Shown: one piece after another, positions 1 through 60,698 of the stretch | Layout: each line of letters opens with the position of its first letter | Numbering within the stretch: the first letter of the stretch is position 1 | Virus record (IMG/VR): IMGVR_UViG_3300018481_000007 | Coordinates: 1 to 60,698 of that record | Direction: 5' to 3' (one strand) | Length of the DNA: 60,698 nucleotides | Source: a virus | Taxonomy: Duplodnaviria > Caudoviricetes | Program-made: the position numbers and the translations under genes | The notes under the pieces: generated by a model | The model's database searches: none | Told to the model about the DNA's origin: nothing | What the model saw: only the letters and a program-made list of their open reading frames with translations

Positions 1-95
1 AGGGCACCTGCATCGGGTGTCGAGGTGACCAGGCAACCCGGCATCCGGCCCACATCAGCGACAGGGACGACGAGTTCGACGAGACCTACCGCACC
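1..95. repeat. Terminal 95-bp direct repeat (assembly overlap of a circular contig), left copy
   Basis: 1-95 is identical to 60604-60698, and a CDS reads in frame across the junction. Confidence 0.95.
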
Positions 96-236
96 TACCG
101 GTTCGCCTTCCCGGCGAACATTCCGCAGGACTGGAAAGAGGCATTGAACGAAGTGGCTGAAGACCCGAGAGACATGAGTGAGCAGTGGGCTATCGCCATC
201 GAGGCGATCGGTGGAGAGGCGGCCTCCCGTGGCTGA
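3..236 (+). CDS. C-terminal part of a hypothetical protein that starts at 60369 and wraps the junction
   Basis: Frame continues GTCIGCRGDQATRHPAHISDRDDEFDETYRTYRF to TGA at 234-236. Confidence 0.8.
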   Translation, partial: GTCIGCRGDQATRHPAHISDRDDEFDETYRTYRFAFPANIPQDWKEALNEVAEDPRDMSEQWAIAIEAIGGEAASRG

Positions 237-639
237 CAACGCCCTGCTGTACGCCACCCTCGACCGGGTGATCGCAGCCGCTGCCGACGGCTCCTGGAAC
301 CAGAAGATGTGGGTGGAGATCAACGAGTGCGGGTCGGCGTTCTGCTACGCCGGTCACTACCTGCACTCGCGGGGATGGCGGGCGTGCCGACTGCCTGAGC
401 AGCCGACATGGGCCACCTACGCACTGACCAGGGACGGGGAGATCCTCACCTGGACCGGGATCGGCGAGCGGGCTGCTGCCGAACTCGGGCTCACCCCGGC
501 CGAGGCGGATGCCCTGTTCGAGGAGGAGAACACGCTGGAGCAGTTGAAGGAGATCGTCGACGAGATCGCCAACGGCACCTTCGAGGAGCCCCGCCTCCTG
601 TTCGATGGTGTCGAGTTCTTCCCGGAGGTGCCGTTCTGA
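229..639 (+). CDS. Hypothetical phage protein (WNQKMW...CGSAFCYAG motif)
   Basis: GTG start overlapping the upstream gene; GC3-biased codons. Confidence 0.75.
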   Translation: MADNALLYATLDRVIAAAADGSWNQKMWVEINECGSAFCYAGHYLHSRGWRACRLPEQPTWATYALTRDGEILTWTGIGERAAAELGLTPAEADALFEEENTLEQLKEIVDEIANGTFEEPRLLFDGVEFFPEVPF

Positions 640-866
640 TGCCGTACATCAGCATCAATGGCCAGCGTGCGGACGGCACGCTGATGACCGACGACGAGAC
701 CGATGCCGCCGCCATCCTGGGGCGGGGGCACGGCATCTTCCGCCAGTGCTCGATCGGCTGGCACGCCGAATGCTCCGACCCCCAGGGGACCCGCTGCAAG
801 TGCACCTGTCACGACGAGGGAGGTGCCGAGACACGTGAAAGACGAGACGGCAGCGCGCCACGCTGA
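639..866 (+). CDS. Small Cys/His-rich hypothetical protein
   Basis: TGATG coupling; CxxxxHxxC...CxCxCH. Confidence 0.65.
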   Translation: MPYISINGQRADGTLMTDDETDAAAILGRGHGIFRQCSIGWHAECSDPQGTRCKCTCHDEGGAETRERRDGSAPR

Positions 867-1083
867 GATCGCCAGAGAGGCCGAGCACCTGATCAATCTG
901 AAGGAGTGGCCGGACACCATCGCCAGGACTCTCGGTTACGCCGACGCCGGGAACCTCGCCACCAAGTTGAAGGCCTGGGGGTACGTGGCCCTCAGCGAAC
1001 GGTTCAATCGAGTCAACTTCGACGGGCTGGTGGCACCGAGCCACCGGACCGCCTACGAACGCAGAAGGGGAGCAGCAGTATGA
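835..1083 (+). CDS. Hypothetical protein, possible HTH
   Basis: GGAGG upstream of GTG; PDTIARTLGYADAGNLATKL resembles an HTH. Confidence 0.6.
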   Translation: MKDETAARHAEIAREAEHLINLKEWPDTIARTLGYADAGNLATKLKAWGYVALSERFNRVNFDGLVAPSHRTAYERRRGAAV

Positions 1084-1664
1084 ACGAGGAGCAACCAACC
1101 GACGAGCAGATGGCGATGGCCGAGGCCGCCGCCGCCGTGACCAGGATGGCGTACGACCATGGAGCGGGGGCAATGGTCCTGCACCCGTACGCCGGACCAC
1201 CACCACCAGCGGACTTCTTCCTCTCCCTGATGCGGGAGATGATCGAGGCCGACGGGGACGCGATGGGCTGCATCACCATCGGCTGCGAGAACGACGAGTC
1301 GGGGATGCTCCCGCTCATCGACGTGCACCCGACCGACGCCCTGCACGCCATCCTGCACGCCCGGATGGAGGGCATCCTGCCCAAGATCAACTGGGTGACC
1401 CTGGCGGTGGACACCTACGTCTTCCTGACCGACGACCCGGAGAAGGGTGCGGGATCGGCACGGGAGGCGTTCCAGGCGGGTGACCCCGAAGCCCACGAGG
1501 CACTGATCGCCATCTGCGTAGCCCCGGACGGTCCGGGCTACGACGTGCACCAGACCTACGAGCGGGACGGCGCCCTGATCGAGTGGGGAGAACCCGATGC
1601 TGTGCAGGCGCTGTTCTCCAGCGGAGACGTGCCCTTCCTGATGAACGAGTTGGTGCTGGTATGA
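1080..1664 (+). CDS. Hypothetical protein
   Basis: ATGA overlap, SD, coding-type codon bias. Confidence 0.75.
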   Translation: MNEEQPTDEQMAMAEAAAAVTRMAYDHGAGAMVLHPYAGPPPPADFFLSLMREMIEADGDAMGCITIGCENDESGMLPLIDVHPTDALHAILHARMEGILPKINWVTLAVDTYVFLTDDPEKGAGSAREAFQAGDPEAHEALIAICVAPDGPGYDVHQTYERDGALIEWGEPDAVQALFSSGDVPFLMNELVLV

Positions 1665-1969
1665 GGGGGCCGATCCAGATCATCGGAGCAGTGGTCATCG
1701 GCGTCGTGCTGCCGTTGACCGCCGCCGGAGCCTGCGGTGCCTCACCCACGGCGGACCGTCAGGGTCCGAACGGGACCCAGCCGGACAACTACCAGGACAT
1801 GCAGCACGTCACCATCTACCGGGGACCTGACACGGTGCCCAACGTGGCGACGTTCTGCATCGGGCAGTTCGGCTTCATCTCCACCTTGAAGGCGGATACC
1901 TCAGAAGGCGGGGTCACCTCACCGGCGATGATTCGCTTCCCCGAGATGGATTCGAGGTGCAGGCCGTGA
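1661..1969 (+). CDS. Putative secreted protein or lipoprotein
   Basis: Hydrophobic N-terminus ending AGAC. Confidence 0.6.
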   Translation: MRGPIQIIGAVVIGVVLPLTAAGACGASPTADRQGPNGTQPDNYQDMQHVTIYRGPDTVPNVATFCIGQFGFISTLKADTSEGGVTSPAMIRFPEMDSRCRP

Positions 1970-2160
1970 GGCGGGGGTTCCACCTCGTCGACGTCGCCGA
2001 GGGGTTCCGCCCTACCGGTGGACTGTCCTGGTCGTGGCGCTGGGTTGGCACCGACTCGGGCAGGACGGTAGGCATCGCCTTCGTCGGCCAGCACAGGATG
2101 CTGATGGTCCTGTGGCGCACAGTCATGCCGCTCAACACGATGAAGTTGGTGTCGGAGTGA
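1966..2160 (+). CDS. Hypothetical protein
   Basis: GTGA overlaps at both ends. Confidence 0.5.
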   Translation: MRRGFHLVDVAEGFRPTGGLSWSWRWVGTDSGRTVGIAFVGQHRMLMVLWRTVMPLNTMKLVSE

Positions 2161-2405
2161 CTCCACACCTGCTGCTGCTGACCAGCGCTGAGGAGGTCGG
2201 TGGACCGCTCATGATCCCGATCGCCAACATCGCCTACATGGCCCCGCTGGGTCACCTCACAACCCGAATCGGTTCGTCGGATCTGGGCACCAGGATCTTC
2301 CTGGTGGATCGGGCCGAGTTCATCGACGTGACCGAGAAGTTCGACGCGATCATCGCGTGCATGGGGGGGCTCGTGATGAAGCCCTGGCCAGCAGTACAGC
2401 GGTGA
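2157..2405 (+). CDS. Hypothetical protein
   Basis: GTGA overlap; codon bias. Confidence 0.55.
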   Translation: MTPHLLLLTSAEEVGGPLMIPIANIAYMAPLGHLTTRIGSSDLGTRIFLVDRAEFIDVTEKFDAIIACMGGLVMKPWPAVQR

Positions 2406-2584
2406 TGGAGTGGGCGATGGTGGTGGTCCTGTCGTTCACCGGCGGGTTCATTGGGGGGTCCTTCGCCTACCTGTTGGAAGCACACTCGCGCCGAGTACGC
2501 CTCGGCGACATCCAGACGAAGGAGACAGATGAGCACAGGACAGGTGAAGGTCCGGTTGCAGGTGACCGCCCAGGCGGGGAGTAG
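2405..2584 (+). CDS. Small membrane protein
   Basis: TGATG coupling; N-terminal TM segment; overlaps the next gene. Confidence 0.4.
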   Translation: MEWAMVVVLSFTGGFIGGSFAYLLEAHSRRVRLGDIQTKETDEHRTGEGPVAGDRPGGE

Positions 2585-2756
2585 GGAGGTGCTGATTCAA
2601 CGCCTCTATGACCAGGCGGCCGAGTTCTTCGGTGACGAGGAGTTCGACCTCGATGGAGCAGTCGACGTGCGGGCCAGCACGGAGGTCAGCGCGGCGGGCA
2701 AGACTCTGGTGACCATGTGGGAGGGCGACGCCTGGTTCAAGAGCCAAGCGAGATGA
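2529..2756 (+). CDS. Hypothetical protein
   Basis: AAGGAG SD then ATG. Confidence 0.7.
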   Translation: MSTGQVKVRLQVTAQAGSREVLIQRLYDQAAEFFGDEEFDLDGAVDVRASTEVSAAGKTLVTMWEGDAWFKSQAR

Positions 2757-2763
2757 TCTGCTC

Positions 2764-3093
2764 GTGAAGGCCACGGCGATACCGCAGCGGTCCCGGGATC
2801 TCGTACGGTCCCGGGACCGTCACCGGTGTGCTAGGTGCGCGGTCCCGGCACCGACCGGGGAGTGGCACCACCGTCGGTCGCGTTCGGTGCGCGACAGCCA
2901 CACCCACTGTGCCTGCAACGGGGTGTGGTTGTGCAGTCCCTGTCACCGCTGGGCTCATGCCAATCCCGAGGCTGCCCGGGAGACCGGCTTCATCCTGGCG
3001 CGCAACTGCGACACCCCCTGGCTGATGCCGTTCAGACACCCGCTGGACTGGCGGGCACCCGACTGCCAGGGTGGGTGGAGTGGGTCAAGTTAG
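2764..3093 (+). CDS. HNH endonuclease
   Basis: RDRHRCARC...WHHRRSR...NGVWLCSPCHRWAH. Confidence 0.85.
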   Translation: MKATAIPQRSRDLVRSRDRHRCARCAVPAPTGEWHHRRSRSVRDSHTHCACNGVWLCSPCHRWAHANPEAARETGFILARNCDTPWLMPFRHPLDWRAPDCQGGWSGSS

Positions 3094-3106
3094 GTTGCCT
3101 AAGTCA

Positions 3107-3451
3107 ATGAACGAGACCCAGTTCCTGCAGCGGGTGATCGACACCGCTAAGTTGTACGGCTGGCTGGTCTGCCACTTCCGCCCGGCGCGCACCGAGCGGG
3201 GGTGGCGGACCGCCGTCCAGGGGGACTCCGGCTTCGTCGACCTGGTGCTGGCCCGGGGTGGTCAGGTCATCCACGCAGAGTTGAAGGTGGGCACCAAGAA
3301 GCCCCGTCCCGACCAGGTGTCCTGGGGTCACGCGATCGGTGCGACCTACCGGCTCTGGTACCCCGACGACTGGGACGACATCCTGGTCGAACTCAGAACC
3401 CGTCACCCCAGCGCATCGGCCGACCGCGCCGCTCGTTCTCCGCGCGAGTAA
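3107..3451 (+). CDS. VRR-NUC-like PD-(D/E)XK nuclease
   Basis: ETQFLQRVID...GFVDLVL...AELK...Q..W pattern. Confidence 0.8.
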   Translation: MNETQFLQRVIDTAKLYGWLVCHFRPARTERGWRTAVQGDSGFVDLVLARGGQVIHAELKVGTKKPRPDQVSWGHAIGATYRLWYPDDWDDILVELRTRHPSASADRAARSPRE

Positions 3452-3653
3452 ACGCCAGAGCCCGCTTCCTGCTGTGCAGGTTGAGATCCAGGGCCGGTCC
3501 GAACCGCCCGGTGAGCCGGGCGTCGAAGTAGGCGGACTGCCACTCCGCACTCACCTGAGCGTCGAACGCCGCCTTGGCTCCGCTCAGCCACACCAGCCTC
3601 TCCAACGGGTCGTGGGGTGCGTCAGAGAAGTCGATGGTCAGCGCTTCGGTCAT
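3393..3653 (-). CDS. Hypothetical protein, probably leaderless
   Basis: Minus-strand codon bias; TACAGT -10 lies 7 nt before the ATG. Confidence 0.65.
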   Translation of the reverse strand: MTEALTIDFSDAPHDPLERLVWLSGAKAAFDAQVSAEWQSAYFDARLTGRFGPALDLNLHSRKRALAFTRAENERRGRPMRWGDGF

Positions 3654-3655
3654 GG

Positions 3656-3683
3656 TGGACACTGTACCTTTCTGCGGTAGAAT
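3656..3683 (+). promoter_or_regulatory. Sigma70-like promoter TGGACA-N16-TAGAAT, overlapping a divergent -10
   Basis: Lies immediately before ATG 3689. Confidence 0.55.
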
Positions 3684-3688
3684 GAGGT

Positions 3689-4291
3689 ATGCCACTGACC
3701 AACGCCCAGATCAAGCGTCTCCTCACCCCCGTCATCCCCTCCCGCGTCGAGCAGGTCCGGGGACAGTCCTACGTCCCGCAGTTCGAGGTGCGGGCCGAAC
3801 TGTCCCGGGTCTTCGGCTTCGGCAACTGGGACTCCTCCATCCACGACATGACCCTCATCTACGAGGAGCCGGAGGAGCGCGAGAACGGCAAGACCTACTG
3901 GAAGGTCTGCTACCGCTGCGCCTGCACCCTGACCATCCGCGACTACGACGGCAACGTCGTCTGCACTCAGACCGAGTGGCACGCCGAGGAGTCTGCACCG
4001 CAGCCCTCCCGTGGTGAAGCCCACGCCCTTGCCCTTACCTCGGTCGAGTCCTACGCCTTGCGCCGAGCCTGCATCAACCTCGGAGACACGTTCGGCCTGC
4101 ACCTGTACCGGAACGGCCAGTTGACCCCGCTGATCAAGGGGACGCTGCAGACCACCGACGACGAGAGCCCGCTCTACGACCCCCAGACCACCCCCACCCC
4201 GGTGCTGACCGAGGAGCAGAAGACCAACCTGGCGAACGCCCTGGGAGCGGTCGAGGTGCCTCAGGAGCCCGCTGAGAGCGTGCCAGCATGA
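3689..4291 (+). CDS. Rad52/Rad22-family ssDNA annealing protein
   Basis: SYV...VRAELSRVFGFGNWDS...A...VESYALRRACINLGDTFGLHLY. Confidence 0.85.
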   Translation: MPLTNAQIKRLLTPVIPSRVEQVRGQSYVPQFEVRAELSRVFGFGNWDSSIHDMTLIYEEPEERENGKTYWKVCYRCACTLTIRDYDGNVVCTQTEWHAEESAPQPSRGEAHALALTSVESYALRRACINLGDTFGLHLYRNGQLTPLIKGTLQTTDDESPLYDPQTTPTPVLTEEQKTNLANALGAVEVPQEPAESVPA

Positions 4292-4563
4292 GGGTCTCCG
4301 CGTACCTGATCGTCGAGCCGATCTATGACTACGCCGGGCAGCGGGTGGTGAGCGGAAAGATCACCGGGGTCCGGCAGCGCAAGCCCTCCTCGATGGACAA
4401 CGAGGCCCAGACGATCTGGCTGCACCTGGAGGTCCCCACCGAACTGTTCGACTCCGCCATCGCCGTCATCAACGTGACCGAGTTGCCGCCCCGCGAGATC
4501 GAGGGCGAGTCCGCCGGTGACAGGCTGCCGAAGGACGTTCCCTACGAGGAGACGCGGCGGTGA
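4288..4563 (+). CDS. Hypothetical protein
   Basis: ATGA overlap; codon bias. Confidence 0.7.
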   Translation: MRVSAYLIVEPIYDYAGQRVVSGKITGVRQRKPSSMDNEAQTIWLHLEVPTELFDSAIAVINVTELPPREIEGESAGDRLPKDVPYEETRR

Positions 4564-4724
4564 GCGACACCGCCGAGCCTCACTGGTGGCCCCGGGCAGT
4601 GTGCCCGGACTGCTCCCAAGGCAAGCACCAGGCCTGTGTCGGTAGCGCCTGGGACGATGACACCGACAGCCCAGCCGTGTGCCAGTGCTACGAGCACGAC
4701 CATGATCCGGAGTGGAGCGCGTAG
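4560..4724 (+). CDS. Small zinc-finger-like protein (54 aa, below the ORF-track cutoff)
   Basis: GTGA overlap; CPDC..GKH..C...CQC. Confidence 0.6.
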   Translation: MSDTAEPHWWPRAVCPDCSQGKHQACVGSAWDDDTDSPAVCQCYEHDHDPEWSA

Positions 4725-5701
4725 TGGACCTACAGATGTTGTTGCAGGAGCCTCCTCGGCTGATGACGGCCGAGGAGCAGGCCATGTCGGACCAGTTCTA
4801 CGAGGCCGTGCAGTTGGCGACGAACCAGACAGCCCGTAGCATCCAAGCCTCTGGACACCGAGTGGGGGTCTCGGATCTGGGGCACTGCTCCGAGCGGGTG
4901 CGGCGGCACCTGCTCGGAGAACAGGAGCCCGCCACCGACAAGACCGCCGCCTTCATCGGCACCGCCCTCGGGGACCACATCGAGGCCGCGATGACCAGCC
5001 TCTACCCGAACCTGATCCGCCAGTCCGAGGTGACCATCACCCTCTACGGCGACACCGGCACCTACGTGCTGATGGGGCACCCGGACCTGGTCGAGCCCTC
5101 GGGGAAACTGATCGACGTCAAGACCGTCCGAGGGCTGGAGCGGGTGCGGCGCACCGGACCATCCCAGCAGCAGCAGTTCCAGCGGCACCTGTACGCGAAG
5201 GCCGCGCACTCGATGGGCCTGTTCGACGACGACGTGGCCCTCGCTGACGTCAAGGTCAGCAACATCTGGTTCGACCGAGGTGGAGACGACAAGATCCCCC
5301 ACGTCCACGAGGAGCCCTATGACGAGCGAGTCGTCGAAGCAGCCACCGCCTGGCTTGACGATGTGGTCTACGCCTACCAGCAGGGAGAGGAAGCCCGAAA
5401 GGAGCCTCCTATCCAGATGTGCGAGAAAGCCTGCGGGTTCTTCCTGGACTGTCGTGCGGGCCGTGGTGGTCCGCAGGGACTGATCGAGGACAGCGACCTG
5501 CTCGCCGCCGTGGCGATGCACCAGGAGGCCCTGGGGCTGGAGCGGACGGCCCGCCGGTTGAAGGACGAGGCCAAGGCTGCCCTGCAGGGTGTCGAGGGCT
5601 CCACGGGCCGGTTCACGGTCCGCTGGACCAAGGTCTCCGGTGGCCGGGTCGAGTACGACCGGGCCGCCTACATGAAACTCGACGTACGCCCCATCCGATG
5701 A
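4712..5701 (+). CDS. Cas4/RecB-like PD-(D/E)XK exonuclease
   Basis: SDLGHC...GTALGDHIE...GHPDL...IDVKT...Q..LY...CEKACGFFLDC; start uncertain. Confidence 0.8.
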   Translation: MERVVDLQMLLQEPPRLMTAEEQAMSDQFYEAVQLATNQTARSIQASGHRVGVSDLGHCSERVRRHLLGEQEPATDKTAAFIGTALGDHIEAAMTSLYPNLIRQSEVTITLYGDTGTYVLMGHPDLVEPSGKLIDVKTVRGLERVRRTGPSQQQQFQRHLYAKAAHSMGLFDDDVALADVKVSNIWFDRGGDDKIPHVHEEPYDERVVEAATAWLDDVVYAYQQGEEARKEPPIQMCEKACGFFLDCRAGRGGPQGLIEDSDLLAAVAMHQEALGLERTARRLKDEAKAALQGVEGSTGRFTVRWTKVSGGRVEYDRAAYMKLDVRPIR

Positions 5702-5889
5702 AGCGGCTGATGCGGGTCTGGTATCGCACCGACTCGGCACCCAACGTCAGGGACAGCCCCAACGAGGAGTACGTCGGCACGTTCTCCGACCCATTCCCCC
5801 AGAACCCATCGTGGCAGATCGTGGACGTCGACTGGTCCCCACCTGGCGAGGTACAGGTCACCTACCTGATCCCGGCGGACCACCTGTGA
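5698..5889 (+). CDS. Hypothetical protein
   Basis: ATGA overlap. Confidence 0.55.
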   Translation: MKRLMRVWYRTDSAPNVRDSPNEEYVGTFSDPFPQNPSWQIVDVDWSPPGEVQVTYLIPADHL

Positions 5890-5998
5890 CCACCCCACCC
5901 GGTCCCGGCTGGGTCGCTACGGCTGCCCAGCATGACTCGTGCGGCCATGATGGCGCCCTCTCTGGCGGCGCTGGCCGGGTGGGGTCTACCGTCCCGGC

Positions 5999-6316
5999 AT
6001 GAGCAACCATCACGTTCACTACGCGGGCCTGGACCCTCACCTCCAGGCCCGCTGCTCGTGTGCCAAGAGGTCAGCCATCGGGACTCGCTCCGAGGTCGAC
6101 GACTGGTTCCGCGAGCACGTCCACGAGGTCCAGCGGATCAGGGCCCACCTGGGGTCACGGAACCCCTCGTTGAAGACCCAGTACGCCTGGTTCGTGAAGC
6201 AGGCCGAGGACACCGACAACGATCCCGACGACCGCGCCCTCTGGCGACAGTTGGCCGAGGAGATGGAGCGGTTCCTGGCATCCAAGGAACCGCTCCAGCA
6301 GGACGCCCTGTTCTAG
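5999..6316 (+). CDS. Hypothetical protein
   Basis: Codon bias; converges on the late operon. Confidence 0.7.
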   Translation: MSNHHVHYAGLDPHLQARCSCAKRSAIGTRSEVDDWFREHVHEVQRIRAHLGSRNPSLKTQYAWFVKQAEDTDNDPDDRALWRQLAEEMERFLASKEPLQQDALF

Positions 6317-6507
6317 AGGTCGAGCCCCGCGCGCACCGCCGCGTCCTTGGACTCCAACAGTTTTCTGAGCGCCACCGTGGTCTCCGGCCCCGACGGCAGG
6401 GTGCTCTCGATGTGCTTCGCCAGGTCGTGGTACGGCTTGGAGATCGCCTGCAACTTCTCCGGCAGGTGGTCGTAGGCGAAGTAGCGCAGCAGTGGTGAGT
6501 GGTTCAT
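6313..6507 (-). CDS. Small helical-hairpin protein, Acb2/Tad1-like candidate
   Basis: LRYFAYDHLPEKLQAISKPY...LPSGPETTVALRKLLESKDAAVRA; GGAG SD. Confidence 0.6.
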   Translation of the reverse strand: MNHSPLLRYFAYDHLPEKLQAISKPYHDLAKHIESTLPSGPETTVALRKLLESKDAAVRAGLDL

Positions 6508-6578
6508 GGTGCTCCGTTCTAAGTACCTTCTATGTGCCGATCACTTCGCCGGCCCCCAACTGACTTAGACGACCTAAC

Positions 6579-7502
6579 TCAGTAGAGGATCGCCTGGACC
6601 GTGCCGGACACCGGAGTCCCTGCCATCACCGTGCCGTCGGTCAGTCGGTAGGCGGTACCCACGATCTTGTTGCTGACAGCGTTGACCATCGCCTTCCACG
6701 GGGAGGACCCGTGCTCGGTGAACTGAGCGGCGAGCACTCCTGACCGACCGGCCAACTCGGGGGTGCCGAGGATGTCGAAGGCCCCGAAGGCGTCGGTGGT
6801 CATGGTGAGTTGGAAGACCATCACCGTCGGCTGCAGACCATCGGACCACGGCCCCGACAGTTCGAGCATCGCATCGACGGCCTCCCAGCCGGTCTGGTTG
6901 GGCAGCAGCGACCAGACCGCGCCGGTCCAGTACCAGATGATCCCGGGCTCGGTGTCGAGGATCGTCAACTGGTTCAGCCCAGGTGTGGGCAGGGCTGCGG
7001 TGCGGGCCGCTGCGTCAACGAAGTGCTGGGTGACCGAGACCATGCCCTGGTCGGTCAGCCCGACGCCGGTGGCGAAAGTGCCGACCAGCCGGTTGGGCTC
7101 CGGCAGCAGACCCAGTGGCAGCCCGGCCGAGCCGTCCCCGGTCAGCGAGGTGTCGTGCAGCACCGCACCCGCCGGAGCCACGGTGGCCGCCTGAGCGACC
7201 CAGGCACTCAGCGCCGAGTCCCAGGCCAGCACCTGCCCGTTGACCGGGTTCGCCGCCTGCACGTCGGGGAAGTCATCCAGTTCGGCGGTCGAGGTGAAGG
7301 ACACCACCGGCGAGTAGGGGTCAGCCGTGGAGCCATCCCCGGTGACCAGCGTGGTGAAGGTCTTGTTCTGGCTGGACGTGAAGGCAATGTCCACGTCGAT
7401 GATCAACGGGTCCGACGGCGTGCCCGAGCCGGAGACGTCCGCCGCCCCGTGTCCGATGATCTGGCAGGCGCAGGTGCTCCCGCCGCAGCAACCCTTGGCC
7501 AT
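6579..7502 (-). CDS. Minor tail protein with Cys-rich N-terminus
   Basis: End of tail operon; GCCGGSTCAC; GSGTPSDP repeats. Confidence 0.75.
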   Translation of the reverse strand: MAKGCCGGSTCACQIIGHGAADVSGSGTPSDPLIIDVDIAFTSSQNKTFTTLVTGDGSTADPYSPVVSFTSTAELDDFPDVQAANPVNGQVLAWDSALSAWVAQAATVAPAGAVLHDTSLTGDGSAGLPLGLLPEPNRLVGTFATGVGLTDQGMVSVTQHFVDAAARTAALPTPGLNQLTILDTEPGIIWYWTGAVWSLLPNQTGWEAVDAMLELSGPWSDGLQPTVMVFQLTMTTDAFGAFDILGTPELAGRSGVLAAQFTEHGSSPWKAMVNAVSNKIVGTAYRLTDGTVMAGTPVSGTVQAILY

Positions 7503-7527
7503 CAGATCCCACCTCTCATTGTGTGCA

Positions 7528-8139
7528 TCATGTCTTGATCACCTTCCCACTGGCCGTGGGGATGCGGAACTGGGTGCCGGTCTCGCCACCGGTGTTGAAG
7601 CGGGTGCCGATGGCCCCGAACAGGTCCGGGTAGGACGCCCGGTTGAGCACCGAGCCGTTGCAGGACATCCACCCGTTGGGAGCCGAGCCGAGTGTCCCGC
7701 CGTACTCGACGATCATCCCGGGCGGGTTGTTGTCCTCGATCCGCCAGATCGACCACTCCCGTGGGGTGTCCGGGCTGGCGGTCCAGAACTTGCGCACCCA
7801 GACCTGTCGCGGCCACGCCACATCGGTGGTGTCACCGAAATACTCACTGACCCGCTGCAGGCCGAAGCCTGGCTCGGTGGTCAGGTTGGCACCCATCCAG
7901 TAGCGCTCGGACTTGGGGGTGTTGAAGGCTCCGGGCTCGGAGTAGAAGAACCCGTTGAAGTAGGTCTCGTCGGTGTTCCAGTCCTCGATCCGGACGCAGT
8001 AGGGCGCGATGCCGGGGCCGAGGATGTCGGAGGCAGTGCGGACCTGCGGTCGCCGCTCCTCGTGCAGCACCCGCTTCTCCATGCCGCGCATCCAGTCCTC
8101 GCCGGTGATGTTGGCGCGCCAGTTGTTCTGCCCACCCAT
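7528..8139 (-). CDS. Minor tail protein with tail-collar domain
   Basis: PPGMIVEYGG...APNGWMSCNGSVLNRASYPDLFGAIG. Confidence 0.8.
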   Translation of the reverse strand: MGGQNNWRANITGEDWMRGMEKRVLHEERRPQVRTASDILGPGIAPYCVRIEDWNTDETYFNGFFYSEPGAFNTPKSERYWMGANLTTEPGFGLQRVSEYFGDTTDVAWPRQVWVRKFWTASPDTPREWSIWRIEDNNPPGMIVEYGGTLGSAPNGWMSCNGSVLNRASYPDLFGAIGTRFNTGGETGTQFRIPTASGKVIKT

Positions 8140-8142
8140 GGC

Positions 8143-11100
8143 TCAGCCCCCTTCCGGTGTCAGGTCGGCGTCCGGGTCGTTGCCGCCGTTGGGTGCCGGA
8201 GAGAGCACCACGTTGACGGTCTCACCCTTCTCGGTGGACTCCACACTGATCGAGTCGAGTTTCTGCCACTGCAGCACCTGTCGGGGTGTGTTGATCGAGC
8301 GCAGCGGCAGCCAGACCCCCGGGATCAACTGCTGGAAGCCGATCCCGGCCTTGGGGGACAGGGTGGAGTTGTCCGGCACCCGCACGATCAGCGGAGCGGG
8401 CCAGCGACCGGCGATGTTGCGCCCCGCCTGGGCGATCAGCGTCTCCTGGGCCTTCGCCAGAGCCGCTGGGGTGAGGATCTCCGTCGACGCGGCCGAGGAG
8501 TCGCTGTAGGACGACGCCAACTGCTCGATCGGACCGTACGGGTAGGTCTTGGCTGGGACCTCGACGGCACCGGCCACCCCGGCGTTGTTGGTGACCGCGA
8601 AGTAGGTCGCCAACTGCATCCCGTACTCGGTCACGATGGGGGAGTCGGAGAAGTCGCCGTCCCGCAGTTCCGGCAGCCGCCCGATGGCCCGGTGGGTGTC
8701 CCAGAGCAGGATCCGCCGGCCCACGGTGGTGTAGTCGAGCCCGGCGGTGGCCGCCAGGTCGTCGACCTCCTCCCAGATCGTGCGGGACCAGTCCGCGACG
8801 ATCCGGGCCTGCTTCGCGTCGTCGGGGTACTCGATGGACGTCAGGTAGGGCAGCACGTTGGGGTCGTACGGGGCCAACCCCTGGATCAGCAACATAGTGG
8901 CTCGCTTGACCACGCTCAGCACACCGGTGCTCTGCTCGGGGATGCTGCCGGAGGCCTTCTGCACCAGCCGGTAGGAGTCGTTGTAGCCCTGCCGCATGAT
9001 CCGGCGGTAGGCGTAGGCCATCACGTCCTTGGCCTCGATCTCGACCGAGTTCTGGGTGTACGCGATCCGGGTGATGGGTCCCTCCCAGACCCGGACCCCG
9101 TCCCGGAAGATCACCAACTCGTGCATCCAGGTGCGGACCGAGCCGTACAACTGACCACAGTCGGCCGAGTAGCCGTTGGAGAAGGCGGTGGCGCTGGAGA
9201 TGTCGTCACGGACCCGGTTGAAGACCAGTCGCCCCATCGGCTCGATCTCCCCGAGCAGCTTCTGCCCGCCCTGCTCGTAGATGAACGCCCGGTAGGTGCC
9301 ACAGCCCAACGAGCCACCGGGGATGAGCACGTCGTCCGCCGAGGGCAGGGGATCGGCCGCCGCCCCGGGGGTGTTCAGGGCATAGAAGTGGAAGGAGTCA
9401 GACCAGCCCGAGGCCAGAGCCATGGCGGTGTCGTAGGTGCGGACCGCCCACTCGTAGGTGTAGTCGGCCGTGAAGGTGTCGGCCTGGATCGCCCAGAACG
9501 TGTCAGCCCCGGGGATGCCGGGGGTGGGTAGGCCGTTCAGTTGGATCCAGCCGTCGTTGGGACCCAGCACAGGGGCGGTCCCGGCGGTCACCTCCTTGGT
9601 GCGGCCCAGGGGCCGGTAGCGGAGGTCCGCCTTCTGCTGCCGGTCGGCGGTGTCGGGGTCGACGAACCGCCAGGAGAAGGTGATGGCGGCGTGGACGTCC
9701 AGAGCCGAGGCCTTAGGCGGACTAAGCAGGACCGGCGGCGAGTTCGTCGACTGCGACCGGAAGGTGAACAGCAGCGACCAGCCACCCCACTGGCTGCGGG
9801 CCGCGTCCCGGGTGCGGACCTGCCACTCCCAGAAGTAGTTGCCGGTGAAGGTGTTGGGGTTGAAGACCCAGAAGTTCTTCGACGACGACGGCGGTCCGGC
9901 GACCACCGGGGAACCGTTCTGGCCGGTGTAGGAGGTGGTGACCACCCAGGCACCGGGTGCGGTGGTCGAGGTCGCCGCCTTGCGGTACTGGAGTTGGAAG
10001 CCGGACTGGTAGTCCGACGGGTCCGGGTCGTTGTGGGTCCAGGTGAAGGTGGCCGAGGAGGTGGAGGGCAGCGTCATGCCGTTGCCCGTGTTGTTGACCG
10101 TCAGGCCCGTGGGCGCGGTCGGGGCACGGTCGGTGTAGAAGGTGAAGCCGCTGTAGGAGACCGAGTACATCCCCTTGGCGTCCTGCGAGTAGACCCGGAC
10201 GTAGTACATCGTGTTGAGCGCCAGCCCGGACAGGGTGGCGGTGGCCACCCTGCCGTTCGCGTGGTAGGTGACCCAGGGCGACCAGGCCGTCTTGTACGAG
10301 GCGAAGTTGCTGGTGGACGAGTAGAGCACCCTCATCCGGACTTTTTGCTTGTTGGTGTCGATCAGGTTGGCCGTGACCTTCACCGACGAGCCAGCCTTGG
10401 TCATCATCCCGTTGGTGACATCGACCCCGTTCAACTTGATGGTGCGCGGGATGGCCGGTGGCTGGTTCGCCGGGGCCGGGGTGACGTAGGTGATGGTCAC
10501 CGCGCCGTTGCCGGTACCGCCGGCACCCTGGGTGTTGGCCGCGCCGCTCAGACCACCGGTGAAGGACGAGCCACCGCCACCGCTGCCGCCGGGTGACTGA
10601 CCCGCCGCCGAGGCCCGGCCACCACCGCCACCGCGCAGACCACCACCGCCACCACCGCCACCGTGACCCGACCCGCTGGGCGGGGCACCACCGGCCGCTC
10701 CCGGGGACAGTGTCTGGTCCCCGGCGTTGGCGCCGTTGTACTTTGCGTTGGTCGGGGAGGCCCCGCCGTTGCCACCCTGGGTCTGGGTGCCACCGGTGGC
10801 GATCCCGGTGACGCTGCCGGTGCCGAACAGCGAGCCGTCGTGGCCCGAGGGACCACCGCCCGCACCACCGAGGGCCCCGTCACCGGAGTTGCCACCCGCA
10901 CCGCCCGCGACCGCCTTCAACGTGCCCGTGGTGGAGCCGATCCGGATGCAGGAGTAGCCGCCACCGCTCCAGCCGCCCCGGTTCCCGCTGCCCAGGCCGT
11001 TGCCGCCCTTGCCACCACCGCCGGAGACCGCCGCGCCACCAGTGGTGGTGCTGTTCGCCCGCCCCGCCTGTCCGACGTGGCAGTAGATCTTCTGGCCTGG

Positions 11101-11241
11101 CTTGACCGCGAGTTTGCCCGTCACCCGACCGGCCGGACGGGTGCTGGAGCCCGCGCCGTCCACCGTCACCGTCAGCGAGGTGACCTTCTTGGGGACGGTG
11201 AAGACGCTCCAGCCGATCTTCGTGTACGTGACGCTTGCCAT
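8143..11241 (-). CDS. Large minor tail protein (Gly-rich domain, Fn3-like repeats, baseplate-hub-like C-terminus)
   Basis: 1032 aa; GGGGGG tracts; repeated TFTW.H.DPD..D.Q / YEWAVRT.D; RDGVRVWEGPI. Confidence 0.8.
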   Translation of the reverse strand: MASVTYTKIGWSVFTVPKKVTSLTVTVDGAGSSTRPAGRVTGKLAVKPGQKIYCHVGQAGRANSTTTGGAAVSGGGGKGGNGLGSGNRGGWSGGGYSCIRIGSTTGTLKAVAGGAGGNSGDGALGGAGGGPSGHDGSLFGTGSVTGIATGGTQTQGGNGGASPTNAKYNGANAGDQTLSPGAAGGAPPSGSGHGGGGGGGGLRGGGGGRASAAGQSPGGSGGGGSSFTGGLSGAANTQGAGGTGNGAVTITYVTPAPANQPPAIPRTIKLNGVDVTNGMMTKAGSSVKVTANLIDTNKQKVRMRVLYSSTSNFASYKTAWSPWVTYHANGRVATATLSGLALNTMYYVRVYSQDAKGMYSVSYSGFTFYTDRAPTAPTGLTVNNTGNGMTLPSTSSATFTWTHNDPDPSDYQSGFQLQYRKAATSTTAPGAWVVTTSYTGQNGSPVVAGPPSSSKNFWVFNPNTFTGNYFWEWQVRTRDAARSQWGGWSLLFTFRSQSTNSPPVLLSPPKASALDVHAAITFSWRFVDPDTADRQQKADLRYRPLGRTKEVTAGTAPVLGPNDGWIQLNGLPTPGIPGADTFWAIQADTFTADYTYEWAVRTYDTAMALASGWSDSFHFYALNTPGAAADPLPSADDVLIPGGSLGCGTYRAFIYEQGGQKLLGEIEPMGRLVFNRVRDDISSATAFSNGYSADCGQLYGSVRTWMHELVIFRDGVRVWEGPITRIAYTQNSVEIEAKDVMAYAYRRIMRQGYNDSYRLVQKASGSIPEQSTGVLSVVKRATMLLIQGLAPYDPNVLPYLTSIEYPDDAKQARIVADWSRTIWEEVDDLAATAGLDYTTVGRRILLWDTHRAIGRLPELRDGDFSDSPIVTEYGMQLATYFAVTNNAGVAGAVEVPAKTYPYGPIEQLASSYSDSSAASTEILTPAALAKAQETLIAQAGRNIAGRWPAPLIVRVPDNSTLSPKAGIGFQQLIPGVWLPLRSINTPRQVLQWQKLDSISVESTEKGETVNVVLSPAPNGGNDPDADLTPEGG

Positions 11242-12560
11242 CAGGCGATCCGCGACACCAGGGCGAGGTCGACGACGGGACGACCGGTCTGCTGCTGAGG
11301 CATGTCCACGGTCACCACGTAGCCGAAGCCGCAGGAGAACTCAGGCCAGTCCATCGGCTTGCCGGAGGAGTCGGTGGCCAGCGAGTCAGCCCGCCGTCGA
11401 CCGATGCCCGCCGAGTCCAGATAAATGTCATGGTCTGGACCGTCGATCACCAGGGTGGAGGACGGCGGGATGTAGGAGATGACGATGTCGCCGCAGTAGT
11501 TGCACGGGTCGGAGTCGGGGCTGCCGGTACCGAACACGTCGGCGTAGAAGCGCAGCCGGACGTTCCGTGCCTCCTCGGCCCTGGTGGTCAACTTGATGAT
11601 CGGCACCACCTGGTCCCACAACGGGATGTCCTCCCGGGGGATCACGAAGGAGAACCGCAGGAAGTTGGGCGGGAAGTCGAAGCAGGTCGGCACCACGGTG
11701 GGGATGTCCGGGGGTGGCGAGAGCAGGTCGCACATCGGGTCGTAGACCGGGATGTAGGTCTCCACCGGGCAGACCGGGTCGTCGTCCACGTGACCGTCGT
11801 CGTCGAAGTGCGCCCCCTCCGGGATCACCCCGCCGTAGTAGGGCACCTCCACCGCCGGGTCCAGGAACCCCACCACGATGGGCTTCTCGACGCCGAACTC
11901 GGCCGGGTTCGCAGCGATCATGGTCCAGGACACCGACCAGGCGCAGCCTCCGTCATTCAGGTCCATCTTCGCCGTCACCACCGGACCGTTGGTGGTGGTC
12001 ACGTCGTGCATCGAGCGGCCGATCTTGTCGTAGCACTCCTCGGCCGTCAGCCCCTCGCTGGCGTTGTCGTCGATCACCGGCTCGCAGCCCAGGTAGCACA
12101 TCTCGGACCCACCACAGACCCCGTAGGAGGCGCTGTTGCAGTTGGTGGTGGTGAGCACCGAGCGGAGCCAGCGCATCCCGTACTCGACCGCACACTGGGA
12201 GGCACCCACCAGCACGGCGGTGAACACCATCGTGCGGGTCTTGCGCCGGGGCTTGTTCACGTAGCCACCGTCGATCACCGACTCGATCGCGGACGCCTCG
12301 GCGGTGGAGTCCTCGAAGCCGACGATCTCCAGCGGGTAGCAGCCGTAGAAGTCGTAGGAGTCCAGCCGATCCGGGTCTGTCCAGGGCGCATCGTCCTGCA
12401 GCGGGGTGGCGTACGGCTTCTCACCGAGCAGCCAGGGCAGGTCGGGCTGCTCGTAGACGGGCTTGAACCAGCCCACGTTGGCGTGTGCTGCGTAGGCCTC
12501 GGTGCGGGTCGCGTTGATGACCTCAGTGCCGTTGAACAGGACATAGCCAGGCCACATCAC
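11241..12560 (-). CDS. Minor tail protein (distal tail-like)
   Basis: Directly after the tape measure; GTEVINATRT..Y...APW.DP motif. Confidence 0.75.
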   Translation of the reverse strand: MMWPGYVLFNGTEVINATRTEAYAAHANVGWFKPVYEQPDLPWLLGEKPYATPLQDDAPWTDPDRLDSYDFYGCYPLEIVGFEDSTAEASAIESVIDGGYVNKPRRKTRTMVFTAVLVGASQCAVEYGMRWLRSVLTTTNCNSASYGVCGGSEMCYLGCEPVIDDNASEGLTAEECYDKIGRSMHDVTTTNGPVVTAKMDLNDGGCAWSVSWTMIAANPAEFGVEKPIVVGFLDPAVEVPYYGGVIPEGAHFDDDGHVDDDPVCPVETYIPVYDPMCDLLSPPPDIPTVVPTCFDFPPNFLRFSFVIPREDIPLWDQVVPIIKLTTRAEEARNVRLRFYADVFGTGSPDSDPCNYCGDIVISYIPPSSTLVIDGPDHDIYLDSAGIGRRRADSLATDSSGKPMDWPEFSCGFGYVVTVDMPQQQTGRPVVDLALVSRIA

Positions 12561-12590
12561 GCACCCCTTCCCTTAGGTTGACTAAGCCGC

Positions 12591-15500
12591 TCAGACATAG
12601 GACGCCGCCGTCAGTCGGGCGAAGACCTCGGCCGCCACAGCCCTGGGATCCTCGGTGGGCGTGATGATGGTGACCTGCATGACCGGCTCGGTGTTCTCCT
12701 TGCCGGTATCGACGCTGAGCCCGCTGTTCCTGGGCACCGGCAGCCCCTGGGCGATGGCCGACAGCGCTCGCACCGCCGGATCGACGTAGGCCAGGTTGCG
12801 GTTCAGCGGCACCACAGCCTCGGGTCCGGCCTCGCCGATCATCCGGACCTGGGGGCCGTTGAAGACACCACCACCGGCGGTCTCCGGCACGATCACCCTG
12901 GCGGTCACCGTCGGCTGGGGGATGTCGGGGATGTTCACCTTCACGGTGATCTCGACAGGACCGATGGCCTGCTCGATCCGCTTGTTCAGACCCCGGAACT
13001 GGTCCACGATGCCATCGGCGATGGAGTTGGCCTCACGCACCGCCGCATTACCCCAGGAACTCATGGCCTCGGCCAGGCTGCCCGCCTGCCTGATCGAGGC
13101 TGCAGCCATGCCGGAGAACTGATTGGCGATGCTGACCGAGGTCCGGTCGGCGATGCCTGGGGCTGGGGCCAGCCAGCCGGAGAGCGCGCTGCTGAACGAG
13201 GTGGCCGCCCTGATGATCCGACCCGCCAGCCCGGTGAACGCCCGAACGATGGCGTCGGCGGTCCGGGTGGCAATGCCACCCACCCCGGAGAACCAGGTGC
13301 TGAACGCCTGGCTGACGTTCCCTGCCGTCTGGATGATCTTGGTCGCCAGGCCACTGAAGGCGTCGATCACCAGTCTGGCGACCCGGGCAGCCTCCTCGGG
13401 CACCCCGAACATCCAGACGACGAAGAGCCCGACCAGCGGCCCACCGAGGGCGAACAGGATGGCGGTGGGCAGGGTGCCAAACAGCCGGATGATCTCGTTG
13501 ATCAGGTCCGGCACGATCGAGTTGCCCACCAGGGCGTTGTAGAGCCAGAGCCACGGCCAGATCAGGGCGTTGACCGCGATCTGCATCGGGAGCGGCAGTC
13601 TGGCGACGTTGGTCGTCCACCACTCGAAGAACCCGTTGAACAGCATCTGGATGCCAGCGAACACGTCCTCGAACAGCCGCAGTGCCTCGACGAGGAAGTC
13701 GCCCAGGGTCATGGCGCTGAACACGTCCTGGATGTCGGGAACCAGGACGTTGACGATGTAGTCCTTGATCTGCCCGAAGGCGTCGATGATGCCCTGCACG
13801 GCCCCCGCCGCACCGGAGATCATGTTCTGGAAGGCTGCGATCCCGGCGCTCAGCGTCTCCAGCAGGAAGGTGTTCCACCGGTCCAGCAACCCGGCACCGA
13901 TGGTCAGCCAGCCGATGAGCGACTCCAGGGCGCCGACCATCCCGAGCAGCATGAAGCGACTGGTCGGGGTGTCCAGGGCGTCGATGAACTTGACCGCCTG
14001 GACGACCACCTGACCGAGGGCCCCGGCGAGTTGCTCGGCGAAGCCGAACATGTCTTTCAGGGCCTGCTGACCCTCTGGGCTGGTCAGCCACTTGTTGAGG
14101 TCCTCGGCGGCGTCAGCCAGGCTGGTGATGATGTTGTCGCCGGTTGACTTGCCTGCCGAGAACACGGTGGCGATGACACTGCCCACCTGGACGATCAGGT
14201 CCCACAGCCGCATGGCGCTGCCCGCGGCCTTGTCGAAGAACTGGGCCAGTTTGGACCCGCCCCGGGCTCCGTCGTCCTTGCTGAAGTCGGCGAACGCCTT
14301 GGATACCTCCTCCATCCAGCCCAGGAAGTCGGTGATGTAGGGCTCCAGCACGATGAATCCCCGGATCAGACCGAGGCCGATGTTGCCCCCGATCTTGCCC
14401 AGGGTGGTCACCATCGGCGGCAGGATCTCCGACAGGTTCGTCATCAGTTTGACGAACTCTTTGCTCTTGGCCACGTCACCAAGATCATCGAGCAGGTCGC
14501 CGAGGGCCCTGGACACCGACTTCACGACTGGCTCGACGGCCTTCAACAGGACGGTCAGGTTGTCCAGCCCGCCCCCGTCCTTGCCGAACAGACCCTCGGA
14601 GGCGATCCGCTGGAGGCGCTTGAACTGGTCCTCCAGTTCCTTCAGGTTCTGCTTGACCGCCTTGTTCTTCTTGTCCAGCCCGCCGATGGCCAGGGCAACC
14701 ACACCGATGGCCACAGCCAGCGGGAACAGCGACCCGGCGGCGGCCACCGCCCCACCCACCAGAGCGAAGCCGAGTGACCCGGCCAGGGACAGCACGATCC
14801 CGGTCAGTCCGACGAGGGCAGCAGCGGCGGGGCCCAGGCTGACCCCGAGGGTGGTCAGCAGCCCGACCGCCGCGCCGACAGCGGCGATCAACCCGGGCAG
14901 CCCCTGGGAGGCCAGGTTGAGGAACGCCCCACGCAGGCTGCCCGCCTCGTCGACCAGCGCCTGGAAACGGGTGACCATCCGACCGACCTGCTCGGCGATC
15001 AGACCGGGCCATCGGTAGAAGGTGGTGAACACCCGGGTCAGCCGAGACATCCCCTGGATGAAAGAGCCGAAGAAGTTGAGGAAGTTGTTCCGGCTGCCCT
15101 TGCCGAACACCCGACCCAAGGTGGTGCCGGTCTTGTCGATCTCCTCCCGGAACCTGGTCAGCCGAGGGGTGGCGTTGACCACCTCCCGGCGCATCAGGGT
15201 GACCGTGGCGCGGAAGGAGTCCAGGTTGGTGACAGCGTCGGGAAGGGCGGCGACCATCGCGCGGATGTCCCTGAGGAACTGTCGCCGCGAGCGGCCGGTG
15301 TTGTCCAGCCCCTGGGCGTAGCGCTTGGTGCTGGCCTCCAGTTCGTTGAACAGGATGGCGTTGTCGTCGGCGATGCCCCGGTAGGCCTTGGCTGCCTCGG
15401 CGCGCAGGTTGTGCAGCCGGTTGATCAGCTCGACCTCGCCGATGCTGCCGCTGGCCAGGTCCGCGCGCAGATTCTGGAGGATCTTGTTCCCGACGTCGGG

Positions 15501-15803
15501 GAACAGTCGGTTGACCGTGTCGGCGAAGCCTTCTTCAAGGTCACCGGCGAGCAGCGCGCCGATCCGGTTGTACCGACCCCGGCCCTGTTCGAGCGCATCG
15601 GTGAAGGACTCCAGTGGGTCCTCGTCGTCACCCGGCAGACCGGAGTTCCAGCCCCGGTTGTAGGCGTCGTTGTGGCGCTCGCCAACCTTTGTGAAGGTCG
15701 GCTCGGCCTCGCGGAGTTGACGCTCGGCGTCAGCCTCGAAGCCGGTGCCGTCGGCGAGGATGCGGACGTACGCCGCTCCGATGGTCTCGCCTCTGATGGG
15801 CAC
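12591..15803 (-). CDS. Tape measure protein
   Basis: 1070 aa, Ala/Gly/Leu-rich helical; IGAAYVRI N-terminus; GEAGPEAVVPL C-terminus. Confidence 0.9.
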   Translation of the reverse strand: MPIRGETIGAAYVRILADGTGFEADAERQLREAEPTFTKVGERHNDAYNRGWNSGLPGDDEDPLESFTDALEQGRGRYNRIGALLAGDLEEGFADTVNRLFPDVGNKILQNLRADLASGSIGEVELINRLHNLRAEAAKAYRGIADDNAILFNELEASTKRYAQGLDNTGRSRRQFLRDIRAMVAALPDAVTNLDSFRATVTLMRREVVNATPRLTRFREEIDKTGTTLGRVFGKGSRNNFLNFFGSFIQGMSRLTRVFTTFYRWPGLIAEQVGRMVTRFQALVDEAGSLRGAFLNLASQGLPGLIAAVGAAVGLLTTLGVSLGPAAAALVGLTGIVLSLAGSLGFALVGGAVAAAGSLFPLAVAIGVVALAIGGLDKKNKAVKQNLKELEDQFKRLQRIASEGLFGKDGGGLDNLTVLLKAVEPVVKSVSRALGDLLDDLGDVAKSKEFVKLMTNLSEILPPMVTTLGKIGGNIGLGLIRGFIVLEPYITDFLGWMEEVSKAFADFSKDDGARGGSKLAQFFDKAAGSAMRLWDLIVQVGSVIATVFSAGKSTGDNIITSLADAAEDLNKWLTSPEGQQALKDMFGFAEQLAGALGQVVVQAVKFIDALDTPTSRFMLLGMVGALESLIGWLTIGAGLLDRWNTFLLETLSAGIAAFQNMISGAAGAVQGIIDAFGQIKDYIVNVLVPDIQDVFSAMTLGDFLVEALRLFEDVFAGIQMLFNGFFEWWTTNVARLPLPMQIAVNALIWPWLWLYNALVGNSIVPDLINEIIRLFGTLPTAILFALGGPLVGLFVVWMFGVPEEAARVARLVIDAFSGLATKIIQTAGNVSQAFSTWFSGVGGIATRTADAIVRAFTGLAGRIIRAATSFSSALSGWLAPAPGIADRTSVSIANQFSGMAAASIRQAGSLAEAMSSWGNAAVREANSIADGIVDQFRGLNKRIEQAIGPVEITVKVNIPDIPQPTVTARVIVPETAGGGVFNGPQVRMIGEAGPEAVVPLNRNLAYVDPAVRALSAIAQGLPVPRNSGLSVDTGKENTEPVMQVTIITPTEDPRAVAAEVFARLTAASYV

Positions 15804-15821
15804 GTCGCCTCCTTAGACCGT

Positions 15822-16118
15822 CTAAGCCCGCTGGGCCTGGTGCATGGCCATCGTGGCCATGAAGTCGGACGCCTCGTCCTCGGCCTGGAAGGGTGTCGGC
15901 TCGGCCTTCCGGGCCACCTGGTGGGGTAGCGGCTCGCTGAGCAGGGCGTCCCAGTCGGCCCGCTTCTCCGGCTCCACCCGCTGCACGCACCACCCGTAGA
16001 CCAGGTTCATGAACCGGTACGGGGGTTGGTGAATCAGGTCAAGGCTGGCGTACGCCGCGTCGACTTCTTCCCACCTCTCGGCGGCGATGACGTAGAGGCG
16101 GAGGCACTGGGGAAAGGG
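15822..16118 (-). CDS. Tail assembly chaperone, -1 frameshifted extension
   Basis: -1 frame is open from the slippery site to TAG at 15822-15824. Confidence 0.75.
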   Translation of the reverse strand, partial: PFPQCLRLYVIAAERWEEVDAAYASLDLIHQPPYRFMNLVYGWCVQRVEPEKRADWDALLSEPLPHQVARKAEPTPFQAEDEASDFMATMAMHQAQRA

Positions 16119-16444
16119 CGACCCCCCCACTCCTCGGTCAGCCACTCCATGATCTCGACGATCTTGGACAGCGGGATGATGTTCTGCCGACCCATCATCC
16201 GCTGCACCACGTACCGCTCGGACTCCTCGTCGAGCACGTTGATGAAGAAGTCGATGATCCCGGCGGCCTGGTCCATGTTCGAGGCGTGCCGCCCCAGCGA
16301 CATCACCAGCAGGGCGAACTGGCCCTCGGTTGGCTTGTAGGCCCGCAACTCGGGACCGTTCTCCTCGACCCGGAAGACCAACGGCTCCTCTTCGGTGCCC
16401 TCCTCGGACTGTTTCACTGCGGTGATGAACTCGCGTACTGCCAC
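16034..16444 (-). CDS. Tail assembly chaperone
   Basis: GGAGG SD; lies before the tape measure; WGGRPF end motif. Confidence 0.8.
   Translation of the reverse strand: MAVREFITAVKQSEEGTEEEPLVFRVEENGPELRAYKPTEGQFALLVMSLGRHASNMDQAAGIIDFFINVLDEESERYVVQRMMGRQNIIPLSKIVEIMEWLTEEWGGRPFPSASASTSSPPRGGKKSTRRTPALT
16112..16118 (-). other. -1 ribosomal frameshift heptamer C CCT TTC
   Basis: X XXY YYZ in the correct phase (Pro-Phe in both frames). Confidence 0.75.
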
Positions 16445-16519
16445 GATGCCTCCCTGGTCGTTTCGGCCTGAGCCTAGGAGGGGCTGGGCACGCGAGCCAG
16501 TCCCCACCGGAGGGGGGAG

Positions 16520-17032
16520 TCATGACAGACCGATGGGGAAGGGGACCTTGCCGATGGCCGGATGCTGCCGGGCTGTCTTCTGCCAGCCCGTGTAGAAGAA
16601 GTTGTTCGCGTCCTGTCCGCTGACTCTGAACTTGGGTGTCACCGGTGGGTGCCTGTTGCGGCCGACTGCCATCGTCATCCCCGGTGCGGGCACCCGCTTC
16701 CCAGCCGCGTTGACGGTCCAGGCCTGGGGGTTCTTCTCGTGACCGGGGAGGTTCCACAGGGCGTCCGACATGATCGGGCCGGTGGTGCCCCTGATGACGT
16801 ACAGCACGTACGGCATGTTGGAGCCGATGGTGGCCTGGATCTTCTTGGTACCGGGCTTGCGGTAGGTCACCCGGATGCTCCGCTTCAACTTCCCGGTCCG
16901 GCTCTTGACCCCGGCGCGGGTGTTCGCCCCGAACTTGGTGCCCACCTTGCGGACCCAGACCCAGACCAGGCCACGGGGCCGGTAGAGCGCCCCGTCGATG
17001 ATGACCACCCGGGTCAGTACGGCGGCGGCCAT
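16520..17032 (-). CDS. Tail completion protein (HK97 gp10-like)
   Basis: RTGKLKRSI...YVLYVIRGT. Confidence 0.7.
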   Translation of the reverse strand: MAAAVLTRVVIIDGALYRPRGLVWVWVRKVGTKFGANTRAGVKSRTGKLKRSIRVTYRKPGTKKIQATIGSNMPYVLYVIRGTTGPIMSDALWNLPGHEKNPQAWTVNAAGKRVPAPGMTMAVGRNRHPPVTPKFRVSGQDANNFFYTGWQKTARQHPAIGKVPFPIGLS

Positions 17033-17547
17033 CAGAAGATCACCACCGCGACCTGGAACATGCCACCCACCAGGGCACCCTCGGGCCCGTACGGCTGGTA
17101 CTGCCCCATCATCCAGTCCTTCGAGCCGTGGCAGCAGGCGACGGCGCGCCACATCGCCATCATGTCGGCCGCCTGCAGCCGGGTGGCCTCGGCCATCGAC
17201 TCCGGCGTGGGTGGCTCCCCGCCCTCCCCAACGTCCAGGCAGCGCACGATGCCCACCTCGATGTCGACGCCGATGCCCATCGCGCAGTTGCCCGGCCGCT
17301 CGGCGGCGGCGCCGACCGAGGTCGAGGGATAGGACGCGATCATCCGCACCCAGGCCATGCCGCAGACGTCGTCGCAGTCCCCCGCGTAGTCCAGCGGCAC
17401 CTCGGCACCCGGCATCGTCCCGCAGAAGCAGGTGGGTGGCAGTCCGTCGATCTCGATCTGGGCGCACAGGCAGGTGGCCAGGTTCTCCAGCACCTGGCCG
17501 ACCAGGGAGTCGTACGTGGGCAGCACGAGCGGCTCGGTGACCGTCAC
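17032..17547 (-). CDS. Putative tail terminator/neck protein
   Basis: Synteny; GPEGALVGG C-terminal motif. Confidence 0.6.
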   Translation of the reverse strand: MTVTEPLVLPTYDSLVGQVLENLATCLCAQIEIDGLPPTCFCGTMPGAEVPLDYAGDCDDVCGMAWVRMIASYPSTSVGAAAERPGNCAMGIGVDIEVGIVRCLDVGEGGEPPTPESMAEATRLQAADMMAMWRAVACCHGSKDWMMGQYQPYGPEGALVGGMFQVAVVIF

Positions 17548-18305
17548 GCCCCCACCACCCGGGGCGTGCGCTGGCCCGGGAACCACACCGACGAGGCCTG
17601 GCGCATGTTGTTGGGGTTCCACAGGCCGATCCAGGCGTCCACCTCGCGGATGCCGGTCATGCCGGTGGGGAAGGCTCCGGCCGCGATGTCGTAGGAGACA
17701 CCCTGCCGTGTGATCGAGGTGACGTTCGCCGGCAGACGGCACTTGCCACCCGTGCACGCCTTGGCGAACTCCATCGCCAGCACTCCGGCGGCGTACGCGG
17801 CCAGTGCATCCGGGGCGGCGGCGTTGAGGTAGCGGACCGCGAAGGTGTCGGGCTCGGTGTCGGCGGCGGTCATGTCCTGGCACACCGGCCAGGGGCAGTC
17901 ACCGTCACCGATCCACACCAGCCGGTCTCCGTCCACCCGGTAGTCGGTGGTGGGGAGTTCCACCCCGTCCACCTTGACCCAGGACACGGGGCCGACGGGT
18001 GCGGCGAGACGCACCTCGCACAGCGCTGTGCAGGAGCACTCGGTCGTGCAGCCGCAGGTGTTCACCCACGAGCCGTCAGCCAGTTGGGTGGGCCCCCAGG
18101 AGCGGGACCGGTAGAGCGAGAGGTCCCAGCAGCCCAGCACGCAGGGCCGCACGGTGATGGGGCAGCCACCGACGCGGTAGCCGCTCAGCCGCCGCAGCGT
18201 GGCCGCCGACAGTCCCAGAGCGCGGGCCTGGACCTCAGGGTCCAGCGCCTCCCACTCGGTCGTCAGACAGGCGGGATCGACGGGCCAGTCGCAGTCGGTC
18301 GGCAT
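17544..18305 (-). CDS. Head-to-tail adaptor
   Basis: CRLPANVTSITRQGVSY...TGIREVDAW...NP. Confidence 0.8.
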   Translation of the reverse strand: MPTDCDWPVDPACLTTEWEALDPEVQARALGLSAATLRRLSGYRVGGCPITVRPCVLGCWDLSLYRSRSWGPTQLADGSWVNTCGCTTECSCTALCEVRLAAPVGPVSWVKVDGVELPTTDYRVDGDRLVWIGDGDCPWPVCQDMTAADTEPDTFAVRYLNAAAPDALAAYAAGVLAMEFAKACTGGKCRLPANVTSITRQGVSYDIAAGAFPTGMTGIREVDAWIGLWNPNNMRQASSVWFPGQRTPRVVGA

Positions 18306-18332
18306 ATCGGCATCTTCCTCCCTCGGACGCGG

Positions 18333-18365
18333 TGACGGCCACGCCCCGTCGGGACGTGGCCGTCA
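18333..18365 (-). terminator. Stem-loop after the major tail gene
   Basis: TGACGGCCACG...CGTGGCCGTCA. Confidence 0.6.
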
Positions 18366-18384
18366 TGGTTAGGTCGCCTAAGGC

Positions 18385-19287
18385 CTAGGCCGCCTTGCCA
18401 GCCATCCAGGCAGTGCCGTCCCAGTGAGCGAACGAGCCGTCCTCCAGCACGATGTACTGCCCGGTGGTCCAGGCGGTGGTCGGGCTGGCCACGACCGGGG
18501 GAGCCGCAGCGACCAGGGCCGCCAGGTCCTCGGGCAGGTAGGCCGGGGCCGGGGTGGCCGTACCAGGAGTGCCAGCGGTGGCTCCGGTGGCTGCCACGCC
18601 AACCGGGATCGCATCGCAGGACGCGGTGGGCGGCTCGACCGTGGTCAACTGCATCCACAGGTGGTCGCGGCTGTCGACCTCCTCCAGCAGCGGGCTGGGC
18701 TGACCGGTGTCGTCCTTGACCACGTCGTACGGACCTGCACCCCAGTTGTTGCCGTCCTTGCTCTTGGCTCCCGAGAGGGTGAAGTTCACCGCGTCGTTGC
18801 CGATGGTGAAGTCACCGATGACACCGCCCTTGATGAACGGCACCAGGAAGTAGCCGTAGGAGACACCGGCGTTCGGGTCGCAGACCGCACTCGGCACCGA
18901 GGACCAGACCTCCAGAGCGAATCCAGAGGCGCAGGCGTCGATGCCGGAGTTCATCCGGATGCCCACCCGGTTGCCCTCCGCGTCGGTGACCGAGGGCATT
19001 CCGGTCATCAACTCGTACAGCAGGGGATCCACGCCGCAGAACTCGACCTGGATCTCGTAGCCGGTGAAGACGGGGCAGGGCTCATCGAGGATGCAGACCT
19101 TGCCTGCGGCGTTGGTGACCGAGATGGTCTCGCCCTCGTCGGTCTGGGCGGTCAACTGGACGGTGATGAAGCCGTCCGAGACGATCGCAGCGTCGGGCCC
19201 GAGGTCGACGGAGCCACAGCCGTCAAGCCGGGTGACCCGCATCGCCCGGCCACGGACGAGCGAGAAACAGGTGTTGGAACCGGCCAT
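18385..19287 (-). CDS. Major tail protein
   Basis: MRVTRLDGCG...NAAGKVC...FCGVDP...GFALEVW. Confidence 0.85.
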   Translation of the reverse strand: MAGSNTCFSLVRGRAMRVTRLDGCGSVDLGPDAAIVSDGFITVQLTAQTDEGETISVTNAAGKVCILDEPCPVFTGYEIQVEFCGVDPLLYELMTGMPSVTDAEGNRVGIRMNSGIDACASGFALEVWSSVPSAVCDPNAGVSYGYFLVPFIKGGVIGDFTIGNDAVNFTLSGAKSKDGNNWGAGPYDVVKDDTGQPSPLLEEVDSRDHLWMQLTTVEPPTASCDAIPVGVAATGATAGTPGTATPAPAYLPEDLAALVAAAPPVVASPTTAWTTGQYIVLEDGSFAHWDGTAWMAGKAA

Positions 19288-19484
19288 CAGCCTTCCTTAC
19301 TCTCGGACTTCTTCGCGGTCTTCTTCGGCGGGTACGCCTTGTCGTTGACTTCCTTGGGTACGCGGAAGCCACCCTCGTAGGTCTGCACCACGTCGGGCTC
19401 CAGCCCCAGTTCCTCGGCAGCCGCGAGCAGCAGGGTGGCCTGCTCACTCGCCTTGTCGAAGGGGATCTCTACCTGGTCGCTCAT
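19287..19484 (-). CDS. Small virion-associated protein
   Basis: Coupled overlaps; ATLLLAAAEE...GFRVP. Confidence 0.7.
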   Translation of the reverse strand: MSDQVEIPFDKASEQATLLLAAAEELGLEPDVVQTYEGGFRVPKEVNDKAYPPKKTAKKSESKEG

Positions 19485-20287
19485 TACGGACCTCCGCAGT
19501 CACACAGGGTGCCCGTGGCGCTGGCCATGTAGCAGTCCACCAGGGCTGCGTAGCCACGCTCGATCAGCACGTAGTAGTCGTTGCTGTACTCGTTCTGAGC
19601 CCCGGCCCGACCGAGCACCGGCCCGGTCTCCACCAGCGCGCTGCGGTAGAGCACGGTCGCTCCGGAGGCATAGACCACCGGTTCGGTGGCGGACCCTCCG
19701 GCGTGGTCGGCGTGGTAGTTGCCCACCGACACGAGACTCCCTGCGTGGGTCTCCAGGTGGTCACCCACGCGCACCAGACCGCCCTTGCTGAACGCCTCCT
19801 CGGCCGCCAGAAACCCCAGGTGCAGGGTGATCTGACCGCCGTACTCGGCTGCCGCGTGGGCCTCCAGGCTGCCCACCGCCTGAGTGACCGAACCGAACGA
19901 CCCGATGGCCGTCGCGGTGTCCAGCACGTTGTCCTGGAACTCGGTCTCGACGGCCGACTGCTCGCTGGCCAGGAACCGCTGCCTCAACCGGGCGGAGGAC
20001 TCGTCGAAGCGACCCACCGTCTTGCAGGTCTCGTACATGTACGCCAACCAGGGGTCGGCGTCGATGTCGGAGTACCAGGACCGGCTGCTCTTGGCTGCGG
20101 TGGGGCCACAGACGATCGTGGTCCCCTCCGGCCGCGAGCACTCCTCGCCGTCGGAGGTGAGACCGCCGAGCAACCAGTGGGCCTCCCCACTGTCGACGGT
20201 CTCCACCACCGAGAACAGGCCGAACTTGCGCGGCTGGCGGACCGGCGCGGCGACCAACTGTCGAGCGTTCGCTAGTGCGACGGCCAT
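19484..20287 (-). CDS. Second capsid protein (putative pentamer protein)
   Basis: Directly after the MCP; FGLFSV N-terminus; size and position match the cluster-B hexamer/pentamer arrangement. Confidence 0.65.
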   Translation of the reverse strand: MAVALANARQLVAAPVRQPRKFGLFSVVETVDSGEAHWLLGGLTSDGEECSRPEGTTIVCGPTAAKSSRSWYSDIDADPWLAYMYETCKTVGRFDESSARLRQRFLASEQSAVETEFQDNVLDTATAIGSFGSVTQAVGSLEAHAAAEYGGQITLHLGFLAAEEAFSKGGLVRVGDHLETHAGSLVSVGNYHADHAGGSATEPVVYASGATVLYRSALVETGPVLGRAGAQNEYSNDYYVLIERGYAALVDCYMASATGTLCDCGGP

Positions 20288-20333
20288 TCAGCACCTCCCT
20301 CTCGTGTCCGACTCCTGATGTCTGAGTCGGCGA

Positions 20334-21941
20334 TCAGGGGACGGCGACGACGCAGGTCATGTCAGCAGCGCCGGTGGTGCCAGCGGTGCAGACCGGGATC
20401 TCCACAGCGAGGCTCTCGTAGCACTGCGGAGCCACGAGGATGCCCTGCTCGAAGAACAGCGCGGTGTAGGTGTTGGTGGCCAGCGAGGCCGCGTCGTAGA
20501 CCGCGTTCAGGTTGATGATGTCGGCGGTGCCCTTGATCCAGGTACCGGCCGGGTACATCAGCGCCTTGAAGGTGGCGGGCCATGCGTCGACCGCACCCAG
20601 GGGCTGCCAGTCGTAGGCGTACTGGACGGCCAACTTGCGAGCAGAGAACTCGGCGGCGATCAGCGCGTCGGTGACCGGGGAGATGTCCATGCCGGTCCGA
20701 CGGGACATGTCGGCCCGCAGGATGTCCTGCACGTAGAACGGCAGGATGACCTCCAGCGAGGAGTTGATCCCCAGGCGGTACTTCTCCTTCACCTGGTCGG
20801 CGTAGAGGGTCAGCGCGTCGAAGGTGTCGGTGGACACCGCGCCGAGCCCGGTCGCCGTCTTGGCCACGGAGCCGGTGGTGAGGGCGTTGAGCACCTTGGC
20901 GTTCATCTTGTGCTGGTGGGCGATCATCGAGCCCGAGATGTAGCGCTGCACCAACTCCGGGTAGGCCGCGTTGGTGAGGATCGGGGCCTTGATGCAGATG
21001 CCACAGGCCTCCAGCCGCACGTCCACGAAGGGCGGGCAGTCGATCTCCTGGCACGGCTTGGTGGTCCCGGCGATGGCCTGCGCCTCGGTCTGGCAGAAGC
21101 CAGCGTCGGCGTAGATGTCGGAGAAGTCCGGACCCCGGGTGTACTTGATGCCGCCCCGGGAGACGTTCACCTCGGGGATCGAGATGATGCCGTCCGTGGT
21201 CTCACCGGCACACAGGTCGTAGATGGTCTCGCTCGGTGCACACCAGCCACCGGCCGCAACCAGCGAGCCGCCGGGGAGGCGGGCCTCGCTCTGCGCGTAG
21301 GCGAGCACCTCCATGTCGTCGGAGTGCCGGTCAATGGTCAGTTCGGCGGGGAACTCCAGCCGGAACGAGGCGACACCGACGTGGCGGAGGTCCTCGCGGC
21401 TGCCGTCACCCGACGGCGGGCCGAAGCCGCGCATCCGGTTGACCATGGCGACGCCGACCTGCTCCAGGCCACCCAACTTGGCACCGGCCGCGAAGTCCGG
21501 CACGTCGGCGGCAGCAGTGATGGTGAGCGGGGCGCGCTGGGCGGCGGGCTTGGCCGGGCGGGCGGTCCGACGGGCGAGCGTCTGGACACCGGAGCGGGCC
21601 TGGGCGACCGGAGCGGCAGGAGCCTCCGGAGCGACCTCCTCGGTGGCCTCAGCCTCGTCGTCCTCGTCCTCGGTCTCCTCCTCGACCTCCTCGGGAGCCT
21701 CGGTGGAGAAGCGGGTGCGGAGAGCGGCGGTGCGGGCGGCGAGCGCCTCGGCGGCCTCGACCCGGGTGGCCTGCTCGGTGGCGATGGCCTCCAGGTGCTC
21801 GGCGTAGGCCTCGGCCTGGGTGACCTCGTCCTCGCTCGGGGCATCGGATGCGGCGATCGCATCGAAAGCGGCACGGACCTGGGTGGCGTAGGTCGCCAGC
21901 GCGTCAGGATCCAGTGCGGTGAAGTTCTTGTTGAGGTCCAC
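20334..21941 (-). CDS. Major capsid (hexamer) protein with N-terminal scaffold-like region
   Basis: LVAAGGWCAPSETIYD...RGGIKY...AYPELV...N.YTALFFEQG. Confidence 0.9.
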   Translation of the reverse strand: MDLNKNFTALDPDALATYATQVRAAFDAIAASDAPSEDEVTQAEAYAEHLEAIATEQATRVEAAEALAARTAALRTRFSTEAPEEVEEETEDEDDEAEATEEVAPEAPAAPVAQARSGVQTLARRTARPAKPAAQRAPLTITAAADVPDFAAGAKLGGLEQVGVAMVNRMRGFGPPSGDGSREDLRHVGVASFRLEFPAELTIDRHSDDMEVLAYAQSEARLPGGSLVAAGGWCAPSETIYDLCAGETTDGIISIPEVNVSRGGIKYTRGPDFSDIYADAGFCQTEAQAIAGTTKPCQEIDCPPFVDVRLEACGICIKAPILTNAAYPELVQRYISGSMIAHQHKMNAKVLNALTTGSVAKTATGLGAVSTDTFDALTLYADQVKEKYRLGINSSLEVILPFYVQDILRADMSRRTGMDISPVTDALIAAEFSARKLAVQYAYDWQPLGAVDAWPATFKALMYPAGTWIKGTADIINLNAVYDAASLATNTYTALFFEQGILVAPQCYESLAVEIPVCTAGTTGAADMTCVVAVP

Positions 21942-22109
21942 GGGACTTGCTCCTCGGCTCGAAGATGGGGCTGCGCCAAGCGCAAGTCGAGATCCCCGGG
22001 CACCAAGGTCCAGCGGAAGAACTTCCTAGGCCGGGACAGTACACCCAGAACAGGGGGGTCCGCTGCAGGGGGAGTGCTTAGGCTGCCTAAGGCGGCGTAC
22101 CGTCAGGCC

Positions 22110-22190
22110 ATGAATACGAACGCCATTGCGGCGGCGACCCTGGTGATCGTCGTCATCCTGCTAGTGATTGCCCTCATCGGCATCTTCTGA
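22110..22190 (+). CDS. 26-aa single-TM peptide, leaderless
   Basis: MNTNAIAAATLVIVVILLVIALIGIF; TACCGT -10 lies 6 nt upstream. Confidence 0.55.
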   Translation: MNTNAIAAATLVIVVILLVIALIGIF

Positions 22191-22191
22191 G

Positions 22192-22407
22192 GTGACCGCC
22201 TTTCGCCAGATCGTCATCTGTTGCAACGCGAAGGACTGCAACATCTGCACGACCGTCGGCGGGAAGTCGGTGAAGGCCGCCCGGAATGCGCTCTGGCTCG
22301 GCGGCTGGACCCAGCACAAGAAGCGCGACCGATGCCCGCTGCACAACCCGAAGCGGGACGACGTCCAGGGACGGCGGACGAGTATGGAGTGGAAAGGTCA
22401 GCCATGA
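22192..22407 (+). CDS. Small zinc-binding protein
   Basis: CNAKDC...GW...DRCPLH. Confidence 0.6.
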   Translation: MTAFRQIVICCNAKDCNICTTVGGKSVKAARNALWLGGWTQHKKRDRCPLHNPKRDDVQGRRTSMEWKGQP

Positions 22408-22503
22408 TCCTGTGGTGTCTGCGGCTGTGGTGGCGGCTGTGCGACTGGGCCACCAGCCCGCCCTCGTACCGATGGAACGGCGAGGAGCAGCGCTACCACC
22501 CGG

Positions 22504-23109
22504 TCAGCCACCGGGGCTGGGGTTGGGGTCCAGGAGACACACCCAGACCGGCAGGTCCTGGTCCTCGGGAGCGCGCTGATGAACCTCGATCCGACCGAAG
22601 GTGAACCCCGGCGGGCAGAAGACCTGACTCGCAGCGGTGGGGCTGGGGGCGGGGAGGCCAGGGGGTCCGACTGGCCCCGGTGGACCTTGTTCGCCTTCAG
22701 CGCCGTCCTCTCCGGGCTCGCCTTGTGGACCGGCTGGGCCTGGCTCACCCTGTTCGCCCTCGGCGCCCTGCTCGCCGGGATCACCATCAACGCCTGGAGC
22801 ACCCGTCGCGTCCAGCCCCGGCGGGCCAGCGGGACCCGGGCCTCCGGGCTCACCTTGCACGCCAGGCGGGCCGACATCGCCCTGCTGGCCGTCAAGTCCC
22901 GGCTGGCCGACCCCATCTACACCGGGAGCCCCCGAGGGCCCGCTGGGGCCAGGAGGGCCCGCTGGACCCGCTGGGCCAACGAAAGTCTGGGGAGCCCCCG
23001 GCGCGCTCGGGGCGCTGACGATGCCGTTGATGACAGCCCCGGCGAAGGCGAGGGTCGCTAGTCCTCCGGCGACCCAGTACCCGAGGGGACTAGCCGTCAG
23101 CCGCGACAT
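22504..23109 (-). CDS. Membrane-anchored collagen-like protein
   Basis: N-terminal TM segment; long Gly-X-Y run; CPPGF tail. Confidence 0.8.
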
Positions 23110-23380
23110 CGGTCTTCTCCACCGCCTGGGCGTACCGCTGCTTGGCAAGGGTGGCGTCGGTGCGCCCGGCGAGGAATCCAGCCAGCAGACCGATCAGGGT
23201 GTTCACCACGTCCGAGACGGCGTGGAAGCCCGCCGTGGTGTCCCGCTCGGGCACCCACAGTGTGACAATGAACAGCGCCATCCCGGAGGCCAGCACTGAG
23301 AAGCAGACGGTGCTGGCTATCACCAGGATCAGCAGGTCGCCCGTCGTCCGGTCGGCGAACCAGGGGCGACGCCGGATCAC
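23090..23380 (-). CDS. Putative holin
   Basis: Two TM segments; follows the lysin. Confidence 0.55.
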
Positions 23381-25077
23381 GGCAGCCCCGTCATCTCCCA
23401 GACCACGTAGTCACGCGCCGACGCCGATGCGCCACCCTCGCGCTTCGCCGCCAGCACCGCGCCGTTGGCCGCGAAGCACAGGCCCTCGGGCTCATCCTCG
23501 TCCGAGCCGGACAAGTGCATCCCGGTCACGTCGAACTTGTTGAGCAGGCAGGTGCCGTTCCAGTCGAACACGTCCAGCACGTGCTTGCCGCCGGACGGGT
23601 CCGGGGTCTCGTTGGTGCCGCCGTAGATCCGGTAGATCCGCTTCTCGTTGCACGACCACGACTGCTGGGTGAGGTCGGTGCGCTTAGAGAGGGTGACCTC
23701 CTTGATCGGCTTCGAGCGGTTGTCGCCGCCGGTGAAGTCGGTCCGGTCGAAGATCGAGATGGTCTCCTTGGTGTCCGTCGCGGAGCGGAAGCCCACCCGG
23801 TCGGTGTAGCCCGCCTGGGGCCGACCGCCCTGGTAGTCCATCTTGTCGCCAGAGGTGCGGGAGACCTTCTTGCCCGAGTTCCACGGGTAGCGGTACGAAG
23901 GGTCCTCGCCGCACCACACGTAGAGGTTCCCGGCGGCGGAGCGGTAGGCGTAGACGGTCTGCCCGTGCCCGGCGTCGTTGACCTGCATCCAGTCGATGTA
24001 CTTGCCGCTGGAGTCGAACATCAGGAACCGGATGTCCCCGGCGTTGTTGTAGTCCTGCGCCACGATCCAGCGCTCAGCGTGGGAGGTGCCGTCGTCCTCG
24101 GTCATGGCATCCACCCGAGCCATGCCCTGGAGGTAGGAGACCGAGCCGGACACCCCGTTCAGACTGAGCGTCTTGTAGTGCTTCCAGCCCGGCTTGGCTG
24201 CGGGTGGTGGTGCGGAGACCTTGGCGAGGTAGTCGCTGGAGTACCAGTTGGTGCCACCGGTGATCCAGCCGCTAACCGGATCACCGGTGACATCGAACTC
24301 GTAGCCCGTCTCGCGGACGATCGTGTTGCCGTCCTTGTCGAGCGACTTCGGGCCACCGGGGAGGGTGCGGGCGGTGAGCCCACCGGAGGCGGTGACCTTG
24401 ACCGAGTCGCCCTTCTTGATCCCGGCAGCGTTCGCAGGGTCTGGCTTCACCATGGGGAACAGGTAGTCGGTCGAGTACCACACACCGTCTGGAGCCGGTT
24501 CCGGCGGCTCGGGGGGTCCGTCGGCCCCGGCCCAGGCCTGCAAGTCTGCCAGGGTTTTGAACTTCGGGGCACGGTTCTTGTCGTACGGCTCGGTCGTGTA
24601 CTGGTGGAACGTCCAGTCGGCCTGGATGCCGGGGTCGGAGCCACCGTTGAAGTTGGCGATCCACAGGTAGTTGCCGAAGAACGAGGAGGTGTCGTGGTTG
24701 AGCCACCAGTCCCGGTTGCAGTAGAGCCCCACCATGCTGTCGGGGAAGTTCTTCTGCAACGCCTTGATCGCCTGATCCTTCTGCGCGGTGGTCGGGTTGC
24801 TGGGGTCTTCCCAGTCGACGGCGATGAGGTCCCCGGGCCGCACGTCGGACTGGGCGGTGAACCACTCCACCTGCGCGGTTACGTCCCCGTCGTTAAGCCA
24901 GTGGTAGTGGCCGAGTTGCTTGCCACGATTCCGAACGACGCCGATCTGGTGCTCATAGTCGGGGTTCTTGTACGACTTCCCCTCGGTGGCCTTCACCCAG
25001 CAGTAGTCCCATGCGTCGTCCTCCCAGTTGCTGCTGTTGTTGGACGACACGTCGATGCCGATCAGTCCGTCGACCAT
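23377..25077 (-). CDS. Endolysin: GH25 muramidase, SH3b and C-terminal beta-propeller
   Basis: GIDVS...KATEG...GHYH...AVDWE...LWIANF...FHQYT; SH3b ending GWITGGTNWYSSDYL; GHG and EPEG propeller motifs. Confidence 0.85.
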   Translation of the reverse strand: MVDGLIGIDVSSNNSSNWEDDAWDYCWVKATEGKSYKNPDYEHQIGVVRNRGKQLGHYHWLNDGDVTAQVEWFTAQSDVRPGDLIAVDWEDPSNPTTAQKDQAIKALQKNFPDSMVGLYCNRDWWLNHDTSSFFGNYLWIANFNGGSDPGIQADWTFHQYTTEPYDKNRAPKFKTLADLQAWAGADGPPEPPEPAPDGVWYSTDYLFPMVKPDPANAAGIKKGDSVKVTASGGLTARTLPGGPKSLDKDGNTIVRETGYEFDVTGDPVSGWITGGTNWYSSDYLAKVSAPPPAAKPGWKHYKTLSLNGVSGSVSYLQGMARVDAMTEDDGTSHAERWIVAQDYNNAGDIRFLMFDSSGKYIDWMQVNDAGHGQTVYAYRSAAGNLYVWCGEDPSYRYPWNSGKKVSRTSGDKMDYQGGRPQAGYTDRVGFRSATDTKETISIFDRTDFTGGDNRSKPIKEVTLSKRTDLTQQSWSCNEKRIYRIYGGTNETPDPSGGKHVLDVFDWNGTCLLNKFDVTGMHLSGSDEDEPEGLCFAANGAVLAAKREGGASASARDYVVWEMTGLP

Positions 25078-25643
25078 CACTCGGCCGCCCATCCGTCGAC
25101 CAACTGGGTGACCACGAACGTGCTGCCGTAGGGCCTGGTCTTCACCACATCGCCTTCTCCGCTGGGCTCGTCCCGGCCGTTGAGTTCGCCGGACGCGATG
25201 ACGTACACCGTGTCCCCGACCTTGACACCGTTCGGGTTGTCCGGCTCGCCACCGGCGGCCAGGTAGGACAGCCGGATGCCCGCGATGTCCTCAGTCCAGC
25301 CCTGGTAGGTCAGGTTGCCCCAGTCCCGGTCGATCTCGTCGATGCTCACCGAGGCGCACTTGCCGTTGCTCTGCTGGTCGGTGGAGCGGACCATGCCACC
25401 ACCCAGCGACACCACGGCGTGGCCGTACCCGGAGCCGCCCCCGGTCCAGAACACGGGGGCACCCTCGGGTGGTGTTCGGTCACCCTTGTGCTTGTACTTG
25501 GCAGCGTTCCACTGAGCGGAGGCGTCGGGGTACTGGTGCGGGGACTCCAGCCACTCCTGGGTCTGCCACAGGCACATCCCTACCGAGCAGGTGGTGGTCG
25601 CCTTGGCGTTGTCCATCGCCTCCTTAGCCGACTGCACCACCAT
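25077..25643 (-). CDS. CHAP/NlpC-like cell-wall peptidase with truncated SH3b
   Basis: GMCLWQT...ASAQW...PPEGAPVFWTGG..YGHAVVSLGGG..RSTD. Confidence 0.8.
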   Translation of the reverse strand: MVVQSAKEAMDNAKATTTCSVGMCLWQTQEWLESPHQYPDASAQWNAAKYKHKGDRTPPEGAPVFWTGGGSGYGHAVVSLGGGMVRSTDQQSNGKCASVSIDEIDRDWGNLTYQGWTEDIAGIRLSYLAAGGEPDNPNGVKVGDTVYVIASGELNGRDEPSGEGDVVKTRPYGSTFVVTQLVDGWAAE

Positions 25644-25818
25644 CGTCAGCCACCCCCTTCTCGTCGCCGTTGCGGTAGTCCCGGTTCTGCTCTCCGCCGG
25701 GCGGATCGGGCGGGTCCGCCTTGCCCAGTACGGTCGAGCCGTCCGGCGCGGTGTCCTGCTTCTCGGGTACCGGATCAGCACCGCGCGTCCCCCCGGCCAC
25801 GCCGGTGTTGTCGCTCAC
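25624..25818 (-). CDS. Small low-complexity hypothetical protein
   Basis: GTGA overlap; fills the gap in the operon. Confidence 0.4.
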   Translation of the reverse strand: MSDNTGVAGGTRGADPVPEKQDTAPDGSTVLGKADPPDPPGGEQNRDYRNGDEKGVADDGGAVG

Positions 25819-25970
25819 TTGGCCCGGGCAACGACCTTGCCCCCGTTCGCCCTCACCACCGCCGCCCGCGCCTGGATCTCGCTGGGGTACTCCTTGGTGA
25901 TCGCGCCGTCCTTGGAGGTGAACACCCAGACCATGTTGGCGCTCTTGTTCTTGCCGCAGTTGCAACTCAT
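25815..25970 (-). CDS. Small protein MSCNCGKNK...EIQARAAVVRANGG (51 aa, below the track cutoff)
   Basis: Directly after the protease; typical CxCG small head-region protein. Confidence 0.7.
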   Translation of the reverse strand: MSCNCGKNKSANMVWVFTSKDGAITKEYPSEIQARAAVVRANGGKVVARAK

Positions 25971-25972
25971 GC

Positions 25973-28588
25973 TCAGACTCCTACTCTCTGGCGGAGCGCC
26001 GCCATCTTCTCGCGCCGGGCCAGGGCCTTGACCACGGCGGTCACCACCTCGTTCATCGGGTCGTCGGGCTTCTCCACCACACCGGCCGCGACCAGGCTCA
26101 CCTGGGTGCGGTTCTGCACCGACACCACCGGCAGCCCGGCAACGTTGACCGCGAGTGCCGCAACCAACTCCATCTGACCCGGAACCACCTCGCGCCAGTC
26201 GCCGGACACGTCGGAGGCCCGCAGGGCGTACACCTGCTTTTCGGTGGTGCCCGGCCGGACCCAGCCCGCTGCCCAGATGCCGTGCTCGTCGTCACCCACG
26301 CTCACGTCGGCCACCCCGGTCGAGGTGCTGTCGTAGTGCGCGATCGCAGCGCGGAAGTTCCGGCCCGGAGCGGCGTGCCCACCCCCCAGAGAGATGACCC
26401 CGGTGCGGGCGGAGGTTCCGTCGTCGAGCAGCACCTCCTTGCTGGCGTAGTAGGCGTAGTTGCACTGGCTCATCGGCGGTGCGACACAGACGTCCTCGTA
26501 GCCGATGTGGCAGGACGACCACTCCGCGATATGACCGAAGACCCGACCCTCCTCGGTCACGGTGAGATGGGTGGGCTCGGTCAGGTTCGGGTTCTGGAAC
26601 CAGTCCGCCGGGGCCTTGATGCCGCCCGAGGCGACCAGCGAGACGGACGGGGCAGGGTCGCCCTTAGGCCGACTAAGCGACTGCTCCGTCGGTGCCCGGC
26701 CCGGCCAGAAGCCGGTGGCGTCGTGATGCCACTGCGAGCAGATCTGGTTGAGGAAGCGCAGGTCCTCGGGGGAGTTGGCCGCGATCTTCTCCCCGACCAG
26801 GGTGCGGCAGCGGTTGAAGTCGCCCGGCACCCCCCAGTTGATCTTGGCGTAGCCCGGCTGGCCCTTCTTCGTCCAGTAGGCGTGGATGCGGCGGGTGTCC
26901 TCCGGGTGGGTCACCCAGCCCGGCCCGCGACCGAACGTCTCCGCCGCCTCGATGCTCGCCTTGATGACGTCCGGCGGCTCCTCGCCCAACTGCTTGTACG
27001 CACCGCGCAACTGGCGGGCGGCACTGGCCTTGGCCTCGGCCGGGGCGTCCACCTGGTTGAAACGGGACGCTGCGGCGTGCACACCGGCCCGGGACAGCGC
27101 GCCACCCGGCTCCTTGATCGGCAGTTTGTGGCAGGACTTCTCCTCGCCGTCACAGACGTGCAGGATCGTGGACTTCTTCCACTGCTCCGGGGTGAACCGC
27201 CCGGCGCTGCCGTCCCAGGCGGCGTCGGAGATCATCTCCACCACGTTGCCCGAGGTGGCCTGGCTGGCGGACACGGGCACGGTGTCACCGCTGGCCTTCG
27301 GAGCCACCGGCACCCAGCCGGGCTCGTCCTCGTCCATCGGCTCCTCGTCCTTGGCCTTGGCCGCGAGGCACTCCTCGTAGTCCGGGGCGTTCGGGTCGCA
27401 GTCGTCCTCGGCGATGTCGTCGATGTCATCCTCCGGGTTGGCCGACTCGTCTCTCTTCGGCGGGAACGCAGCCTCGTCGGCCCAGGTGCCCAGGGCGATG
27501 TACGCCTCGGCGAAGGCCGGGATCGAGACCAGGGAGGCGGACGCGATTCGCGCCGACGTGAAGGTGACCTGACCGGTCTCCTCGTCGAAGGTGAACTCGG
27601 AGTCATCGGCGTCCACGCTCACCCCGAACCGACCGAACTCGGCCACCAGTCCGACGATCTCGTCGGTCTCCGGGGTGTCGATCCAGATGCCCTCGGCCTG
27701 CATCAGGTTGACGCCGTTCTCGCTCGACACCCGCTCGATGATGTCGATCCGGCCCACCACCGTCGAGCCGTCATGGCCCTCGTTGGTGGCCCGCTGCCAG
27801 GTCAGCGGAAGGGGCAGGTCGCGGTTGCGCAGCGAGTCCGCAGTGAAGCGCCGGCCATCGCCGGACCACGCTCCCTCGGGGGCCAGAACGCCGTGCCAGG
27901 CGAGGGGGGTCTCCAGGGGCATGTCCATCTCCTTCGCAGCGGCGGCGGCCAGGGAGGCGGCCTCCGGTCCGTAGAACGGCACCGGCTGCAGCACGCACCG
28001 GCAGTTGATCGTGTTCTCCAGCGACCCCCGGGGGTCCCCGGGATACAGCAGATTCTCGCCACCGACGAAGAACAGCGAGCCAGCGGGGCGGCGTTGCCGG
28101 TCGGCCGCAGCGTGCGCCTCGCGGACCTTCCTGTCGTGCATCGTCGTCCACTTCAACAGAACCGGACGAGGGTCGTCGACACCGGCCTGGAGGGTTGCCG
28201 CGTTGATGGTGGCCACCGCCAGCCAGGTCGCCGCAGTGGTCGGGTCGGAGTCTGGCTCGGTGTGGGAGAGGACGGACTTCATCGAGTGGATGAACGCGGC
28301 TGTCCGGGCCTTCCGGTCACCGCCCTCGCTCAGGTAGGTGTCGAGGTAGAGCCGGACCAGTTTCTCGGCCAGTTCCTTGACGGCATCCGGGCCCTGCTCG
28401 ATGAAGTCCTTCACCTCGGGCAGCAGGAACGCGATCGCCTCATCCTGGGCGGTGCGCCGCCGCGCCGCGAACTCGATCGACGTGAGTGCCTCGACCCCCT
28501 CGGCGGTGAGTTCGAGGCTCATCGAGAAGGTCTTGTCGGTCTCAACGAAGACGTTCTCCCAGTCCGGACCCTCGGTGAAGACGGTCAT
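25973..28588 (-). CDS. MuF-like minor head protein fused to capsid maturation protease
   Basis: WTTMHDRKVREAH...YPGDP...INCRC; GDGRRF...LPLPL..Q...GHDGSTVVG; GRVFGHIA.W..CH; SGDWR. Confidence 0.85.
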   Translation of the reverse strand: MTVFTEGPDWENVFVETDKTFSMSLELTAEGVEALTSIEFAARRRTAQDEAIAFLLPEVKDFIEQGPDAVKELAEKLVRLYLDTYLSEGGDRKARTAAFIHSMKSVLSHTEPDSDPTTAATWLAVATINAATLQAGVDDPRPVLLKWTTMHDRKVREAHAAADRQRRPAGSLFFVGGENLLYPGDPRGSLENTINCRCVLQPVPFYGPEAASLAAAAAKEMDMPLETPLAWHGVLAPEGAWSGDGRRFTADSLRNRDLPLPLTWQRATNEGHDGSTVVGRIDIIERVSSENGVNLMQAEGIWIDTPETDEIVGLVAEFGRFGVSVDADDSEFTFDEETGQVTFTSARIASASLVSIPAFAEAYIALGTWADEAAFPPKRDESANPEDDIDDIAEDDCDPNAPDYEECLAAKAKDEEPMDEDEPGWVPVAPKASGDTVPVSASQATSGNVVEMISDAAWDGSAGRFTPEQWKKSTILHVCDGEEKSCHKLPIKEPGGALSRAGVHAAASRFNQVDAPAEAKASAARQLRGAYKQLGEEPPDVIKASIEAAETFGRGPGWVTHPEDTRRIHAYWTKKGQPGYAKINWGVPGDFNRCRTLVGEKIAANSPEDLRFLNQICSQWHHDATGFWPGRAPTEQSLSRPKGDPAPSVSLVASGGIKAPADWFQNPNLTEPTHLTVTEEGRVFGHIAEWSSCHIGYEDVCVAPPMSQCNYAYYASKEVLLDDGTSARTGVISLGGGHAAPGRNFRAAIAHYDSTSTGVADVSVGDDEHGIWAAGWVRPGTTEKQVYALRASDVSGDWREVVPGQMELVAALAVNVAGLPVVSVQNRTQVSLVAAGVVEKPDDPMNEVVTAVVKALARREKMAALRQRVGV

Positions 28589-30363
28589 GCCGAGACCTGA
28601 TCGGCCAGCCTCAGCCAGTTCACCAGCCGGTCCCGGCGGTGCGGGGACTGCTCCTTCATCAGCGAGACGCAGTACGAGGTGAGCACCGGCACCACGGTCT
28701 TGCAGTCCGCGATCCCCTCCAGCACCTGGGGTGCACAGGACCAGGCGTCCTCCAGCATCTTCTCGGCGGTGCCGTTGGCCTGGACGTACAGGTGGGTCTC
28801 ATACGCCGGGACACCGGGGGGCTTGGCCACGCTCTGCCGCAACCGGTTGCCCGCCCGCTCCAGGGCTCGGAAGACCAGAGCCTCGCTCGCCGCCACCAGG
28901 GCGTTCTCATCCGGGGTGCGGGGTCGGGTCGGATGCTCCTCAATCGAGGGGTCGGGCCGCGTTTCACGTGGAACAGCCTCGGGCAGGGCGATCGGTCCGA
29001 GGTCCACCCCGAGCACGCCGAGCGCCGCCTGCACCTGCTCCGGGGTGGCCGAGCCGGAGGCGACCTTGATCAGCAGCCAGCGCTGGAACTGGTCCGGGGC
29101 GGGCATGTCCTCGATTGAGAAGCCGTTCTCCCGCAGCAGTGCCTCGGCGGTGATCAGCCCTCGGTCGTACAACTCGAAGGCCTCCTTGCTGCGGTCCGGG
29201 CGCAGCCGCAGGGCGGTGGAGTTGTAGGACACCACCGAGGCGTCGTTCTCGCTCAACAGCGGGCGGAGGTAGCCGACGGTCAGGGCGTTGACGATGACGT
29301 CGAGCATCGGCTCGATGTGCAACTTGATGGTTGACTCTTCAACTTGCCACGCACCCCAGTGGCTGACCGTGCCCGAGGAGGCACCGGTGGAGGTGCCGCT
29401 CATCCCCAGCACCTGCTCCGGGGGGAGGTCCATGCCCAGGGCGAACCGTCGGATGGCCTCGTTCCGCAGACCCATCGACGCGGCGTCCAACTCGGACCAG
29501 AAGGTCAGCAGCCGGGCCTTGTCGATCACGTCGTCGGGGGCGGTGATCACGATCGGCACTACGGCGCTCGGCGAGGAGGGGTCCTCGATCGGCGTCATCA
29601 TCGCGTCGGCCAGCGTCGCCATGAACGTGGTCGCGTCGTTGGTGGTGGTCGGTGGGGAGGTGGTGCCGTCCGGGTTCAGCGTCTCCGGTGGCGGGGGGAA
29701 GGTCATCCCCTGCGGCATGATCAGGATGCCGCTGCCCGCCAGCCGCGAGGTGATCTGCGCGAACACGTGCCGGGTGAGCCACTCGATCTCAGAGAGGATC
29801 GGCAGCAGGGCGCGGAACGGGGAGTCGGCCTCGATCCGGTGCGCTGGGCTCGGCAGCCAGATCCGGATCACCACGTCGTCCTCGGTGAGGTTCACCGCCG
29901 GGATGCCCTGGCCGTAGTTGATCTGCCACTGGGTGCCTGCGACCACCATCTCCAGACAGGAGACAATCTCCCAGGTGTCTACCTCGTCGACCTGGCGACC
30001 GACGAGGTAGCACTCACCGGCGATGGTCAGGTGGGTGCCCAGGCTGTCGAGCATCTGGGTCTGGCCGTCACGACCGTTGAACAGCGCGTTCAGCAGGTCG
30101 GCGGCCGGTCCGGTGTCGGTCTCCACCGGCTGCCCAGCCACGATGGTGGAGGTGTGCAGCGAAGCACGGGACACGCTGTGGCCGAAGAACCTGGCAGCGA
30201 ACCTCGCCTCACCGCAGATGGAGTAGTGCCGGTAGCACTCGGCCTGCCAGTCCTGGCGCGGCTGGTAGATCCGCGCCGCTTTCCCCGGATAGCGAGTGGC
30301 TGATGCCACCATCGAGGAAGTGGGAATCACCACCGCTTCCGGCTCGACCTTGCGTCGTGGCAT
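28585..30363 (-). CDS. Portal protein
   Basis: SRLAGSGIL...AIRRFALGMDLPPE...SHWGAWQVEE; follows TerL. Confidence 0.9.
   Translation of the reverse strand: MPRRKVEPEAVVIPTSSMVASATRYPGKAARIYQPRQDWQAECYRHYSICGEARFAARFFGHSVSRASLHTSTIVAGQPVETDTGPAADLLNALFNGRDGQTQMLDSLGTHLTIAGECYLVGRQVDEVDTWEIVSCLEMVVAGTQWQINYGQGIPAVNLTEDDVVIRIWLPSPAHRIEADSPFRALLPILSEIEWLTRHVFAQITSRLAGSGILIMPQGMTFPPPPETLNPDGTTSPPTTTNDATTFMATLADAMMTPIEDPSSPSAVVPIVITAPDDVIDKARLLTFWSELDAASMGLRNEAIRRFALGMDLPPEQVLGMSGTSTGASSGTVSHWGAWQVEESTIKLHIEPMLDVIVNALTVGYLRPLLSENDASVVSYNSTALRLRPDRSKEAFELYDRGLITAEALLRENGFSIEDMPAPDQFQRWLLIKVASGSATPEQVQAALGVLGVDLGPIALPEAVPRETRPDPSIEEHPTRPRTPDENALVAASEALVFRALERAGNRLRQSVAKPPGVPAYETHLYVQANGTAEKMLEDAWSCAPQVLEGIADCKTVVPVLTSYCVSLMKEQSPHRRDRLVNWLRLADQVSA
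28960..28975. promoter_or_regulatory. parS-like site inside the portal gene
   Basis: Minus strand reads TGTTCCACGTGAAACG, versus canonical parS TGTTYCACGTGAAACA. Confidence 0.7.
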
Positions 30364-30435
30364 CGGTTACTTCCGCTCCGAGGGGATTGACACCTCGGAG
30401 TTTCGCACAGCGGAGTCCAGTCCGGCCAGAACCAG

Positions 30436-30771
30436 TCAGTCCAGCCCGTCGGCGGGTTGGTCGTAGGAAAGCAGGATCGCGGCCCCGTAGGAGACAGGTC
30501 CCCACCAGATGTTGATCAGCCACCAGGACCAGTGAAGATCACTCAGTAGCGCCCAGGCGATCATTCCAGCCGACAGGTAGGGGGCCAGGCAGAAGCCGCA
30601 TTCGGCCAGTTTCCGCCACGGGCTGTCGTCGACCGCCACGAAGAACTTCAGCCGCAGCCAGGCGATGGGCGGGAAGTCGTCGAACACCAGCAGCCGCGCG
30701 GTGCGGGCCACCGAGATGGTCCCGACGATGATGGCCAGCACCCAGATCCACCACGGCTGGTCGAAGATCAC
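30436..30771 (-). CDS. Membrane protein (DUF1360-like)
   Basis: ARTARLLVFD...LR...L.ECGFC..Y; TM segments. Confidence 0.7.
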   Translation of the reverse strand: MIFDQPWWIWVLAIIVGTISVARTARLLVFDDFPPIAWLRLKFFVAVDDSPWRKLAECGFCLAPYLSAGMIAWALLSDLHWSWWLINIWWGPVSYGAAILLSYDQPADGLD

Positions 30772-32207
30772 GAGACCGCTCGCAGGTGCCGGGGGGCCCG
30801 GCGCAGCAGGCTGTTCGGGCTGGCGATGGCTGCGGGCTCCAGCCGCTTCAACAGGTCGGTGCCGCCGTGCACCAGGGCGTCCACCCGGTTCGGGGAGGGG
30901 CCCTCACCGGGCACCCACGAGGTCTGCTCGTCCTCCAGTTCGCCCAGCGCGCCCTGCTTGCCCACGTGGCTGACCATCTTCCGTTCGTAGCGGGCCACGA
31001 TCGGCTCCGCCCGGATCTCCTTGCCCCGGCGGGAGTCGACCAGGATGATCCGGGCACCGCCGTAGCCGGAGGTCTCCAGGGTGTGCTTGACCATCTCGCC
31101 GCCGTAGTTCTTCTCGGCCACGATGGCGTCCGCTCCGTAGGCCTCGTACAGCCCGTTGGCCTTGCTCGCCCACTGCCCCGGGGAGTACCGACCGGTGGCG
31201 TCGTGCAGCACGTACAGGTGCTTGTCGTAGCCGACCCCGATGACGATGATGCCGGTCTCGTCGGAGGACTTGTTCTTCGACCCGGCCGGGTCCACGGCGA
31301 CCACGATCCGCTGCAGCGGCGGGGCCTCGTCGACCCACTGGAACATGTCCCAGGACCACATCGCCCCCTCGACGTCTTCAAGGATCTCGCCGTGCAACTC
31401 CTGGCGACCGAGGCGGGTGCCCTCGAACCGGTCCAGCACGGTGCGCTTGAACGCCTCCGCGAGGTTGCCGATGTTGGCGTAGGTGCTGACCCGGCGGGTG
31501 ATGGTCAGCGGGTCCTTGATCTGCTCCTTCATCCACTTCGTCGGCTTCGGCGTGGTGGTGGCCACGATCTTGGGCCGGTCACCCATCCGCAGCCCCAACT
31601 GCATGTTCGACCAGACCTCGTCCACCAGCGGGTAGTGGGCGGGCTCATCGGCCCAGACGAAGCCGGACTGGGGGCCACGCAGGCGGTCCGGCTCCTCCGC
31701 GCTGAAGCCCTGCGCGATGCAGCCGTTGGGCCAGGTGAGCCGCTTCTTGGAGGGCTCGTACAGCGGGCGTCTGCCAGGAGGAGACGTGGCCAGGATCCCT
31801 GATACACCCTCGACCATGGTCTCGCGCAGGTCGGGCCCGGTGGCTCCGATCAGGAAGATGCGGGGGGTGTGCTCGGTCATCTTGTGGGTGATCTCGGAGC
31901 CGGTCCGCGACTTGCCCGCACCGCGACCACCGGAGAACATCAGCGTCAGCCAGTTCGCCGAGGCCATGTTCGGGGGGCGCTGGTCGACCCGGGCGTGCGG
32001 CCAGTCCCAGGTGCCGTCGGAGTGCGGGTTGCCGTCGCAGGTCCTGATCTTGCAGAAGAACGGGTGCCAGTCGGCCTTCTCGAAGCCACGCAGCATGTCC
32101 AGGGCCTTCTCCTGGAACTCCGGCTTCCACTGCTTGAACATCCCGATCAACTCAGGTGGTACACCTGACAGGTCAGGCGATGTCGGGCTAGGCACGCTGC
32201 GCACCAT
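30768..32207 (-). CDS. terL: Terminase large subunit
   Basis: GGRGAGKS Walker A; LRGPQ..WADE; TTTP; VAVDPA; AEKNYGG; SPNRVDA. Start uncertain (32141-32273). Confidence 0.95.
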   Translation of the reverse strand: MVRSVPSPTSPDLSGVPPELIGMFKQWKPEFQEKALDMLRGFEKADWHPFFCKIRTCDGNPHSDGTWDWPHARVDQRPPNMASANWLTLMFSGGRGAGKSRTGSEITHKMTEHTPRIFLIGATGPDLRETMVEGVSGILATSPPGRRPLYEPSKKRLTWPNGCIAQGFSAEEPDRLRGPQSGFVWADEPAHYPLVDEVWSNMQLGLRMGDRPKIVATTTPKPTKWMKEQIKDPLTITRRVSTYANIGNLAEAFKRTVLDRFEGTRLGRQELHGEILEDVEGAMWSWDMFQWVDEAPPLQRIVVAVDPAGSKNKSSDETGIIVIGVGYDKHLYVLHDATGRYSPGQWASKANGLYEAYGADAIVAEKNYGGEMVKHTLETSGYGGARIILVDSRRGKEIRAEPIVARYERKMVSHVGKQGALGELEDEQTSWVPGEGPSPNRVDALVHGGTDLLKRLEPAAIASPNSLLRRAPRHLRAVS

Positions 32208-32299
32208 AGACCCGAGTGCAGGCGTGTGGCGTAGACGCCGACGCGCAGCATCGTGCCGCAACCACCGGCGCACTTCTGGGTCCAGCGGACCTTCTGCAC
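32147..32299 (-). CDS. 50-aa zinc-finger-like protein
   Basis: CAGGC...WCAAC; TACACT lies 6 nt before the GTG. Confidence 0.45.
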   Translation of the reverse strand: MQKVRWTQKCAGGCGTMLRVGVYATRLHSGLWCAACLARHRLTCQVYHLS

Positions 32300-32330
32300 G
32301 CTTCCAGTGTAGAAACGAAAACCATGTTCG

Positions 32331-32684
32331 TCACCGCACTTCCTCGTCCGTGTTGCCCATCCCGTACCGGCCGACGAAAACCCGGGTGAAGGTGGCGGGA
32401 TGCTCCCGATCCGATGGTCCCAGCAGTTTGGTGTCGTTTCCGGTCGGGTCCCACAGCCGGGTATTCACTGTGCGGGCCTTCGGGAGTTCTGCGATCAGTT
32501 CCTCCAGGTCCAGGTCGAGGTCCTTCGCCAGTTTCTCGCAGACCGCGATCTGGCAATAGCGGGTGTTGCTGAGAATGCCCGTGGCCAGACACGCCTGATA
32601 GATTTTGTAGGGCATCCAGGCAGCGGTGGTGAATTGGATCTTGGTGCGGAACTCGCCGTACTTCTCATCCAGTCGGAAAGGCAT
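32331..32684 (-). CDS. Hypothetical protein, possible ribbon-helix-helix
   Basis: KIQFTT strand followed by two helices. Confidence 0.6.
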   Translation of the reverse strand: MPFRLDEKYGEFRTKIQFTTAAWMPYKIYQACLATGILSNTRYCQIAVCEKLAKDLDLDLEELIAELPKARTVNTRLWDPTGNDTKLLGPSDREHPATFTRVFVGRYGMGNTDEEVR

Positions 32685-32695
32685 TCTTAGGCCGC

Positions 32696-33238
32696 CTAAG
32701 CCGAGTCGGTTTCTTCGACGATCTCGGCGTCGTAGATGTCGTCCTCCTCGACCAGCGGAACCATTGTGGCGGTCATCCGCAGCACCCAGTCCTCCAGTTC
32801 GCTCTGGGTCGGTGTGTGCACCACCATCTCGGTCGGAGCGTTCAGACCGAACAACTTGTTGTGGTCGGAGATCAGTTCCCTAGCGCGGGACTGGGCAATC
32901 ATCTGCTCCGGGTTGTCCGGGTCGATGGCCTTGGTCCAGACCCCTCGCAGCAGCCGGTCAAGCCGAGCCCCGGCCATCGCCCGCATCTTGACCTTGTCGT
33001 CCTCGGTGGCCAGTTGGCGGACCAGTGCGCGCTCCACCGCCAACTTCGCCTGGCGAGGGGTGGGGTAGCCCAGGGTCTGCGCGATCTCGGCCCAGGAGGC
33101 TCCGGACATGGACAGCGACAGGGCGGCGTCGGCCTTGCGGTTGCGCTCCCGCAGGACCCTGCCCTTGTCGCCTCCCTTGATGTCCCCCCGCAGGTCGACC
33201 ACACCGGTCGGATGGGAGGAGTCCTGCCTGGTCGCCAT
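32696..33238 (-). CDS. Terminase small subunit (HTH)
   Basis: ALSLSMSGASWAEIAQTLGY...RLDRL...KLFGLNAP; lies upstream of TerL. Confidence 0.75.
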   Translation of the reverse strand: MATRQDSSHPTGVVDLRGDIKGGDKGRVLRERNRKADAALSLSMSGASWAEIAQTLGYPTPRQAKLAVERALVRQLATEDDKVKMRAMAGARLDRLLRGVWTKAIDPDNPEQMIAQSRARELISDHNKLFGLNAPTEMVVHTPTQSELEDWVLRMTATMVPLVEEDDIYDAEIVEETDSA

Positions 33239-33355
33239 GAGGGGAGGATACGACTACGTGTTCCCTCTCGTCACCCTGTGCGAGACTGCGCTTGTTCGAC
33301 GACCGCCCTCCGAGGGTGGAGCCAAGCCGGTGCAATCCCGGGACGAGGGGACACG

Positions 33356-34498
33356 ATGGCGCGCTGCAGTTGTGGAAACGCCGCCTGCTCGTGCGTCATC
33401 AAGGGTGCCCCCGAGGGTGGTGTGACGGTCACCGGGTCAGGCTCCCCGGAGCGGCCCTACCTGCTCTCCCTGACCTCCGGCGGTGAGCCGCTGGACTCCC
33501 TGGAGATGGTCGACTCCTCGACCGTGACGTGGGCAAGATCGGGTGCAGGCACCCCGGCCGACCACCGCCGCTACATCGCCACCGCCGATGTCGGGATGCG
33601 CGAACTGACCGACGTCTCCAAGACCGACGTGCCGATCCCCGGCGACGTGGTCCAGTGGAACGGGACCGAGTGGGTGTTCGGCGCCCCCGGGGCCACCGCC
33701 GTCCCGGTCTCGGGCATCTTCGGCACCGCCCCGCTGAACCTGTACGGGGCCAATCCCCTGATCGGCCCGTCGATCTACACTGACTCCAACGGCCAGATCC
33801 GGAGCGCGCCCCGCACCATCATCTCGGGCACCTTCGCCCCCACCGACCCGATCACCTCCTACCCGCTGGGTGTCTCGGTGATGACGCTGCTCACCGGGGC
33901 CAACGCCAGTGCCTGGCCGTTCGGGTTCTCGGCCACGGTCACCACCCACCACCGCTACGAGGGTGGCCCCACTGACAACGCGGGCTGGCAGGTCTGGTCC
34001 CGCAACAGCCCGACCTCAGTGCAGATGATGATGCGAACCTCCAGCGGTGGGGTCTGGTCGCCGTGGACCTTCGTCGGTGGGCAGCCCCCGTACTACGCGG
34101 CCTACAAGAGCACGGCCCAGGCGATGCCGGTGGCGAACACCTGGTACACCACGACCTTCGAGAACGTCGAGACCAGCGAGGGCGGGTTCCTCTACTCCGG
34201 CGGTGTGTTCACGGTGCCGATGGCGGGCAAGTACCAGATCAACTTCGCCTCCCACATCCAGAACACCACCACCACCTCCAGCGTCACCCTGGGTCTGGTG
34301 AAGAACGGGGTCTCGATCGCCGACTCCTCCAACGGTGCGGTCGGCAACAACAAGTCCTTCGACATGAACCGCCTGGTGAAGTGCGCGGCCGGGGACACGC
34401 TCTACGCCCGCATCAGGACCAACACGGCGGGCACCACCATGTACGGCGCGGCCGGGGCCCGCTACACCTACATCGACATCACCCTGGTCGGAGGCTGA
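33356..34498 (+). CDS. Tail fibre/receptor-binding protein 1 (Cys-rich N-terminus, C1q-like C-terminus)
   Basis: MARCSCGNAACSC; GVFTVPMAGKY...GDTLY. Confidence 0.7.
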   Translation: MARCSCGNAACSCVIKGAPEGGVTVTGSGSPERPYLLSLTSGGEPLDSLEMVDSSTVTWARSGAGTPADHRRYIATADVGMRELTDVSKTDVPIPGDVVQWNGTEWVFGAPGATAVPVSGIFGTAPLNLYGANPLIGPSIYTDSNGQIRSAPRTIISGTFAPTDPITSYPLGVSVMTLLTGANASAWPFGFSATVTTHHRYEGGPTDNAGWQVWSRNSPTSVQMMMRTSSGGVWSPWTFVGGQPPYYAAYKSTAQAMPVANTWYTTTFENVETSEGGFLYSGGVFTVPMAGKYQINFASHIQNTTTTSSVTLGLVKNGVSIADSSNGAVGNNKSFDMNRLVKCAAGDTLYARIRTNTAGTTMYGAAGARYTYIDITLVGG

Positions 34499-34499
34499 C

Positions 34500-35621
34500 G
34501 TGCCCAGATGCGGCTGCGGAGCCACCTGCTCCTGCCTGATCGTCGCCGGGGAAGGCGTCCAGGTCGACGGCATCGGCACCATCGAGAACCCCTACGAGAT
34601 CTCCTCCGACGCCTCCGAACTGCTGGAGCGGATCGAGTTCGTCGACACCCCCTCGGTGGACTTCACCGTCACCGGCATCGGCACCCTGATCACCCCGATG
34701 AGCGTCCAGGCCGAGGCCACCCTGGCGCTGACCGACCTGACCGACGTGCAGGGCACCCCGGGCAACCAGCAGGTGCCCGTCTGGGTCGACGACCACTGGG
34801 AGTTCCAGGACCAGACCGGCGGCGGCGGTGGACTGTCTCCGTCTGGTACCTGGGACATCTCACCGCTGGATATCTACGGCACCGACGACCTGATCGGCCG
34901 CGAGGTCTACATCGACTCCAATGGACAGTTGCGGGCCAAGCCGGACCTGGTGCCGACTCACCTGGTGGCGGACCTGGGCTCGACGTACCCGACTGGTCTG
35001 TCGATCTTCTACCTCACCGCTGCCCTGTCCGGTCCGTGGCCTCCCGCCGGGGCGACGGCAGCCACCGTCGTCACCACCAAGTCGACCAGCACCACCCAGT
35101 ACGGCGTGACGCAGTGGTGCTACTCCGCCACAGCCGGGACCACCAGAGCGTGGGTCCGTACCGGAACCAATGTTGCTTGGAATGCCTGGTTGGAGGTGGC
35201 CACCTCCGCACCCGCACCGCGCACGTTGCGGCGCAAGTCAACCAGCCAGGCACTGACCACCGCGAGCACCTACTACACGATCACCTTCGACGTCGACGGG
35301 GCCAATGGCACCGGCATCGGCTACTCCGGCGGTGTGTTCACCGTGCCCGAGGCCGGGGTCTACCTGATCAACCCGCTGGTGCTGGTGCAGGGTTCGGGGG
35401 CGCCGACCATCCGGGTGCGCATCATCGCCGCCGGGCTGAATCTCGGCGAGGAGACGGTGATCGGCGGCAGTGGCAACAACACGTTCACCCAGTCCCGCTC
35501 GATTCGGCTCGCCGCTGGGGAGACGATCTACCTGGAGGCACAGTCCACCCTCACCGGGTTCTCCGTCACCGGCTCGACGCCGGCGTACACCATGATCGAC
35601 ATCACCCGCATCTCCGCCTAG
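34500..35621 (+). CDS. Tail fibre/receptor-binding protein 2 (paralog of 33356)
   Basis: MPRCGCGATCSC; GVFTVPEAGVY...GETIY. Confidence 0.7.
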   Translation: MPRCGCGATCSCLIVAGEGVQVDGIGTIENPYEISSDASELLERIEFVDTPSVDFTVTGIGTLITPMSVQAEATLALTDLTDVQGTPGNQQVPVWVDDHWEFQDQTGGGGGLSPSGTWDISPLDIYGTDDLIGREVYIDSNGQLRAKPDLVPTHLVADLGSTYPTGLSIFYLTAALSGPWPPAGATAATVVTTKSTSTTQYGVTQWCYSATAGTTRAWVRTGTNVAWNAWLEVATSAPAPRTLRRKSTSQALTTASTYYTITFDVDGANGTGIGYSGGVFTVPEAGVYLINPLVLVQGSGAPTIRVRIIAAGLNLGEETVIGGSGNNTFTQSRSIRLAAGETIYLEAQSTLTGFSVTGSTPAYTMIDITRISA

Positions 35622-35632
35622 AAAGGACCGTC

Positions 35633-35926
35633 ATGGCATACGCCGACATCGCGGCGCTCCAGCAGGACGCCGACTTCGCCGTGCGGGTGTCCGCCTGCTA
35701 CGCGGTCGAGACACTGACGATCGACGCCGGGCCAGACCCGGGCTCGTGGCAGGCCATGCACTCCTGGGACATGGCCGCCCAGCCGGGCTTCGGGGACGCC
35801 TACGCCTCGGCCATCGCCGGGGGTGTGCCCGACCCCGGCAACAACCCGGCGGTGATCTCCGACGCCATGATCCTGTCCGGGGTACAGTCCCTGCTGCCCC
35901 AGCCGCCCGAGGAGGAGACGCCCTGA
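35633..35926 (+). CDS. Small acidic protein, tandem paralog A
   Basis: AAAGGA SD; MAAQPGFGDAYASA...VISDAMILSGVQ. Confidence 0.75.
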   Translation: MAYADIAALQQDADFAVRVSACYAVETLTIDAGPDPGSWQAMHSWDMAAQPGFGDAYASAIAGGVPDPGNNPAVISDAMILSGVQSLLPQPPEEETP

Positions 35927-36201
35927 TGGCCTACTCCGATGTCCTGGCCCTGCACGAGGACCCCGACTTCGCCGGTCGCACCCAGGCCTGCGTGGCGATC
36001 GAGACCCTGGGGGACGACCCGCTGGTCGACCCGGGGGCATGGCAGGCGCAGCACGCCTGGGAGATGGCGGCCCAGCCCGGGTTCGGCGACGCCTACGCGA
36101 GTGCGCTGGCCGCCGACCCACCCATTGAGCGACCGGGGAACGACACCTCGGTGATCAGTGACGCCCAGATCCTGTCGGCCGTGCAGTCGGTGATGGCGTG
36201 A
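35926..36201 (+). CDS. Small acidic protein, tandem paralog B
   Basis: MAAQPGFGDAYASA...VISDAQILSAVQ. Confidence 0.75.
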   Translation: MAYSDVLALHEDPDFAGRTQACVAIETLGDDPLVDPGAWQAQHAWEMAAQPGFGDAYASALAADPPIERPGNDTSVISDAQILSAVQSVMA

Positions 36202-36704
36202 CCTTCATCCCGACACCCAAGGCCGACCTGATCCCCCTGCCGCAGTTGGACGGCGCCATCGTCGCGGTCACCCAGCAGGTGCTCAGTCGGCTGCACCACG
36301 CCGAGCAGGCGGCCGACTGGGCAGCCTCGGCCATCGCCGACCTGTACGAGGACCAGCCCGGTGGTGGTGGCATCTGGGAGTGGTCGGGACAGCCGTTCGG
36401 CACCGACCCCGGAGTGGGCGCGCTGCTGGTCACCGTGGCCTCCGGCAGCAACCGCACCATCGTCTTCGCCAAGTCCGACGCCGACGGCCTGACACCCTCG
36501 CTGGACCTGCTCACCCAAGGCTCCACCCTGGTGCTCACCGACGACCCGGCAGCCCCACCGGTGACCGCGTTCCGTCAGTACGTGGTGGCGAGTGACCCGA
36601 CCGACCACGGCACCTGGGTGTCGATGCTGGCGGTCCGGGTGGCGACCTTCGGCACCCAGGACACCCCCACCGTGGGCACCCGGGTGCGGCTGCTGATCCG
36701 GTGA
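36198..36704 (+). CDS. Hypothetical protein, possibly virion-associated
   Basis: GTGA overlaps; codon bias. Confidence 0.7.
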   Translation: MTFIPTPKADLIPLPQLDGAIVAVTQQVLSRLHHAEQAADWAASAIADLYEDQPGGGGIWEWSGQPFGTDPGVGALLVTVASGSNRTIVFAKSDADGLTPSLDLLTQGSTLVLTDDPAAPPVTAFRQYVVASDPTDHGTWVSMLAVRVATFGTQDTPTVGTRVRLLIR

Positions 36705-37561
36705 CCGAGTGCCTCGACCTCTACTGCGGCGGCGGTGGGGCCGGGGAGGGCTACCGACAGGCCGGGTTCACCATGACCGGGGTGGACCGGCAGCGGCGGC
36801 AGACCGGCTACCCACCGGGGACCCTGCTGGTGACCGACGTGCGGGAGGTCTTAGACGACCTAAGGTTCCTGCGCCGCTTCACCTTCATCCACGCCTCGCC
36901 GCCCTGTCAGCCGTTCACCCGGGCCTCCCACCTGCGGACCGCTCAGGGCAAGGTGACCACCACCGAGGACCTGGTCGCCTACACCCGGGAGCGGCTGGTC
37001 GCCAGTGGGGTGCCGTGGGTGATGGAGAACGTGCCGGAGGCCCCGATGCGGCGGGACCTGCTGCTCTGCGGGTCGTTCTTCCCCGAGTGCTCGATCACCG
37101 ACGCGACCGGGAGACGATGGCTGCAGCGGCACCGCATCTTCGAGTTCGGGGGTGGGGCGAGGGTGCCGTTCCAGGCTCGGTGCAGGCACGCCCAGGGCCG
37201 GAAGCTTGACACTGTGATGATGCGGCGCCGGCCACTGGGGGTCTACCACAAACTGGACGACGCGATCCCCTCCGGTGGGCAGACGGCGGCCACCCTGGCG
37301 GACGCGAGAGCGCTGATGGGCATCGGTTGGATGTCGTTCGAGGCGCTGGCGGAGGCGATCCCTCCGGCCTACACCCGCTACATCGGGTCAGCGCAACTCA
37401 AACAGGTACGCCAGCCGCTGCCGGTCGTTGTCCCCGGGGACGTCGAACCAGGTAGCCATCTCGTCACCGGTGAGGTGCACGCTGACGGTGTAGCCGGGCT
37501 CGATCGGGGTGGGCTCGGGAACCGGCGGGGGCTCGACGTAGCCGGTGCCCAGCAGCCGTAG
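36701..37561 (+). CDS. C5 cytosine DNA methyltransferase 1
   Basis: DLYCGGGG; ASPPCQ; MENV; RHRIFE; EAIPPAYTRYIG. Confidence 0.85.
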   Translation: MTECLDLYCGGGGAGEGYRQAGFTMTGVDRQRRQTGYPPGTLLVTDVREVLDDLRFLRRFTFIHASPPCQPFTRASHLRTAQGKVTTTEDLVAYTRERLVASGVPWVMENVPEAPMRRDLLLCGSFFPECSITDATGRRWLQRHRIFEFGGGARVPFQARCRHAQGRKLDTVMMRRRPLGVYHKLDDAIPSGGQTAATLADARALMGIGWMSFEALAEAIPPAYTRYIGSAQLKQVRQPLPVVVPGDVEPGSHLVTGEVHADGVAGLDRGGLGNRRGLDVAGAQQP

Positions 37562-37927
37562 TTCGGTCTGCAGCAGCAGGTCGATCTGGGGGGCGAGCAG
37601 CCCCAGGTCCACGATGGCCAGCCGAGCCAGTTCGTTGTCCCCCAGCAGGATCCGCAGCGCGGTGGTGTCGTCCACGTCCAGCCAGACCACCGGGATCCTT
37701 AGGCTGCCTAACCTCAGACAGGCGGCGTAGGTGGTGTTCCCCGCCAGGATGTAGCCGGTGCTCCGCTGCACGTAGACCGGCCGGTACATGCCGTTGATCT
37801 CGATGGACTCGGTGATCGCGTCCTCGTCCCCGGAGGAGGGGTTGTCCGGGTGTGGCCGGACCATCTCGACCGACTCGAACAGCGGCTCCAGGGAGGGGTG
37901 GAACCTGACGTGGCCGGAGGTGATCAC
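37388..37927 (-). CDS. ParB-like N-terminal (ParB/Srx) domain protein
   Basis: PHPDNP..GD...I.ESI...G..RPV.V....ILAGN. Confidence 0.8.
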   Translation of the reverse strand: MITSGHVRFHPSLEPLFESVEMVRPHPDNPSSGDEDAITESIEINGMYRPVYVQRSTGYILAGNTTYAACLRLGSLRIPVVWLDVDDTTALRILLGDNELARLAIVDLGLLAPQIDLLLQTELRLLGTGYVEPPPVPEPTPIEPGYTVSVHLTGDEMATWFDVPGDNDRQRLAYLFELR

Positions 37928-38010
37928 CGCCGTCTCCTCAGGCGGCGAGCCCTGGCCCGACGCAGCGCCCTGATCTTGCGCTGCCTGCGCTCGTAGAGGC
38001 TGTTGCTCAT
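37924..38010 (-). CDS. 28-aa Arg-rich peptide
   Basis: MSNSLYERRQRKIRALRRARARRLRRRR; GTGA overlap with the ParB-N gene. Confidence 0.4.
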   Translation of the reverse strand: MSNSLYERRQRKIRALRRARARRLRRRR

Positions 38011-38021
38011 GCCGGGTGGTC

Positions 38022-38654
38022 TCACGGGATGCTCCTGCCGATGTGCTCGGTGTACGCCGGGGGGATGGCCTGGGCCAGGCTCCTCTTGCTGGTGATCCAG
38101 GGGGCGTCGAGCGCCTGCTGCCACTGCTCCAGGGTGCCCTTGTAGCCGCCACTGTGGCCCCAGACCCCGGACATCGAGCCCTTGATCCGTCGGCCGTGCC
38201 GCCACCCGTCCACCCGGCCGACGTGCTTGGGGTGCGGCGGGCGGGGGACCGGGAAGGACACCTCGAAGTAGCGGTGCCGGTAGGTGGAGAGACCGAACAT
38301 GGCCCCGCACAGGGTGATGTCGGGGCGCAGGTTGGCCCCCTTGACGTTCTCCACGATGGTCGGCAGCGGCAGGGCGGCGAGCATCCGGCGGGTCTGCGGC
38401 ACCAGGTCGGTGTGCCCGGTGGTGTTGCCCCAGGTGCCGGTGGTCAGGGTGGAGGAGGCCTGGCACGGCGGGGAGGCGTGCACGGCGTCGAACTCCATCC
38501 AGTGCTCCTCGCAAAACTCCAGGGCGTCACCGAGCACGAACGTGAAGGGGTAGTCGGGCTGATTCTCGTTATCCACACCGGTCACCGTCCAGCCAGCCCG
38601 GTGATAACCGACCGAGCACCCCCCGGCACCGCAGAAAAGGTCCAACAACCTCAC
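38022..38654 (-). CDS. C5 cytosine DNA methyltransferase 2
   Basis: DLFCGAGG; ASPPCQ; VENV; RHRYFE; QAIPPAYTEHIG. Confidence 0.9.
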   Translation of the reverse strand: MRLLDLFCGAGGCSVGYHRAGWTVTGVDNENQPDYPFTFVLGDALEFCEEHWMEFDAVHASPPCQASSTLTTGTWGNTTGHTDLVPQTRRMLAALPLPTIVENVKGANLRPDITLCGAMFGLSTYRHRYFEVSFPVPRPPHPKHVGRVDGWRHGRRIKGSMSGVWGHSGGYKGTLEQWQQALDAPWITSKRSLAQAIPPAYTEHIGRSIP

Positions 38655-38839
38655 TTCTTGCCACACAGGGTGCAGCCGGGGGCCTTCTTGTTGGCTGCTT
38701 TCTTGTTGGCGGCCTTCCGGTTCGGTGCCTTCTTGCCGATATTGGCGTCAGCGGCCGCTTTCGCCTTGGCGAAGTTGGCTTTCTTCAGTTTTGCGGCCCG
38801 GCCCGAGCAGCATTTCATCTGGGGGGCCGCTACTACCAT
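38651..38839 (-). CDS. Lys/Ala-rich basic protein
   Basis: KAANKKAANKKAP repeats; terminal CTLC. Confidence 0.55.
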   Translation of the reverse strand: MVVAAPQMKCCSGRAAKLKKANFAKAKAAADANIGKKAPNRKAANKKAANKKAPGCTLCGKK

Positions 38840-38840
38840 C

Positions 38841-39197
38841 TCAGGAGCCTTTCTGGGTGCGTTCGATGGTCGAAATCGGTATGTCGGACTCCGATACCCA
38901 CCACCGTAGAGGCATGGCACCGGGATTACCGTCCAGACCGAGCCTGTTGGCGAAGTCCACCTTGTTGTCGTGAGCCCACCGGGTCCATTTGACCGCAGAA
39001 TCGGTCTCCACCACCACCTTCCACTCGGTTCGGTTGCACCTCAGCATGAAGGAGGTCAGCCCGAGCCCCAGGACGTCGGGTTGTTCGAGGTCGGTGAGCC
39101 ACAGCAGGTGCCGGAAGGACAGAGGGTTCGGCCTGAGCACCCGATCGGCCTCGATCTTGGCTGCACTGTGCGAGCAGGTGAAATGAATCAGCCTCAT
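38841..39197 (-). CDS. Hypothetical protein, possible ADP-ribosyltransferase-like fold
   Basis: LIHFT....AKI....LRP...LWLTD. Confidence 0.55.
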   Translation of the reverse strand: MRLIHFTCSHSAAKIEADRVLRPNPLSFRHLLWLTDLEQPDVLGLGLTSFMLRCNRTEWKVVVETDSAVKWTRWAHDNKVDFANRLGLDGNPGAMPLRWWVSESDIPISTIERTQKGS

Positions 39198-39484
39198 CGC
39201 AGCCCTCCCGGCACGATGCAGGCGCCCTGGTGGCCGGGAGGCTGTGTGCATCCGGGCGGACAGGGCTCCCCGTTGGCGTCGACCTGCCCTCCCGGGTTGA
39301 CCTGAGCGGCCAACTCGTCGCACATCCGGCTCGCGTCCTCCTCGCTGTCGTGCTCCCACTGCCAGGAGGTCTTCTCCAGGCACCGCAGGATCACCCGCCA
39401 GTAGTCGCCATCATCGAGGTGCTCGTACCAGATCCCGACCACCTTGTCGGGGTTGAGCCACATGTCCTTCACGCGAACCAGCAT
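39194..39484 (-). CDS. Hypothetical protein
   Basis: Coupled overlaps. Confidence 0.65.
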   Translation of the reverse strand: MLVRVKDMWLNPDKVVGIWYEHLDDGDYWRVILRCLEKTSWQWEHDSEEDASRMCDELAAQVNPGGQVDANGEPCPPGCTQPPGHQGACIVPGGLR

Positions 39485-39774
39485 CACTCGTCCCTCATCT
39501 CGTCCATCAGGTCCAGCACCAGCCGGAAAGCGTCCCGGGTGGCCTTGCGACAGGCCCGCTCCTGCCTGCTCATCGGGCTCCTGAGCGCCTGAACCTCGGC
39601 GTAGGCCAGGGCCTCGATGCGGTCGTGCAGCATCACCTGGTCGACCACCAGCCTGCGGGCCACGAAGGCCATCGGGGCGTGGCAGTTGCCGCACAGGGGT
39701 CCGGAGTTGCCGTGCATCACGATCTCGCCGCCGTCGTGGGTGCAGAACTCGGGCTCCTGCAGTACGTCAGCCAT
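39484..39774 (-). CDS. Hypothetical protein
   Basis: GGAGGAG SD; CxxC. Confidence 0.65.
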   Translation of the reverse strand: MADVLQEPEFCTHDGGEIVMHGNSGPLCGNCHAPMAFVARRLVVDQVMLHDRIEALAYAEVQALRSPMSRQERACRKATRDAFRLVLDLMDEMRDE

Positions 39775-39889
39775 GAGACTCCTCCATCTCGACCAGGGTC
39801 CACAGCCACGACTCGGCCTGCTCGGGACTGATGCGGCGGTGGGCGAGCATGTCCAGCACCCAGCAGACCTGGGTCTCGAAGGGGCTCAT
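39767..39889 (-). CDS. Small hypothetical protein
   Basis: ATGA overlap. Confidence 0.5.
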   Translation of the reverse strand: MSPFETQVCWVLDMLAHRRISPEQAESWLWTLVEMEESHG

Positions 39890-40122
39890 GCCTGGTCCAT
39901 CTCGCTGGCCAGCAGCAACTCGCACACCGCACAGACCTCCATCGTGTCGTTGTCGGGGGTGTAGGTCGCCATCCCCAGCCCGCAGCGGGCGCACCGACCG
40001 GAGTACGCCGGTGTGCCGAAGGTCATCCGCACCCCCTGGTGCCAGATCACGATCAGCACCACCGCACCCTCGTGGGTGGTGATCTCCCACTGGCCCTCAC
40101 CGCTGATCTGCTCGACGCTCAT
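39886..40122 (-). CDS. Zinc-ribbon protein
   Basis: CARC...CAVC. Confidence 0.6.
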   Translation of the reverse strand: MSVEQISGEGQWEITTHEGAVVLIVIWHQGVRMTFGTPAYSGRCARCGLGMATYTPDNDTMEVCAVCELLLASEMDQA

Positions 40123-40301
40123 CGGGGCACCACCTCGAACCCTTCCTCGACCAACCAGGCGCGGATCTGGTTGAGGCTCATCTGCTTGTCCCTCAGTTCG
40201 ATCCAGGCCCACAGGGCTGCCTTCACCTTGGTCGCCTGGCTTCCCTGCACCTCCAGGAACGCGATGTCAGCGAACCAGGTGTCGATCTGGGGCTCAGACA
40301 C
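40119..40301 (-). CDS. Hypothetical protein
   Basis: GGAGGA SD. Confidence 0.6.
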   Translation of the reverse strand: MSEPQIDTWFADIAFLEVQGSQATKVKAALWAWIELRDKQMSLNQIRAWLVEEGFEVVPR

Positions 40302-40533
40302 GTCCGTCCTCCTCCGCGTCCTCAGCCACCTGGAGGGCGAAGTCCAGACCGGCGGGCTGCGAGGGCTCGTGCCCCCACCACCGGTCCCGGGCTCGCACCG
40401 CGTGCTCCCAGTCGATCAGCACGTTCTGGAGGAAGTGGGCCAGGATGAAGTCGGGGGTGTCGGAGCGGTTCTCGACACTGTGCCGGTTCAGGAGAGCCCG
40501 GAGTTCGTCGAGGAAGGTGGGCTGCTCAGCCAT
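40294..40533 (-). CDS. Hypothetical phage protein (LLNRHSVENRSDTPDFILA motif)
   Basis: Recognisable conserved small phage motif. Confidence 0.7.
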   Translation of the reverse strand: MAEQPTFLDELRALLNRHSVENRSDTPDFILAHFLQNVLIDWEHAVRARDRWWGHEPSQPAGLDFALQVAEDAEEDGRV

Positions 40534-40796
40534 CAGAACGACACCTCATGCCTGCTCAGGGACCGGCCGCAGTTGAAGCACCGGGCAGTCCCTGGACGCG
40601 GCTTCCAGCCCTTCGGGCACTCAGGGTCGGGACCCTCGACGGTGGGGAGTGCGGTGGTCCGCTGGGCAGCCTCGACCGCCTCCTTGACCCGGGCCTCGAT
40701 CAGGTCTCTGATCCATCGCACGCGGGCGACCGACCCTCGCTCCTCGTCCACCCTGGCGAGAGTCTTCTCGCTCAGTGTCAGTCTGATATCAGGCAT
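40533..40796 (-). CDS. Ribbon-helix-helix DNA-binding protein with C-terminal Cys motif
   Basis: IRLTLSEKTLARVDEERG..ARVRWIRDLIE; leaderless, TACACT lies 7 nt upstream. Confidence 0.7.
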   Translation of the reverse strand: MPDIRLTLSEKTLARVDEERGSVARVRWIRDLIEARVKEAVEAAQRTTALPTVEGPDPECPKGWKPRPGTARCFNCGRSLSRHEVSF

Positions 40797-40821
40797 GTAC
40801 CTAAGTGTACACGTCTGTACC
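40796..40821. promoter_or_regulatory. Three TGTAC(C/A) repeats at 10-bp spacing over the RHH promoter
   Basis: Copies at 40796, 40806 and 40816. Confidence 0.6.
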
Positions 40822-41029
40822 TCTTGGTATCACTGCCTTAGGTCCAAACTGCACTTGACTTTGGCCTCAACCAAACTGCCGGATGGGTACAGGGCTGGAT
40901 TGCGTAGGGGGGCCGGCGATTCGGCCGGAAGCCGTACTAGTGGGGGGTCCGAGCTCGGGATCCGTACGAACCGACCGCGATTAGGTCACCTAACCGCCCG
41001 TTTCACGCTTAATACTGAGTGGACTTGAA

Positions 41030-41058
41030 TTGACTTAGCGTGCACGCCGCGAGACAAT
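41030..41058 (+). promoter_or_regulatory. Promoter TTGACT-N17-GACAAT
   Basis: Consensus match upstream of 41172. Confidence 0.65.
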
Positions 41059-41171
41059 GGGGTTCTTGATCGCGGAAGGACAAGGCAAGGGGAGTCGGTC
41101 GGATGCCGACGAACCGCCCGAAGGATCAAGGCTTAGGCGATCTAATCGCCCCGAAGAAAGGACCGGACACA

Positions 41172-42149
41172 ATGTCCGTTTCGACTCCTGCCACACCGAG
41201 CGCCATGCCTGGCGCTGCTGTGGTGCGCAACACTCCTACTCACCTGGTCACCCTCTCGGGTGAGGTGAACCGCACCTACCGGGACATGACGCGAGAGCGT
41301 ATGTCACTGGCAGTCTCGACCGAAGGTGGACTCACCGAGTACGCCGATGAGTTGGTCGCGGTCTTCGACAGCCTCACCGAAGCAGAGCGGAAGATCGGTG
41401 ACGCAAAGCAGAAGACCGGGGCCTACGTCTACCGTGCGACGTTCCTCGCCACGGGTGACAAGGCCAAGGCTTCCGCCGCTGTGAAGGACCGACTCGGGAT
41501 CAAGGCCCCGACTCGGTACGGGTACCTGAGTAAGTTGCACTTCACGTTCGGTTTCGACTTCACCGACACCGAGTGGACTGCGCTCGTCAAGGCTGCTGAT
41601 CAAGACAAGGACTTCCGTAAGTTGTTGAATCGGGACGAGACTGCTGCCCCGGACGCGCCGCGGGTACAGCGGAAGGACCTCCTTGATCACCTCGCCATGC
41701 GTGAGGCGGAAGCCAAGGCTGCCAAGATCAAGGCCGAGCAGGAGGCAGCCGCCCGGGCGATCGCCGAGCGCAAGGCTGCCGAAGAAGCAGCGGAAGCCAA
41801 GCGCAAGGCCGATGAGGCTGCCGCTAGCGGACAGGATACGGGTGAGCGGCGTCCGGACGTCCCGACTGTAGGAGAGGGCGACAGCACCACTCCCCCGGAC
41901 GAGAGCGGGCAGCAGCGGGCAGCACAGCCGAACGGACTCGGGACGACCGCTACCCGTACCCGTGGAGCGATCCTCTCCGATATGGCGCGTGACCGTAACG
42001 AGTTCGGTACGCCGCGCGACGCGACCGAATGGGCGCGACTCAACGTCATCCTCGTGGCCATCACAGCCGCTCTCGACGCCGCAGACAGCGACGTCCGGGC
42101 GGAGGGTATGGCGAAATACGCCGCTATCACGGCGGACGAGAGCGCCTAG
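41172..42149 (+). CDS. Hypothetical 325-aa protein (helical core, Ala/Glu/Lys coiled coil)
   Basis: GAAAGGA SD; own promoter; many T-ending codons. Confidence 0.8.
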   Translation: MSVSTPATPSAMPGAAVVRNTPTHLVTLSGEVNRTYRDMTRERMSLAVSTEGGLTEYADELVAVFDSLTEAERKIGDAKQKTGAYVYRATFLATGDKAKASAAVKDRLGIKAPTRYGYLSKLHFTFGFDFTDTEWTALVKAADQDKDFRKLLNRDETAAPDAPRVQRKDLLDHLAMREAEAKAAKIKAEQEAAARAIAERKAAEEAAEAKRKADEAAASGQDTGERRPDVPTVGEGDSTTPPDESGQQRAAQPNGLGTTATRTRGAILSDMARDRNEFGTPRDATEWARLNVILVAITAALDAADSDVRAEGMAKYAAITADESA

Positions 42150-42156
42150 GCAGTAC

Positions 42157-42272
42157 GGGAGCACAGCCCCAGGGCTGTGCTCCCAGCATGGCAGCCCGCG
42201 CCATGCGCGCTAGGAAAGCACTAGCGCCGAACCCCCCGGGCTGCTGTGTTGGGAGTGAGCGCCGCTCACCCG
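42157..42272 (+). ncRNA. Candidate structured RNA element
   Basis: Several adjacent hairpins plus a 19-bp helix 42180-42198/42237-42255 with three G-U pairs. Confidence 0.4.
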
Positions 42273-42291
42273 CTACTGAGAGGAACCTGGA

Positions 42292-42501
42292 ATGTCCGAC
42301 CACAACTCACCCGAGCACCGATACGGAGACTGGGGCTGCCCGTGCGAAACCTGTGAACCTTCCGCGTCGATGCGCCAGACTCCCGTGTTCGCGGTCCGCC
42401 CGCCGTGCGAGGAGTCTTGGCCTTACCCGTGCGACTGTCAGCCATGGGCACGCGCTAGCGCCGCTCACACGTACGTTCCCTTCCACGTCCGTGGACTGTA
42501 G
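42292..42501 (+). CDS. Small Cys-rich hypothetical protein
   Basis: GAGGA SD; CPCETC, CDC; followed by a hairpin. Confidence 0.4.
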   Translation: MSDHNSPEHRYGDWGCPCETCEPSASMRQTPVFAVRPPCEESWPYPCDCQPWARASAAHTYVPFHVRGL

Positions 42502-42517
42502 GACCGTAGGACCGCAC

Positions 42518-42552
42518 ACGACCCCCGACCGCCTAGCGCGGTCGGGGGTCGT
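42518..42552 (+). terminator. 15-bp stem-loop
   Basis: ACGACCCCCGACCGC / GCGGTCGGGGGTCGT. Confidence 0.65.
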
Positions 42553-42606
42553 TGCATGTCCGGGTGACGCCGCTGTTAGTCCAGCTCCCGTACGAACCTC
42601 CGCCTC

Positions 42607-42714
42607 CCTGGCCGCGTCGGTTTCCTACCGACTCCTGGCCGCGTCGGTTTCTTTCCTCCCTGGCCGCGTGTCGGTTTCTTTCCCACCGAGCTCGGTGGCG
42701 GTTTCTTTCCCACC
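42607..42714. repeat. Four imperfect direct repeats plus a 16-bp palindrome
   Basis: CCTGGCCGCGTCGGTTTC at 42607 and 42634, variant at 42659, core at 42699; CCACCGAGCTCGGTGG at 42683-42698. Confidence 0.85.
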
Positions 42715-42873
42715 CCCGATTCGTTCGGGCGGAAACCGCCGGCACCGCCGCGCCCCGCGCGCGCACCACCACCACCCCCGCGCGACCGCCGCGCCGCCGC
42801 GCGCCGACAGATTCTGGTCAATGAACGTCAACGAACGGGGGCCGGTATTCCAGTCAATGAATGTCAGGTCAAG

Positions 42874-42902
42874 TTGACATAGTACGAGCAACCTAGTAAA
42901 CT
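42874..42902 (+). promoter_or_regulatory. Early promoter TTGACA-N17-TAAACT
   Basis: Near-consensus; flanks shared with the promoter at 47718. Confidence 0.85.
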
Positions 42903-43009
42903 GTAGTTTGAAGTGGAGGACTCTGTCCTCACCCCAGCCCCCGGTCGGATGCCGGGGGTTGCTGCGTTCTACCGGGACTTAGGCAACCTAAGTCCGAAAG
43001 GAGCAAGCC

Positions 43010-43204
43010 ATGTCTGACACCGATGTGCACGCCGCACACGCCGAGACCCTGGAGTTGGGTCACTACCGCCGGGTCGTCCGCGAGGAGACCCGCTACCTCA
43101 TCGACGCGCTGCACGCCCTGCGCAACGGCAGCCCCGAGGTGACCGAGGAGTTCCTCGACCGCGCTGTCCTCCACCTGTCCCGCCTGTCCAACCCCACCGC
43201 TTAG
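43010..43204 (+). CDS. Hypothetical protein
   Basis: AAGGAGCAA SD; stop codon lies in a 13-mer. Confidence 0.75.
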   Translation: MSDTDVHAAHAETLELGHYRRVVREETRYLIDALHALRNGSPEVTEEFLDRAVLHLSRLSNPTA

Positions 43205-43232
43205 TCAACCTAAGCAAGAAGGAGCAACCACC

Positions 43233-43757
43233 ATGTCAGTGCGTACCCGCACCATCGTGGCGGCGGCACTCAGTGCCCTCGCCCTAGGTGCCGCATTCGG
43301 TCACGACCGGATGCCCAACGACCTCGCCACGCTTAGTCAACCTAAGCCCGTCACGCCCACCATCGAGCGACCGTGCTCCACCGAGGACGCGGTCGGCCCG
43401 TGCTTCTGGGATGCCGAGGCCCAGGGCAACGGCAAGGGGCTGTCGTTCTGGATCCTGGAGGACGGCACCGTCGCCTACGTCACCGACCGAGCCACCGCCT
43501 ACCGCGCCTACCTCGCGGGCTATGCGGGCAACGGGTGCCAGGCCGACTTCGACGCCAACTACCGGGGCACCCGGTTCGTGCGTGACCTGCCCGAGGACCT
43601 GCAGCAGGAGTTGGCCGAGGGCCGGATGAGCCTGGACTCCGAGGGTCTCACCACCACACCGATGGTCGCCGACTACGGGGACGGGTCGGTGGTCGAGTTG
43701 CTCGATGACGTCATCACCCAGGTCATCGTGGTCGATGCCTACGACGGGCGGTGCTGA
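43233..43757 (+). CDS. Putative secreted/membrane protein
   Basis: Signal-like N-terminus; PC..ED..GPCFWDA...GNG.G.SF. Confidence 0.75.
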   Translation: MSVRTRTIVAAALSALALGAAFGHDRMPNDLATLSQPKPVTPTIERPCSTEDAVGPCFWDAEAQGNGKGLSFWILEDGTVAYVTDRATAYRAYLAGYAGNGCQADFDANYRGTRFVRDLPEDLQQELAEGRMSLDSEGLTTTPMVADYGDGSVVELLDDVITQVIVVDAYDGRC

Positions 43758-43758
43758 C

Positions 43759-43977
43759 ATGATGCACGTCGTGTCCGCCGAGACCAACATCTTCGGTGGC
43801 CAGGGTGTCACGGTCTGCGGCCTCACCCTGCCCGTGAACCCGGACCTCATCCCGTCCTACCGGGAGGACCGGGAGGACTACCTCATCCTCGCGGTGTGCA
43901 TCCCCTCCCTGTCGGAGGACGACACCGCCTGCCCGGACTGCCTCGTCTACGTGCAGACGATGGAGGTGCCGACATGA
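43759..43977 (+). CDS. Small Cys-containing protein
   Basis: TVCG...CPDC. Confidence 0.6.
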   Translation: MMHVVSAETNIFGGQGVTVCGLTLPVNPDLIPSYREDREDYLILAVCIPSLSEDDTACPDCLVYVQTMEVPT

Positions 43978-44219
43978 CCGGCTACGGTTCACTGCCGCAG
44001 CACTGGTGCCGGACCTGCCGTCAACTCATCGGGGTGCGCTGCGCCTGTGGTCTGCCGATCCCGATGCAGCAGTGGGACGAGCAGCCGAAGCAGCGCTCGG
44101 TCATCGTCACCACCCTGATCGTGCTGTTCACCGTGTTCATCCTGGTGCCCATGCTGTTGATGGGTGGGTGCGCGGTGCTGGTCGGCGTCGCCGGTCTCGG
44201 GTCGGCGGTCACGCCATGA
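43974..44219 (+). CDS. Membrane protein with N-terminal Cys motif
   Basis: CRTC..CAC; TM segment. Confidence 0.6.
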   Translation: MTGYGSLPQHWCRTCRQLIGVRCACGLPIPMQQWDEQPKQRSVIVTTLIVLFTVFILVPMLLMGGCAVLVGVAGLGSAVTP

Positions 44220-44377
44220 TGACCACCGAGGACCTGCGCGCACGTCGTGCCATGTACGACCGGCACGCCGCACTGCTGGCCAAGGCCAGGCAGTCCCCCA
44301 CCGAACGAGGTGCCGCGCTCTGGCACGCTCGCGCCGACATGATCCAGCAGGCCATCGACCTGTTGAACGCACGCTGA
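44216..44377 (+). CDS. Small hypothetical protein
   Basis: ATGA overlap. Confidence 0.55.
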   Translation: MMTTEDLRARRAMYDRHAALLAKARQSPTERGAALWHARADMIQQAIDLLNAR

Positions 44378-44382
44378 TCCAT

Positions 44383-44414
44383 CCAGCCCCCGGTCAGCAT
44401 CGACCGGGGGCTGG
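44383..44414 (+). terminator. CCAGCCCCCGG-loop-CCGGGGGCTGG hairpin (related copies near 42934 and 44787)
   Basis: Perfect stem; three related copies. Confidence 0.6.
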
Positions 44415-44450
44415 TCCCGCTTAGGCAACCTAACCCAGAAGGAGCAACCC

Positions 44451-44756
44451 ATGTCCGACCTAACACCCAGCGTCATCTGCGACGACTGCGGTGCCGTCCA
44501 CCCGGCCGAGTTCAGTCACCTCGGTCAGTTCGACCAGGCCCCGGTCTACGCCGTGGTCTGCCCGGTCGACGGGCTCACCGGCTACTACACGACACCGGCG
44601 CTGCTGGCCTACACCACGGCCACGCCGCCGCCGGCAGTGGTCATCGACTACGGGCCGGAGCAGACCCGCTGCGAACTCGACGACCCGCAGACCGGCGGTG
44701 TCTGCCAGCGCAGGCTCACGCCCCGTGGGCACTGCCCGCTGCACGACAAGGCTTAG
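44451..44756 (+). CDS. Cys-rich hypothetical protein
   Basis: 13-mer and SD module upstream. Confidence 0.7.
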   Translation: MSDLTPSVICDDCGAVHPAEFSHLGQFDQAPVYAVVCPVDGLTGYYTTPALLAYTTATPPPAVVIDYGPEQTRCELDDPQTGGVCQRRLTPRGHCPLHDKA

Positions 44757-44858
44757 GCAACCTAAGCCCAGCCCGACCCGCCAGACCCAGCCCCCGGCCA
44801 CCACGGTCGGGGGCTGGCAGCACCACCCCGCAGATTCCACTCAATGAAGGAGCACACC

Positions 44859-45161
44859 ATGAAGCGCATCGACAACCGCACCGTCGAACTCACCCCGCTG
44901 GAGCGGGACATTCGGATGGACGCCGACACCTGGGACGAGGACACCGACCCGCACGACTTCATCTACCGCCGCGCTGCCGAGTACGGCGGCGTGGTGCAGG
45001 AGGACTTCGCCGAGTACCTGGCCGAGAGCATGGTGCTCGGGGCCAACGGCTTCCACGTCGGAATGCGGTGGTCCGGCAGCACCGTCATCACGATGGAGAT
45101 CCAGACCGACCGCATCAGCCTCGGCATGGCCGACGGTCGCAGCCTGGTGGTCCGGTCATGA
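44859..45161 (+). CDS. Hypothetical protein
   Basis: AAGGAG SD. Confidence 0.7.
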   Translation: MKRIDNRTVELTPLERDIRMDADTWDEDTDPHDFIYRRAAEYGGVVQEDFAEYLAESMVLGANGFHVGMRWSGSTVITMEIQTDRISLGMADGRSLVVRS

Positions 45162-45307
45162 CCCGCATCAAGGCGTTCCTGCTCGGGGTGTGGGAGTTCC
45201 GGTCATCGGTCACCACGCACTACGACTACCCGCTGATCGAGACCTACGACCGTGGTCGAGACCTCGCCCACCGGCTGACGTTCCGGCACTGGGACGAGGC
45301 GTCATGA
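45158..45307 (+). CDS. Small hypothetical protein
   Basis: ATGA overlap; YDRGRDLAHRLTFR. Confidence 0.6.
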   Translation: MTRIKAFLLGVWEFRSSVTTHYDYPLIETYDRGRDLAHRLTFRHWDEAS

Positions 45308-45459
45308 AGTTCTGCGAATGGCTCCGCGCCAGCGGCCACACCCACCGTGGGCTGTCGTGCCACGAACTCCTTCGTCTCTGGCGGGAGGAGAACGCCCGCG
45401 ACCTGCCCGAACTGCCGACCCATCAACGGGTCACGCTTAGTCAACCTAAGCCTGAGTGA
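45304..45459 (+). CDS. Small hypothetical protein
   Basis: ATGA overlap. Confidence 0.45.
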   Translation: MKFCEWLRASGHTHRGLSCHELLRLWREENARDLPELPTHQRVTLSQPKPE

Positions 45460-45547
45460 GTCTCAGTCGAGCCCGGCGTCTCGCACGTCGGGCTCGCTCG
45501 GGGACTCAGTCCATCAGGGACTGAGCCACGGAAGAAGGAGCAACCTC

Positions 45548-45766
45548 ATGTACACATCAACCAACTTCAAGACCAAGAAAGCCTTGAAGGAGGCAGTCAA
45601 GGCGGGCGAGCGGGTCACCGTGTTCCAGCCCAACGGTGACGTGACCGGGTTCACCGGCACCACCAACGGTCGCGCCACGGTCGAGGGTCCGCACTACCCG
45701 GAGCCGCACCGGTGGTACGCCGTGGTCGAGGTCACCGACGGTGTCGTCACCAAGGTCACGTCATGA
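45548..45766 (+). CDS. Conserved small phage protein (NFKTKKALKEAV...GPHYPEPHRWYA)
   Basis: SD module; recognisable motif. Confidence 0.8.
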   Translation: MYTSTNFKTKKALKEAVKAGERVTVFQPNGDVTGFTGTTNGRATVEGPHYPEPHRWYAVVEVTDGVVTKVTS

Positions 45767-46161
45767 ACGGGACCAACTACAACCACATCGCGGCCATCCT
45801 CGCGGGTGACCTGGCCACCTGCACCACGGACCGGGAGCGGTACAAGGTGAGCGGCATCGCCTACTCGCTGGCCGACTACTTCGCCCGGGAGAACCCTCGC
45901 TTCGTGCGCGACCGGTTCTACGCGGCGGTCGGGATTCCACTCAATGAGCCGTTCGTCGACGGCACCGACGGCGAGTGGGTAGACGCCGACACTGCGCCCG
46001 ACTGGCACGAGCCCTCAGAGGCGCGCCTGCCGTGGGAGTCGAGTCGGGCGGTCGACGACTCGGACCAGACCACCGGGTGGAGTGACTTCACCGGCATGGG
46101 TGAGTACCGGACGATCCAGCAGAGGTGGGCCCAAACCCAAGCGGAGGTGCGTCATGGCTGA
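45763..46161 (+). CDS. Hypothetical protein (LADYFARENPRF..DRFYAA)
   Basis: ATGA overlap. Confidence 0.7.
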   Translation: MNGTNYNHIAAILAGDLATCTTDRERYKVSGIAYSLADYFARENPRFVRDRFYAAVGIPLNEPFVDGTDGEWVDADTAPDWHEPSEARLPWESSRAVDDSDQTTGWSDFTGMGEYRTIQQRWAQTQAEVRHG

Positions 46162-46399
46162 GCCCAAGGTCCAGGAGCCGGGCATGTTGCTCGGTCGGCT
46201 GCTGACCAGTGAGGGGTGGAGCCAGACCGCCTTCGCCCTGCTGATGGCTGACCTCAGGCAGGGACACCTGGATCCCTACGACCTGGAGTGGCTGGAGGAC
46301 TCGGCCTCGGAGCGGCGGGCTGCCCGTGCCGAGGAGGCCGAGCACGAGCACGAGCAGGCTGCCGAGGCGGAGGAGGCGGAGGATGCCGACGACGCTTAG
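46154..46399 (+). CDS. Acidic hypothetical protein
   Basis: GGAGG SD; stop codon lies in a 13-mer. Confidence 0.65.
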   Translation: MAEPKVQEPGMLLGRLLTSEGWSQTAFALLMADLRQGHLDPYDLEWLEDSASERRAARAEEAEHEHEQAAEAEEAEDADDA

Positions 46400-46656
46400 T
46401 CAACCTAAGCCCAGCCCGGACAAGCAGTGCAGCCTGGGCCGGGTGCATCCGGCCCATCGCTGGTGGTCGCGCAGCCAGCAGTGCTACTTCCACTGCTTCG
46501 GTCGGCGCGAGCCACGCCGCCAGCGCCGGGCGAATCCAGTCAATGAGCCGGCCACCATCTCGGGGGCGTACGCGGTTCACCTCACCCAGTCCGACGACCC
46601 GCCGGTCACCTACCGGCGGGTCACCCGGCGGATTCGACTCAACGAAGGAGGCACCG

Positions 46657-46833
46657 ATGGACCCGGACCAGACGCTGCATGACCTGCGCGCACTGATCGC
46701 CACCCTCCTCCGCGAGGAGGACGAGGGTCGTGTGCTCACCGACGAGGAGTGCCAGTTCGTGGACCAGGTGACTGCTCTCGACCAGTGGCTGAGCCGGGGT
46801 GGGGCTGTGCCCCGTGCCTGGCAGGGGCCTTGA
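46657..46833 (+). CDS. Small phage protein (MDPDQTL...ALDQWLSRGG..P..W)
   Basis: AAGGAGG SD; recognisable motif. Confidence 0.75.
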   Translation: MDPDQTLHDLRALIATLLREEDEGRVLTDEECQFVDQVTALDQWLSRGGAVPRAWQGP

Positions 46834-47063
46834 GTGCAACGGTGACGCTGCGTGAGGAGTTCGAGGGTGGCTGCTCGGTCAACGAACTGGTCGAGTTCGG
46901 AGCCAAGGCAGTCGCCCTCGGGCTCGGCGGGTACGACGTGCGAGCGGTCACCCAGATCACCGGCGTGCAGCAGGGGACGCAGGGCACGCTGCTCGCCGAG
47001 CCGAATGCGCTGCGTCGGATCAAGGTGCTGGAGGTCACCGGCCCAGCACCGGAGATGAGGTGA
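46830..47063 (+). CDS. Hypothetical protein
   Basis: TTGA overlap. Confidence 0.5.
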   Translation: MSATVTLREEFEGGCSVNELVEFGAKAVALGLGGYDVRAVTQITGVQQGTQGTLLAEPNALRRIKVLEVTGPAPEMR

Positions 47064-47098
47064 TCACCTTAGGCAACCTAACCAAGAAGGAGCAACCA

Positions 47099-47503
47099 AT
47101 GTACAACCTCATCAACATCAAGAAGTGGCACGACGGACTGGTGTCCGGCTACTACCAGCAGGGCAGCGGCACGCTGGTCAAAGACAGCCTGTACTGCTGC
47201 CTCGGGGTGGCCTGCCACCTGGCGATCAAGGACGGGGCACCTCTCCTGGAGGTGGACGACGAGGACGGCCACGGGTTCGAGCGGGTCGCGGCCAACTACA
47301 TGGAGACCGACACCCTCCCGCCCGAGGTGAAGGAGTGGCTCGGCATCCAGCAGGGCGACCCGGAACTGGCCACCGAGTCCGACGGCTACGTCACCGCCTC
47401 CTCGCTCAACGACGAGGCGGTGTACAACTTCGCTCAGATCGCGGAGTGCATCGTGCGCACCTGGCCGGACGCATTCGTGTCAATGAACGAGGTGACCTCG
47501 TGA
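47099..47503 (+). CDS. Conserved phage protein (W...L.SG.Y.QG.G.L...YCCLGVAC)
   Basis: SD module; recognisable motif. Confidence 0.8.
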   Translation: MYNLINIKKWHDGLVSGYYQQGSGTLVKDSLYCCLGVACHLAIKDGAPLLEVDDEDGHGFERVAANYMETDTLPPEVKEWLGIQQGDPELATESDGYVTASSLNDEAVYNFAQIAECIVRTWPDAFVSMNEVTS

Positions 47504-47721
47504 CCACCACCACCTACTGCATCAACCCGTCGTCGGCGGTGGTGCACACCTGGCTCTGTCAGATCGGACCGGCCAGCAGCCGCACCGTCGGGGGGTACCA
47601 GCCCTTGCCCAGCGTGGTGCTGGACTACCTCCCGTCCCGGCTGTTCTGCCACAACTGCTGCCCGCACCTGGGCAAACAGGCCCGTGCCCGAGAGGGTCAA
47701 GTCGCGTCAAGTCCAGGTTGA
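47500..47721 (+). CDS. Small Cys-containing protein
   Basis: GTGA overlap; VH...C...CHNCCP. Confidence 0.5.
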   Translation: MTTTTYCINPSSAVVHTWLCQIGPASSRTVGGYQPLPSVVLDYLPSRLFCHNCCPHLGKQARAREGQVASSPG

Positions 47722-47746
47722 CATAAGCCGGTCAACCTGGTATACT
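47713..47746 (+). promoter_or_regulatory. Early promoter TTGACA-N17-TATACT with an overlapping 10-bp inverted repeat
   Basis: -35 at 47718-47723, -10 at 47741-47746; CCAGGTTGAC-N8-GTCAACCTGG. Confidence 0.85.
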
Positions 47747-47937
47747 GTAGTCAAGAGTTGAACCAGGCGGTCAATCAAGTCAACGTCTGGTTAGGTCATC
47801 TAAGAGGGGCACGGTCCAGGACCGTGCCCCTTGTTCTGCGTTCCCACCACCGAGAGGCACCGCATGGTCCGAGGTCCACCCAGTCCACCGTTCACCCCGA
47901 CCCGCTTAGGCAACCTAATCAACAAGGAGCAACCGAC

Positions 47938-48780
47938 ATGACCGCAACACTCGACAACGTTCTCTACGACGACCTCGGTGCGGAGATCACACCCGGCACC
48001 CTGTGCTGGGTCCAGACCGACAGCACCGTCCCCACACTGGTGCGCAACGGACGGTGCCTGGCCATCTACTGCCGGGGCGCTCACCTCGGCAGCAGTCAGC
48101 AGTGGCTGCTGCTCATCCCCGTCGGCGAGGACGAGGACCCGTGGGCCCGTGCCTCCGAGACGGGCTGGCCGCTCAACCACCACCTGACCTACGAACTGAG
48201 GGTGGAACTCAACGTCGATCGGTTCGCCGACACCCACCGTGGGTGGTGGCCAGGCACGGGAGCCACGTTCATCGAGACCGCCGTCGGTCACTGGTGCACC
48301 GAGCACAAGGTCTTCCATGCCACCGAGGAGTGCCCGCCACCCACAACTGCGCAGTTCACCACCGTCACCTCGATGGTGACGGACCTGCGTGCTGAGTTGG
48401 CTGCGGTCCAGCGTGAGTTGGCCCAGGCCAGGGCTGACGTGGAGCAGGCCAGGATCCAGGGCGAGCAGAACCTGGAGGACTTCAAGGTCAAGTGCTCCGA
48501 CATCCTCGGGGAGGAGGCCCGCGAGCACGACCTGTGCGGTGTGTACGACGAGGTCGCGGAGCGGGCCGGTCTGTACCCACGGATGGCTGACCAGGATGTG
48601 GAGATCGAGGTCACCCACCGGATGACCATCACTGTCAAGGCACGCAACTGGGAGGCGGCAGCCGAGATCATCCGGGACAGGCACACCACCAACTACTACG
48701 AGCCGATGTCCCCGTTCGCCGACGAGTCCGACATCGAGATCGGCTCGGCCTACTCCCTCGAAGTCAACGTCGTCGACTGA
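47938..48780 (+). CDS. Hypothetical protein, paralog A
   Basis: SD module; ITPGTLCWVQT...RFADTHRGWW...ILGEEAREHDLC. Confidence 0.8.
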   Translation: MTATLDNVLYDDLGAEITPGTLCWVQTDSTVPTLVRNGRCLAIYCRGAHLGSSQQWLLLIPVGEDEDPWARASETGWPLNHHLTYELRVELNVDRFADTHRGWWPGTGATFIETAVGHWCTEHKVFHATEECPPPTTAQFTTVTSMVTDLRAELAAVQRELAQARADVEQARIQGEQNLEDFKVKCSDILGEEAREHDLCGVYDEVAERAGLYPRMADQDVEIEVTHRMTITVKARNWEAAAEIIRDRHTTNYYEPMSPFADESDIEIGSAYSLEVNVVD

Positions 48781-48814
48781 CTTAGGCAACCTAACCAACA
48801 AGGAGCAACCCAAC

Positions 48815-49645
48815 ATGACCGACACACTCGACCAGACCTTCGCCGAGACGGAGGCCAGCATTACACCCGGCACCCTGTGCTGGGTGCAGACCGGGATGAA
48901 CGTCCCCGGTGCCAGCCTCCGCAACCGACGGATGCTCGCCGTCTACGCCCAAGGGGTGGGCCCCCAGCGATGGCTGCTGCTGGTCGCCGCCACCGACAAG
49001 GTGCGGGACATCACCTCCGAGGGGTGGCTGTTCCGAACCCGGCTCACCGAGCACGAGATGAACCGCCTCAACCTGGCTCGGTTCGCCGACAGTCACCGTG
49101 GCTGGTGGACCGGTGAGGCGGAGTTCGTCGAGACCGCCACCGACTACTGGTGCATGGAGCACGGATGCTTCCACGGTTCGGAGACCTGCCCAATGCCGGG
49201 CCGTCTTCTGCCGGTGTTCACCCCACCGCTGCCGACCGAGGTCGAGCGCGAGGACTCGGCGATGGTCGCGGCATTGAAGGGAGAACTCGCCGCAGCACGG
49301 GCAGCCAACGAGGTCCTGGTCCGGGAGCACGAGGCTTTCATCGTCAGGGCGTCGGAGATCCTCGGCGAGGAGGCCGACGCCCACGACCTGTGCGACACGT
49401 ACGACCGGATCGCGGAGAGGGCCGGGCTGAACCGGCGGGTCCGCGACCACGAGGTCCTGATCGAGGTCACCTACCGGCAGCGGATCCGGGTCGAAGCCCG
49501 CTCGACCAGTGCTGCCGAGGACATGGTGAGCGATGCCGAACTGATCTCGGGCTGGCACCCGGACATGGTGCTGGACCTCGACATCGAGGACAGCCACACC
49601 CCCACCGACGTGACCGTCAAGGTCATCGTCGAGCCTCCCTTCTGA
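48815..49645 (+). CDS. Hypothetical protein, paralog B
   Basis: ITPGTLCWVQT...RFADSHRGWW...ILGEEADAHDLC. Confidence 0.8.
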   Translation: MTDTLDQTFAETEASITPGTLCWVQTGMNVPGASLRNRRMLAVYAQGVGPQRWLLLVAATDKVRDITSEGWLFRTRLTEHEMNRLNLARFADSHRGWWTGEAEFVETATDYWCMEHGCFHGSETCPMPGRLLPVFTPPLPTEVEREDSAMVAALKGELAAARAANEVLVREHEAFIVRASEILGEEADAHDLCDTYDRIAERAGLNRRVRDHEVLIEVTYRQRIRVEARSTSAAEDMVSDAELISGWHPDMVLDLDIEDSHTPTDVTVKVIVEPPF

Positions 49646-49677
49646 ACCCGCTTAGTCAACCTAAGAGAGAGCAACCA

Positions 49678-50793
49678 ATGATCAGATTAGTCAAGCCAGG
49701 GGAACTGTTCCCCGACCTCATCCACCACGGTGACCTGCTGCCGCTGGGCACCACCATCCGCATCGGCTCCCGCACCGGTGGCCGGTACGAGAAGCGGGCA
49801 CCCCGCACCTGGGTCGACTCGGCCAGCAGTGGGGGGATTGACACCTACTACCTGAACGGGCCGAACTGGCTGGACCAGGTGGACACCGAGCAGGTGGAGA
49901 TCCCGCTGGAGTCCGTCGAGTCCTTCCGCTGGCGGATGCGGGACTCCGCTCTCGGTGCGGCCGAGAGGTCAGGCGTCACCATCGCCCCGGTCATCGAGAT
50001 GTGCAACGCCTTCGGTGCCGGGAACCCCCGATTCACCGAGGGCGGGATCGTGTCGAGCAACGTCGACATCAACCAGATGCCCAACGGGTCGGTGCTCTAC
50101 TCCGGCCACCCCGATGTCCCGTCCCAGATGTCGGTGTTCGAGATCAAGAACCAGATGCTCTACCGCATCCTCGGCACCCGGGACCGGCAGCCCGGGCACC
50201 CGATGACCATCTACTCGCTGCCCGGGTACACCCCGCCAGAGCCGGAGGTCGTCGCCGACGACGACACCCTCACCCGGATCGCGCTCCGTGTCTACCGGGT
50301 GGGTCGGACCGCACAGAAGAACAACTCCTGGTGCTCGGTCTTCAACCACTGCATGACCGGAGTGGGCATCACCGAGCAGGTGTTGGCCAAGATCGGCGCC
50401 ACCACCCGGGGACCTGGTGACACCCTCGACCGGGAGCAGATCGCCCTGCTGCCGGAGGGCTCGATCCTCTGGTGGCCGTGGCGCAGCGGGAAGGGGTTCG
50501 CGGTCTACATCCGTGACGACTCCGCTCGTGGCCTGACCAAGACCCGGCGGCTGTACGGGTGGAACGACGACGGGGCCAACACCCACGGGCACATGATCGT
50601 GGTCCAGACACCGGACGAGCCGATGGCCTGGCGGATCAACGGAGCGATGGCCCAGCACCTGCCGGACGGGGTGTTCGTGCGGCTACACGGCACCACCCAG
50701 GTGCTGACCGATGAGGTCCGTCGGCAGATGGTCTACTACTACGACTACCAGGTGCAGTCGTGGCCGGTCGACGCTCCGACGGTGAACGCATGA
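49678..50793 (+). CDS. Hypothetical protein with repeated LP.G.(V/I) modules
   Basis: SD module; LPLGTTI, MPNGSVL, LPEGSIL, LPDGVFV. Confidence 0.8.
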   Translation: MIRLVKPGELFPDLIHHGDLLPLGTTIRIGSRTGGRYEKRAPRTWVDSASSGGIDTYYLNGPNWLDQVDTEQVEIPLESVESFRWRMRDSALGAAERSGVTIAPVIEMCNAFGAGNPRFTEGGIVSSNVDINQMPNGSVLYSGHPDVPSQMSVFEIKNQMLYRILGTRDRQPGHPMTIYSLPGYTPPEPEVVADDDTLTRIALRVYRVGRTAQKNNSWCSVFNHCMTGVGITEQVLAKIGATTRGPGDTLDREQIALLPEGSILWWPWRSGKGFAVYIRDDSARGLTKTRRLYGWNDDGANTHGHMIVVQTPDEPMAWRINGAMAQHLPDGVFVRLHGTTQVLTDEVRRQMVYYYDYQVQSWPVDAPTVNA

Positions 50794-51335
50794 CCAGCGG
50801 CGTGGTGACCAGGCTGGAGGACCTGGAGGACGGCACCGACCTGGCCGTGGTCCTGTCCGGGGGCACGATCGAGCACTGGCAGTGGGCCGACCAGGTGATG
50901 CAGAAGGACGGCAACCGGCTGCCGCCGTTCTTCTTCTCCGGTCTGCTCACCGACGGCAAGGTCATGCTCGGTGACTTCTCCCCGCCGGTGCTGGGGGAGT
51001 GGTTCACCCGGCGAGCCTCTGAGTGGCAGTACCTCGTGGTCCAGGTGAAGCCGGAGAACACCTTCCGGTGTGCGTACTTCCGGCGCGAGTCCTTCTACGA
51101 GTGGCGCAATGTCAGTCAGGCGGACCTGCTGGACCACTGCATCCGGAGCCAGACACCGGAGTGGGCCACCCCGCAGTTCCTCCAGATGACCTACCTGGCC
51201 AGCGAGGAGAACATCGCCCGGCTGGCAGCAGAGAGCGCATCACGGCATACCCGGGACGCCCGCAACAACCTCCGCTACGCCCGCGAATACCTGAACAACG
51301 CCATCGAGCAGATCGACAGAAGGATCAACCAATGA
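50790..51335 (+). CDS. Hypothetical protein
   Basis: ATGA overlap. Confidence 0.75.
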   Translation: MTSGVVTRLEDLEDGTDLAVVLSGGTIEHWQWADQVMQKDGNRLPPFFFSGLLTDGKVMLGDFSPPVLGEWFTRRASEWQYLVVQVKPENTFRCAYFRRESFYEWRNVSQADLLDHCIRSQTPEWATPQFLQMTYLASEENIARLAAESASRHTRDARNNLRYAREYLNNAIEQIDRRINQ

Positions 51336-51787
51336 CACCACGACCGGTCGACAACGAGGACCTGTACTTCGCCGCCTTGCAGCAGATGGCTCGGGACTAC
51401 CCGCACTACCTGGAGTGTCGAGGTGGCCAGCACCTGATGGAGTTGGTCGAGCCGTTCCGGGTCGTCGACTCACGGACCGAACTGGACGAGAAAGGTCACC
51501 GGCTGCACGCCCACATGGGGCACGACGTGTACGCCCGACGACAGTTCGAGTGCACCCGGTGCGGGAAGAAGCGGTTCGACTTCTACGAGATCTCCTCGTA
51601 CCGGGGTCACATGATGCTGCGGCGGATCAACGCCGGGTACCAGGACCCACCAGGCTTCGCCATCCTCGGGCTGGGCCGGATGCCCAACGCCCGGGGACTG
51701 GTGATGGGGATGGCACTGGAGGCAGAGATCAGTGCCATCCCAGTGCGGGGCAGGGGCCGACCCAAGAAAGGAGGTGGTGCCGCTTAG
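51332..51787 (+). CDS. Zinc-binding protein with AT-hook-like tail
   Basis: LECR...H...CTRCG; RGRGRPKK. Confidence 0.7.
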   Translation: MTPRPVDNEDLYFAALQQMARDYPHYLECRGGQHLMELVEPFRVVDSRTELDEKGHRLHAHMGHDVYARRQFECTRCGKKRFDFYEISSYRGHMMLRRINAGYQDPPGFAILGLGRMPNARGLVMGMALEAEISAIPVRGRGRPKKGGGAA

Positions 51788-51869
51788 ACCGCCTAAGCAA
51801 GACAAGTCCATTCGTATCAACTACACTCATACCCAGTAGCAACCACTCATGTAAAGGAACCACATTCAG

Positions 51870-52250
51870 ATGAGCACCACCCAGAACGAGACCCAGGGCA
51901 TCGCCCAGACCATCCGCACCGCGATGAACACGAACGGGGCAGGTGGCTACTACGACACCTACGCCCGGCCCGTGGTCGTGGCGCTGACTACGCGGGAGAC
52001 CGAACTCAGCGAGAAGTTGGTCGACTACGCGGTCGATGCCGGAGCGGATGGCGCCGAGGTCAAGGCCTACCTGCGCGAGATCGGCATGGCTGTGGCCACC
52101 GACCCCGAGTCCGAGGACCCCGAGTCCGAGGACGTCGAGTCCGAGGACGAGGACGCGACCACCACCCGGATCGCGTCCGCGCTGGAGCGGATCGAGCAGC
52201 GGATCGAGAGCCTGACCGACTTCGCTCGGCGCAACGGGTATCGCGGCTGA
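51870..52250 (+). CDS. Hypothetical protein with acidic 5-aa repeats
   Basis: AAAGGAA SD; DPESE repeats encoded at 52101-52145. Confidence 0.75.
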   Translation: MSTTQNETQGIAQTIRTAMNTNGAGGYYDTYARPVVVALTTRETELSEKLVDYAVDAGADGAEVKAYLREIGMAVATDPESEDPESEDVESEDEDATTTRIASALERIEQRIESLTDFARRNGYRG

Positions 52251-52332
52251 CGTTCGGACAACTGAATCAATGACGAGCCCGGTCACCAACCCAGGTGGCC
52301 GGGCTCGTCCCGACCCTAGAGAAGGGAGCAGG

Positions 52333-52623
52333 ATGACGGGACCCACCTGGGAGGAACCACCTCCGCCGGGCCATGGCTACGACTGGCCCGCTATCGCCAG
52401 TGACCTGAGAGCACACCCGAACCAGTGGATGAAGATCTTCGAGGACGGTCCGGTGAGTGTGGTCAATGCCATCCGTCAGTCGACCATCGCCCCGCTGGCA
52501 CCACTGCACAGACCGGGCTCGGACGGTGCTGGCTTCGAGGTCACCACCAGGAACAACAAACAGGGACCACCCAGGCTGGCGACGATGTACCTGCGCTGGG
52601 TGCCCGAGGAGGGAGCGAACTAA
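52333..52623 (+). CDS. Hypothetical protein (WEEPP...IASDLRAHPNQW...YLRWV)
   Basis: GGGAG SD. Confidence 0.7.
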   Translation: MTGPTWEEPPPPGHGYDWPAIASDLRAHPNQWMKIFEDGPVSVVNAIRQSTIAPLAPLHRPGSDGAGFEVTTRNNKQGPPRLATMYLRWVPEEGAN

Positions 52624-53067
52624 GTGCTGCCACGAGTAGCAGTCGAGTGCCGTGTGGTGGCGGAGCCGGAGTTGCGATTCAGCAACTCCGGCGTCGCCGT
52701 CGCCAAGTTGCGGGTGGTCGCGGCAGACCGCCGGCTGAATCAACAGACCAACGAATGGGAGGACGCGGACACCCTGTGGCTGGATGTCACGTGCTTCAAG
52801 AAGTTGGCCGAGAACGTGGTCGAGTCAGTAGCCAAGGGGGATCTGCTGCTGGTCACGGGCAAGTTGAAGACGGACGAGTGGACCGACAAGGACAGCGGTC
52901 AGGCTCGCTCGAAGATCGTCCTGCTCGCGGACGTGGTGGCTGCCAGCCTCCAGTTCCGCACCATCCCGCACGGAGGAGGGCAGGCTGCACGGCAGCAGCC
53001 AGCCAGCCAGCCGTACCGGGCACCGGCAGAGCAGGCCTACTCCGGAGCGGACGAGCCACCGTTCTGA
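52624..53067 (+). CDS. ssb: Single-stranded DNA-binding protein
   Basis: EPELRFSNSGVAV...W.D...W..VTCF..LAENV.ES..KGD; DEPPF tail. Confidence 0.95.
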   Translation: MLPRVAVECRVVAEPELRFSNSGVAVAKLRVVAADRRLNQQTNEWEDADTLWLDVTCFKKLAENVVESVAKGDLLLVTGKLKTDEWTDKDSGQARSKIVLLADVVAASLQFRTIPHGGGQAARQQPASQPYRAPAEQAYSGADEPPF

Positions 53068-53088
53068 GTTAGGCGAACTAAGCACGAC

Positions 53089-53122
53089 CCGCTAGCCCTC
53101 CCGTTTTCGGGGGGGCTAGCGG
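53089..53122 (+). terminator. Stem-loop after ssb
   Basis: CCGCTAGCCCTCCCG-TTTT-CGGGGGGGCTAGCGG. Confidence 0.75.
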
Positions 53123-53160
53123 CATTTCAGGAGCAACCAACAACTGGAAGAAGAACAACC

Positions 53161-53940
53161 ATGAGCACGACCGAAAGAACATGGCAGGACAACGCGGCTG
53201 AGTTCGCGTTGCTGGACAAGGGCGAGGGCTGGCCGTTCGCCAGACTGATCGCCTGCTCCGTAGAGCGCAGCAGGCCAGGGCCGAAGGGAGATCGGAACGA
53301 TCGTTCCGATCTCAAGGTCAGCGCCACTGAGTTCTCGGAGAAGGCAGGGACCAGCCGTCCCCGCATCATCCGCTACCTCGACGCCTGGGACAAGGCAGCC
53401 AAGCAGGGTCTGTGCACCCCGTCGACTGACCTGTCTCCCGCCGATGCACCGACGGTGATGGAGCCGGACATCGCGTGGGGTGAGATCTACGACGCGAGCA
53501 AGGCGGGTGGTCGGCCTCGGGACAGCAAGCCTTCCGACGCTGCCGCCATCATCGGCAACGCACCCGGTCCGGTGATCGAAGCGATGACTCCGCTTCAGCG
53601 GGTCGCTATGGCGGACGCCTTGAAGGGACGCGAGCGGGCTGATCGCAAGACCGTCGAGGACGAGATCATCCAGGGCGAACTGGAGCGGGGGGTCGACGGT
53701 CGAGAGGCCGCCGCTCTACGGGACCAGCAGGAGGCGCACCTGCACCTGGTGCAGCGGCTGCTCGAAGTCTCGTACGGGATGACCCAGGTCATCAGCGAGT
53801 GGCGGCAGTACCGGGAGTTCCTCACCACCGGTGACCTGCGTGAGATCGCTGAGTACCTCACCCGGATCGAGAACAACCTCGGTGTTCTCCGGATGTACGC
53901 CACCGACGACGTGGTCGGGGAGGTGCTCAACCATGAGTAG
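53161..53940 (+). CDS. Putative HTH DNA-binding protein
   Basis: VSATEFSEKAGTSRPRIIRYLDAW. Confidence 0.65.
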   Translation: MSTTERTWQDNAAEFALLDKGEGWPFARLIACSVERSRPGPKGDRNDRSDLKVSATEFSEKAGTSRPRIIRYLDAWDKAAKQGLCTPSTDLSPADAPTVMEPDIAWGEIYDASKAGGRPRDSKPSDAAAIIGNAPGPVIEAMTPLQRVAMADALKGRERADRKTVEDEIIQGELERGVDGREAAALRDQQEAHLHLVQRLLEVSYGMTQVISEWRQYREFLTTGDLREIAEYLTRIENNLGVLRMYATDDVVGEVLNHE

Positions 53941-54433
53941 GGACCGGAGCCATCGCGTGATGAACTCCAACGCTCTGACCCTGGTCACCTACCTGGAGGG
54001 CAAGTACCGGGAGCGTGACGACCTCGGCTACAGCGTCGACAGGATCGCTGAGGATCTGGACTGGAGCACGACCAAGGTGCGCAACGTCATCGACTGGTCG
54101 CGCAACCGGATGCTCGACTCGCGGTACATGATCCATGCCTTCCGGGGCAGTCACAACCACAGTCGGTGGTACTACAAGAAGCCGACGCCGGACGAGGCTC
54201 TCATCTACGAGCGGGCTCGCGGCAAGGACGTGGCGCGGCGTGCCAGTCACGTGCTGCTGCTGGTGCGCAAGCGGGCGACCGAGTTCGGGGTGACCAGGGA
54301 GACCCGGAAGACCTCGGCTGCCTACGTGGAGTGCCTGCGCTGGCTGCGGGAGGCCGGAGTGGAGGAGGCCGAGGTGTTCCTGGAGGAGGCTCTGCAGGAT
54401 CTGGCCAGCACCAACGGGCATCACGCAGCGTAG
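53933..54433 (+). CDS. Putative winged-helix protein
   Basis: YSVDRIAEDLDWSTTKVRNVI. Confidence 0.65.
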   Translation: MSRDRSHRVMNSNALTLVTYLEGKYRERDDLGYSVDRIAEDLDWSTTKVRNVIDWSRNRMLDSRYMIHAFRGSHNHSRWYYKKPTPDEALIYERARGKDVARRASHVLLLVRKRATEFGVTRETRKTSAAYVECLRWLREAGVEEAEVFLEEALQDLASTNGHHAA

Positions 54434-54468
54434 GTGACGTAAGGTTCCTGCACTGATATAATGCAGAA

Positions 54469-54512
54469 AGAGGCGGGAAGTCTCGGGTGTGGCGACCAGA
54501 CTTCCCGCCTCT
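54469..54512 (+). terminator. 15-bp stem-loop
   Basis: AGAGGCGGGAAGTCT / AGACTTCCCGCCTCT. Confidence 0.65.
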
Positions 54513-54614
54513 CTTGTCTTCACGCGCGCCCACACCCGGATGAAGATGGTGTCGGTTCTGTGAAGTCAGGCTTAGGCAACCTAAGATTTTCATCAACCAA
54601 CAGAAGGAGCAGCA

Positions 54615-54902
54615 GTGACCGCTGTAATTCAGGACAGCACGGATCAGGCAGAGAAGGACAAACTCATGGGACAGGCGTACTCCGCTGCCCAACGGGATCT
54701 GCGAGAGGCCCACAAGGACGAGTTCAACGGCTACTACCAGAAGCAGTTGGCCGAGCGTGGCATCGAGTGGACCCCGCGCAAGTCGAAGCAGGAGCAGGCT
54801 CTCGACCAGATCCTGACGCTGTTGCAGGAGAACCCGGAGTTGGCTGAGCGGCTGATCGAGCGGCTCGCTCCGGCCAGTGCCGACGAGGTCGCATCGGCGT
54901 AG
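54615..54902 (+). CDS. Hypothetical helical protein
   Basis: 13-mer and AAGGAG SD upstream. Confidence 0.8.
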   Translation: MTAVIQDSTDQAEKDKLMGQAYSAAQRDLREAHKDEFNGYYQKQLAERGIEWTPRKSKQEQALDQILTLLQENPELAERLIERLAPASADEVASA

Positions 54903-54914
54903 GGTCACAGATGT

Positions 54915-54953
54915 TTGAAGGCCCGCTCCCCGGATGTAGGAGCGGGCCTTCAA
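54915..54953 (+). terminator. 15-bp stem-loop
   Basis: TTGAAGGCCCGCTCC / GGAGCGGGCCTTCAA. Confidence 0.7.
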
Positions 54954-54959
54954 TCGAGG

Positions 54960-55430
54960 AGCAACCAACCCATCGAACATCCACTCACTGGAAGGAGGTA
55001 AGCACCACCCGGGGAAAGGAACCCGGTTTGCTTCACCGCTGCGCATTGCCGTGTGCGTAACCAGCGGGTCCTGTCCATCCGCTCGTGAAAGCAGTCCCCA
55101 TGCTACTCACACCGACGTCAGTCGACATAAGCCCATGTCACCGATAGGTTGGTGGAAGGTTTTGACCCCGCATCCGTTAGCGCGGACCGGGGTCTTGGTC
55201 GGTGGAACAAAGCGAAACACCGACGCGCACAGTCTACTGGTACGGACCAGTTCTGCGCACCCCGGAAAGGACTACCCGCTCGTCGGGGATGCCTCCCTGT
55301 TCCCCTCCGGCCAGGCCACTCACCCTCGTGGGAGTGACGGCTTGCTGATGCAACAACCGGAGATGTCTTGCAGGGCGTTGACCGACGGGACCACCCGTAC
55401 CAAGGGAAGGATCTGCCCACTTCCCACCGC
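54960..55430 (+). ncRNA. Candidate large structured non-coding RNA
   Basis: No convincing CDS; more than 10 nested and adjacent helices, some with G-U pairs. Confidence 0.55.
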
Positions 55431-55565
55431 CCAAACCTGACCCCTCTTAGATCGTCTAAGTCAAGACCCACCCCCACTGGCATGTCGCTTGCCGTAGCGG
55501 CAGAGTCAGACAGCACCACCCAGTCCCCTCAGGAGCAGCCACATGTCCTTCACGACCCCACTCGC

Positions 55566-57170
55566 ATGACCGCCATCGAGACCGTCACCGCCCGCCTCGA
55601 CCGGGTACAGCGGAACGGCACATCCACTCTCGCCTCCTGTCCCGTCTCCTCGCACGGACGAGGCAACGGTGACCGCAACCCCTCCCTCTCCGTGACCGAG
55701 CAGCACGGCAAGGTGCTGCTGAACTGCATGTCCGGATGTCACGTCCAGGACGTGATGGTCGCGCTCGACCTCGACTGGGGTGACCTGTTCGACGAGCCGA
55801 TCACCAACAGCAAGGGCGTGATGGTGGCCGAGTGGCTCTACACCCTGCCCGACGGCAGCGACCACCTGGTGGTCGAACGGTGGAACACCCCTGGGGGTGG
55901 TAAGCGGTTCGTCCAGCGACGACCGGGACACACCGCTGCCGAAGGTCTGGGCTCGGGGTTCTGGAACGTGCTGTACCGACTGCCGAAGGTGATCGCGGCG
56001 GCGAAGGCGGGCGAGCCCATCTGGATCGTGGAGGGGGAGAAGTGCGTGGCTGCGGCCGAGCGCCTCGGACTCACGGCCACCACCGGACCTGGCGGGGCGA
56101 AGAACTGGAAGGACTACTACGGCAAGTGGCTGGTCGGGGCACCGGTGGTGAACATCGTCAGCGACAACGACGACGTGGGCCGGGCCTACGCCAGCATGGT
56201 CGCGGCCTCGTTGAAGGGCCGGGGGATCAAGACCAGGACGTGGGCGGTCGCGGTCCCCGGGGAGAAGGCCGACCTCTACGACCACGTGCTCGCGGGCAAG
56301 GGTGTGGCCGACCTGGTGCCGACCAGGCTGAACCAGTTCAGACCCGAGGGCAGCATCGCGGGCTGCCTGCTGGGCAAGGAGTTCCCACCGGTGGAGTGGG
56401 TGATCAGGGACCTGATGCCGATCGGGTTCACGGTGCTCGGCGGGGCACCGAAGGTGGGTAAGTCCTTCCTCGCGCTCGATGCCGCGATGAACGTGGCGAC
56501 CGGCGGGCAGTTCATGCACACCCAGCAGTGCGAGCGGGGCTCGGTGCTCTACCTGAGTTTGGACAATGACGCTGAGTGGCGGCTGCAACTACGGCTGCGG
56601 CACCTGCAGATGCAGTACGGGGTGAGTCTGGCCGACACCGACATCGAGTTCCACTGCGACTTCCCGACCGGAGAGGCGGGCATCCAGGGGATCGCGGAGT
56701 GGTGCGCCGAACGGCGGGACGAGGGGAAGAAGCCACTGCTGGTGGTGGCCGACACCATCGGCAAGGCCGAGCCCAACTTCGACGGCAGCAACGCACGGGG
56801 TGAGACGTCCAACGGCGGCTACCAGGGCAGCACCCAGAACCTGAGCAAGTGGTCACGGCTGGCACTGGAGCAGCGGATCGGAATCCTGGGCGTGCACCAC
56901 ATCCGCAAGTCCGGTGACGACGACTGGACGAACCGGTTCATCGGCTCGCAGGGGATCGTGGCCACCGCCACCACGCTGATGATGCTCGACCCGAAACAGC
57001 GAGGCTCCAGCGAGGGGGTCCTGCACGTCACCTCACGCGACGCGGGCGACCACGAGTTGGAGGTACGGCGGGACGGCTGGTCGTGGCAGTTGATCGAGGA
57101 GGCCAAGGGTGAGCGGATCGTCACCAAGGGCAACGGTGGCCTGAGGGTCATCCCGGGAGGACAGGCTTAG
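55566..57170 (+). CDS. DNA primase-helicase (Zn-binding, TOPRIM, AAA_25/RepA-like)
   Basis: CPVSSH..D.NPSLSV...NCMSGC; IVEGEK; DNDDVG; GAPKVGKS; VADT; VHHIRK. Confidence 0.9.
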   Translation: MTAIETVTARLDRVQRNGTSTLASCPVSSHGRGNGDRNPSLSVTEQHGKVLLNCMSGCHVQDVMVALDLDWGDLFDEPITNSKGVMVAEWLYTLPDGSDHLVVERWNTPGGGKRFVQRRPGHTAAEGLGSGFWNVLYRLPKVIAAAKAGEPIWIVEGEKCVAAAERLGLTATTGPGGAKNWKDYYGKWLVGAPVVNIVSDNDDVGRAYASMVAASLKGRGIKTRTWAVAVPGEKADLYDHVLAGKGVADLVPTRLNQFRPEGSIAGCLLGKEFPPVEWVIRDLMPIGFTVLGGAPKVGKSFLALDAAMNVATGGQFMHTQQCERGSVLYLSLDNDAEWRLQLRLRHLQMQYGVSLADTDIEFHCDFPTGEAGIQGIAEWCAERRDEGKKPLLVVADTIGKAEPNFDGSNARGETSNGGYQGSTQNLSKWSRLALEQRIGILGVHHIRKSGDDDWTNRFIGSQGIVATATTLMMLDPKQRGSSEGVLHVTSRDAGDHELEVRRDGWSWQLIEEAKGERIVTKGNGGLRVIPGGQA

Positions 57171-57317
57171 GCGATCTAAGGAGCAGCAGACCCCACCACG
57201 TGGACAGAATGGTGGGTAGCAGGACCGAACAGAGCGAGCCCCTACCTGGGTGCCAGGTACGGGGTTCGTGCCCTTAGAGGGGCACACAGCGGAGCAACCA
57301 CACGAGAGGAACGACCC

Positions 57318-57539
57318 ATGGCTATCGCCACCGAAGAAGACACCAAGCCCACCTGCCCCTGCTGCGAAGGGACGGGGATGCACGGGCACCGAGCGCGCGT
57401 CTCACCCAGCCCCGACGACGACAGCGAGGGCTGCACCAACTGCGGGGAGCGGGGGACCACCTGGTTCACCGACGCCCGGCCCCGCTCCTGCACCGGCTAC
57501 CGGGCCATGATGCGGAGGGTGAACCATGCGTCCCGCTGA
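57318..57539 (+). CDS. Small zinc-finger protein (CxxCxGxG type)
   Basis: CPCCEGTG...CTNCGERG. Confidence 0.6.
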   Translation: MAIATEEDTKPTCPCCEGTGMHGHRARVSPSPDDDSEGCTNCGERGTTWFTDARPRSCTGYRAMMRRVNHASR

Positions 57540-58659
57540 GTTGCTCGGGATGCAGGCCGACTTCCTGCGTCGGTACTCAGTAGTCCCCGACGAGAACCCC
57601 GACACCCGGATGCTGATGGTCCAGGTGACCGCGATCGACCGGCAGCTGACGGCCATCGAGACCGGCACGACGCTGAGCAGCGGCGACCTGTCCAACACGA
57701 TCCGGGCGGGTGAGTACCCGCCGATGGCACACGCTGCCGTGCAGCACTGCGCCCGGGCAGCGCAGGGCGGGATGCCGATCATGGTCAGCCCGCAGATGGT
57801 GGACCTGGTGACCTGGGTGGCGAACGACTTCTCCGACACCGAGACCTGCGACCTCGGCATCATGCCGTCGCCGTACGGGTTCGTCTGGCTGGACAAGCCG
57901 TTCATCAGCCCCGGTGCGGTCGAACGCTCAGGCTCATCGGTCGCCGTCGGGGACCGGATCGACCCGGACACCCACATCGACCTGATCGTGTGGTGCCCGG
58001 TCCCCCGACCCGAGCGCCGTGACGTGCACGCCACCGCCTTCCTCGGCTTCAACTCATCGCTCCGTCCCGACGGCATCACCACCGCGTGGAACGAGGGGTC
58101 CATGAAGGACGGGTTCCGACCGCACCCCTACAACATGTGCTTCCTGTCGGCGCTCATCCAGGGCGAGCGGCTGGGGGACCGGGACTACGGGCCGATGTTC
58201 TGCCGCCCGATCGTCTACGACGCCACACCGGCGGAGAAGGACTTCCTCGACGTGGACGGCAACCCGGTCCGTGAGGGGCAGCGGCTGATGGAGTACGCCA
58301 CCTGGAACGGGGCGAACATGCAGCGCTGGCTGTACGCCCTGTGGGTGGTGATGGGTCAGGAGATCGCCCATCTCCAGGAGGAGCAGGCGGACCGGGCCAC
58401 CAAGCGCCGAATGACACGGATGAAACTCCCGCCCGCCATCACCGTCGTAACCCTCCGTCGCCCAGCCAACCCACACCGCAACGAAGGCGACGGACACGTC
58501 GAGTGGCAGTGGCACTGGATGGTAAGGGGTCACCCGAGATGGCAGGCGTGCGGCCCTGGTCGGAAGGAGCGCAAGTTGATCTGGGTGAATCCCCATTTGA
58601 AAGGAAACCTCGATGCGCCACTTCATCAGACCACCAAGGTCTACAAGGTGTCGAGATGA
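57526..58659 (+). CDS. Hypothetical protein with conserved VRGHxRxQxxGPG...IWxxPHxKG C-terminus
   Basis: GGAGG SD; motif. Confidence 0.8.
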   Translation: MRPAELLGMQADFLRRYSVVPDENPDTRMLMVQVTAIDRQLTAIETGTTLSSGDLSNTIRAGEYPPMAHAAVQHCARAAQGGMPIMVSPQMVDLVTWVANDFSDTETCDLGIMPSPYGFVWLDKPFISPGAVERSGSSVAVGDRIDPDTHIDLIVWCPVPRPERRDVHATAFLGFNSSLRPDGITTAWNEGSMKDGFRPHPYNMCFLSALIQGERLGDRDYGPMFCRPIVYDATPAEKDFLDVDGNPVREGQRLMEYATWNGANMQRWLYALWVVMGQEIAHLQEEQADRATKRRMTRMKLPPAITVVTLRRPANPHRNEGDGHVEWQWHWMVRGHPRWQACGPGRKERKLIWVNPHLKGNLDAPLHQTTKVYKVSR

Positions 58660-58934
58660 CCCATCAGCCGAACACCCCGCGCATCCGCAACGAGCGGGGG
58701 GAGAAGGTCGACGAGCCCGTGCAGTGCGTGCAGTGCCTCCAGACCTGGCCGTGCGAGGTGATGCTGCTGAGCCGGGAGATCGTCCGGCTCGGTGCGGAGA
58801 ACCACAGGCTGCGGGCTGAGTCGGTGCACGCCCCTGCCGCCTTGTACGGCAAGCCGGGTCGCGAGCCGATCTGCGACTTCGACTGCGACTACTGCCACGA
58901 GGACTCCACCCTCTCGGAAGGACACGAGACATGA
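58656..58934 (+). CDS. Small Cys-rich protein
   Basis: CVQC.QTWPC. Confidence 0.65.
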   Translation: MTHQPNTPRIRNERGEKVDEPVQCVQCLQTWPCEVMLLSREIVRLGAENHRLRAESVHAPAALYGKPGREPICDFDCDYCHEDSTLSEGHET

Positions 58935-59191
58935 CCGACGTGAACGATGCCATCGCCGAGGTGTGGAACGTGGCGATGGGCACGGCTCCCGCGACAGCCC
59001 AGTTCGCTCGCAGGGTCGAGGCGGCAGTGACCGCTGAGATCACACGACTCCAGGGCGAACTCGCCGCCGTGCGCGACCGACTCGATGTCGAACGGAAGGA
59101 GCACACCGAGGAGATGCGGGATGCGGGTCGGGACTACCGCGAAATGCAGTCCGAGATCGACGCGCTCCAGCGAGAGAGGGAGGGATGGTGA
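58931..59191 (+). CDS. Coiled-coil protein
   Basis: ATGA overlap. Confidence 0.7.
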   Translation: MTDVNDAIAEVWNVAMGTAPATAQFARRVEAAVTAEITRLQGELAAVRDRLDVERKEHTEEMRDAGRDYREMQSEIDALQREREGW

Positions 59192-59451
59192 GCGACGAGA
59201 CCATCCGGGTGCCGAGGTCGGACCCGCTCTACCAGGCCTGGATCTGGCGGCAGGACTCGGCTCTGCTGTTCCGGCTGCGGCCGATCCTGGAGCGGCTCCG
59301 GTACGTGCCCGACCAGCCGTGCGTGCTGGGCCAGACGTACTCCTGCCAGGTGAACGGGCAGACGTGCAGCCCGTGCGCCATCCGCCAGATCAAGATCGAA
59401 CTGTTCGGAACACCCACCACAGAGGAGCACCATGACGTTCAACCCGACTGA
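59185..59451 (+). CDS. Hypothetical protein
   Basis: GGAGG SD. Confidence 0.6.
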   Translation: MVSDETIRVPRSDPLYQAWIWRQDSALLFRLRPILERLRYVPDQPCVLGQTYSCQVNGQTCSPCAIRQIKIELFGTPTTEEHHDVQPD

Positions 59452-59758
59452 ACCCGTCGACACCGAAGCCAGGCTGCTGGACCTGGAGCAGAAGGCCCGC
59501 ACCCTGGCGCTGTCGGCGGCTCGACCCCTGCTGACCGCACAGGGGCTGACCAGCAGGACGCCGCCGGACGTGAACGACCTGATCCGGCTGGCCCAGTGGA
59601 TCCTCGACGGCGAGTACGAGGACCTCTACCCGTTCCTGAACGGGGACGTGATCGTGCTCGGACCGGAGATCTTCGCAGCCAGCGGTGGCGATGTCATCTG
59701 CTGGAAGGGCAGGAACTACGTACTGGAGGATGACGAAGACGGGCATGACAATGACTGA
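59432..59758 (+). CDS. Hypothetical protein (LGPEIFA..DVICWKGRNY)
   Basis: GAGGAG SD. Confidence 0.7.
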   Translation: MTFNPTEPVDTEARLLDLEQKARTLALSAARPLLTAQGLTSRTPPDVNDLIRLAQWILDGEYEDLYPFLNGDVIVLGPEIFAASGGDVICWKGRNYVLEDDEDGHDND

Positions 59759-59990
59759 GTTAGGCAACCTAAGCCTGGACGTCAACAGCGCCATCGAGCG
59801 GGCCAGCAAGAAGTGGGACCCGGTGGCCAGCCACACCGACCACGAGGCCGCCTACCTCGACCGGTTCGTGCTGGCTGCCGAGGTGCTGATCCTGCGGCAG
59901 GAACTGGCCGACACCCAGGACGCACTCGACGAGGCAGAACGGGAGGTGGAGACCCTGCAGCGCGCACTCCAGAACATCGACTTCGAGTAG
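59745..59990 (+). CDS. Coiled-coil protein
   Basis: Contains an in-frame 13-mer. Confidence 0.6.
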   Translation: MTMTELGNLSLDVNSAIERASKKWDPVASHTDHEAAYLDRFVLAAEVLILRQELADTQDALDEAEREVETLQRALQNIDFE

Positions 59991-60015
59991 ATACACCTCA
60001 ATGAAGGAGCAACCA

Positions 60016-60372
60016 ATGAAGGCAATCCGGGTTCCCGCGAACCCCAAGACACCCATCCAGACCATCGACGTGAAGCCCAACTGGGAGAGCCTGGCCGTGG
60101 CTCTCGGCTGCCAGTACATCGAACGGTTCCGCTGCCCGCTCACCCCGGAGTACGGGCTCGTCGGGGTGACCGACGAGGAGGGTCAGTTCAACGGCGGCCA
60201 GCCGAACGAGCGGGCCTGGGCCCTGTACCCGGTGCCCGGTTACACCCTCAAGGGTGACGTGCTGGTGATGGCCGAGGGCATGACACCCAACGGGATCGAG
60301 TTCATCGACCTGCCCGACGAGCGGGCCGCCTTCCTGGCGGTCATCAACCTGGTGGCGGGAGCGGAGCGATGA
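60016..60372 (+). CDS. DUF3846-like protein
   Basis: L...LGC.YIE...DEEG......NERA...LKGDVLV. Confidence 0.75.
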   Translation: MKAIRVPANPKTPIQTIDVKPNWESLAVALGCQYIERFRCPLTPEYGLVGVTDEEGQFNGGQPNERAWALYPVPGYTLKGDVLVMAEGMTPNGIEFIDLPDERAAFLAVINLVAGAER

Positions 60373-60698
60373 GCATGTTCGGGATGGTCTTCCCCGACCC
60401 ACAGCGGCAGGACCGGTTCGCCCTGCTGCTGGGGCTGGTCGCCTACGACCAGCCGGACGCCGAGGCGGCCGAGGCGTACATGCAGCCGGTGATGAACCTG
60501 CGGCTGCGGGACTGCTGGGTGGAGAAGCAGCCGGACGGTCCACCCTGCATGGCGGTCTACACCCGCAACGGTGGCGGCAACCGCGAATGCTACTGCGACG
60601 GCGAGGGCACCTGCATCGGGTGTCGAGGTGACCAGGCAACCCGGCATCCGGCCCACATCAGCGACAGGGACGACGAGTTCGACGAGACCTACCGCACC
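60369..60698 (+). CDS. Hypothetical protein (VYTRNGGGNR motif), continuing across the junction to 236
   Basis: ATGA overlap; frame open to the contig end. Confidence 0.8.
   Translation, partial: MSMFGMVFPDPQRQDRFALLLGLVAYDQPDAEAAEAYMQPVMNLRLRDCWVEKQPDGPPCMAVYTRNGGGNRECYCDGEGTCIGCRGDQATRHPAHISDRDDEFDETYRT
60604..60698. repeat. Terminal 95-bp direct repeat, right copy
   Basis: Identical to 1-95. Confidence 0.95.

Follow-up and report, generated by a model that had tools for sequence, protein, structure and literature searches.

The closest published analogue of the repeat described here comes from the Cluster O mycobacteriophages, whose 17 bp repeat is unexplained; Corndog carries 34 palindromic copies with invariant arms, which its authors read as sites for dimeric proteins in the section of PMC4351075 on the repeat. 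The same section reports insertions and deletions flanked by repeats, and the phages that carry these analogous repeats have genes for proteins with ParB-like domains as well (PMC4351075). The ESAS inverted repeats of Cluster K are also associated with translation starts, in the account that PMC3203893 gives of them. Stoperators resemble the present sites in distribution, whereas the present sites would differ by symmetric recognition. A first-pass annotation had found no described system to match the motif; the Cluster O repeat is such an analogue.

The window analysed here, a stretch of 60,698 nucleotides, is the complete 60.7 kb genome of a soil phage. It holds 31 exact matches to TTAG-N5-CTAA (TTAGNNNNNCTAA), spread from 3090 to 59772 over its whole length, where 0.02 are expected from 100 dinucleotide-preserving shuffles (largest count 1) and 0.14 from plain base composition. 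The motif is all-or-none in the window: one-mismatch variants over the eight fixed positions number zero, and the 27 two-mismatch sites are at background level. The spacer rule D-Y-N-R-H proposed earlier holds at 31 of 31 sites, position 1 never being C, position 2 being C or T, position 4 being A or G, and position 5 never being G. Because the arms are invariant and the five central nucleotides vary within a symmetric rule, the pattern suggests selection by a reader rather than copy-paste. The commonest centre is GCAAC (eight on the plus strand, plus its complement at 3090), followed by TCAAC (five, plus its complement at 12573). On the flanks, C is favoured at -1 and G at +1; 18 sites read CTTAG-N5-CTAAG, and the GGAC/GTCC extension reported at 42975 is real. 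The sites had been described as purely symmetric, which is correct only in part: 15 of the 16 CAAC-type centres are oriented with transcription. Nor is the motif a host repeat, since 185,579 species genomes gave 12 single scattered matches to the 17-mer form and no multi-copy match.

We compared the window with 14 related records. A strongly over-represented palindrome is present in 13 of them, in 8-72 copies, and its sequence differs in almost every lineage. The motif of the window itself is shared only by a 13 kb fragment, G009, with three copies; what relatives conserve is the system, not the sequence. The spectrum is as sharp in relatives as in the window: counts of exact, one-mismatch and two-mismatch copies are 38/3/0 in G001, 33/3/0 in G004 and 19/0/0 in G014, and G006 has the private repeat TTAKCC-NN-GGMTAA in 15-19 copies. 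Motifs differ even between phages with 78-86% portal identity (the window, G005, G006 and the L060/L061/L123 group), which makes a host factor an unlikely reader. Judged from these sequences, the differing palindromes point to a fast-evolving, phage-encoded DNA-binding system.

The same comparison bears on whether the sites could be priming or loading sites for the T7 gp4-like primase-helicase (55566-57170). Before a repeat was recognised in the seemingly motif-less G006, this gene alone was present in every motif-bearing complete genome and missing from G006, and Okazaki fragment lengths resemble the mean site spacing of ~2 kb. This correlation collapsed with the private repeat of G006, where a DnaB-like helicase takes the place of the primase-helicase. 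Conservation of the zinc-binding and TOPRIM regions is, moreover, even across phages whose motifs differ, and known primases of the T7 gp4-like class read trinucleotides. We give this explanation almost no credence.

We asked where the sites lie relative to genes. With automated gene calls, 24 of 31 sites are not fully within a gene, as against 12.0% of positions outside gene interiors (binomial P = 9e-17); placement is also non-coding for 32 of 33 sites in G004 and 26 of 38 in G001. The automated starts at 41133, 47069 and 59760 were corrected by reading a Shine-Dalgarno sequence and ATG downstream, and the ORF at 36701-37561, missed by the automated caller, was added by hand. After correction, 26 of 31 sites are intergenic or on a stop codon and five are intragenic (9713, 26664, 36851, 37699 and 43333). 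Of the 31 window sites, 15 to 16 share letters with the upstream stop codon or sit at most 6 nt past it, and the next start codon is a median of 19 nt downstream in six genomes, including the window, G001 and G004. The typical order in very short intercistronic DNA is stop codon, site, Shine-Dalgarno sequence and start codon. Where the gap is larger, the site stays close to the upstream stop rather than to the following start, as at 44753, 46396, 51784, 53069 and 57167. Compaction alone may account for the adjacency to start codons, which would then tell little about function. Sites occur in all modules and in both transcription directions, as first noted.

All sites come from an exact motif search and carry no strand. 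At the left end, the TAG of TTAGGTTGCCTAA (3090..3102) is the stop of the ORF at 2764-3093, with the ATG at 3107 of a VRR-NUC-like gene 4 nt on. TTAGACGACCTAA (6565..6577) lies 1 nt past the stop of the minus-strand gene 6579-7502, and TTAGGCGGACTAA (9713..9725) within a 1032-aa minus-strand gene (8143-11241). The 1070-aa gene 12591-15803 has a site at both ends: TTAGGTTGACTAA (12573..12585) is 5 nt past its stop and 15 nt ahead of the start of 11241-12557, and TTAGACCGTCTAA (15813..15825) is 9 nt ahead of its start and overlaps the stop of the ORF at 15822-16757. By tblastn, the products of 18385-19287 and 20334-21941 match the major tail and major head protein genes of Arthrobacter phage Tank; TTAGGTCGCCTAA (18369..18381) sits 3 nt past the stop of the former, and TTAGGCTGCCTAA (22078..22090) 136 nt ahead of the start of the latter. 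TTAGGCCGACTAA (26664..26676) is within an 871-aa minus-strand gene (25973-28588), and TTAGGCCGCCTAA (32687..32699) overlaps the stop of 32696-33238 and is 2 nt ahead of the start of 32331-32684. TTAGACGACCTAA recurs at 36851..36863 within a DNA methyltransferase gene (36701-37561), and TTAGGCTGCCTAA at 37699..37711 within a ParB-like gene (37388-37927).

In the region 40001-60000, sigma-70-like promoters were predicted on the plus strand at 41030..41058 (TTGACT-17-GACAAT, which is context and not part of the motif), 42874..42902 (TTGACA-17-TAAACT), 47718..47746 (TTGACA-17-TATACT, with TG) and 54434..54462 (GTGACG-17-TATAAT, with TG). These are consensus matches only, four against 1.7 +/- 1.2 in shuffles. 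Among the RNA runs searched, none contained this phage. Every one of these predicted early promoters (4 of 4) is followed by a site 45-110 nt downstream. In the divergent control region, TTAGGTCACCTAA (40981..40993) is 37 nt upstream of the first promoter, and TTAGGCGATCTAA (41133..41145) is ~75 nt downstream of it and 26 nt ahead of the ATG at 41172. TTAGGCAACCTAA with the GGAC/GTCC extension (42979..42991) is 77 nt past the second promoter and 18 nt ahead of the ATG at 43010. TTAGTCAACCTAA at 43201..43213 provides in its TAG the stop of 43010-43204, 19 nt ahead of the ATG at 43233, and its copy at 43333..43345 is within the ORF 43233-43757. TTAGGCAACCTAA then appears 17 nt ahead of the ATG at 44451 (44421..44433) and, through its TAG, as the stop of 44451-44756 (44753..44765). 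TTAGTCAACCTAA occupies an intergenic gap from 45307 to 45548 (45437..45449), and a further copy (46396..46408) supplies in its TAG the stop for 46154-46399. TTAGGCAACCTAA at 47069..47081 is 5 nt past the stop at 47063 and 17 nt ahead of the ATG at 47099. TTAGGTCATCTAA (47791..47803) is 45 nt past the third promoter, and TTAGGCAACCTAA (47906..47918) is 19 nt ahead of the ATG at 47938. A further TTAGGCAACCTAA (48782..48794) falls 1 nt past the stop at 48780 and 20 nt ahead of the ATG at 48815, and TTAGTCAACCTAA (49652..49664) falls 6 nt past the stop at 49645 and 13 nt ahead of the ATG at 49678. The TAG of TTAGACCGCCTAA (51784..51796) is the stop of 51332-51787, and TTAGGCGAACTAA (53069..53081) follows the stop of the SSB gene (52624-53067) by 1 nt. 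TTAGGCAACCTAA (54572..54584) is 110 nt past the fourth promoter and 30 nt ahead of the start at 54615. TTAGATCGTCTAA (55447..55459) is in a 664-nt non-coding stretch ahead of the primase-helicase gene, whose stop is the TAG of TTAGGCGATCTAA (57167..57179). The last site, TTAGGCAACCTAA (59760..59772), is 1 nt past the stop of 59432-59758.

This placement could also be explained if the sites acted in RNA, as intercistronic or 5'-UTR signals just upstream of the ribosome-binding site through which a phage RNA-binding protein or nuclease would control translation, processing or mRNA stability. Their proximity to starts, together with their position downstream of predicted promoters, implies that nearly all of them are transcribed, and the Cluster K repeats offer a parallel. 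The asymmetric letters follow the sense strand, in the CAAC-type centres of the window and by 13 to 1 in G006. The equivalent repeat of Tank is predicted to form a stable hairpin (mean -15.3 kcal/mol), and in the leftward-transcribed part of that genome 18 of ~24 copies have GCAA, GTAA or GTGA loops in sense orientation. Oriented letters of this kind are predicted by an RNA-level or polar function and not by a purely symmetric DNA reader; a sense-strand excess of A in intergenic DNA (941 A vs 770 T) explains only part of them. However, compensatory covariation is absent. Five window sites have g..g as their -1/+1 flanks and five have c..c, and G006 has mixed half-sites, TTAGCC..GGATAA, in 13 of 18 sites (mixed G..A 13 and T..C 1; paired T..A 2 and G..C 2), a majority form that cannot fold, with its G.A mismatch and a loop of only 2 nt. 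The predicted hairpins of the window sites are weak (mean -4.3 kcal/mol, some at 0 kcal/mol), and the central base on the sense strand of G001 has no bias (C 19, G 19). Recognition of single-stranded RNA needs no perfect two-fold symmetry, and the five sites within coding sequence and those that hug the upstream stop in larger gaps also fit an RNA signal badly. An RNA-level element is unlikely. Given half-sites without covariation and weak hairpins, the reading that fits best is a symmetric phage-encoded protein that recognises duplex DNA, and we consider the sites to be, with good probability, protein sites on duplex DNA.

The repeats might instead have no dedicated reader, being gene-cassette junctions or a tiny palindromic mobile element homogenised by recombination and copy-paste, with recombination between repeats driving gene gain and loss as the Cluster O insertions and deletions would suggest. 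We read strain variants from soil-metagenome contigs of close strains in four runs. One variant, present in 2 of 4 runs, is missing precisely the cassette 43008-43230, with seven shared letters at the join (43007 to 43231). Another, in 3 of 4 runs, has 53085-54456 replaced by 41 letters, beginning 3 nt past the site at 53069, and a third join begins at 51785. The site together with a ribosome-binding block (AGGAGCAACC, 10 copies) also looks duplicated in the right arm. Yet invariant arms around a freely varying centre are the opposite of copy-paste homogenisation, and decayed copies are absent. The overlap at the 43007/43231 join fits GGAGCAA, the sole 7-letter run common to the two ribosome-binding blocks there, which is absent from the 13-mer. 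We found no Y1 transposase, integrase or resolvase in the 60.7 kb window, and to our knowledge 13 nt is shorter than any known mobile unit. We regard this explanation as very improbable.

To look for the reader, we scanned 60 window proteins with Pfam and 30 with PHROG, and neither named a helix-turn-helix or ribbon-helix-helix (RHH) protein. The five candidates put forward earlier (41172, 40533, 32331, 53161 and 53933) gained no support. At its start the 40533 protein resembles a ribbon-helix-helix, with a tblastn homologue in one relative only (G006, 52%); G001 and G004 have similar small proteins at their switch regions. G006, G002, G001 and G004 all lack the 53161 and 53960 genes. The leading candidate, though contested, is the minus-strand product of 37388..37927, in which a ParB N-terminal-like domain is joined to a C-terminal ribbon-helix-helix-like dimer module (residues ~146-179); we name it tentatively as the best candidate binder. 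Its N-domain matches ParB by PDB profile (E = 2.5e-8) and ParB-CTP structures by Foldseek (E = 8e-5). The C-terminal 44 residues are predicted to form an antiparallel strand dimer (score 0.42 vs 0.16 for the best control; pLDDT 76), with at least 97% of contacts in agreement between runs; 20 of 30 known pairs attained that mark, as did 1 of 23 single chains. Among conserved proteins, this C-terminus is the sole DNA-binding-like module that is hypervariable, and it is the predicted DNA-facing strand residues that vary (S/H in the window, S/Y in G005, T/T in G006, H/H in G002 and I/S in G013).

Such a protein could use the sites without regulating genes, as loading or nucleation points on duplex DNA from which it marks, bridges or organises the phage's own DNA under a private address code, for instance for packaging choice, protection or compartment formation. 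All 8 of the larger relatives tested carry its gene, as does Tank, and in G001 and Tank it lies immediately upstream of the terminase genes; sites lie within the two longest genes of the window, G001 and G002, and the ParB-like proteins of Cluster O phages are a precedent. Against this, the C-terminus fits the motifs poorly: G002 and L085 share one motif but differ in C-terminal type, G001 and G008 have a Cys-rich tail in its place with the same site architecture, and L057 and L059 have the same strand residues although L059 lacks the motif of L057. From what is established for RHH-DNA complexes, one RHH dimer cannot reach both arms, 9 bp apart. The ParB CTP motif is GERRxRA, and its arginines are replaced in this protein by AGNTTYAAC. 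ParA was not found in the window, which makes the segregation role once suggested unlikely. Even spacing of sites finds no support either, the largest gap being no smaller than under random placement (P = 0.16 for the window, with further values of 0.39 and 0.12). With 259 records, ParB-N proteins are widespread among actinobacteriophages, and co-occurrence of motif and ParB-like gene is therefore weak evidence. Non-regulatory loading is, on balance, rather doubtful.

Taken together, the first-pass proposal of a dimeric protein binding across the genome stands in that the sites are real and widespread and a symmetric reader of duplex DNA fits them best, but no binder was identified. That this reader is phage-encoded and acts on transcription through intercistronic DNA we hold at about even strength; if the sites are indeed protein sites on duplex DNA, an effect on transcription is slightly favoured. 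The 31 copies of cTTAG-DYNRH-CTAAg would then be recognition sites of a symmetric, probably homodimeric, protein whose likeliest effect is on transcription crossing intercistronic junctions, with operators or roadblocks across the genome serving timing or shut-off during a lytic cycle. The main new result, from the comparison of related records, is that private palindromes are family-wide: specificity would be private to each lineage, with relatives keeping the arrangement while the site sequence, and presumably the reading residues of the protein alongside it, changed.

The window, a single contig of 60,698 bp with 66.7% G+C and an exact 95 bp terminal repeat, represents a complete phage genome, and IMG/VR classes it among records with direct terminal repeats. 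The first-pass annotation had reported 31 copies of a palindromic 13-mer, TTAG-N5-CTAA, and this count was borne out: the pattern TTAGNNNNNCTAA occurs 31 times, far over the 0.02 copies expected from dinucleotide shuffles and the 0.14 expected from base composition alone. The spacer rule proposed at the same time (not C, pyrimidine, any base, purine, not G) is obeyed by all 31 sites. The TTAG and CTAA arms form an exact inverted repeat in every site, and the spacer rule is symmetric too. Flanking bases show a preference for C at -1 and G at +1, such that 18 sites read CTTAG-N5-CTAAG. When the eight fixed letters were considered, we found no one-mismatch copy in the window, and the 27 two-mismatch copies equal background. 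The 13-mer is all-or-none. Nucleotide searches of the phage collection with the window gave no match, and a 15-mer scan of viral contigs returned 21 single matches in low-GC contigs, which is chance level. A metagenome scan added only short contigs, no bacterial genome with multiple copies of the 17-mer was found, and none of the public RNA runs listed contained this phage. We also found no published description of the motif or of its phage family, with the caveat that short sequences are poorly searchable and that supplements were set aside.

We examined where the sites lie relative to genes called by codon bias. Transcription runs rightward over the first 6.3 kb and the last 19.6 kb of the window and leftward over the structural genes (33238 to 6313), and a divergent control region occupies 40797-41171. 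In the automated count, 24 of the 31 sites lay outside gene interiors, compared with 12.0% of positions (binomial 9e-17). Three automated starts were corrected to a downstream ATG with a Shine-Dalgarno sequence and a missed ORF (36701-37561) was added by hand, after which 26 of 31 sites were intergenic or overlapped a stop codon, and five (9713, 26664, 36851, 37699 and 43333) were intragenic. Both arms of the genome are occupied, with 20 of 31 sites in 40981-59772. Between called genes, 22 of the 39 gaps of at least 20 nt contain or touch a site. The stop codon of the upstream gene is overlapped, or lies at most 6 nt away, at 15-16 sites, and a start codon follows within 70 nt in 20 of 31 (median 19 nt). 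The usual order at a junction is thus stop codon, site, Shine-Dalgarno sequence and start codon, with hardly any spare DNA. In larger gaps the site adjoins the upstream stop codon, away from the next start, and because it keeps to the stop, we attribute the constant distance from site to start to compaction and not to a functional register.

Sigma-70-like promoters were predicted four times in 40001-60000, compared with 1.7 +/- 1.2 in shuffles, and each of the four has a site 45-110 nt downstream, suggesting that the 13-mer is transcribed and is not itself the promoter. A promoter element was rejected on this ground and on a second: read by eye, the sense strands of the motifs of the window and of two related phage records, G001 and G004, contain no -10 hexamer of the TANNNT type. 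An activator site centred near -41 was also rejected, as the transcription start would then fall past the start codon. Upstream of the primase-helicase gene, 664 nt (54903-55565) lack any coding signal, GC3 being about 0.6 in each of the six frames. The stretch begins with a strong hairpin and contains a single site, and its counterpart in the relative G005 resembles it on both strands. Rfam returned no family for this stretch, where either a replication origin or a non-coding RNA could lie.

By terminase, the nearest named phages are Arthrobacter, Curtobacterium and Microbacterium phages at 44-47% identity, and the window motif was present in none of five such records. We retrieved uncultivated relatives via the primase-helicase, the portal and a 371-aa early protein; they are described here by the identity of their portal to that of the window. 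G009, a 13 kb fragment at 93-94%, has the window's own motif in three copies. G005 (85-86%) carries TTAAGG-N3-CCTTAA in 12 exact and three one-mismatch copies. The loci L060 and L061 (84-85%) each have three copies of TCTCAGG-NN-CCTGAGA, which is also present 9-10 times in 8 kb of L123, a locus with 80% identity in the 371-aa protein. At greater distance we found TTAKCC-NN-GGMTAA in G006 (78-80%; 15-19 copies, plus three with a 1-nt spacer), tTCAGT-N3-ACTGAa in G002 and G003 (73-75% for G002; 25 and 11 copies), GTTCC-N4-GGAAC in G007 (71%; 8-16 copies), GTTCACT-S-AGTGAAC in G001 (68-70%; 38 copies), TCTAGT-W-ACTAGA in G004 (69%; 33 copies) and GGTTCTGT-NN-ACAGAACC in G008 (66-68%; 10-15 copies). 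G013 and G014 carry TTAAC-N4-GTTAA (10 copies) and TTCAGA-N-TCTGAA (19 copies), respectively. In G010 (loci L135-L137; portal 40%) the 8 bp palindrome AGGGCCCT occurs 72 times, where 2 are expected, and Arthrobacter phage Tank (L055/L056, NC_041961.1; portal 35%) has about 29 copies of GGTCGG-N4-CCGACC. The scan of G011 gave nothing beyond codon-periodic repeats. Short portal loci yielded further motifs in L070, L076, L080 and L086, and motif calling resolved none in L058, L059, L077 and L078, among others.

A strongly over-represented palindrome was therefore present in 13 of the 14 records examined, and the window's motif only in G009. These motifs are as sharp as that of the window: exact, one-mismatch and two-mismatch copies number 38, 3 and 0 in G001, 33, 3 and 0 in G004, 19, 0 and 0 in G014, and 29, 0 and 6 in Tank. 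Placement in G004 is also that of the window, with 32 of 33 sites outside gene interiors. The key result is that the relatives have kept the system and not the site sequence.

Since motifs differ between phages at 78-86% portal identity and the 17-mer is multi-copy in no bacterial genome, the comparison indicates that a symmetric reader of duplex DNA must be encoded by the phage. Parts of two regulator boxes, CIRCE and the DtxR/IdeR iron box, probably look like the window motif. A host regulator box was nevertheless rejected: neither box is related to the motifs of the relatives, which differ from one another even when close, and multiple copies of the 17-mer were found in no bacterial genome. 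A restriction or methylation site was rejected as well: between 12 and 16 bases are fixed in the relatives' motifs, and methyltransferases are encoded by some of the genomes only. The reading to which we commit is that a symmetric phage protein would bind duplex DNA at the intercistronic sites and modulate transcription through them, the sites serving as operators or roadblocks for timing or shut-off. Competition among co-infecting relatives may have driven the private specificity of each lineage. The first-pass annotation had proposed a dimeric protein bound across the genome; the family-wide private palindromes strengthen this proposal, which we regard as plausible.

The transcribed position of the sites raises the alternative that the element acts at the level of RNA. 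Orientation argues for this to some extent. The CAAC-type centres of the window are aligned with transcription in 15 of 16 cases, the mixed sites of G006 are aligned 13 to 1, the central base of G004 is A in 22 sites and T in 11, and in the leftward part of Tank GCAA, GTAA or GTGA loops are sense-oriented in 18 of about 24 copies. The other 15 window centres are mixed in orientation and the arms carry none. Sense strands of intergenic DNA have an excess of A (941 A, 770 T), and this excess together with common descent of site-plus-ribosome-binding-site blocks explains part of the polarity, though perhaps not all of it. Against a hairpin, be it of RNA or of single-stranded DNA, base changes do not compensate. 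Compensation is absent at the -1 and +1 flanks of the window (g..g, n = 5; c..c, n = 5), and the commonest form in G006 (13 of 18 sites) joins a TTAGCC half to a GGATAA half, leaving a G.A mismatch and a 2-nt loop, whereas the paired forms number only 2 and 2. Hairpins of the window motif have little stability (mean MFE -4.3 kcal/mol, some 0), the central base of G001 on the sense strand is C in 19 sites and G in 19, and an Rfam search found no family. Of 13 terminator-like matches in 40001-60000, one coincides with a site (54571-54585). We rejected a structured RNA or intrinsic terminator on the weak mean MFE, the non-compensating flanks and this single overlap, and we consider any RNA-level role of the element improbable. 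In Tank, an RNA role may well be the main one, because the repeat there is a stable hairpin (mean -15.3 kcal/mol, mostly intergenic); a term search of the paper describing Tank (PMC5513430) met no mention of such repeats.

In the search for the reader, no classical DNA-binding domain was named by Pfam in 60 window proteins or by PHROGs in 30, and no immunity repressor was recognised in the 60 Pfam-scanned proteins. The domains named were two C5 methyltransferases, a ParB-like protein, a Rad52-like recombinase, an exonuclease, an SSB, a VRR-NUC-like nuclease and the primase-helicase. The two C5-cytosine DNA methyltransferase genes, 36701-37561 (+) and 38022-38645 (-), flank the ParB-like gene, and among the relatives only some (G002, G008) have genes of this kind. 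Integrase or resolvase (PF00589, PF00239) had no match in four of four genomes, and neither ParA (PF13614, PF01656) nor the Y1 (RAYT) transposase (PF01797) had a match in five of five. These phages look lytic, and a partition or REP-like role is not likely.

The leading candidate is the ParB-like protein at 37388-37927 (-), the sole conserved family with a hypervariable module. Its N-terminal domain is ParB-like by PDB profile (E = 2.5e-8) and by Foldseek (E = 8e-5, TM about 0.45). The last 44 residues are modelled as a strand and two helices, with a predicted antiparallel ribbon pairing centred on residue 149. The pairing score was 0.42, a mark that 20 of 30 known pairs attain, as does 1 of 23 single chains, compared with 0.16 for the best control; runs agreed in at least 97% of contacts and pLDDT was 76. 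The C-terminus is accordingly predicted to form a ribbon-helix-helix-like (RHH) dimer. Among the strand residues, the core is conserved and the outward-facing ones, predicted to face DNA, differ in every lineage. The protein is modular: in the window and in L046, L049, L054, L111, L114, L117 and L120, a conserved ParB-N domain is joined to one of three kinds of C-terminus, two of them ribbon-helix-helix-like and one a Cys-rich CPxCGH tail. The N-terminal CTP-binding domain of ParB carries the motif GERRxRA. The corresponding position in the phage protein reads AGNTTYAAC, with the arginines in none of eight aligned relatives, and no helix-turn-helix domain was found in it.

The comparative evidence that this protein binds the palindrome is mixed, and part of it contradicts the assignment. 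G002 and the L085 lineage share a motif and differ in type of C-terminus; G001 and G008 have the Cys-rich tail instead with the site architecture unchanged; and L057 and L059 have the same strand residues, yet L059 lacks the motif of L057. The missing CTP-motif arginines also count against it, and ParB-N proteins are common in actinobacteriophages, in 259 records, none of which spans the C-terminus. We therefore put the protein forward as the reader only tentatively, and the assignment is more doubtful than not.

Other candidates were rejected. In a presence/absence screen, no gene other than the primase-helicase was shared by every complete genome with a motif and missing from G006, and this correlate is void because G006 carries the imperfect palindrome TTAKCC-NN-GGMTAA, which the exact-arm scan had missed. 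G006 (L114) is otherwise syntenic with the window and has undergone a replication-module swap, in which an HTH-like protein and a DnaB-like helicase (34487-36411) replace the ZBD-TOPRIM-helicase fusion found at 55566-57170 in the window. The families of the conserved small proteins at 54615, 51870, 52333, 3393 (-), 32331 and 32696 gave alignments without a hypervariable DNA-reading segment. The first early protein, 41172-42149, was empty in Pfam and PHROG, and an atlas search led to nameless viral clusters and a weak DUF3102 lead. Nothing ties the RHH-like protein at 40533-40796 (-) to the 31 sites. Its gene opens the leftward early operon; the N-terminus is ribbon-helix-helix-like (IRLTLSEKTLARVDEERG...WIRDLI) and the tail is rich in Cys. 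By tblastn, G006 alone among the relatives has a homologue (52% identical), and small proteins resembling it occur in the switch regions of both G001 and G004.

Two further observations concern genes near the packaging module. The gene at 32696-33238 (-) sits at the small-terminase position and has a PHROG match labelled 'RNase E' (E = 2e-17). Its product contains a conserved segment, GATWxEIAxTLGYPTPRQA, that is helix-turn-helix-like. Among solved structures, a profile search gave no match at E below 0.1, so the label looks doubtful. Between the packaging genes and the methyltransferase, two paralogous genes, 33356-34498 and 34500-35621 (+), have BclA_C/C1q-like C-termini below the Pfam cut-off and form one family with 6579-7502, a likely tail-fibre protein.

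Close-strain contigs from three soil-metagenome runs of one study, which differ at 883 bases, revealed that cassettes are gained and lost beside sites. In one variant 43007 is joined to 43231 and gene 43010-43204 is gone; seven shared letters at the join fit GGAGCAA, the sole 7-letter run common to both ribosome-binding blocks. In another, two genes are replaced from 53084 to 54457, starting 3 nt past a site, and a third join connects 51785 and 51851. The ribosome-binding block itself, AAGGAGCAACC, is present in 10 near-identical copies in the window (for example 42992-43009, 43214-43232 and 47082-47098), with 9-11 copies in G006 and 7-9 in G005, independent of each phage's palindrome. Breaks at or next to repeated junctions suggest that the junction repeats also act as recombination points, and we take recombination to be a by-product because centres vary and there are no decayed copies. 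A mobile element of the REP/RAYT or MITE type was rejected, with no PF01797 match in five of five genomes, no one-mismatch copies and a unit of only 13-15 bp.

Among described cases, the 17 bp repeat of Cluster O mycobacteriophages such as Corndog comes closest. This repeat, TGTTCGG-N3-CCGAACA, has 34 copies in Corndog and about three one-change variants, and its authors infer a dimeric DNA-binding protein and leave the function unexplained (PMC4351075). The likeness extends to more than 30 copies with invariant inverted arms, a variable centre and almost no near-misses; to genome-wide placement that is denser in the non-structural arm, often in short intergenic DNA and sometimes intragenic; and to phages that are not obviously temperate and encode proteins with ParB-like domains (PMC4351075). 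The two differ in geometry, 7-N3-7 there and 4(5)-N5-4(5) in the window. About one third of the Corndog sites are intragenic (PMC4351075) compared with 5 of 31 here, and five Cluster O genomes share one motif, whereas nearly all relatives of the window have their own. The Cluster O sequence was not among the motifs found in the window or its relatives, and the likeness defines a descriptive class and not a homology family, homology between the phage groups having been compared for the ParB-N domain only. Genome-wide invariant palindromes in non-temperate actinobacteriophages have thus been in print since 2015 without explanation, and the window's family offers what five near-identical genomes could not, namely many diverged motif sets.

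The stoperators of Cluster A phages (L5, Bxb1) are similar in having a 13 bp site in about 30 copies, in lying in short intergenic spaces genome-wide and often touching start or stop codons, and in a sequence that varies by sub-lineage together with the repressor (PMC9283540, PMC4351075). The window shares with them its tens of intergenic sites; asymmetry of the site, integrase or partition genes and a repressor were not found in it. Stoperators are asymmetric, strictly oriented sites of a monomeric repressor in temperate phages, whereas the arms of the window motif are palindromic and only some free positions are oriented. Cluster K start-associated sequences and their extended forms (ESAS) are also repeats tied to translation starts with unexplained function, and ESAS are inverted repeats just upstream of starts whose consensus varies by subcluster (PMC3203893). 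The start-associated sequence includes the ribosome-binding site itself, whereas the window 13-mer is separate and upstream of the Shine-Dalgarno sequence, and ESAS have imperfect 17 bp arms and a variable spacer of 4-13 bp, compared with an exact 13-mer here (PMC3203893). In large gaps, the 13-mer follows the upstream stop codon instead.

The KorB operator (OB) of plasmid RK2, ParB-parS and Noc-NBS are likewise palindromes of about 13-16 bp scattered over a replicon, with a ParB-family reader able to silence genes, and the window also encodes a ParB-N-like protein. The OB core in a printed oligonucleotide, TTTAGCGGCTAAA (PMC11790492), has TTAG and CTAA arms in common with the window motif and an arm spacing of N3 instead of N5. 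The window protein differs in lacking the CTP-motif arginines and a helix-turn-helix and in its predicted RHH-like tail, and no ParA was found. The main rival to our reading holds that the sites are non-regulatory, ParB-like marks. Even spacing, a spacing that keeps gaps short and a coating range were not supported, as the largest gaps of 5.6-6.0 kb are not below random placement (P = 0.16, 0.39 and 0.12). We prefer the reading of sites that modulate through-transcription. Should the sites gate transcription one gene at a time, stoperators would have a symmetric counterpart outside lysogeny. Should the ParB-N/RHH fusion be the reader, the idea of scattered ParB/KorB sites would extend to lytic phages, and to a member that has no HTH and apparently does not use CTP.

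Across many related genomes of this family, the site sequence has changed repeatedly while copy number and placement stayed constant. The private motifs are compact lineage markers for uncultivated soil phages, and exact, portable operator/reader pairs are possible orthogonal parts for high-GC hosts. The repeated change of site makes for a tractable problem in co-evolution, in which the reader could be found by covariation with more complete genomes. A further reading, which we think unlikely, is that this lytic soil actinobacteriophage-like family uses a fast-evolving private address code, in which about 10-70 intercistronic positions of each genome carry an exact palindrome specific to the lineage. 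A modular ParB-N fusion would read the tags, its C-terminal ribbon-helix-helix or zinc module being swapped or retuned between lineages, and the phage would act on its own DNA only, with co-infecting relatives excluded or ignored. If true, this would allow silencing, protection or packaging choice on a phage's own DNA, and would amount to an immunity-like specificity race in phages without lysogeny.

Follow-up and report, generated by a model that had tools for sequence, protein, structure and literature searches.

The window, a stretch of 60,698 nucleotides, contains 31 copies of a palindrome, TTAG-N5-CTAA, which look like the binding sites of a phage regulator and whose spacing itself appears to be under selection. 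Judged from the sequence, the palindromes would best be explained as dispersed high-affinity operators of a phage-encoded DNA-binding protein, most likely a ribbon-helix-helix (RHH) protein, which act on passing transcription and whose coverage of the genome has been selected; we put the probability of this reading at roughly 45%. The window covers the complete circular record of a phage from soil, whose two ends share an assembly overlap of 95 bp.

Sequence and positions of the palindromes

The genome holds 31 exact sites versus 0.02 expected (100 shuffles), and still 31 when one mismatch is allowed (1.48 expected), there being no one-base-mismatch copies in the genome. The eight arm bases are invariant at all 31 sites and the centre is variable, the pattern expected if a dimer were to read two half-sites on duplex DNA; 18 sites are extended to CTTAG...CTAAG, which lengthens the stem. 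The coding fraction of the genome is 88.6%, yet 25 of the 31 sites are non-coding, 5–6 lying within coding DNA, and 11 end 2–30 nt ahead of a start codon, with AAGGAG typically about 5 nt further on. Gene calls were made with our own script, and promoter hits are consensus matches only. All 12 positions between 3090 and 40993 listed in the preliminary description carry TTAG-N5-CTAA, and the 11 gaps that it gave are exact. The sites (13-mers, without strand) and the features of the candidate binder are listed below; G numbers denote related genomes.

3090..3102: site, core reversed (GTTGC), 4 nt 5' of the ATG of an endonuclease-like gene, 3107-3451(+)
6565..6577: site, 1 nt past the stop of gp16 (6579-7502, minus), at the late operon end, where two operons converge; boundary motif-bearing also in G001 and G006
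9713..9725: site, within the minor tail gene (1032 aa), where it encodes LSPPK
12573..12585: site, between the tape-measure stop and the gp19 start (15 nt); boundary occupied in 7 of 8 motif-bearing genomes
15813..15825: site, 9 nt 5' of the tape-measure gene start
18369..18381: site, 3 nt past the major tail protein stop; G005 and G010 use the same boundary
22078..22090: site, 136 nt 5' of the major capsid gene, likewise at 130-132 nt in G003 and G004; a motif lies upstream of the capsid gene in 4 genomes
26664..26676: site, within the MuF-fusion gene (871 aa), encoding LSRPK in the linker ahead of the C-terminal domain; G006 carries a motif of its own in this gene, offset by 21 alignment columns
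32687..32699: site, overlapping the gp42 stop, 2 nt 5' of the gp41 ATG; boundary also used in G003, with G005 and G010 nearby
36851..36863: site, within a methyltransferase-like ORF, 36701-37561(+)
37699..37711: site, within the ParB_N-like gene, 37388-37927(-)
40533..40796, minus: candidate binder, RHH-like, 87 aa, first gene of the leftward operon
40800..40842: two orphan CTTAGG half-sites (40800-40805 minus, 40837-40842 plus), everted, directly 5' of the RHH start codon
40981..40993: site, control region, 185 bp 5' of the RHH gene start and just 5' of a predicted rightward promoter
41133..41145: site, within the first rightward gene's leader, 75 nt past the predicted -10 hexamer
42979..42991: site, core-consensus, 77 nt past a predicted promoter and 18 nt ahead of the ATG at 43010
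43201..43213: site, overlapping the stop of 43010-43204; right end of the cassette missing from soil variants
43333..43345: site, intragenic (LSQPK) in 43239-43757
44421..44433: site, 17 nt ahead of the start at 44451
44753..44765: site, overlapping the stop of 44451-44756
45437..45449: site, early region, intergenic
46396..46408: site, overlapping the stop of 46154-46399
47069..47081: site, then AAGGAG, with an ATG 17 nt further 3'
47791..47803: site, 45 nt past the best predicted SigA-like promoter (47718-47746)
47906..47918: site, 19 nt ahead of the start at 47938
48782..48794: site, 20 nt ahead of the start at 48815
49652..49664: site, 13 nt ahead of the start at 49678; boundary common to G003, G001 and G006
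51784..51796: site, overlapping the stop of 51332-51787
53069..53081: site, 3' of the SSB gene; G003 uses the same boundary, and soil variants have an indel breakpoint 3 nt past the site
54572..54584: site, 110 nt past a predicted promoter and 30 nt ahead of gp86; a site immediately 5' of gp86 is present in G001, G003, G004, G005 and G007
55447..55459: site, 106 nt 5' of the primase-helicase gene; same place in G003
57167..57179: site, overlapping the primase-helicase stop; boundary common to G003 and G004
59760..59772: site, just past the stop of 59432-59758

All 4 SigA-like promoters predicted in 40–58 kb are followed by a site 45–110 nt past the -10 hexamer, and so is the only one predicted within the initial 20 kb of G004; the fifth predicted promoter of the window (3656-3683) has no site nearby. 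The majority of sites lie away from promoters, in support of the earlier suggestion that promoter control alone is insufficient. The central bases are co-oriented with transcription at ratios of 14:1 in the window, 11:1 in G007, and 8:0 in G001, with no such bias in G005 (17:17). An orientation bias of the central bases is not something that a symmetric roadblock predicts.

Spacing and its conservation

The palindromes are crowded over the early genes and lie about 3 kb apart elsewhere. This density gradient had been described before, and the gaps (115–1088 bp at 43–50 kb, 875–2593 bp at 50–60 kb) agree with that description, as does the gap from 59760 to 3090, which spans 4028 bp in the record and 3933 bp, the figure given previously, after removal of the 95-bp terminal duplication. 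In the segment 3090-40993, the coefficient of variation (CV) of the gaps is 0.356 (P = 0.0006 versus uniform placement); owing to the density gradient, evenness does not reach significance when the full circle is taken (CV 0.78, P = 0.11). To correct for the choice of segment, we took the minimum CV over all runs at three run lengths: runs of 6, 8, and 11 gaps gave 0.120, 0.148, and 0.263, with P = 0.002, 0.0003, and 0.0008, respectively, versus randomly thinned gene starts of matched local density. The adjacent-gap ratio, 0.552, exceeds both the 0.386 of a Poisson process (P = 0.002) and the 0.463 obtained by thinning gene starts (P ~0.04). The even spacing is real, beyond both chance and random choice among gene boundaries, the two comparisons proposed in the preliminary description. 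Outside the early block, there is one site per ~3.4–6.3 kb, whether the mean gene length is 311 bp or 1080 bp. Sites 9713 and 26664, correctly placed inside long genes by the earlier account, split would-be gaps of 6008 and 10609 bp, and the 3240-bp gap corresponds to the tape-measure gene. The largest gap does contain a parS-like 16-mer, at 28960, with two mismatches to what we take to be the parS consensus; 6 of 100 shuffles give an equal match.

Across ten related records, TTAG-N5-CTAA occurs once in total. Most relatives have their own AT-rich palindrome in 10–41 copies, with the same density gradient and local evenness, including TCTAGT-N-ACTAGA (33–36 copies), GTTCACT-N-AGTGAAC (38), GTTAAGG-N3-CCTTAAC (12–13), CTTAGT-NN-ACTAAG (16), and TTCAGT-N3-ACTGAA (15). 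Despite the differing sequences, many site positions are common to the relatives: all six intergenic late-region sites of the window lie at homologous gene boundaries that relatives also use, and in gp37 the identical alignment column carries a motif in G005 and G010. Intragenic sites arose independently in different lineages, in the same pair of long genes and at non-identical columns. In G004, all 35 of 35 sites are non-coding. The adjacent-gap ratio exceeds the thinned-gene-start null in 7 of 8 genomes (8 of 8 with exact sites only, the G001 value in the former analysis being an artefact of offset matches), P values that are not independent because related genomes share positions.

The preliminary description proposed to look in relatives for site turnover with conserved spacing. 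Among genomes rich in sites, six that all differ in palindrome have largest gaps of 5.1–6.6 kb; G002 has only 2–4 palindromes, of which two fall in the control region, and G003 and G001 tolerate gaps >10 kb. The selection on a maximum inter-site distance that the preliminary description proposed is plausible, with the evenness and the independent intragenic sites speaking for it and these three genomes against. Regulatory coverage would explain the spacing at least as well, given the 25 of 31 non-coding sites, the 11 of 31 near starts, the same three exceptions, and the shared boundaries.

Candidate binder and alternative explanations

The best candidate binder of the palindromes is most likely the RHH protein encoded at 40533-40796(-). 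Its gene is apparently leaderless (TACACT ends 7 nt ahead of the ATG), and a homologous gene heads an operon facing the control region in six relatives (G002, G003, G004, G005, G007, and G010). The hexamer CTTAGG occurs 32 times versus 7.5 expected; 30 occurrences are inside sites, and the genome's only two orphan half-sites fall within 45 bp directly 5' of the RHH start codon. The N-terminal strand of the RHH protein tracks the motif: RxD/ExRxS/A accompanies TCA(G/C)T (3 loci), VxN/TxRxS accompanies TTAGT (2 loci), and S/TxT/PxKxN accompanies CTGT-NN-ACAG (2 loci). At loci L091 and L098, the ParB-like proteins are 91% identical, yet motifs and RHH strands differ; motif class is thus decoupled from the backbone. 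The covariation falls short of proof, because motif and RHH gene could travel together as a single recombining unit.

In a comparison of the RHH family profile with the PDB, 8 of 9 hits were RHH proteins (NikR, E = 0.044; CopG-family regulator, E = 0.084), and the AlphaFold model has a predicted extended segment at residues 1–9 and helices at 10–20 and 25–48, with pLDDT 85–96 over residues 1–50. The window's protein has no Pfam match at E ≤ 0.05, RHH_1 matches only 4 of 17 homologues, all weakly, and Foldseek returned nothing at E ≤ 0.001. In the ParB_N-like protein, GERRxR is absent (the segment reads GNTTYA), and this protein does not track the palindrome.

The RHH protein would bind as paired dimers, one dimer per TTAG/CTAA arm. 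At sites in promoter leaders and gene heads, the bound protein could work in the manner of Cluster A stoperators, as an insulator or roadblock to transcription, with silencing tightest over the early genes nearest the promoters; in the rest of the genome, a block every few kilobases would keep stray transcripts short. A new site would be most useful midway in the longest gap, which could produce both the gradient and the even spacing. A lysogenic state needing genome-wide silencing lacks support, since neither a tyrosine nor a serine integrase was found in any of 11 related genomes, nor ParA in the window.

A physical or architectural role, with distance itself selected because the bound protein partitions the genome into few-kb domains by bridging or looping, spreads a limited distance, or blocks a translocase or nuclease, is in our estimation unlikely. 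It would suit the 8-gap run (CV 0.148, P ~0.0003 versus thinned gene starts), the ~3.4–6.3 kb per site where genes average 311 to 1080 bp, the largest gaps of 5.1–6.6 kb in six genomes with different motifs, and the independent intragenic sites in the same two long genes. The unrelated palindromes of phage Corndog are likewise graded in density and locally even (ratio 0.545, P = 0.003), the authors who described them judged a role in transcription initiation unlikely (PMC4351075), and KorB on plasmid RK2 indicates that dispersed 13-bp palindromes can load a sliding clamp (PMC11790492). However, the sites are strongly tied to non-coding gene heads (25/31 here, 35/35 in G004), the ParB_N-like protein is without GERRxR and does not follow the motif, no ParA was found in the window, and the few palindromes of G002 and long gaps of G003 and G001 argue that even coverage is not essential for packaging, entry, or replication in this phage family. 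Less probable still is an RNA-level element, a small transcript hairpin directly ahead of the ribosome-binding site, with a role in stabilising or processing the downstream message or in controlling its translation. The 11 sites 2–30 nt ahead of start codons, typically ~5 nt from AAGGAG, the longer stem at 18 of 31 sites, the 14:1 orientation of the central bases, and the site in the 5' leader at 4/4 predicted promoters are all compatible with it, but the stems are invariant and the loops vary without compensatory stem changes, the reverse of a structural RNA. Moreover, an AU-rich stem of four to five pairs is weak, cleavage or a ribosome block would be harmful at the five sites inside reading frames, site 6565 lies at an operon convergence, G005 has no orientation bias, and an Rfam search gave no match for the element.

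That the evenness is a by-product, with sites arising only where an intergenic gap fits 13 bp or at inherited boundaries and regularity following from gene sizes, is lower again in probability: the tape-measure gene makes up one whole gap, the intergenic late sites, six of six, fall at boundaries shared with relatives, the adjacent-gap ratio alone is marginal here against thinned gene starts, and shared positions render the relatives' P values non-independent. Against this stand the selection-corrected tests versus gene-start thinning (P 0.0003–0.002), the 7 of 8 genomes (8 of 8, exact sites only) exceeding that null, and the two sites created inside genes. The least probable account takes site plus ribosome-binding sequence as short homology for gain and loss of cassettes through the RecT-like recombinase and RecE-like exonuclease that the phage encodes. 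Soil-metagenome variants do miss gene 43010-43204 precisely between two site-plus-SD units, with 7 nt shared at the joint, and a 1372-bp replacement begins 3 nt past site 53069; the deletion joint, however, lies in the GGAGCAA ribosome-site spacer, outside the palindrome. Such linkers would not keep eight bases invariant around a free centre and leave the intragenic sites and the covariation with the RHH protein unexplained, and Cluster O repeats coincide with few if any indels (PMC4351075).

Comparison with known systems

Cluster O mycobacteriophages (Corndog and its relatives) have 17-bp palindromic repeats, >30 per genome, which likewise have invariant arms and a variable centre, are distributed genome-wide and denser towards one end, and are often intergenic with some in genes; these phages similarly have no integrase and encode a protein with a ParB-like domain (PMC4351075). 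In that paper, neither an orientation bias nor a covariation-supported candidate binder is reported; it also mentions the start-associated sequences (SAS) of Cluster K mycobacteriophages (PMC4351075). Our own count in the Corndog record gave 34 sites, with the gradient and evenness noted above. The Corndog repeat differs (TGTTCGG-N3-CCGAACA), the lineage is unrelated at the capsid level, and about a third of its sites are in coding DNA, versus 5–6 of 31 in the window.

Stoperators are known from Cluster A mycobacteriophages and Cluster CA Rhodococcus phages (PMC5559632, PMC13313380, PMC6550527, PMC9283540). They too are dispersed, 20–36 sites of 13–14 bp that are intergenic or overlap gene ends, and the bound repressor stops elongating polymerase (PMC5559632, PMC13313380, PMC6550527); in Cluster A, positions are syntenic across relatives and sequence tracks repressor specificity (PMC6550527). 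Stoperators, however, lack symmetry, are oriented strictly with transcription, and bind a repressor that is monomeric and has two domains, whereas the window has symmetric arms and an RHH candidate. Stoperator phages are temperate, with an integrase or parABS, and neither integrase nor ParA was found in the window.

Plasmid RK2 is ~60 kb in length and has 12 KorB operators. The operator (OB) is also a 13-bp palindrome with TTAG/CTAA arms, with the core TTTAGCGGCTAAA in the oligonucleotide described, and KorB at dispersed sites of the replicon silences genes over kilobases (PMC11790492). KorB belongs to the ParB-family CTPase clamps and has a DNA-binding domain of its own (PMC11790492), whereas the phage ParB_N-like protein is without the arginine motif and shows no covariation. 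The arms are separated by N3 in the KorB operator and by N5 in the phage palindrome.

Like the RHH repressors Arc, Mnt, CopG, and the NikR N-domain, the candidate is small, with a predicted N-terminal strand and two helices; its scores for RHH membership are weak, with support from the profile matches to NikR and to a regulator of the CopG family. Operators of RHH repressors are short inverted repeats read by paired dimers. To our knowledge, such repressors control one or a few promoters, not ~30 genome-wide sites. As short multi-copy motifs at gene heads in actinophage genomes, the palindromes further resemble the conserved inverted repeats (CIRs) of phiC31 and the SAS of Cluster K; SAS are asymmetric and always beside start codons, and the CIRs of the temperate Streptomyces phage phiC31, ~18 in number, are bound by a large repressor.

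Genome layout and the palindrome array

The sites lie on a virus record that is complete at 60,698 bp, has a GC content of 66.7% and is a circular assembly, because its last 95 bp are a copy of its first 95 bp. Our own gene calls gave 96 genes and a coding share of 88.6%. An Rfam scan returned 0 matches and a tRNA scan 0 genes. The genes fall into the following blocks:

41.1 kb through the record end to 6.3 kb, + strand: rightward early and replication operon (SSB, primase-helicase, RecT-like recombinase, RecE-like exonuclease)
33.2 kb down to 6.3 kb, − strand: leftward virion operon (terminase, portal, MuF-fusion, endolysin, capsid, major tail, tape measure, minor tail)
33.3–40.8 kb: fibre-like genes, two methyltransferase-like genes, a ParB_N-like gene and a leftward block of small genes

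The endolysin gene, 23377–25092(−), lies amid the head genes, flanked by the MuF-fusion and capsid genes. Two neighbouring genes at 33356–35621(+), directed opposite to the virion operon and with weak BclA_C/C1q-like C-terminal domains, probably encode fibres or receptor-binding proteins. A methyltransferase-like ORF (36701–37561(+)) is convergent with the ParB_N-like gene (37388–37927(−)), which it overlaps by 174 nt, and the second methyltransferase-like gene is located at 38022–38645(−). Inside the rightward operon, beside the RecT-like gene, is a small opposite-strand gene, 3393–3695(−), whose coordinates are a guess from position, since a second gene call skipped it in the window; its homologues, including 31034–31285(−) in the related record G004, show very high conservation across 6 relatives, with profile E values as low as 1e-48.

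By capsid, the closest cultured phages share at most 47% identity with the virus; actinophages make up most of the 877 matching records, and the Cluster O mycobacteriophage Corndog is absent among the capsid matches listed. At the DNA level, cultured phages match only over 137–140 bp of the terminase gene (4 Arthrobacter phage records), and the early region has no such match. Profiles of integrase families (PF00589 and PF00239) matched 0 of the 11 genomes searched and those of ParA families (PF13614 and PF01656) matched nothing in the window, whereas among 14 control genomes the same profiles matched 14, 12, 14 and 14, respectively.

The window holds 31 TTAG-N5-CTAA sites, compared to 0.02 expected, and a search allowing one mismatch added none, although 1.48 were expected. 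The arms form a perfect inverted repeat in all 31 sites, 15 of which have the core TTAG[G/T]CAACCTAA in common. Most sites (25/31) are centred in noncoding DNA; many of the sites cover the end of the gene upstream, including its stop codon, and stop about 5 nt short of an AAGGAG. Eleven of the 31 end at most 30 nt from a start codon, the remainder being 57 to 136 nt upstream or inside genes.

Several other repeated words were observed. The ribosome-site word AAGGAGCAACC occurs 7 times (43219, 44439, 45535, 47087, 47924, 48800, and 60004) and is independent of the palindrome, because it is also present in the related records G002 and G003. Four direct repeats, CGGTTTC[C/T]T[A/T]CC, are set at 27-bp intervals at 42618–42710, within a gene-poor stretch of 860 bp that separates the early cluster from the first rightward gene, and could be origin iterons or the sites of another regulator. 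A further word, GTCAATGAA / GTCAA..AA.GTCA, at 42817, 42853, and 47770 (also 3103 and 47479), immediately precedes two predicted SigA-like promoters, adjoins the site at 3090, and could be recognized by a second regulator. Within the portal gene, a 16-mer at 28960–28975 is two mismatches from the parS consensus, and 6 of 100 shuffles give a match this good to that consensus.

Spacing of the sites and their turnover in relatives

The preliminary description had noted that the sites follow one another about every 3 kb, with a density gradient round the circle, and all its figures were correct on recount. Over the segment for which this was claimed, the coefficient of variation (CV) of the gaps is 0.356 (P = 0.0006 against uniform placement); over the whole circle, evenness is not significant because of the density gradient. 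Using the minimum CV over all runs, which corrects for the choice of segment, we obtained 0.120 for runs of 6 gaps, 0.148 for 8, and 0.263 for 11, and these values were lower than expected (P = 0.002, 0.0003, and 0.0008, respectively) under a null that allowed sites at gene starts only and matched local density. A smooth gradient has little influence on the adjacent-gap ratio, which is 0.552 versus 0.386 for Poisson placement (P = 0.002) and 0.463 for thinned gene starts (P ~0.04). One site occurs per 0.59 kb across the 17 early genes and per 1.78 kb in the 10.7 kb that follow; the remaining regions have one per 3.4–6.3 kb regardless of whether the mean gene length is 311, 451, or 1080 bp, so that gene boundaries account for the spacing only in part. 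We read the evenness of the array as a selected property, the quantity under selection being either regulatory coverage or physical distance.

A capsid homology search yielded 36 loci, and the 10 of these records that were scanned whole contained one TTAG-N5-CTAA in total. Instead, G001, G003, G004, G005, G006, G007, G010, and several further loci each carry an AT-rich palindrome of their own, 13–17 bp long, present in 10 to 41 copies in the most complete records. The related loci L098 (13.3 kb) and L082 (17.8 kb), though short, hold palindromes of their own, with 22 copies in each. The motif of G001 consists of two palindromic GTTAAC hexamers 10 bp apart, an architecture unlike that of the other relatives, and its one-mismatch result was disregarded, since a motif so built turns one-mismatch sites into offset duplicates. 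G002 carries two TTAGCC-NN-GGCTAA sites, or four if the arms are shortened to TAGCC-NN-GGCTA, at its control region, and it lacks a dispersed array; GGGGTCGAC was rejected as a site in this genome, being a coding-sequence word. The most distant relatives, G008 and G009, have no comparable palindrome, and an IMG/VR search with the core motif plus the ribosome site returned 2 stretches, each with too few sites for a relative.

The palindromes of different genomes often occupy matching places. A local palindrome sits at the boundary of the tape-measure gene and gp19 in 7 of 8 genomes, at the terminase/gp39 boundary in 4, and at the major-tail/gp25 boundary in 3; the window, G003, and G004 have a site 130–136 nt upstream of the capsid gene, and G006 has one between the capsid gene and gp32. 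Almost all 13 sites of G003 pair with a site of the window by their flanking genes. Inside the MuF-fusion gene (gp37), one site lies at the identical column in G005 and G010, and in another linker the sites of the window and G006 are 21 columns apart; in the minor tail gene gp18, the intragenic sites of the window and G005 are 66 columns apart. The non-identical columns therefore indicate that sites were gained independently in long genes, in linkers.

With exact sites only, all 8 genomes exceed the thinned-gene-start null (G004, P = 0.0003; G005, P = 0.001; G006, P = 0.01; in G007, P = 0.002 with one-mismatch sites included), the tests not being independent across genomes because positions are shared. 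The dense-to-sparse progression is repeated in G004 and G005. The largest gap is 5.1–6.6 kb in six genomes (the window, G004, G005, G006, G007, and the partial G010) and exceeds 10 kb in G003 and G001. The original observation is confirmed and extended to the whole phage family.

A candidate binder and the reading of the sites

The protein that we consider as putative binder is encoded by the following gene:

40533–40796, − strand: ribbon-helix-helix (RHH) candidate binder, first gene of the leftward operon, 87 aa, beginning MPDIRLTLS

A member of its family adjoins the control region in G002, G003, G004, G005, G007, G010, and further loci, with two paralogues in tandem in L098, G004, and G007. 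No Pfam family matches the window protein at E ≤ 0.05, RHH_1 matches 4 of 17 homologues weakly (best E 0.01), and the G004 paralogue passes the RHH_1 cutoff; against the PDB, the family profile weakly matches the NikR RHH domain (E = 0.044) and a CopG-family regulator (E = 0.084). AlphaFold predicts an extended segment (residues 1–9) followed by helices at 10–20 and 25–48, with pLDDT 85–96 over residues 1–50. A Foldseek search of this model against the PDB gave no match at E ≤ 0.001, and the predicted homodimer of the domain scored 0.39 against a mark of 0.42. Structural support for the RHH fold is weak but consistent. The palindrome and the alternating strand residues of the protein change together in three classes, each replicated, and this covariation does not follow the backbone tree. 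CTTAGG occurs 32 times in the window, 30 times within sites and twice, everted, within the 45 bp directly upstream of the RHH start. This covariation and the orphan half-sites at its own start point indirectly, from sequence, to the RHH protein as a putative palindrome binder. Because the RHH sequences varied too much for their alignment to seed a search for loci, the ParB-like gene served as anchor.

Other candidates were considered. The ParB_N-like protein gp49 (179 aa), rejected as binder, matches the N-domain only (Pfam E = 4.4e-4, below cutoff; PHROG 7.8e-24; Spo0J E = 8.8e-4), lacks the arginine motif (the GERRxR position reads GNTTYA), and is 91% identical in the related loci L091 and L098 despite their different palindromes. 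The product of gp86 (54615–54902), though always preceded by a site, was set aside: it is conserved whichever class of motif a genome carries, and no DNA-binding match was obtained for it. The first rightward protein (41220–42149), which may still be the binder, was modelled by AlphaFold with a mean pLDDT of 50 and its profile had no PDB match at E ≤ 1; Atlas returned viral hypothetical proteins only and a DUF3102 lead at 0.88, a protein search found 3 homologues, none of them named, and in G002 and G003 homologues were recognized by weak similarity only. No loci related to its gene were found in two metagenome scans and one viral scan. A role of the palindrome as methyltransferase target was rejected, as both methyltransferase-like genes lie outside the families common to at least 6 of the 11 genomes.

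The palindrome was also rejected as a promoter, given that its distance to the start codon ranges from 2 to 136 nt and that SigA-like promoters lie upstream of sites, not on them. All four such promoters predicted at 40–58 kb, and likewise the single one predicted in the first 20 kb of G004, have a site 45–110 nt downstream, in the leader; the predicted promoter at 3656 has no site nearby, and no SigA-like promoter was predicted on the late strand of the window. The central bases of the sites are oriented with transcription in the window (14:1), G007, G001, and G003, weakly in G004, and not in G005. Population variants were also seen: in soil contigs (three runs of one study), the gene at 43010–43204 is missing exactly between two site-plus-Shine-Dalgarno units, the deletion (43007–43231) having 7 shared nt at its joint in the ribosome-site spacer, and 53085–54456 (gp84–gp85) is replaced by 41 other nucleotides beginning 3 nt after a site. 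Among the sequencing runs listed as holders of the phage, none was an RNA run.

The reading that best fits these sequence comparisons is that the sites are dispersed operators through which a co-evolving RHH regulator would act on transcription. A further reading, to which we give roughly one chance in five, is that palindromes and RHH binder would form a genome-wide ruler: bound complexes would act at limited range, by bridging, looping, or short-range silencing, and the phage would therefore have to keep a site within every 5–6 kb, rewriting all sites when specificity changes and making intragenic sites to hold the spacing. If, on the operator reading, sites are selected for coverage, this would explain the thinning of such arrays from early to late genes, both here and in Corndog.

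Comparison with known dispersed-site systems

Dispersed palindrome arrays have already been reported in actinophages. The uncultured family described here resembles a natural experiment, with at least 10 related genomes each carrying a different palindrome, often at matching places, one genome with almost none, and a small protein whose strand tracks the motif. Naming a candidate binder makes that protein testable, and opens to test a simple recognition code and the question of spacing versus gene position as the selected trait; if the sites are orthogonal operator–repressor pairs, they could provide regulatory parts for high-GC bacteria.

The start-associated sequences of Cluster K are always tightly linked to starts, unlike the sites of the window, 11 of 31 of which are within 30 nt. 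KorB operators (PMC11790492) have TTAG/CTAA arms and dispersal in common with the palindrome, but gp49 differs from a KorB/ParB clamp in having no GERRxR, an N-domain match only, and no covariation with the palindrome. The stoperators of Cluster A mycobacteriophages (about 20–36 dispersed sites of 13–14 bp, intergenic or overlapping gene ends) resemble the 31 sites, 25 of them noncoding, in number and dispersal, and also occupy syntenic positions with lineage-specific sequence; in our family, the RHH strand covaries with the motif. As described in PMC5559632, PMC13313380, and PMC6550527, stoperators are asymmetric sites of temperate phages, and the words "spaced" and "spacing" are absent from the searched text of the last. 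Whereas stoperators have one orientation, the arms in the window are symmetric and only the uncontacted centre is oriented (14:1); stoperator phages carry an integrase or parABS, unlike the window, which has no integrase or ParA matches.

The closest published case is the 17-bp repeat of Cluster O, which according to PMC4351075 has invariant arms, 34 copies, a higher density at one end, no accompanying integrase, and no assigned function. Invariant inverted arms, a variable centre, more than 30 copies, and a higher density in one part of the genome are features of both arrays, although the window has neither the TGTTCGG-N3-CCGAACA motif nor Cluster O kinship. Our recount of the Corndog record gave a density gradient as in the window and put the adjacent-gap ratio at 0.545 (P = 0.003). 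Since the Corndog repeats behave alike, the ruler, if real, could be a general and so far unrecognized mode of organizing large actinophage genomes.

What the first reader, a model, noticed from the sequence alone, without database searches (positions are those of the whole stretch)
24215..25260. An SH3b domain split exactly between two lysin genes: a possible strand-complementation heterodimer
Seen: the CHAP gene ends in an incomplete SH3b (GVKVGDTVYVIASGELNGR...VTQLVDGWAAE-stop). The GH25 lysin carries an orphan segment DGVWYSTDYL after its Pro linker, just before an intact SH3b (GIKKGDSVKVTASGGLTAR...GWITGGTNWYSSDYL). Joining the pieces gives GWAAEDGVWYSTDYL, in exact register with GWITGGTNWYSSDYL. 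Deleting 24490-25079 (590 bp) would restore one CHAP-SH3-SH3-propeller frame. The genes are coupled by TGATG, and an 11-bp direct repeat sits at the junction (25066-25076, 25092-25102). Inference: a GH25 module was inserted into an SH3b loop. Retention of both halves suggests the two enzymes reassemble by donating a beta-strand (a natural split-domain tag), or that an excised variant exists.
Basis: partly seen in the sequence, partly recalled or inferred. Interest (0 to 1): 0.85.

Follow-up and report, generated by a model that had tools for sequence, protein, structure and literature searches.

The report
Wall-binding domain split between two lysins
Two neighbouring phage cell-wall-cutting enzymes each carry one piece of a single small wall-binding domain, an arrangement conserved in many related soil phages, and the pieces probably snap together to join the enzymes into one two-chain lysin.

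Summary
Both genes lie on the minus strand. Gene A (25077-25643) is a cysteine-peptidase head followed by a bacterial SH3 (SH3_3-type) domain that stops after its GWA.E strand. Gene B (23377-25077) reads GH25 muramidase, Pro linker, a 10-residue orphan strand, an intact SH3b and a 5-bladed propeller.

Relatives settle the origin. Some have the unsplit form (head-SH3b-SH3b-propeller, no GH25). Others have one ORF with GH25 nested in that same SH3b loop. Nine distinct split junctions all break at the same point and all have overlapping stop and start codons.

All 16 gene-A-type homologues end 0-4 residues after GWA.E. The orphan strand is invariant in 16 gene-B-type proteins, whereas the linker before it varies. 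dN/dS is 0.13-0.47 for the truncated domain and 0.06-0.21 for the orphan. It is therefore not a neutral scar.

A complex prediction with controls supports strand complementation at the expected strands, but does not show it. Binding is untested.

The 11-bp repeat is real but restricted to one lineage. No excised allele was seen.

This is a new variant of multi-chain and split endolysins. An earlier scan note on other DNA (e1-6348916) concerns a split GH25 barrel, not this.

The parts
25077..25643 (-). Gene A: lysin 1 (188 aa plus stop), a cysteine-peptidase head followed by a C-terminally truncated SH3b
   Evidence: ORF. The ATG and the MVVQSAKE start are shared with P0028 and P0029. PHROG 12298, E 7e-19. 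16 of 16 homologues of 103-331 aa end 0-4 residues after GWA.E.
25269..25643 (-). NlpC/P60-CHAP-like peptidase head of gene A
   Evidence: Pfam CHAP is sub-threshold (15.4 bits against a cut-off of 26, E 0.027). The same head in the P0009 model matches the NlpC/P60 structures 2k1g, 8i2d and 7cfl at Foldseek E 3e-3 to 7e-3. In relatives this head is replaced by an M23 peptidase (10 of 16 gene-A-type proteins).
25080..25247 (-). Linker (EPDNPNG) plus the truncated first SH3b (SH3b1), ending GWAAE; the last strand is missing
   Evidence: 41% identity to the intact SH3b, with the alignment ending at GW; a profile of 9 such tails retrieves tandem SH3_3 proteins, in which GWA[KR] is followed by ...G..GY/W....YL. 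dN/dS 0.13-0.47.
25075..25079 (-). TGATG stop/start overlap, suggesting translational coupling of genes A and B
   Evidence: All 9 distinct junctions have overlapping stop and start codons (TGATG, ATGA or GTGA).
25066..25076 (.). Copy 1 of the 11-bp direct repeat (codes VDG at the start of gene B)
   Evidence: Lineage-specific. One of 16 such local repeats in the window.
25092..25102 (.). Copy 2 of the 11-bp direct repeat (codes VDG in the SH3b1 tail of gene A)
23377..25077 (-). Gene B: lysin 2 (566 aa plus stop), reading GH25, Pro linker, orphan strand, SH3b2, propeller
   Evidence: PHROG endolysin families, E 3e-21. 16-row alignment A1.
24538..25068 (-). GH25 muramidase domain, the inserted module
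   Evidence: Pfam PF01183, 80.7 bits against a cut-off of 27. Foldseek hits of the P0009 model to GH25 structures such as 1jfx, 2x8r and 4krt.
24490..24537 (-). Pro-rich linker, variable among relatives
   Evidence: Alignment A1, columns about 196-216. Amino-acid identity 44-75% in six pairs.
24460..24489 (-). Orphan last strand of SH3b1 (residues 197-206 of gene B)
   Evidence: G198, W200, S202, T203, D204, Y205 and L206 are invariant in 16 of 16 rows. dN/dS 0.06-0.21 for residues 197-216. It is the contact surface in the complex model. pLDDT is 56-62 when gene B is folded alone, against 86 in the nested single-chain model.
24226..24441 (-). Linker plus the intact second SH3b (SH3b2)
   Evidence: AF2 pLDDT 90-95. 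Best Foldseek hit is the LysPBC5 CBD 6ilu (E 0.11, prob 0.99), followed by many SH3 domains.
23380..24180 (-). C-terminal 5-bladed beta-propeller of the phage receptor-binding-platform type
   Evidence: Pfam PF21311, 26.3 bits against a cut-off of 23.7. Top Foldseek hit of the P0009 model is the phage NF5 RBP 9m7x, E 1.4e-12.
23090..23380 (-). Holin-like small membrane protein; its GTG overlaps gene B's stop (GTGA)
   Evidence: ORF. Two hydrophobic stretches on a Kyte-Doolittle scan and the GTGA overlap. No PHROG hit. The holin role is an inference.

Best explanation
An uncultivated soil phage of high G+C content (host unknown) carries a two-gene endolysin that arose from a single head-SH3b-SH3b-propeller lysin. 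A GH25 muramidase module with its Pro-rich linker was inserted into the last hairpin loop of the first SH3b, between the GWA.E strand and the W-Y-S-T-D-Y-L strand. In this lineage the chain is also broken at the upstream edge of the insert by an overlapping stop and start codon.

Gene A therefore makes a peptidase with an SH3b that lacks its last strand. Gene B makes GH25, then that missing strand, then an intact SH3b and a propeller.

Proposed mechanism: the two proteins are made from coupled cistrons. The orphan strand of B inserts between the first and the penultimate strands of A's incomplete barrel (beta-strand complementation). This rebuilds SH3b1 and ties peptidase and muramidase into one non-covalent enzyme that shares B's wall-binding SH3b and propeller.

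Shown here: the anatomy; homology of the pieces to SH3_3; the existence of unsplit and nested relatives; conservation of both pieces and purifying selection on them.

Inferred: physical reassembly, the stoichiometry, and that the cassette acts as an endolysin released through the downstream holin-like protein.
For: 1. Anatomy.

2. Natural intermediates. Of 25 homologues found with residues 175-300 of gene B, 17 start with GH25 (split type; two of them, P0005 and P0022, have a frameshifted or truncated C-terminus). Four have GH25 nested after ...GWAQE in one ORF, and 4 have no GH25 and an intact first SH3b. The representative search added P0137 and P0063 (nested) and P0168 (unsplit).

3. The break point is conserved. 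16 of 16 gene-A-type proteins end 0-4 residues after GWA.E, whether the head is CHAP-like (6) or M23 (10). All 9 distinct junction sequences (at most 80% nt identity to each other) have overlapping stop and start codons.

4. Constraint. The orphan residues G198, W200, S202, T203, D204, Y205 and L206 are invariant in 16 of 16 rows, while the preceding linker varies. dN/dS is 0.13-0.47 for the tail and 0.06-0.21 for the orphan in six pairs.

5. Nested and split forms are interleaved on trees: at least 3 changes on the C-terminal tree and 4 on the GH25 tree. This is a fused-in-some, split-in-others pattern.

6. Complex prediction. The verdict supports binding and does not show it. Score 0.83, best of 3 controls 0.00. 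The mark was reached by 58 of 80 solved complexes and 2 of 110 mismatched pairs; these counts hold only roughly because my own alignments were used. The runs agree in at least 94% of contacts and the partner's pLDDT is at least 76. The contacts are the expected ones. B 200-203 lies against A 186-188 (the GWA strand) and B 205-209 against A 147-150 (the first strand); chain A is numbered on the 189-aa translation, one more than the gene. With chain 1 replaced by an unrelated protein, A's tail fell to pLDDT 30.

7. L004 lacks both SH3b1 pieces, and there M23 is fused covalently to GH25.
Against: No experiment exists, and nothing shows that the two proteins bind.

Halves of a split domain tend to pass complex prediction by likeness to solved SH3 folds, so the pass may reflect the fold rather than this pair. 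The tool itself says the score is no measurement.

No coordinates were available for the nested P0009 model. Contact between its two SH3b1 segments is inferred only from pLDDT (86 for the orphan between linkers below 50).

Conservation of the orphan could partly reflect a role in the linker to SH3b2. The complex model also shows minor contacts of A with B 238-243.

The dN/dS segments are short (20 and about 53 codons) and dS is saturated in the distant pairs.

A's tail evolves faster in one lineage: L055 has 35% amino-acid identity to the window and 69% to its close relative L052, against 91% for the head.

The interleaving on the trees can come from recombination rather than repeated fission and fusion.

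Direct Pfam SH3_3 hits are sub-threshold.

The endolysin role rests on context only.
Confidence: 0.65

Rival explanations
1. The insertion and split are real, but the two proteins do not reassemble. A's truncated SH3b works alone, as a spacer, a weak wall binder or a self-association piece. The orphan strand is kept only because it belongs to the linker that positions SH3b2. The two lysins act independently, like other split lysin A genes.
For: Split lysin A genes whose products are treated as separate single-domain enzymes are described in Gordonia phages (PMC9671378, passages read). The complex model shows some contacts of A with B 238-243, outside the orphan. One lineage (L055) has a faster-evolving tail.
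Against: The break point and both pieces are conserved together in 9 distinct junctions. The orphan is invariant while the neighbouring linker is free to vary. Model confidence for A's tail is 30 without B and 77-82 with B. For the orphan it is 56-62 without A. Nested single-chain forms keep both pieces flanking GH25.
Confidence: 0.2
2. This is a recent neutral scar: the pieces are leftovers of a recombination and are decaying.
For: None found, beyond the general mosaicism of phage lysins.
Against: The arrangement is shared by relatives down to about 55-60% nt identity at the junction. Both pieces have dN/dS well below 1. 16 of 16 gene-A tails and 16 of 16 gene-B orphans are intact.
Confidence: 0.02
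3. The split is not real at the protein level. Either it is an assembly or frameshift error in a nested single ORF, or a programmed -1 frameshift makes a fused head-SH3b-GH25 chain.
For: Nested single-ORF relatives exist. In the window, gene B's frame is open for 71 codons upstream of its ATG.
Against: Nine independent junction sequences all keep an overlapping stop and start. Contigs of runs X1, X2 and X3 bridge the same junction. No X XXY YYZ heptamer lies in the overlap. In the L001 group, gene B's frame is closed two codons upstream of the ATG. Nested forms carry an extra 20-60-residue linker that the split forms lack.
Confidence: 0.03
4. The GH25 cassette is a mobile or excisable module. 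Unsplit forms such as P0019 arose by precise loss, and a GH25-less allele co-exists in the population. Retention of both halves then reflects reversibility rather than complementation.
For: On the C-terminal tree, unsplit P0019 sits inside a clade of split and nested forms (sister to P0023, support 90/87). Holding all GH25-bearing rows as one clade is rejected (p-AU 0.004), although the group was chosen after seeing the tree.
Against: No joint 24489>25080 appeared in contigs of 4 runs, though contigs cannot show rare variants. There are no conserved flanking repeats or other mobility marks; the 11-mer is lineage-specific. Recombination of C-terminal modules explains the tree equally well. This reading does not explain the invariant orphan.
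Confidence: 0.1

Closest known systems
Split lysin A genes of actinobacteriophages (Gordonia clusters CT, DR and others)
   Same: Two adjacent genes, each with one catalytic domain, replace one multi-domain lysin A (PMC9671378, passages read).
   Different: In the passages I read, the products are treated as separate enzymes and the effect of splitting is called unknown; no shared, divided binding domain is described. Here the cut runs through a wall-binding domain and each gene keeps one part.
Multi-chain endolysins: PlyC (two genes; recalled, no call) and internal-start heteromers such as CTP1L, phi2638A and others
   Same: One functional lysin is built from more than one polypeptide (PMC4777826, PMC12203907 and PMC9430671; search listing and abstract starts only).
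   Different: In those, whole folded binding domains associate with each other. Here a single fold would be completed from two chains, and the second chain brings its own catalytic domain.
SH3-GK module of MAGUK and CaV-beta proteins
   Same: A large domain separates the last SH3 strand from the rest of the SH3. Laboratory-made halves interact in trans and lose the interaction when the short strand segment is deleted (PMC2266626, abstract and passages read). The crystal structures of the MAGUK split SH3 are recalled, not looked up.
   Different: That system is eukaryotic and cytoplasmic, it is a single natural chain, and the split was made in the laboratory. Here the split is natural, genetic and conserved, and the domain is a bacterial SH3_3 of a phage lysin. 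There is no homology beyond the SH3 fold class.
Psm endolysin of Clostridium phage phiSM101 (4krt): GH25 plus two tandem SH3_3
   Same: The same domain types. It is the second Foldseek hit of the nested P0009 model, E 1e-10.
   Different: In Psm the domains are in series in one chain. Nothing is nested or split, and there is no peptidase head or propeller.
Donor-strand complementation in chaperone-usher pili (recalled, no call)
   Same: An incomplete beta fold is completed by a strand from another polypeptide.
   Different: Different fold (Ig-like), different biology, serial polymerisation, and no homology.

Membership tests
Bacterial SH3 domain, SH3_3 (PF08239) | Pfam HMM hit at or above the gathering score (27 bits) | tested here: not met
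   There was no SH3 hit for gene A or gene B at E <= 1. Sub-threshold hits, all covering profile positions 2-37 of 54: P0017 16.3 bits, P0030 13.1 bits, P0050 18.9 bits, P0063 16.6 bits.
Bacterial SH3 domain, SH3_3 (PF08239) | Homology to accepted members through a family profile | tested here: met
   A profile of 9 gene-A tails (A6) found 1159 proteins at E <= 1e-3 and 159 at E <= 1e-10. I scanned 8 of the 150 listed. The 5 of those 8 that had several matched stretches carry tandem SH3_3 at E 1e-106 to 3.5e-41. Their repeats continue after GWA[KR] with the hairpin that gene A lacks.
Bacterial SH3 domain, SH3_3 (PF08239) | SH3-like beta-barrel fold | tested here: inconclusive
   The AF2 model of SH3b2 has pLDDT 90-95. 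Foldseek against the PDB gave no hit at E <= 1e-3. The best was the LysPBC5 CBD 6ilu (E 0.11, prob 0.99, rmsd 2.7 over 67 columns), and most further hits are SH3 domains. A sequence profile searched against the PDB gave nothing relevant.
Glycoside hydrolase family 25 (PF01183) | HMM hit above the gathering score, GH25 fold, conserved acidic residues | tested here: met
   80.7 bits against 27. GH25 structures match the P0009 model at E 1e-9 to 1e-5. D9, D88 and E90 are invariant in 16 rows; that these are the catalytic residues is recalled, not tested.
CHAP / NlpC-P60 cysteine peptidases | HMM hit above the gathering score; Cys-His catalytic pair | tested here: inconclusive
   CHAP scores 15.4 bits against 26 for gene A and 26.5 against 26 for the nested relative P0137. 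NlpC/P60 structures match the P0009 model at E 3e-3 to 7e-3. Of the 6 CHAP-type rows, the 4 that reach the N-terminal region (window, P0028, P0029, P0033) keep the Cys of the CLW motif, and 5 keep the His of the GHA/GHS motif; P0026 and P0027 are N-terminally truncated there. Their catalytic role is inferred.
Phage 5-bladed propeller receptor-binding platform (PF21311) | HMM hit above the gathering score; propeller fold | tested here: met
   26.3 bits against 23.7, on a short stretch only (residues 356-389). The top Foldseek hit of the P0009 model is the phage NF5 RBP 9m7x, E 1.4e-12.
Split lysin A (actinobacteriophage usage) | Two adjacent genes, each with one peptidoglycan-hydrolase domain, in a lysis cassette | tested here: met
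   Genes A and B are adjacent and overlapping and are followed by a holin-like ORF. The actinobacterial host is inferred only from G+C content and from distant lysin hits.
Heteromeric (multi-chain) endolysin | The polypeptides form a physical complex that is the active enzyme | not testable with these tools
   Prediction only: one search supports binding and does not show it (score 0.83, best of 3 controls 0.00; the mark was reached by 58 of 80 solved complexes and 2 of 110 mismatched pairs, counts rough because my own alignments were used; contacts agree in at least 94%, partner pLDDT at least 76).

The most novel reading that the evidence does not exclude
A natural split-domain coupling device. 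A bacterial SH3 fold has been cut by evolution into a barrel lacking one strand and a 10-residue strand on another protein, and its reassembly is what holds a peptidase and a muramidase together as one endolysin. The same module exists in nature as unsplit, nested (one chain) and split (two chains) versions that have interconverted several times. It would then be a ready-made, genetically validated complementation tag for assembling lysins. A bolder, less likely extension (roughly 0.15) is that assembly is also a control step, with gene A's peptidase reaching the wall only when docked on B.
Probability: 0.6. Interest if true: 0.8.

Novelty: new variant of a known kind. Interest (0 to 1): 0.72.

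Why it matters
Multi-chain endolysins and split lysin A genes are known, but I found no described case in which the link between the chains is a single binding-domain fold divided between two genes. The four full-text searches returned nothing of this kind; subscription journals and supplements were not searchable.

If reassembly is real, it would explain how at least some split lysin genes keep acting as one targeted enzyme. It would also give a natural series (unsplit, nested, split) for studying domain insertion and gene fission. And it would offer a small natural strand-and-barrel pair for building modular lysins.

The question is directly testable with two proteins and one 10-residue deletion.

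Tried and rejected
- DNA search of the region against INPHARED phages found no match. Protein searches there found only distant hits to the catalytic domains.
- The genome-contig scan found only cellular GH25 domains (37-44% identity), 37 of the 39 loci in Streptomyces genomes (the others: Actinacidiphila rubida and an uncultured Actinomycetota MAG), none with the orphan, SH3b and propeller. L008 is GH25 followed by two repeats that look like LysM by eye (named from recall, no domain scan). No prophage copy or host was found.
- P0019 found no relatives in viral contigs.
- The 'longer' homologue search with gene A's tail found none at E <= 1e-3. This is weak evidence, because nested forms were found by other routes.
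- A PDB sequence search with an SH3b2 profile gave only chance-level hits, including designed double-psi barrels.
- Programmed frameshifting was rejected.
- The 11-bp repeat as an insertion scar was rejected.
- Excised allele: no joint 24489>25080 in contigs of runs X1-X4. These are contigs only, which cannot show rare variants, so this is no evidence of absence.
- No RNA holder was listed for the region, so nothing can be said on expression.
- Covariation between gene A's tail and gene B's orphan was not attempted, because the interface residues are nearly invariant.
- Genomic contexts of the unsplit (P0019) and nested (P0009) proteins could not be fetched. I therefore cannot say whether unsplit phages carry a separate GH25 gene.
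- Supplements of papers were not consulted.
Full report
**What is there.** The window is a virus record with 66.7% G+C. The region lies in a minus-strand block, read in the direction of transcription:
- portal (28585-30363);
- a MuF-like/protease fusion (25973-28588);
- a 51-aa ORF;
- gene A (25077-25643);
- gene B (23377-25077);
- a small protein with two hydrophobic stretches whose GTG overlaps gene B's stop (23090-23380);
- a collagen-like protein;
- the major head protein (20334-21941).

Gene A (188 aa) has a head that scores below threshold for CHAP and belongs to PHROG 12298. Its tail ends ...DGWAAE-stop.

Gene B (566 aa) has a GH25 domain (80.7 bits), a Pro-rich linker, the segment DGVWYSTDYL, a second linker, an intact small beta domain ending ...GWITGGTNWYSSDYL, and a propeller of the phage receptor-binding-platform type (PF21311).

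The TGATG overlap, the 11-bp repeat and the open frame after removing 24490-25079 are all confirmed.

**The pieces are parts of one SH3b.**
- Gene A's tail aligns with gene B's intact domain at 41% identity over 59 columns. The alignment stops at the GW, leaving the last about 15 residues of the intact domain unmatched.
- Direct Pfam hits to SH3_3 are only sub-threshold.
- A profile of nine such tails, searched against 1.84 billion representatives, found 1159 proteins at E <= 1e-3.
- Of the eight hits I scanned, the five with several matched stretches are tandem SH3_3 proteins (E 1e-106 to 3.5e-41).
- In those canonical repeats, GWA[KR] is followed by a short turn and a ...G..G[YW]....YL strand. 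That is the piece gene A lacks and gene B carries as its orphan.
- The fold search of the intact domain is consistent with SH3 but weak: best hit LysPBC5 CBD, E 0.11, prob 0.99.

**Relatives show the history.** A search with gene B residues 175-300 returned 25 proteins:
- 17 start with GH25, like gene B. Two of these have a damaged C-terminus.
- 4 have no GH25 at all and read head-SH3b-SH3b-propeller (P0017, P0019, P0024, P0025). P0019 has the same CHAP-like head as gene A. In it the first SH3b aligns end to end with the second (53% over 73 columns, E 3e-18).
- 4 are single ORFs with GH25 nested after ...GWAQE behind a 20-60-residue linker, followed by the Pro linker and the orphan strand (P0007, P0009, P0020, P0021).

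The representative search added two nested proteins (P0137, and the truncated P0063) and one unsplit protein (P0168). L060 has a single SH3b before the propeller.

**The split is old and constrained.**
- A search with gene A's tail returned 16 proteins of 103-331 aa, 6 with CHAP-like heads and 10 with M23 heads. All 16 end 0-4 residues after GWA.E.
- In DNA, nine distinct junction sequences are all split at the same point, with overlapping stop and start codons (TGATG, ATGA or GTGA). These are the window, the L001 group (four identical copies), L003, L051, L052, L053, L055, L057 and L058. They share at most 80% nt identity with each other.
- In 16 gene-B-type proteins the orphan residues G198, W200, S202, T203, D204, Y205 and L206 are invariant, while the preceding linker varies.
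- Pairwise dN/dS for the window against six loci is 0.13-0.47 for gene A's tail and 0.06-0.21 for the orphan plus linker. This is as low as or lower than for GH25 (0.27-0.44) and the propeller (0.11-0.66). The segments are short and dS is saturated in the distant pairs.
- One lineage (L055) has a faster-evolving tail.

**Interconversion.** On a tree of the shared C-terminal part (24 rows; P0005 and P0022 were left out as truncated), the three architectures are interleaved:
- at least 5 changes overall;
- at least 3 changes between nested and split;
- at least 2 for presence or absence of GH25.

Holding all GH25-bearing rows together is rejected (p-AU 0.004), although the group was named after the tree was seen. 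On a GH25 tree of 21 rows, nested versus split needs at least 4 changes. Recombination between phages can produce this pattern as well as repeated fission and fusion. Either way, the same module works as one chain or two.

L004 is a natural contrast. It lacks both SH3b1 pieces and SH3b2, and there the M23 head is fused directly to GH25. An in-frame TGA precedes the propeller.

**Do the halves reassemble?** I submitted gene B residues 170-300 and gene A's tail (residues 121-189 of the 189-aa translation, one more than the gene), each with its alignment.
- Verdict: the model supports binding; it does not show it.
- Score 0.83, best of 3 controls 0.00.
- The mark was reached by 58 of 80 solved complexes and 2 of 110 mismatched pairs. 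These counts are rough because my own alignments were used.
- The runs agree in at least 94% of contacts, and the partner's pLDDT is at least 76.
- The interface is B 195-209 and 211 (plus 238-243) against A 135-189. B 200-203 lies beside A 186-188 (the GWA strand) and B 205-209 beside A 147-150 (the first strand). By analogy with the strand order of SH3b2 in the model (no contacts could be read from that model), these are the positions the last strand should take in an intact SH3b.
- When chain 1 was replaced by an unrelated protein, A's tail dropped to pLDDT 30.
- Folded without A, the orphan has pLDDT 56-62 next to an SH3b2 at 90-95.
- In the nested single chain P0009, the orphan block has pLDDT 86 between linkers below 50.

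Caveat: halves of a split domain tend to pass such tests by likeness to solved folds, and none of this is a measurement.

**Rivals.**
- A neutral scar is excluded by the conservation.
- An assembly artefact or a programmed frameshift is unlikely. There are nine independent junctions. Contigs of three runs bridge the junction. There is no slippery heptamer. In the L001 group, gene B's frame is closed two codons upstream of the ATG.
- Independent action of the two lysins without reassembly remains possible (about 0.2).
- A mobile or excisable GH25 cassette is possible but has no direct support. No deletion joint was seen, and only contigs were available.

**Comparison and novelty.**
- Split lysin A genes are described in Gordonia phages, but as separate enzymes whose interplay is called unknown (PMC9671378, passages).
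- Multi-chain endolysins use whole binding domains that associate (search listing; PlyC is recalled).
- The nearest mechanistic analogue is the SH3-GK module of MAGUK and CaV-beta proteins. There a domain separates the last SH3 strand, and laboratory-made halves bind in trans only if that strand segment is present (PMC2266626, abstract and passages).
- Four full-text searches found no description of a lysin binding domain split between two genes.
- I rate this a new variant of a known kind. The evolutionary reading is near certain (about 0.9). The reassembly is likely but unproven (about 0.65).

Noticed in passing
L004:3539-5395: A relative in which an M23 head is fused directly to GH25 in one ORF, with no SH3b pieces at all. 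A single in-frame TGA separates the Pro linker from the propeller. This could be a real third architecture, a nonsense mutation or read-through.
   Followed up: partly
L060:539-1591: A relative with a different head and only ONE SH3b before the propeller. The head resembles that of P0017, P0024 and P0025, for which the database lists PF26571; my own Pfam scan of P0017 did not return that family. This may be the state before the SH3b duplication.
   Followed up: no
window 20334-30363 (minus strand): The lysis cassette (two lysins plus a holin-like ORF) sits between a MuF-like/protease fusion gene and the major head protein gene. The head-gene/small-ORF/lysin/lysin order upstream of it is kept in L001 and L003; their downstream side was not examined.
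   Followed up: partly
window 25815-25970 (-): A 51-aa ORF with an N-terminal C-x-C motif lies between the head-morphogenesis gene and gene A. It is conserved in L001 and L003 and has no PHROG hit.
   Followed up: no
window 22504-23148 (-): A collagen-like (Gly-X-Y) protein with an N-terminal hydrophobic segment lies directly after the holin-like ORF. Its PHROG hits are to tail-fibre collagen repeats only.
   Followed up: no
window 24169-24607 (run X4, record 21): A 1079-nt soil contig matches the start of the propeller and GH25 but has 200 other letters in place of 437. That is about one SH3b unit shorter, so it may be a variant with a different or single domain between GH25 and the propeller.
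   Followed up: no
P0137 (740 aa) and P0020 (804 aa): P0137 carries the nested SH3b/GH25 module and the orphan strand but has a different C-terminal region with no SH3b2. P0020 repeats the GWAQE motif inside its long linker.
   Followed up: no
window 42607-42785, 52101-52198, 10618-10653: Clusters of short local direct repeats. The window holds 16 repeats of at least 11 bp within 50 bp, against 1.9 expected from a Markov-3 model.
   Followed up: no
window 23377-23380: Gene B's stop overlaps the GTG of the holin-like ORF (GTGA). Genes A and B and the holin-like gene therefore form a chain of overlapping, probably coupled cistrons.
   Followed up: partly
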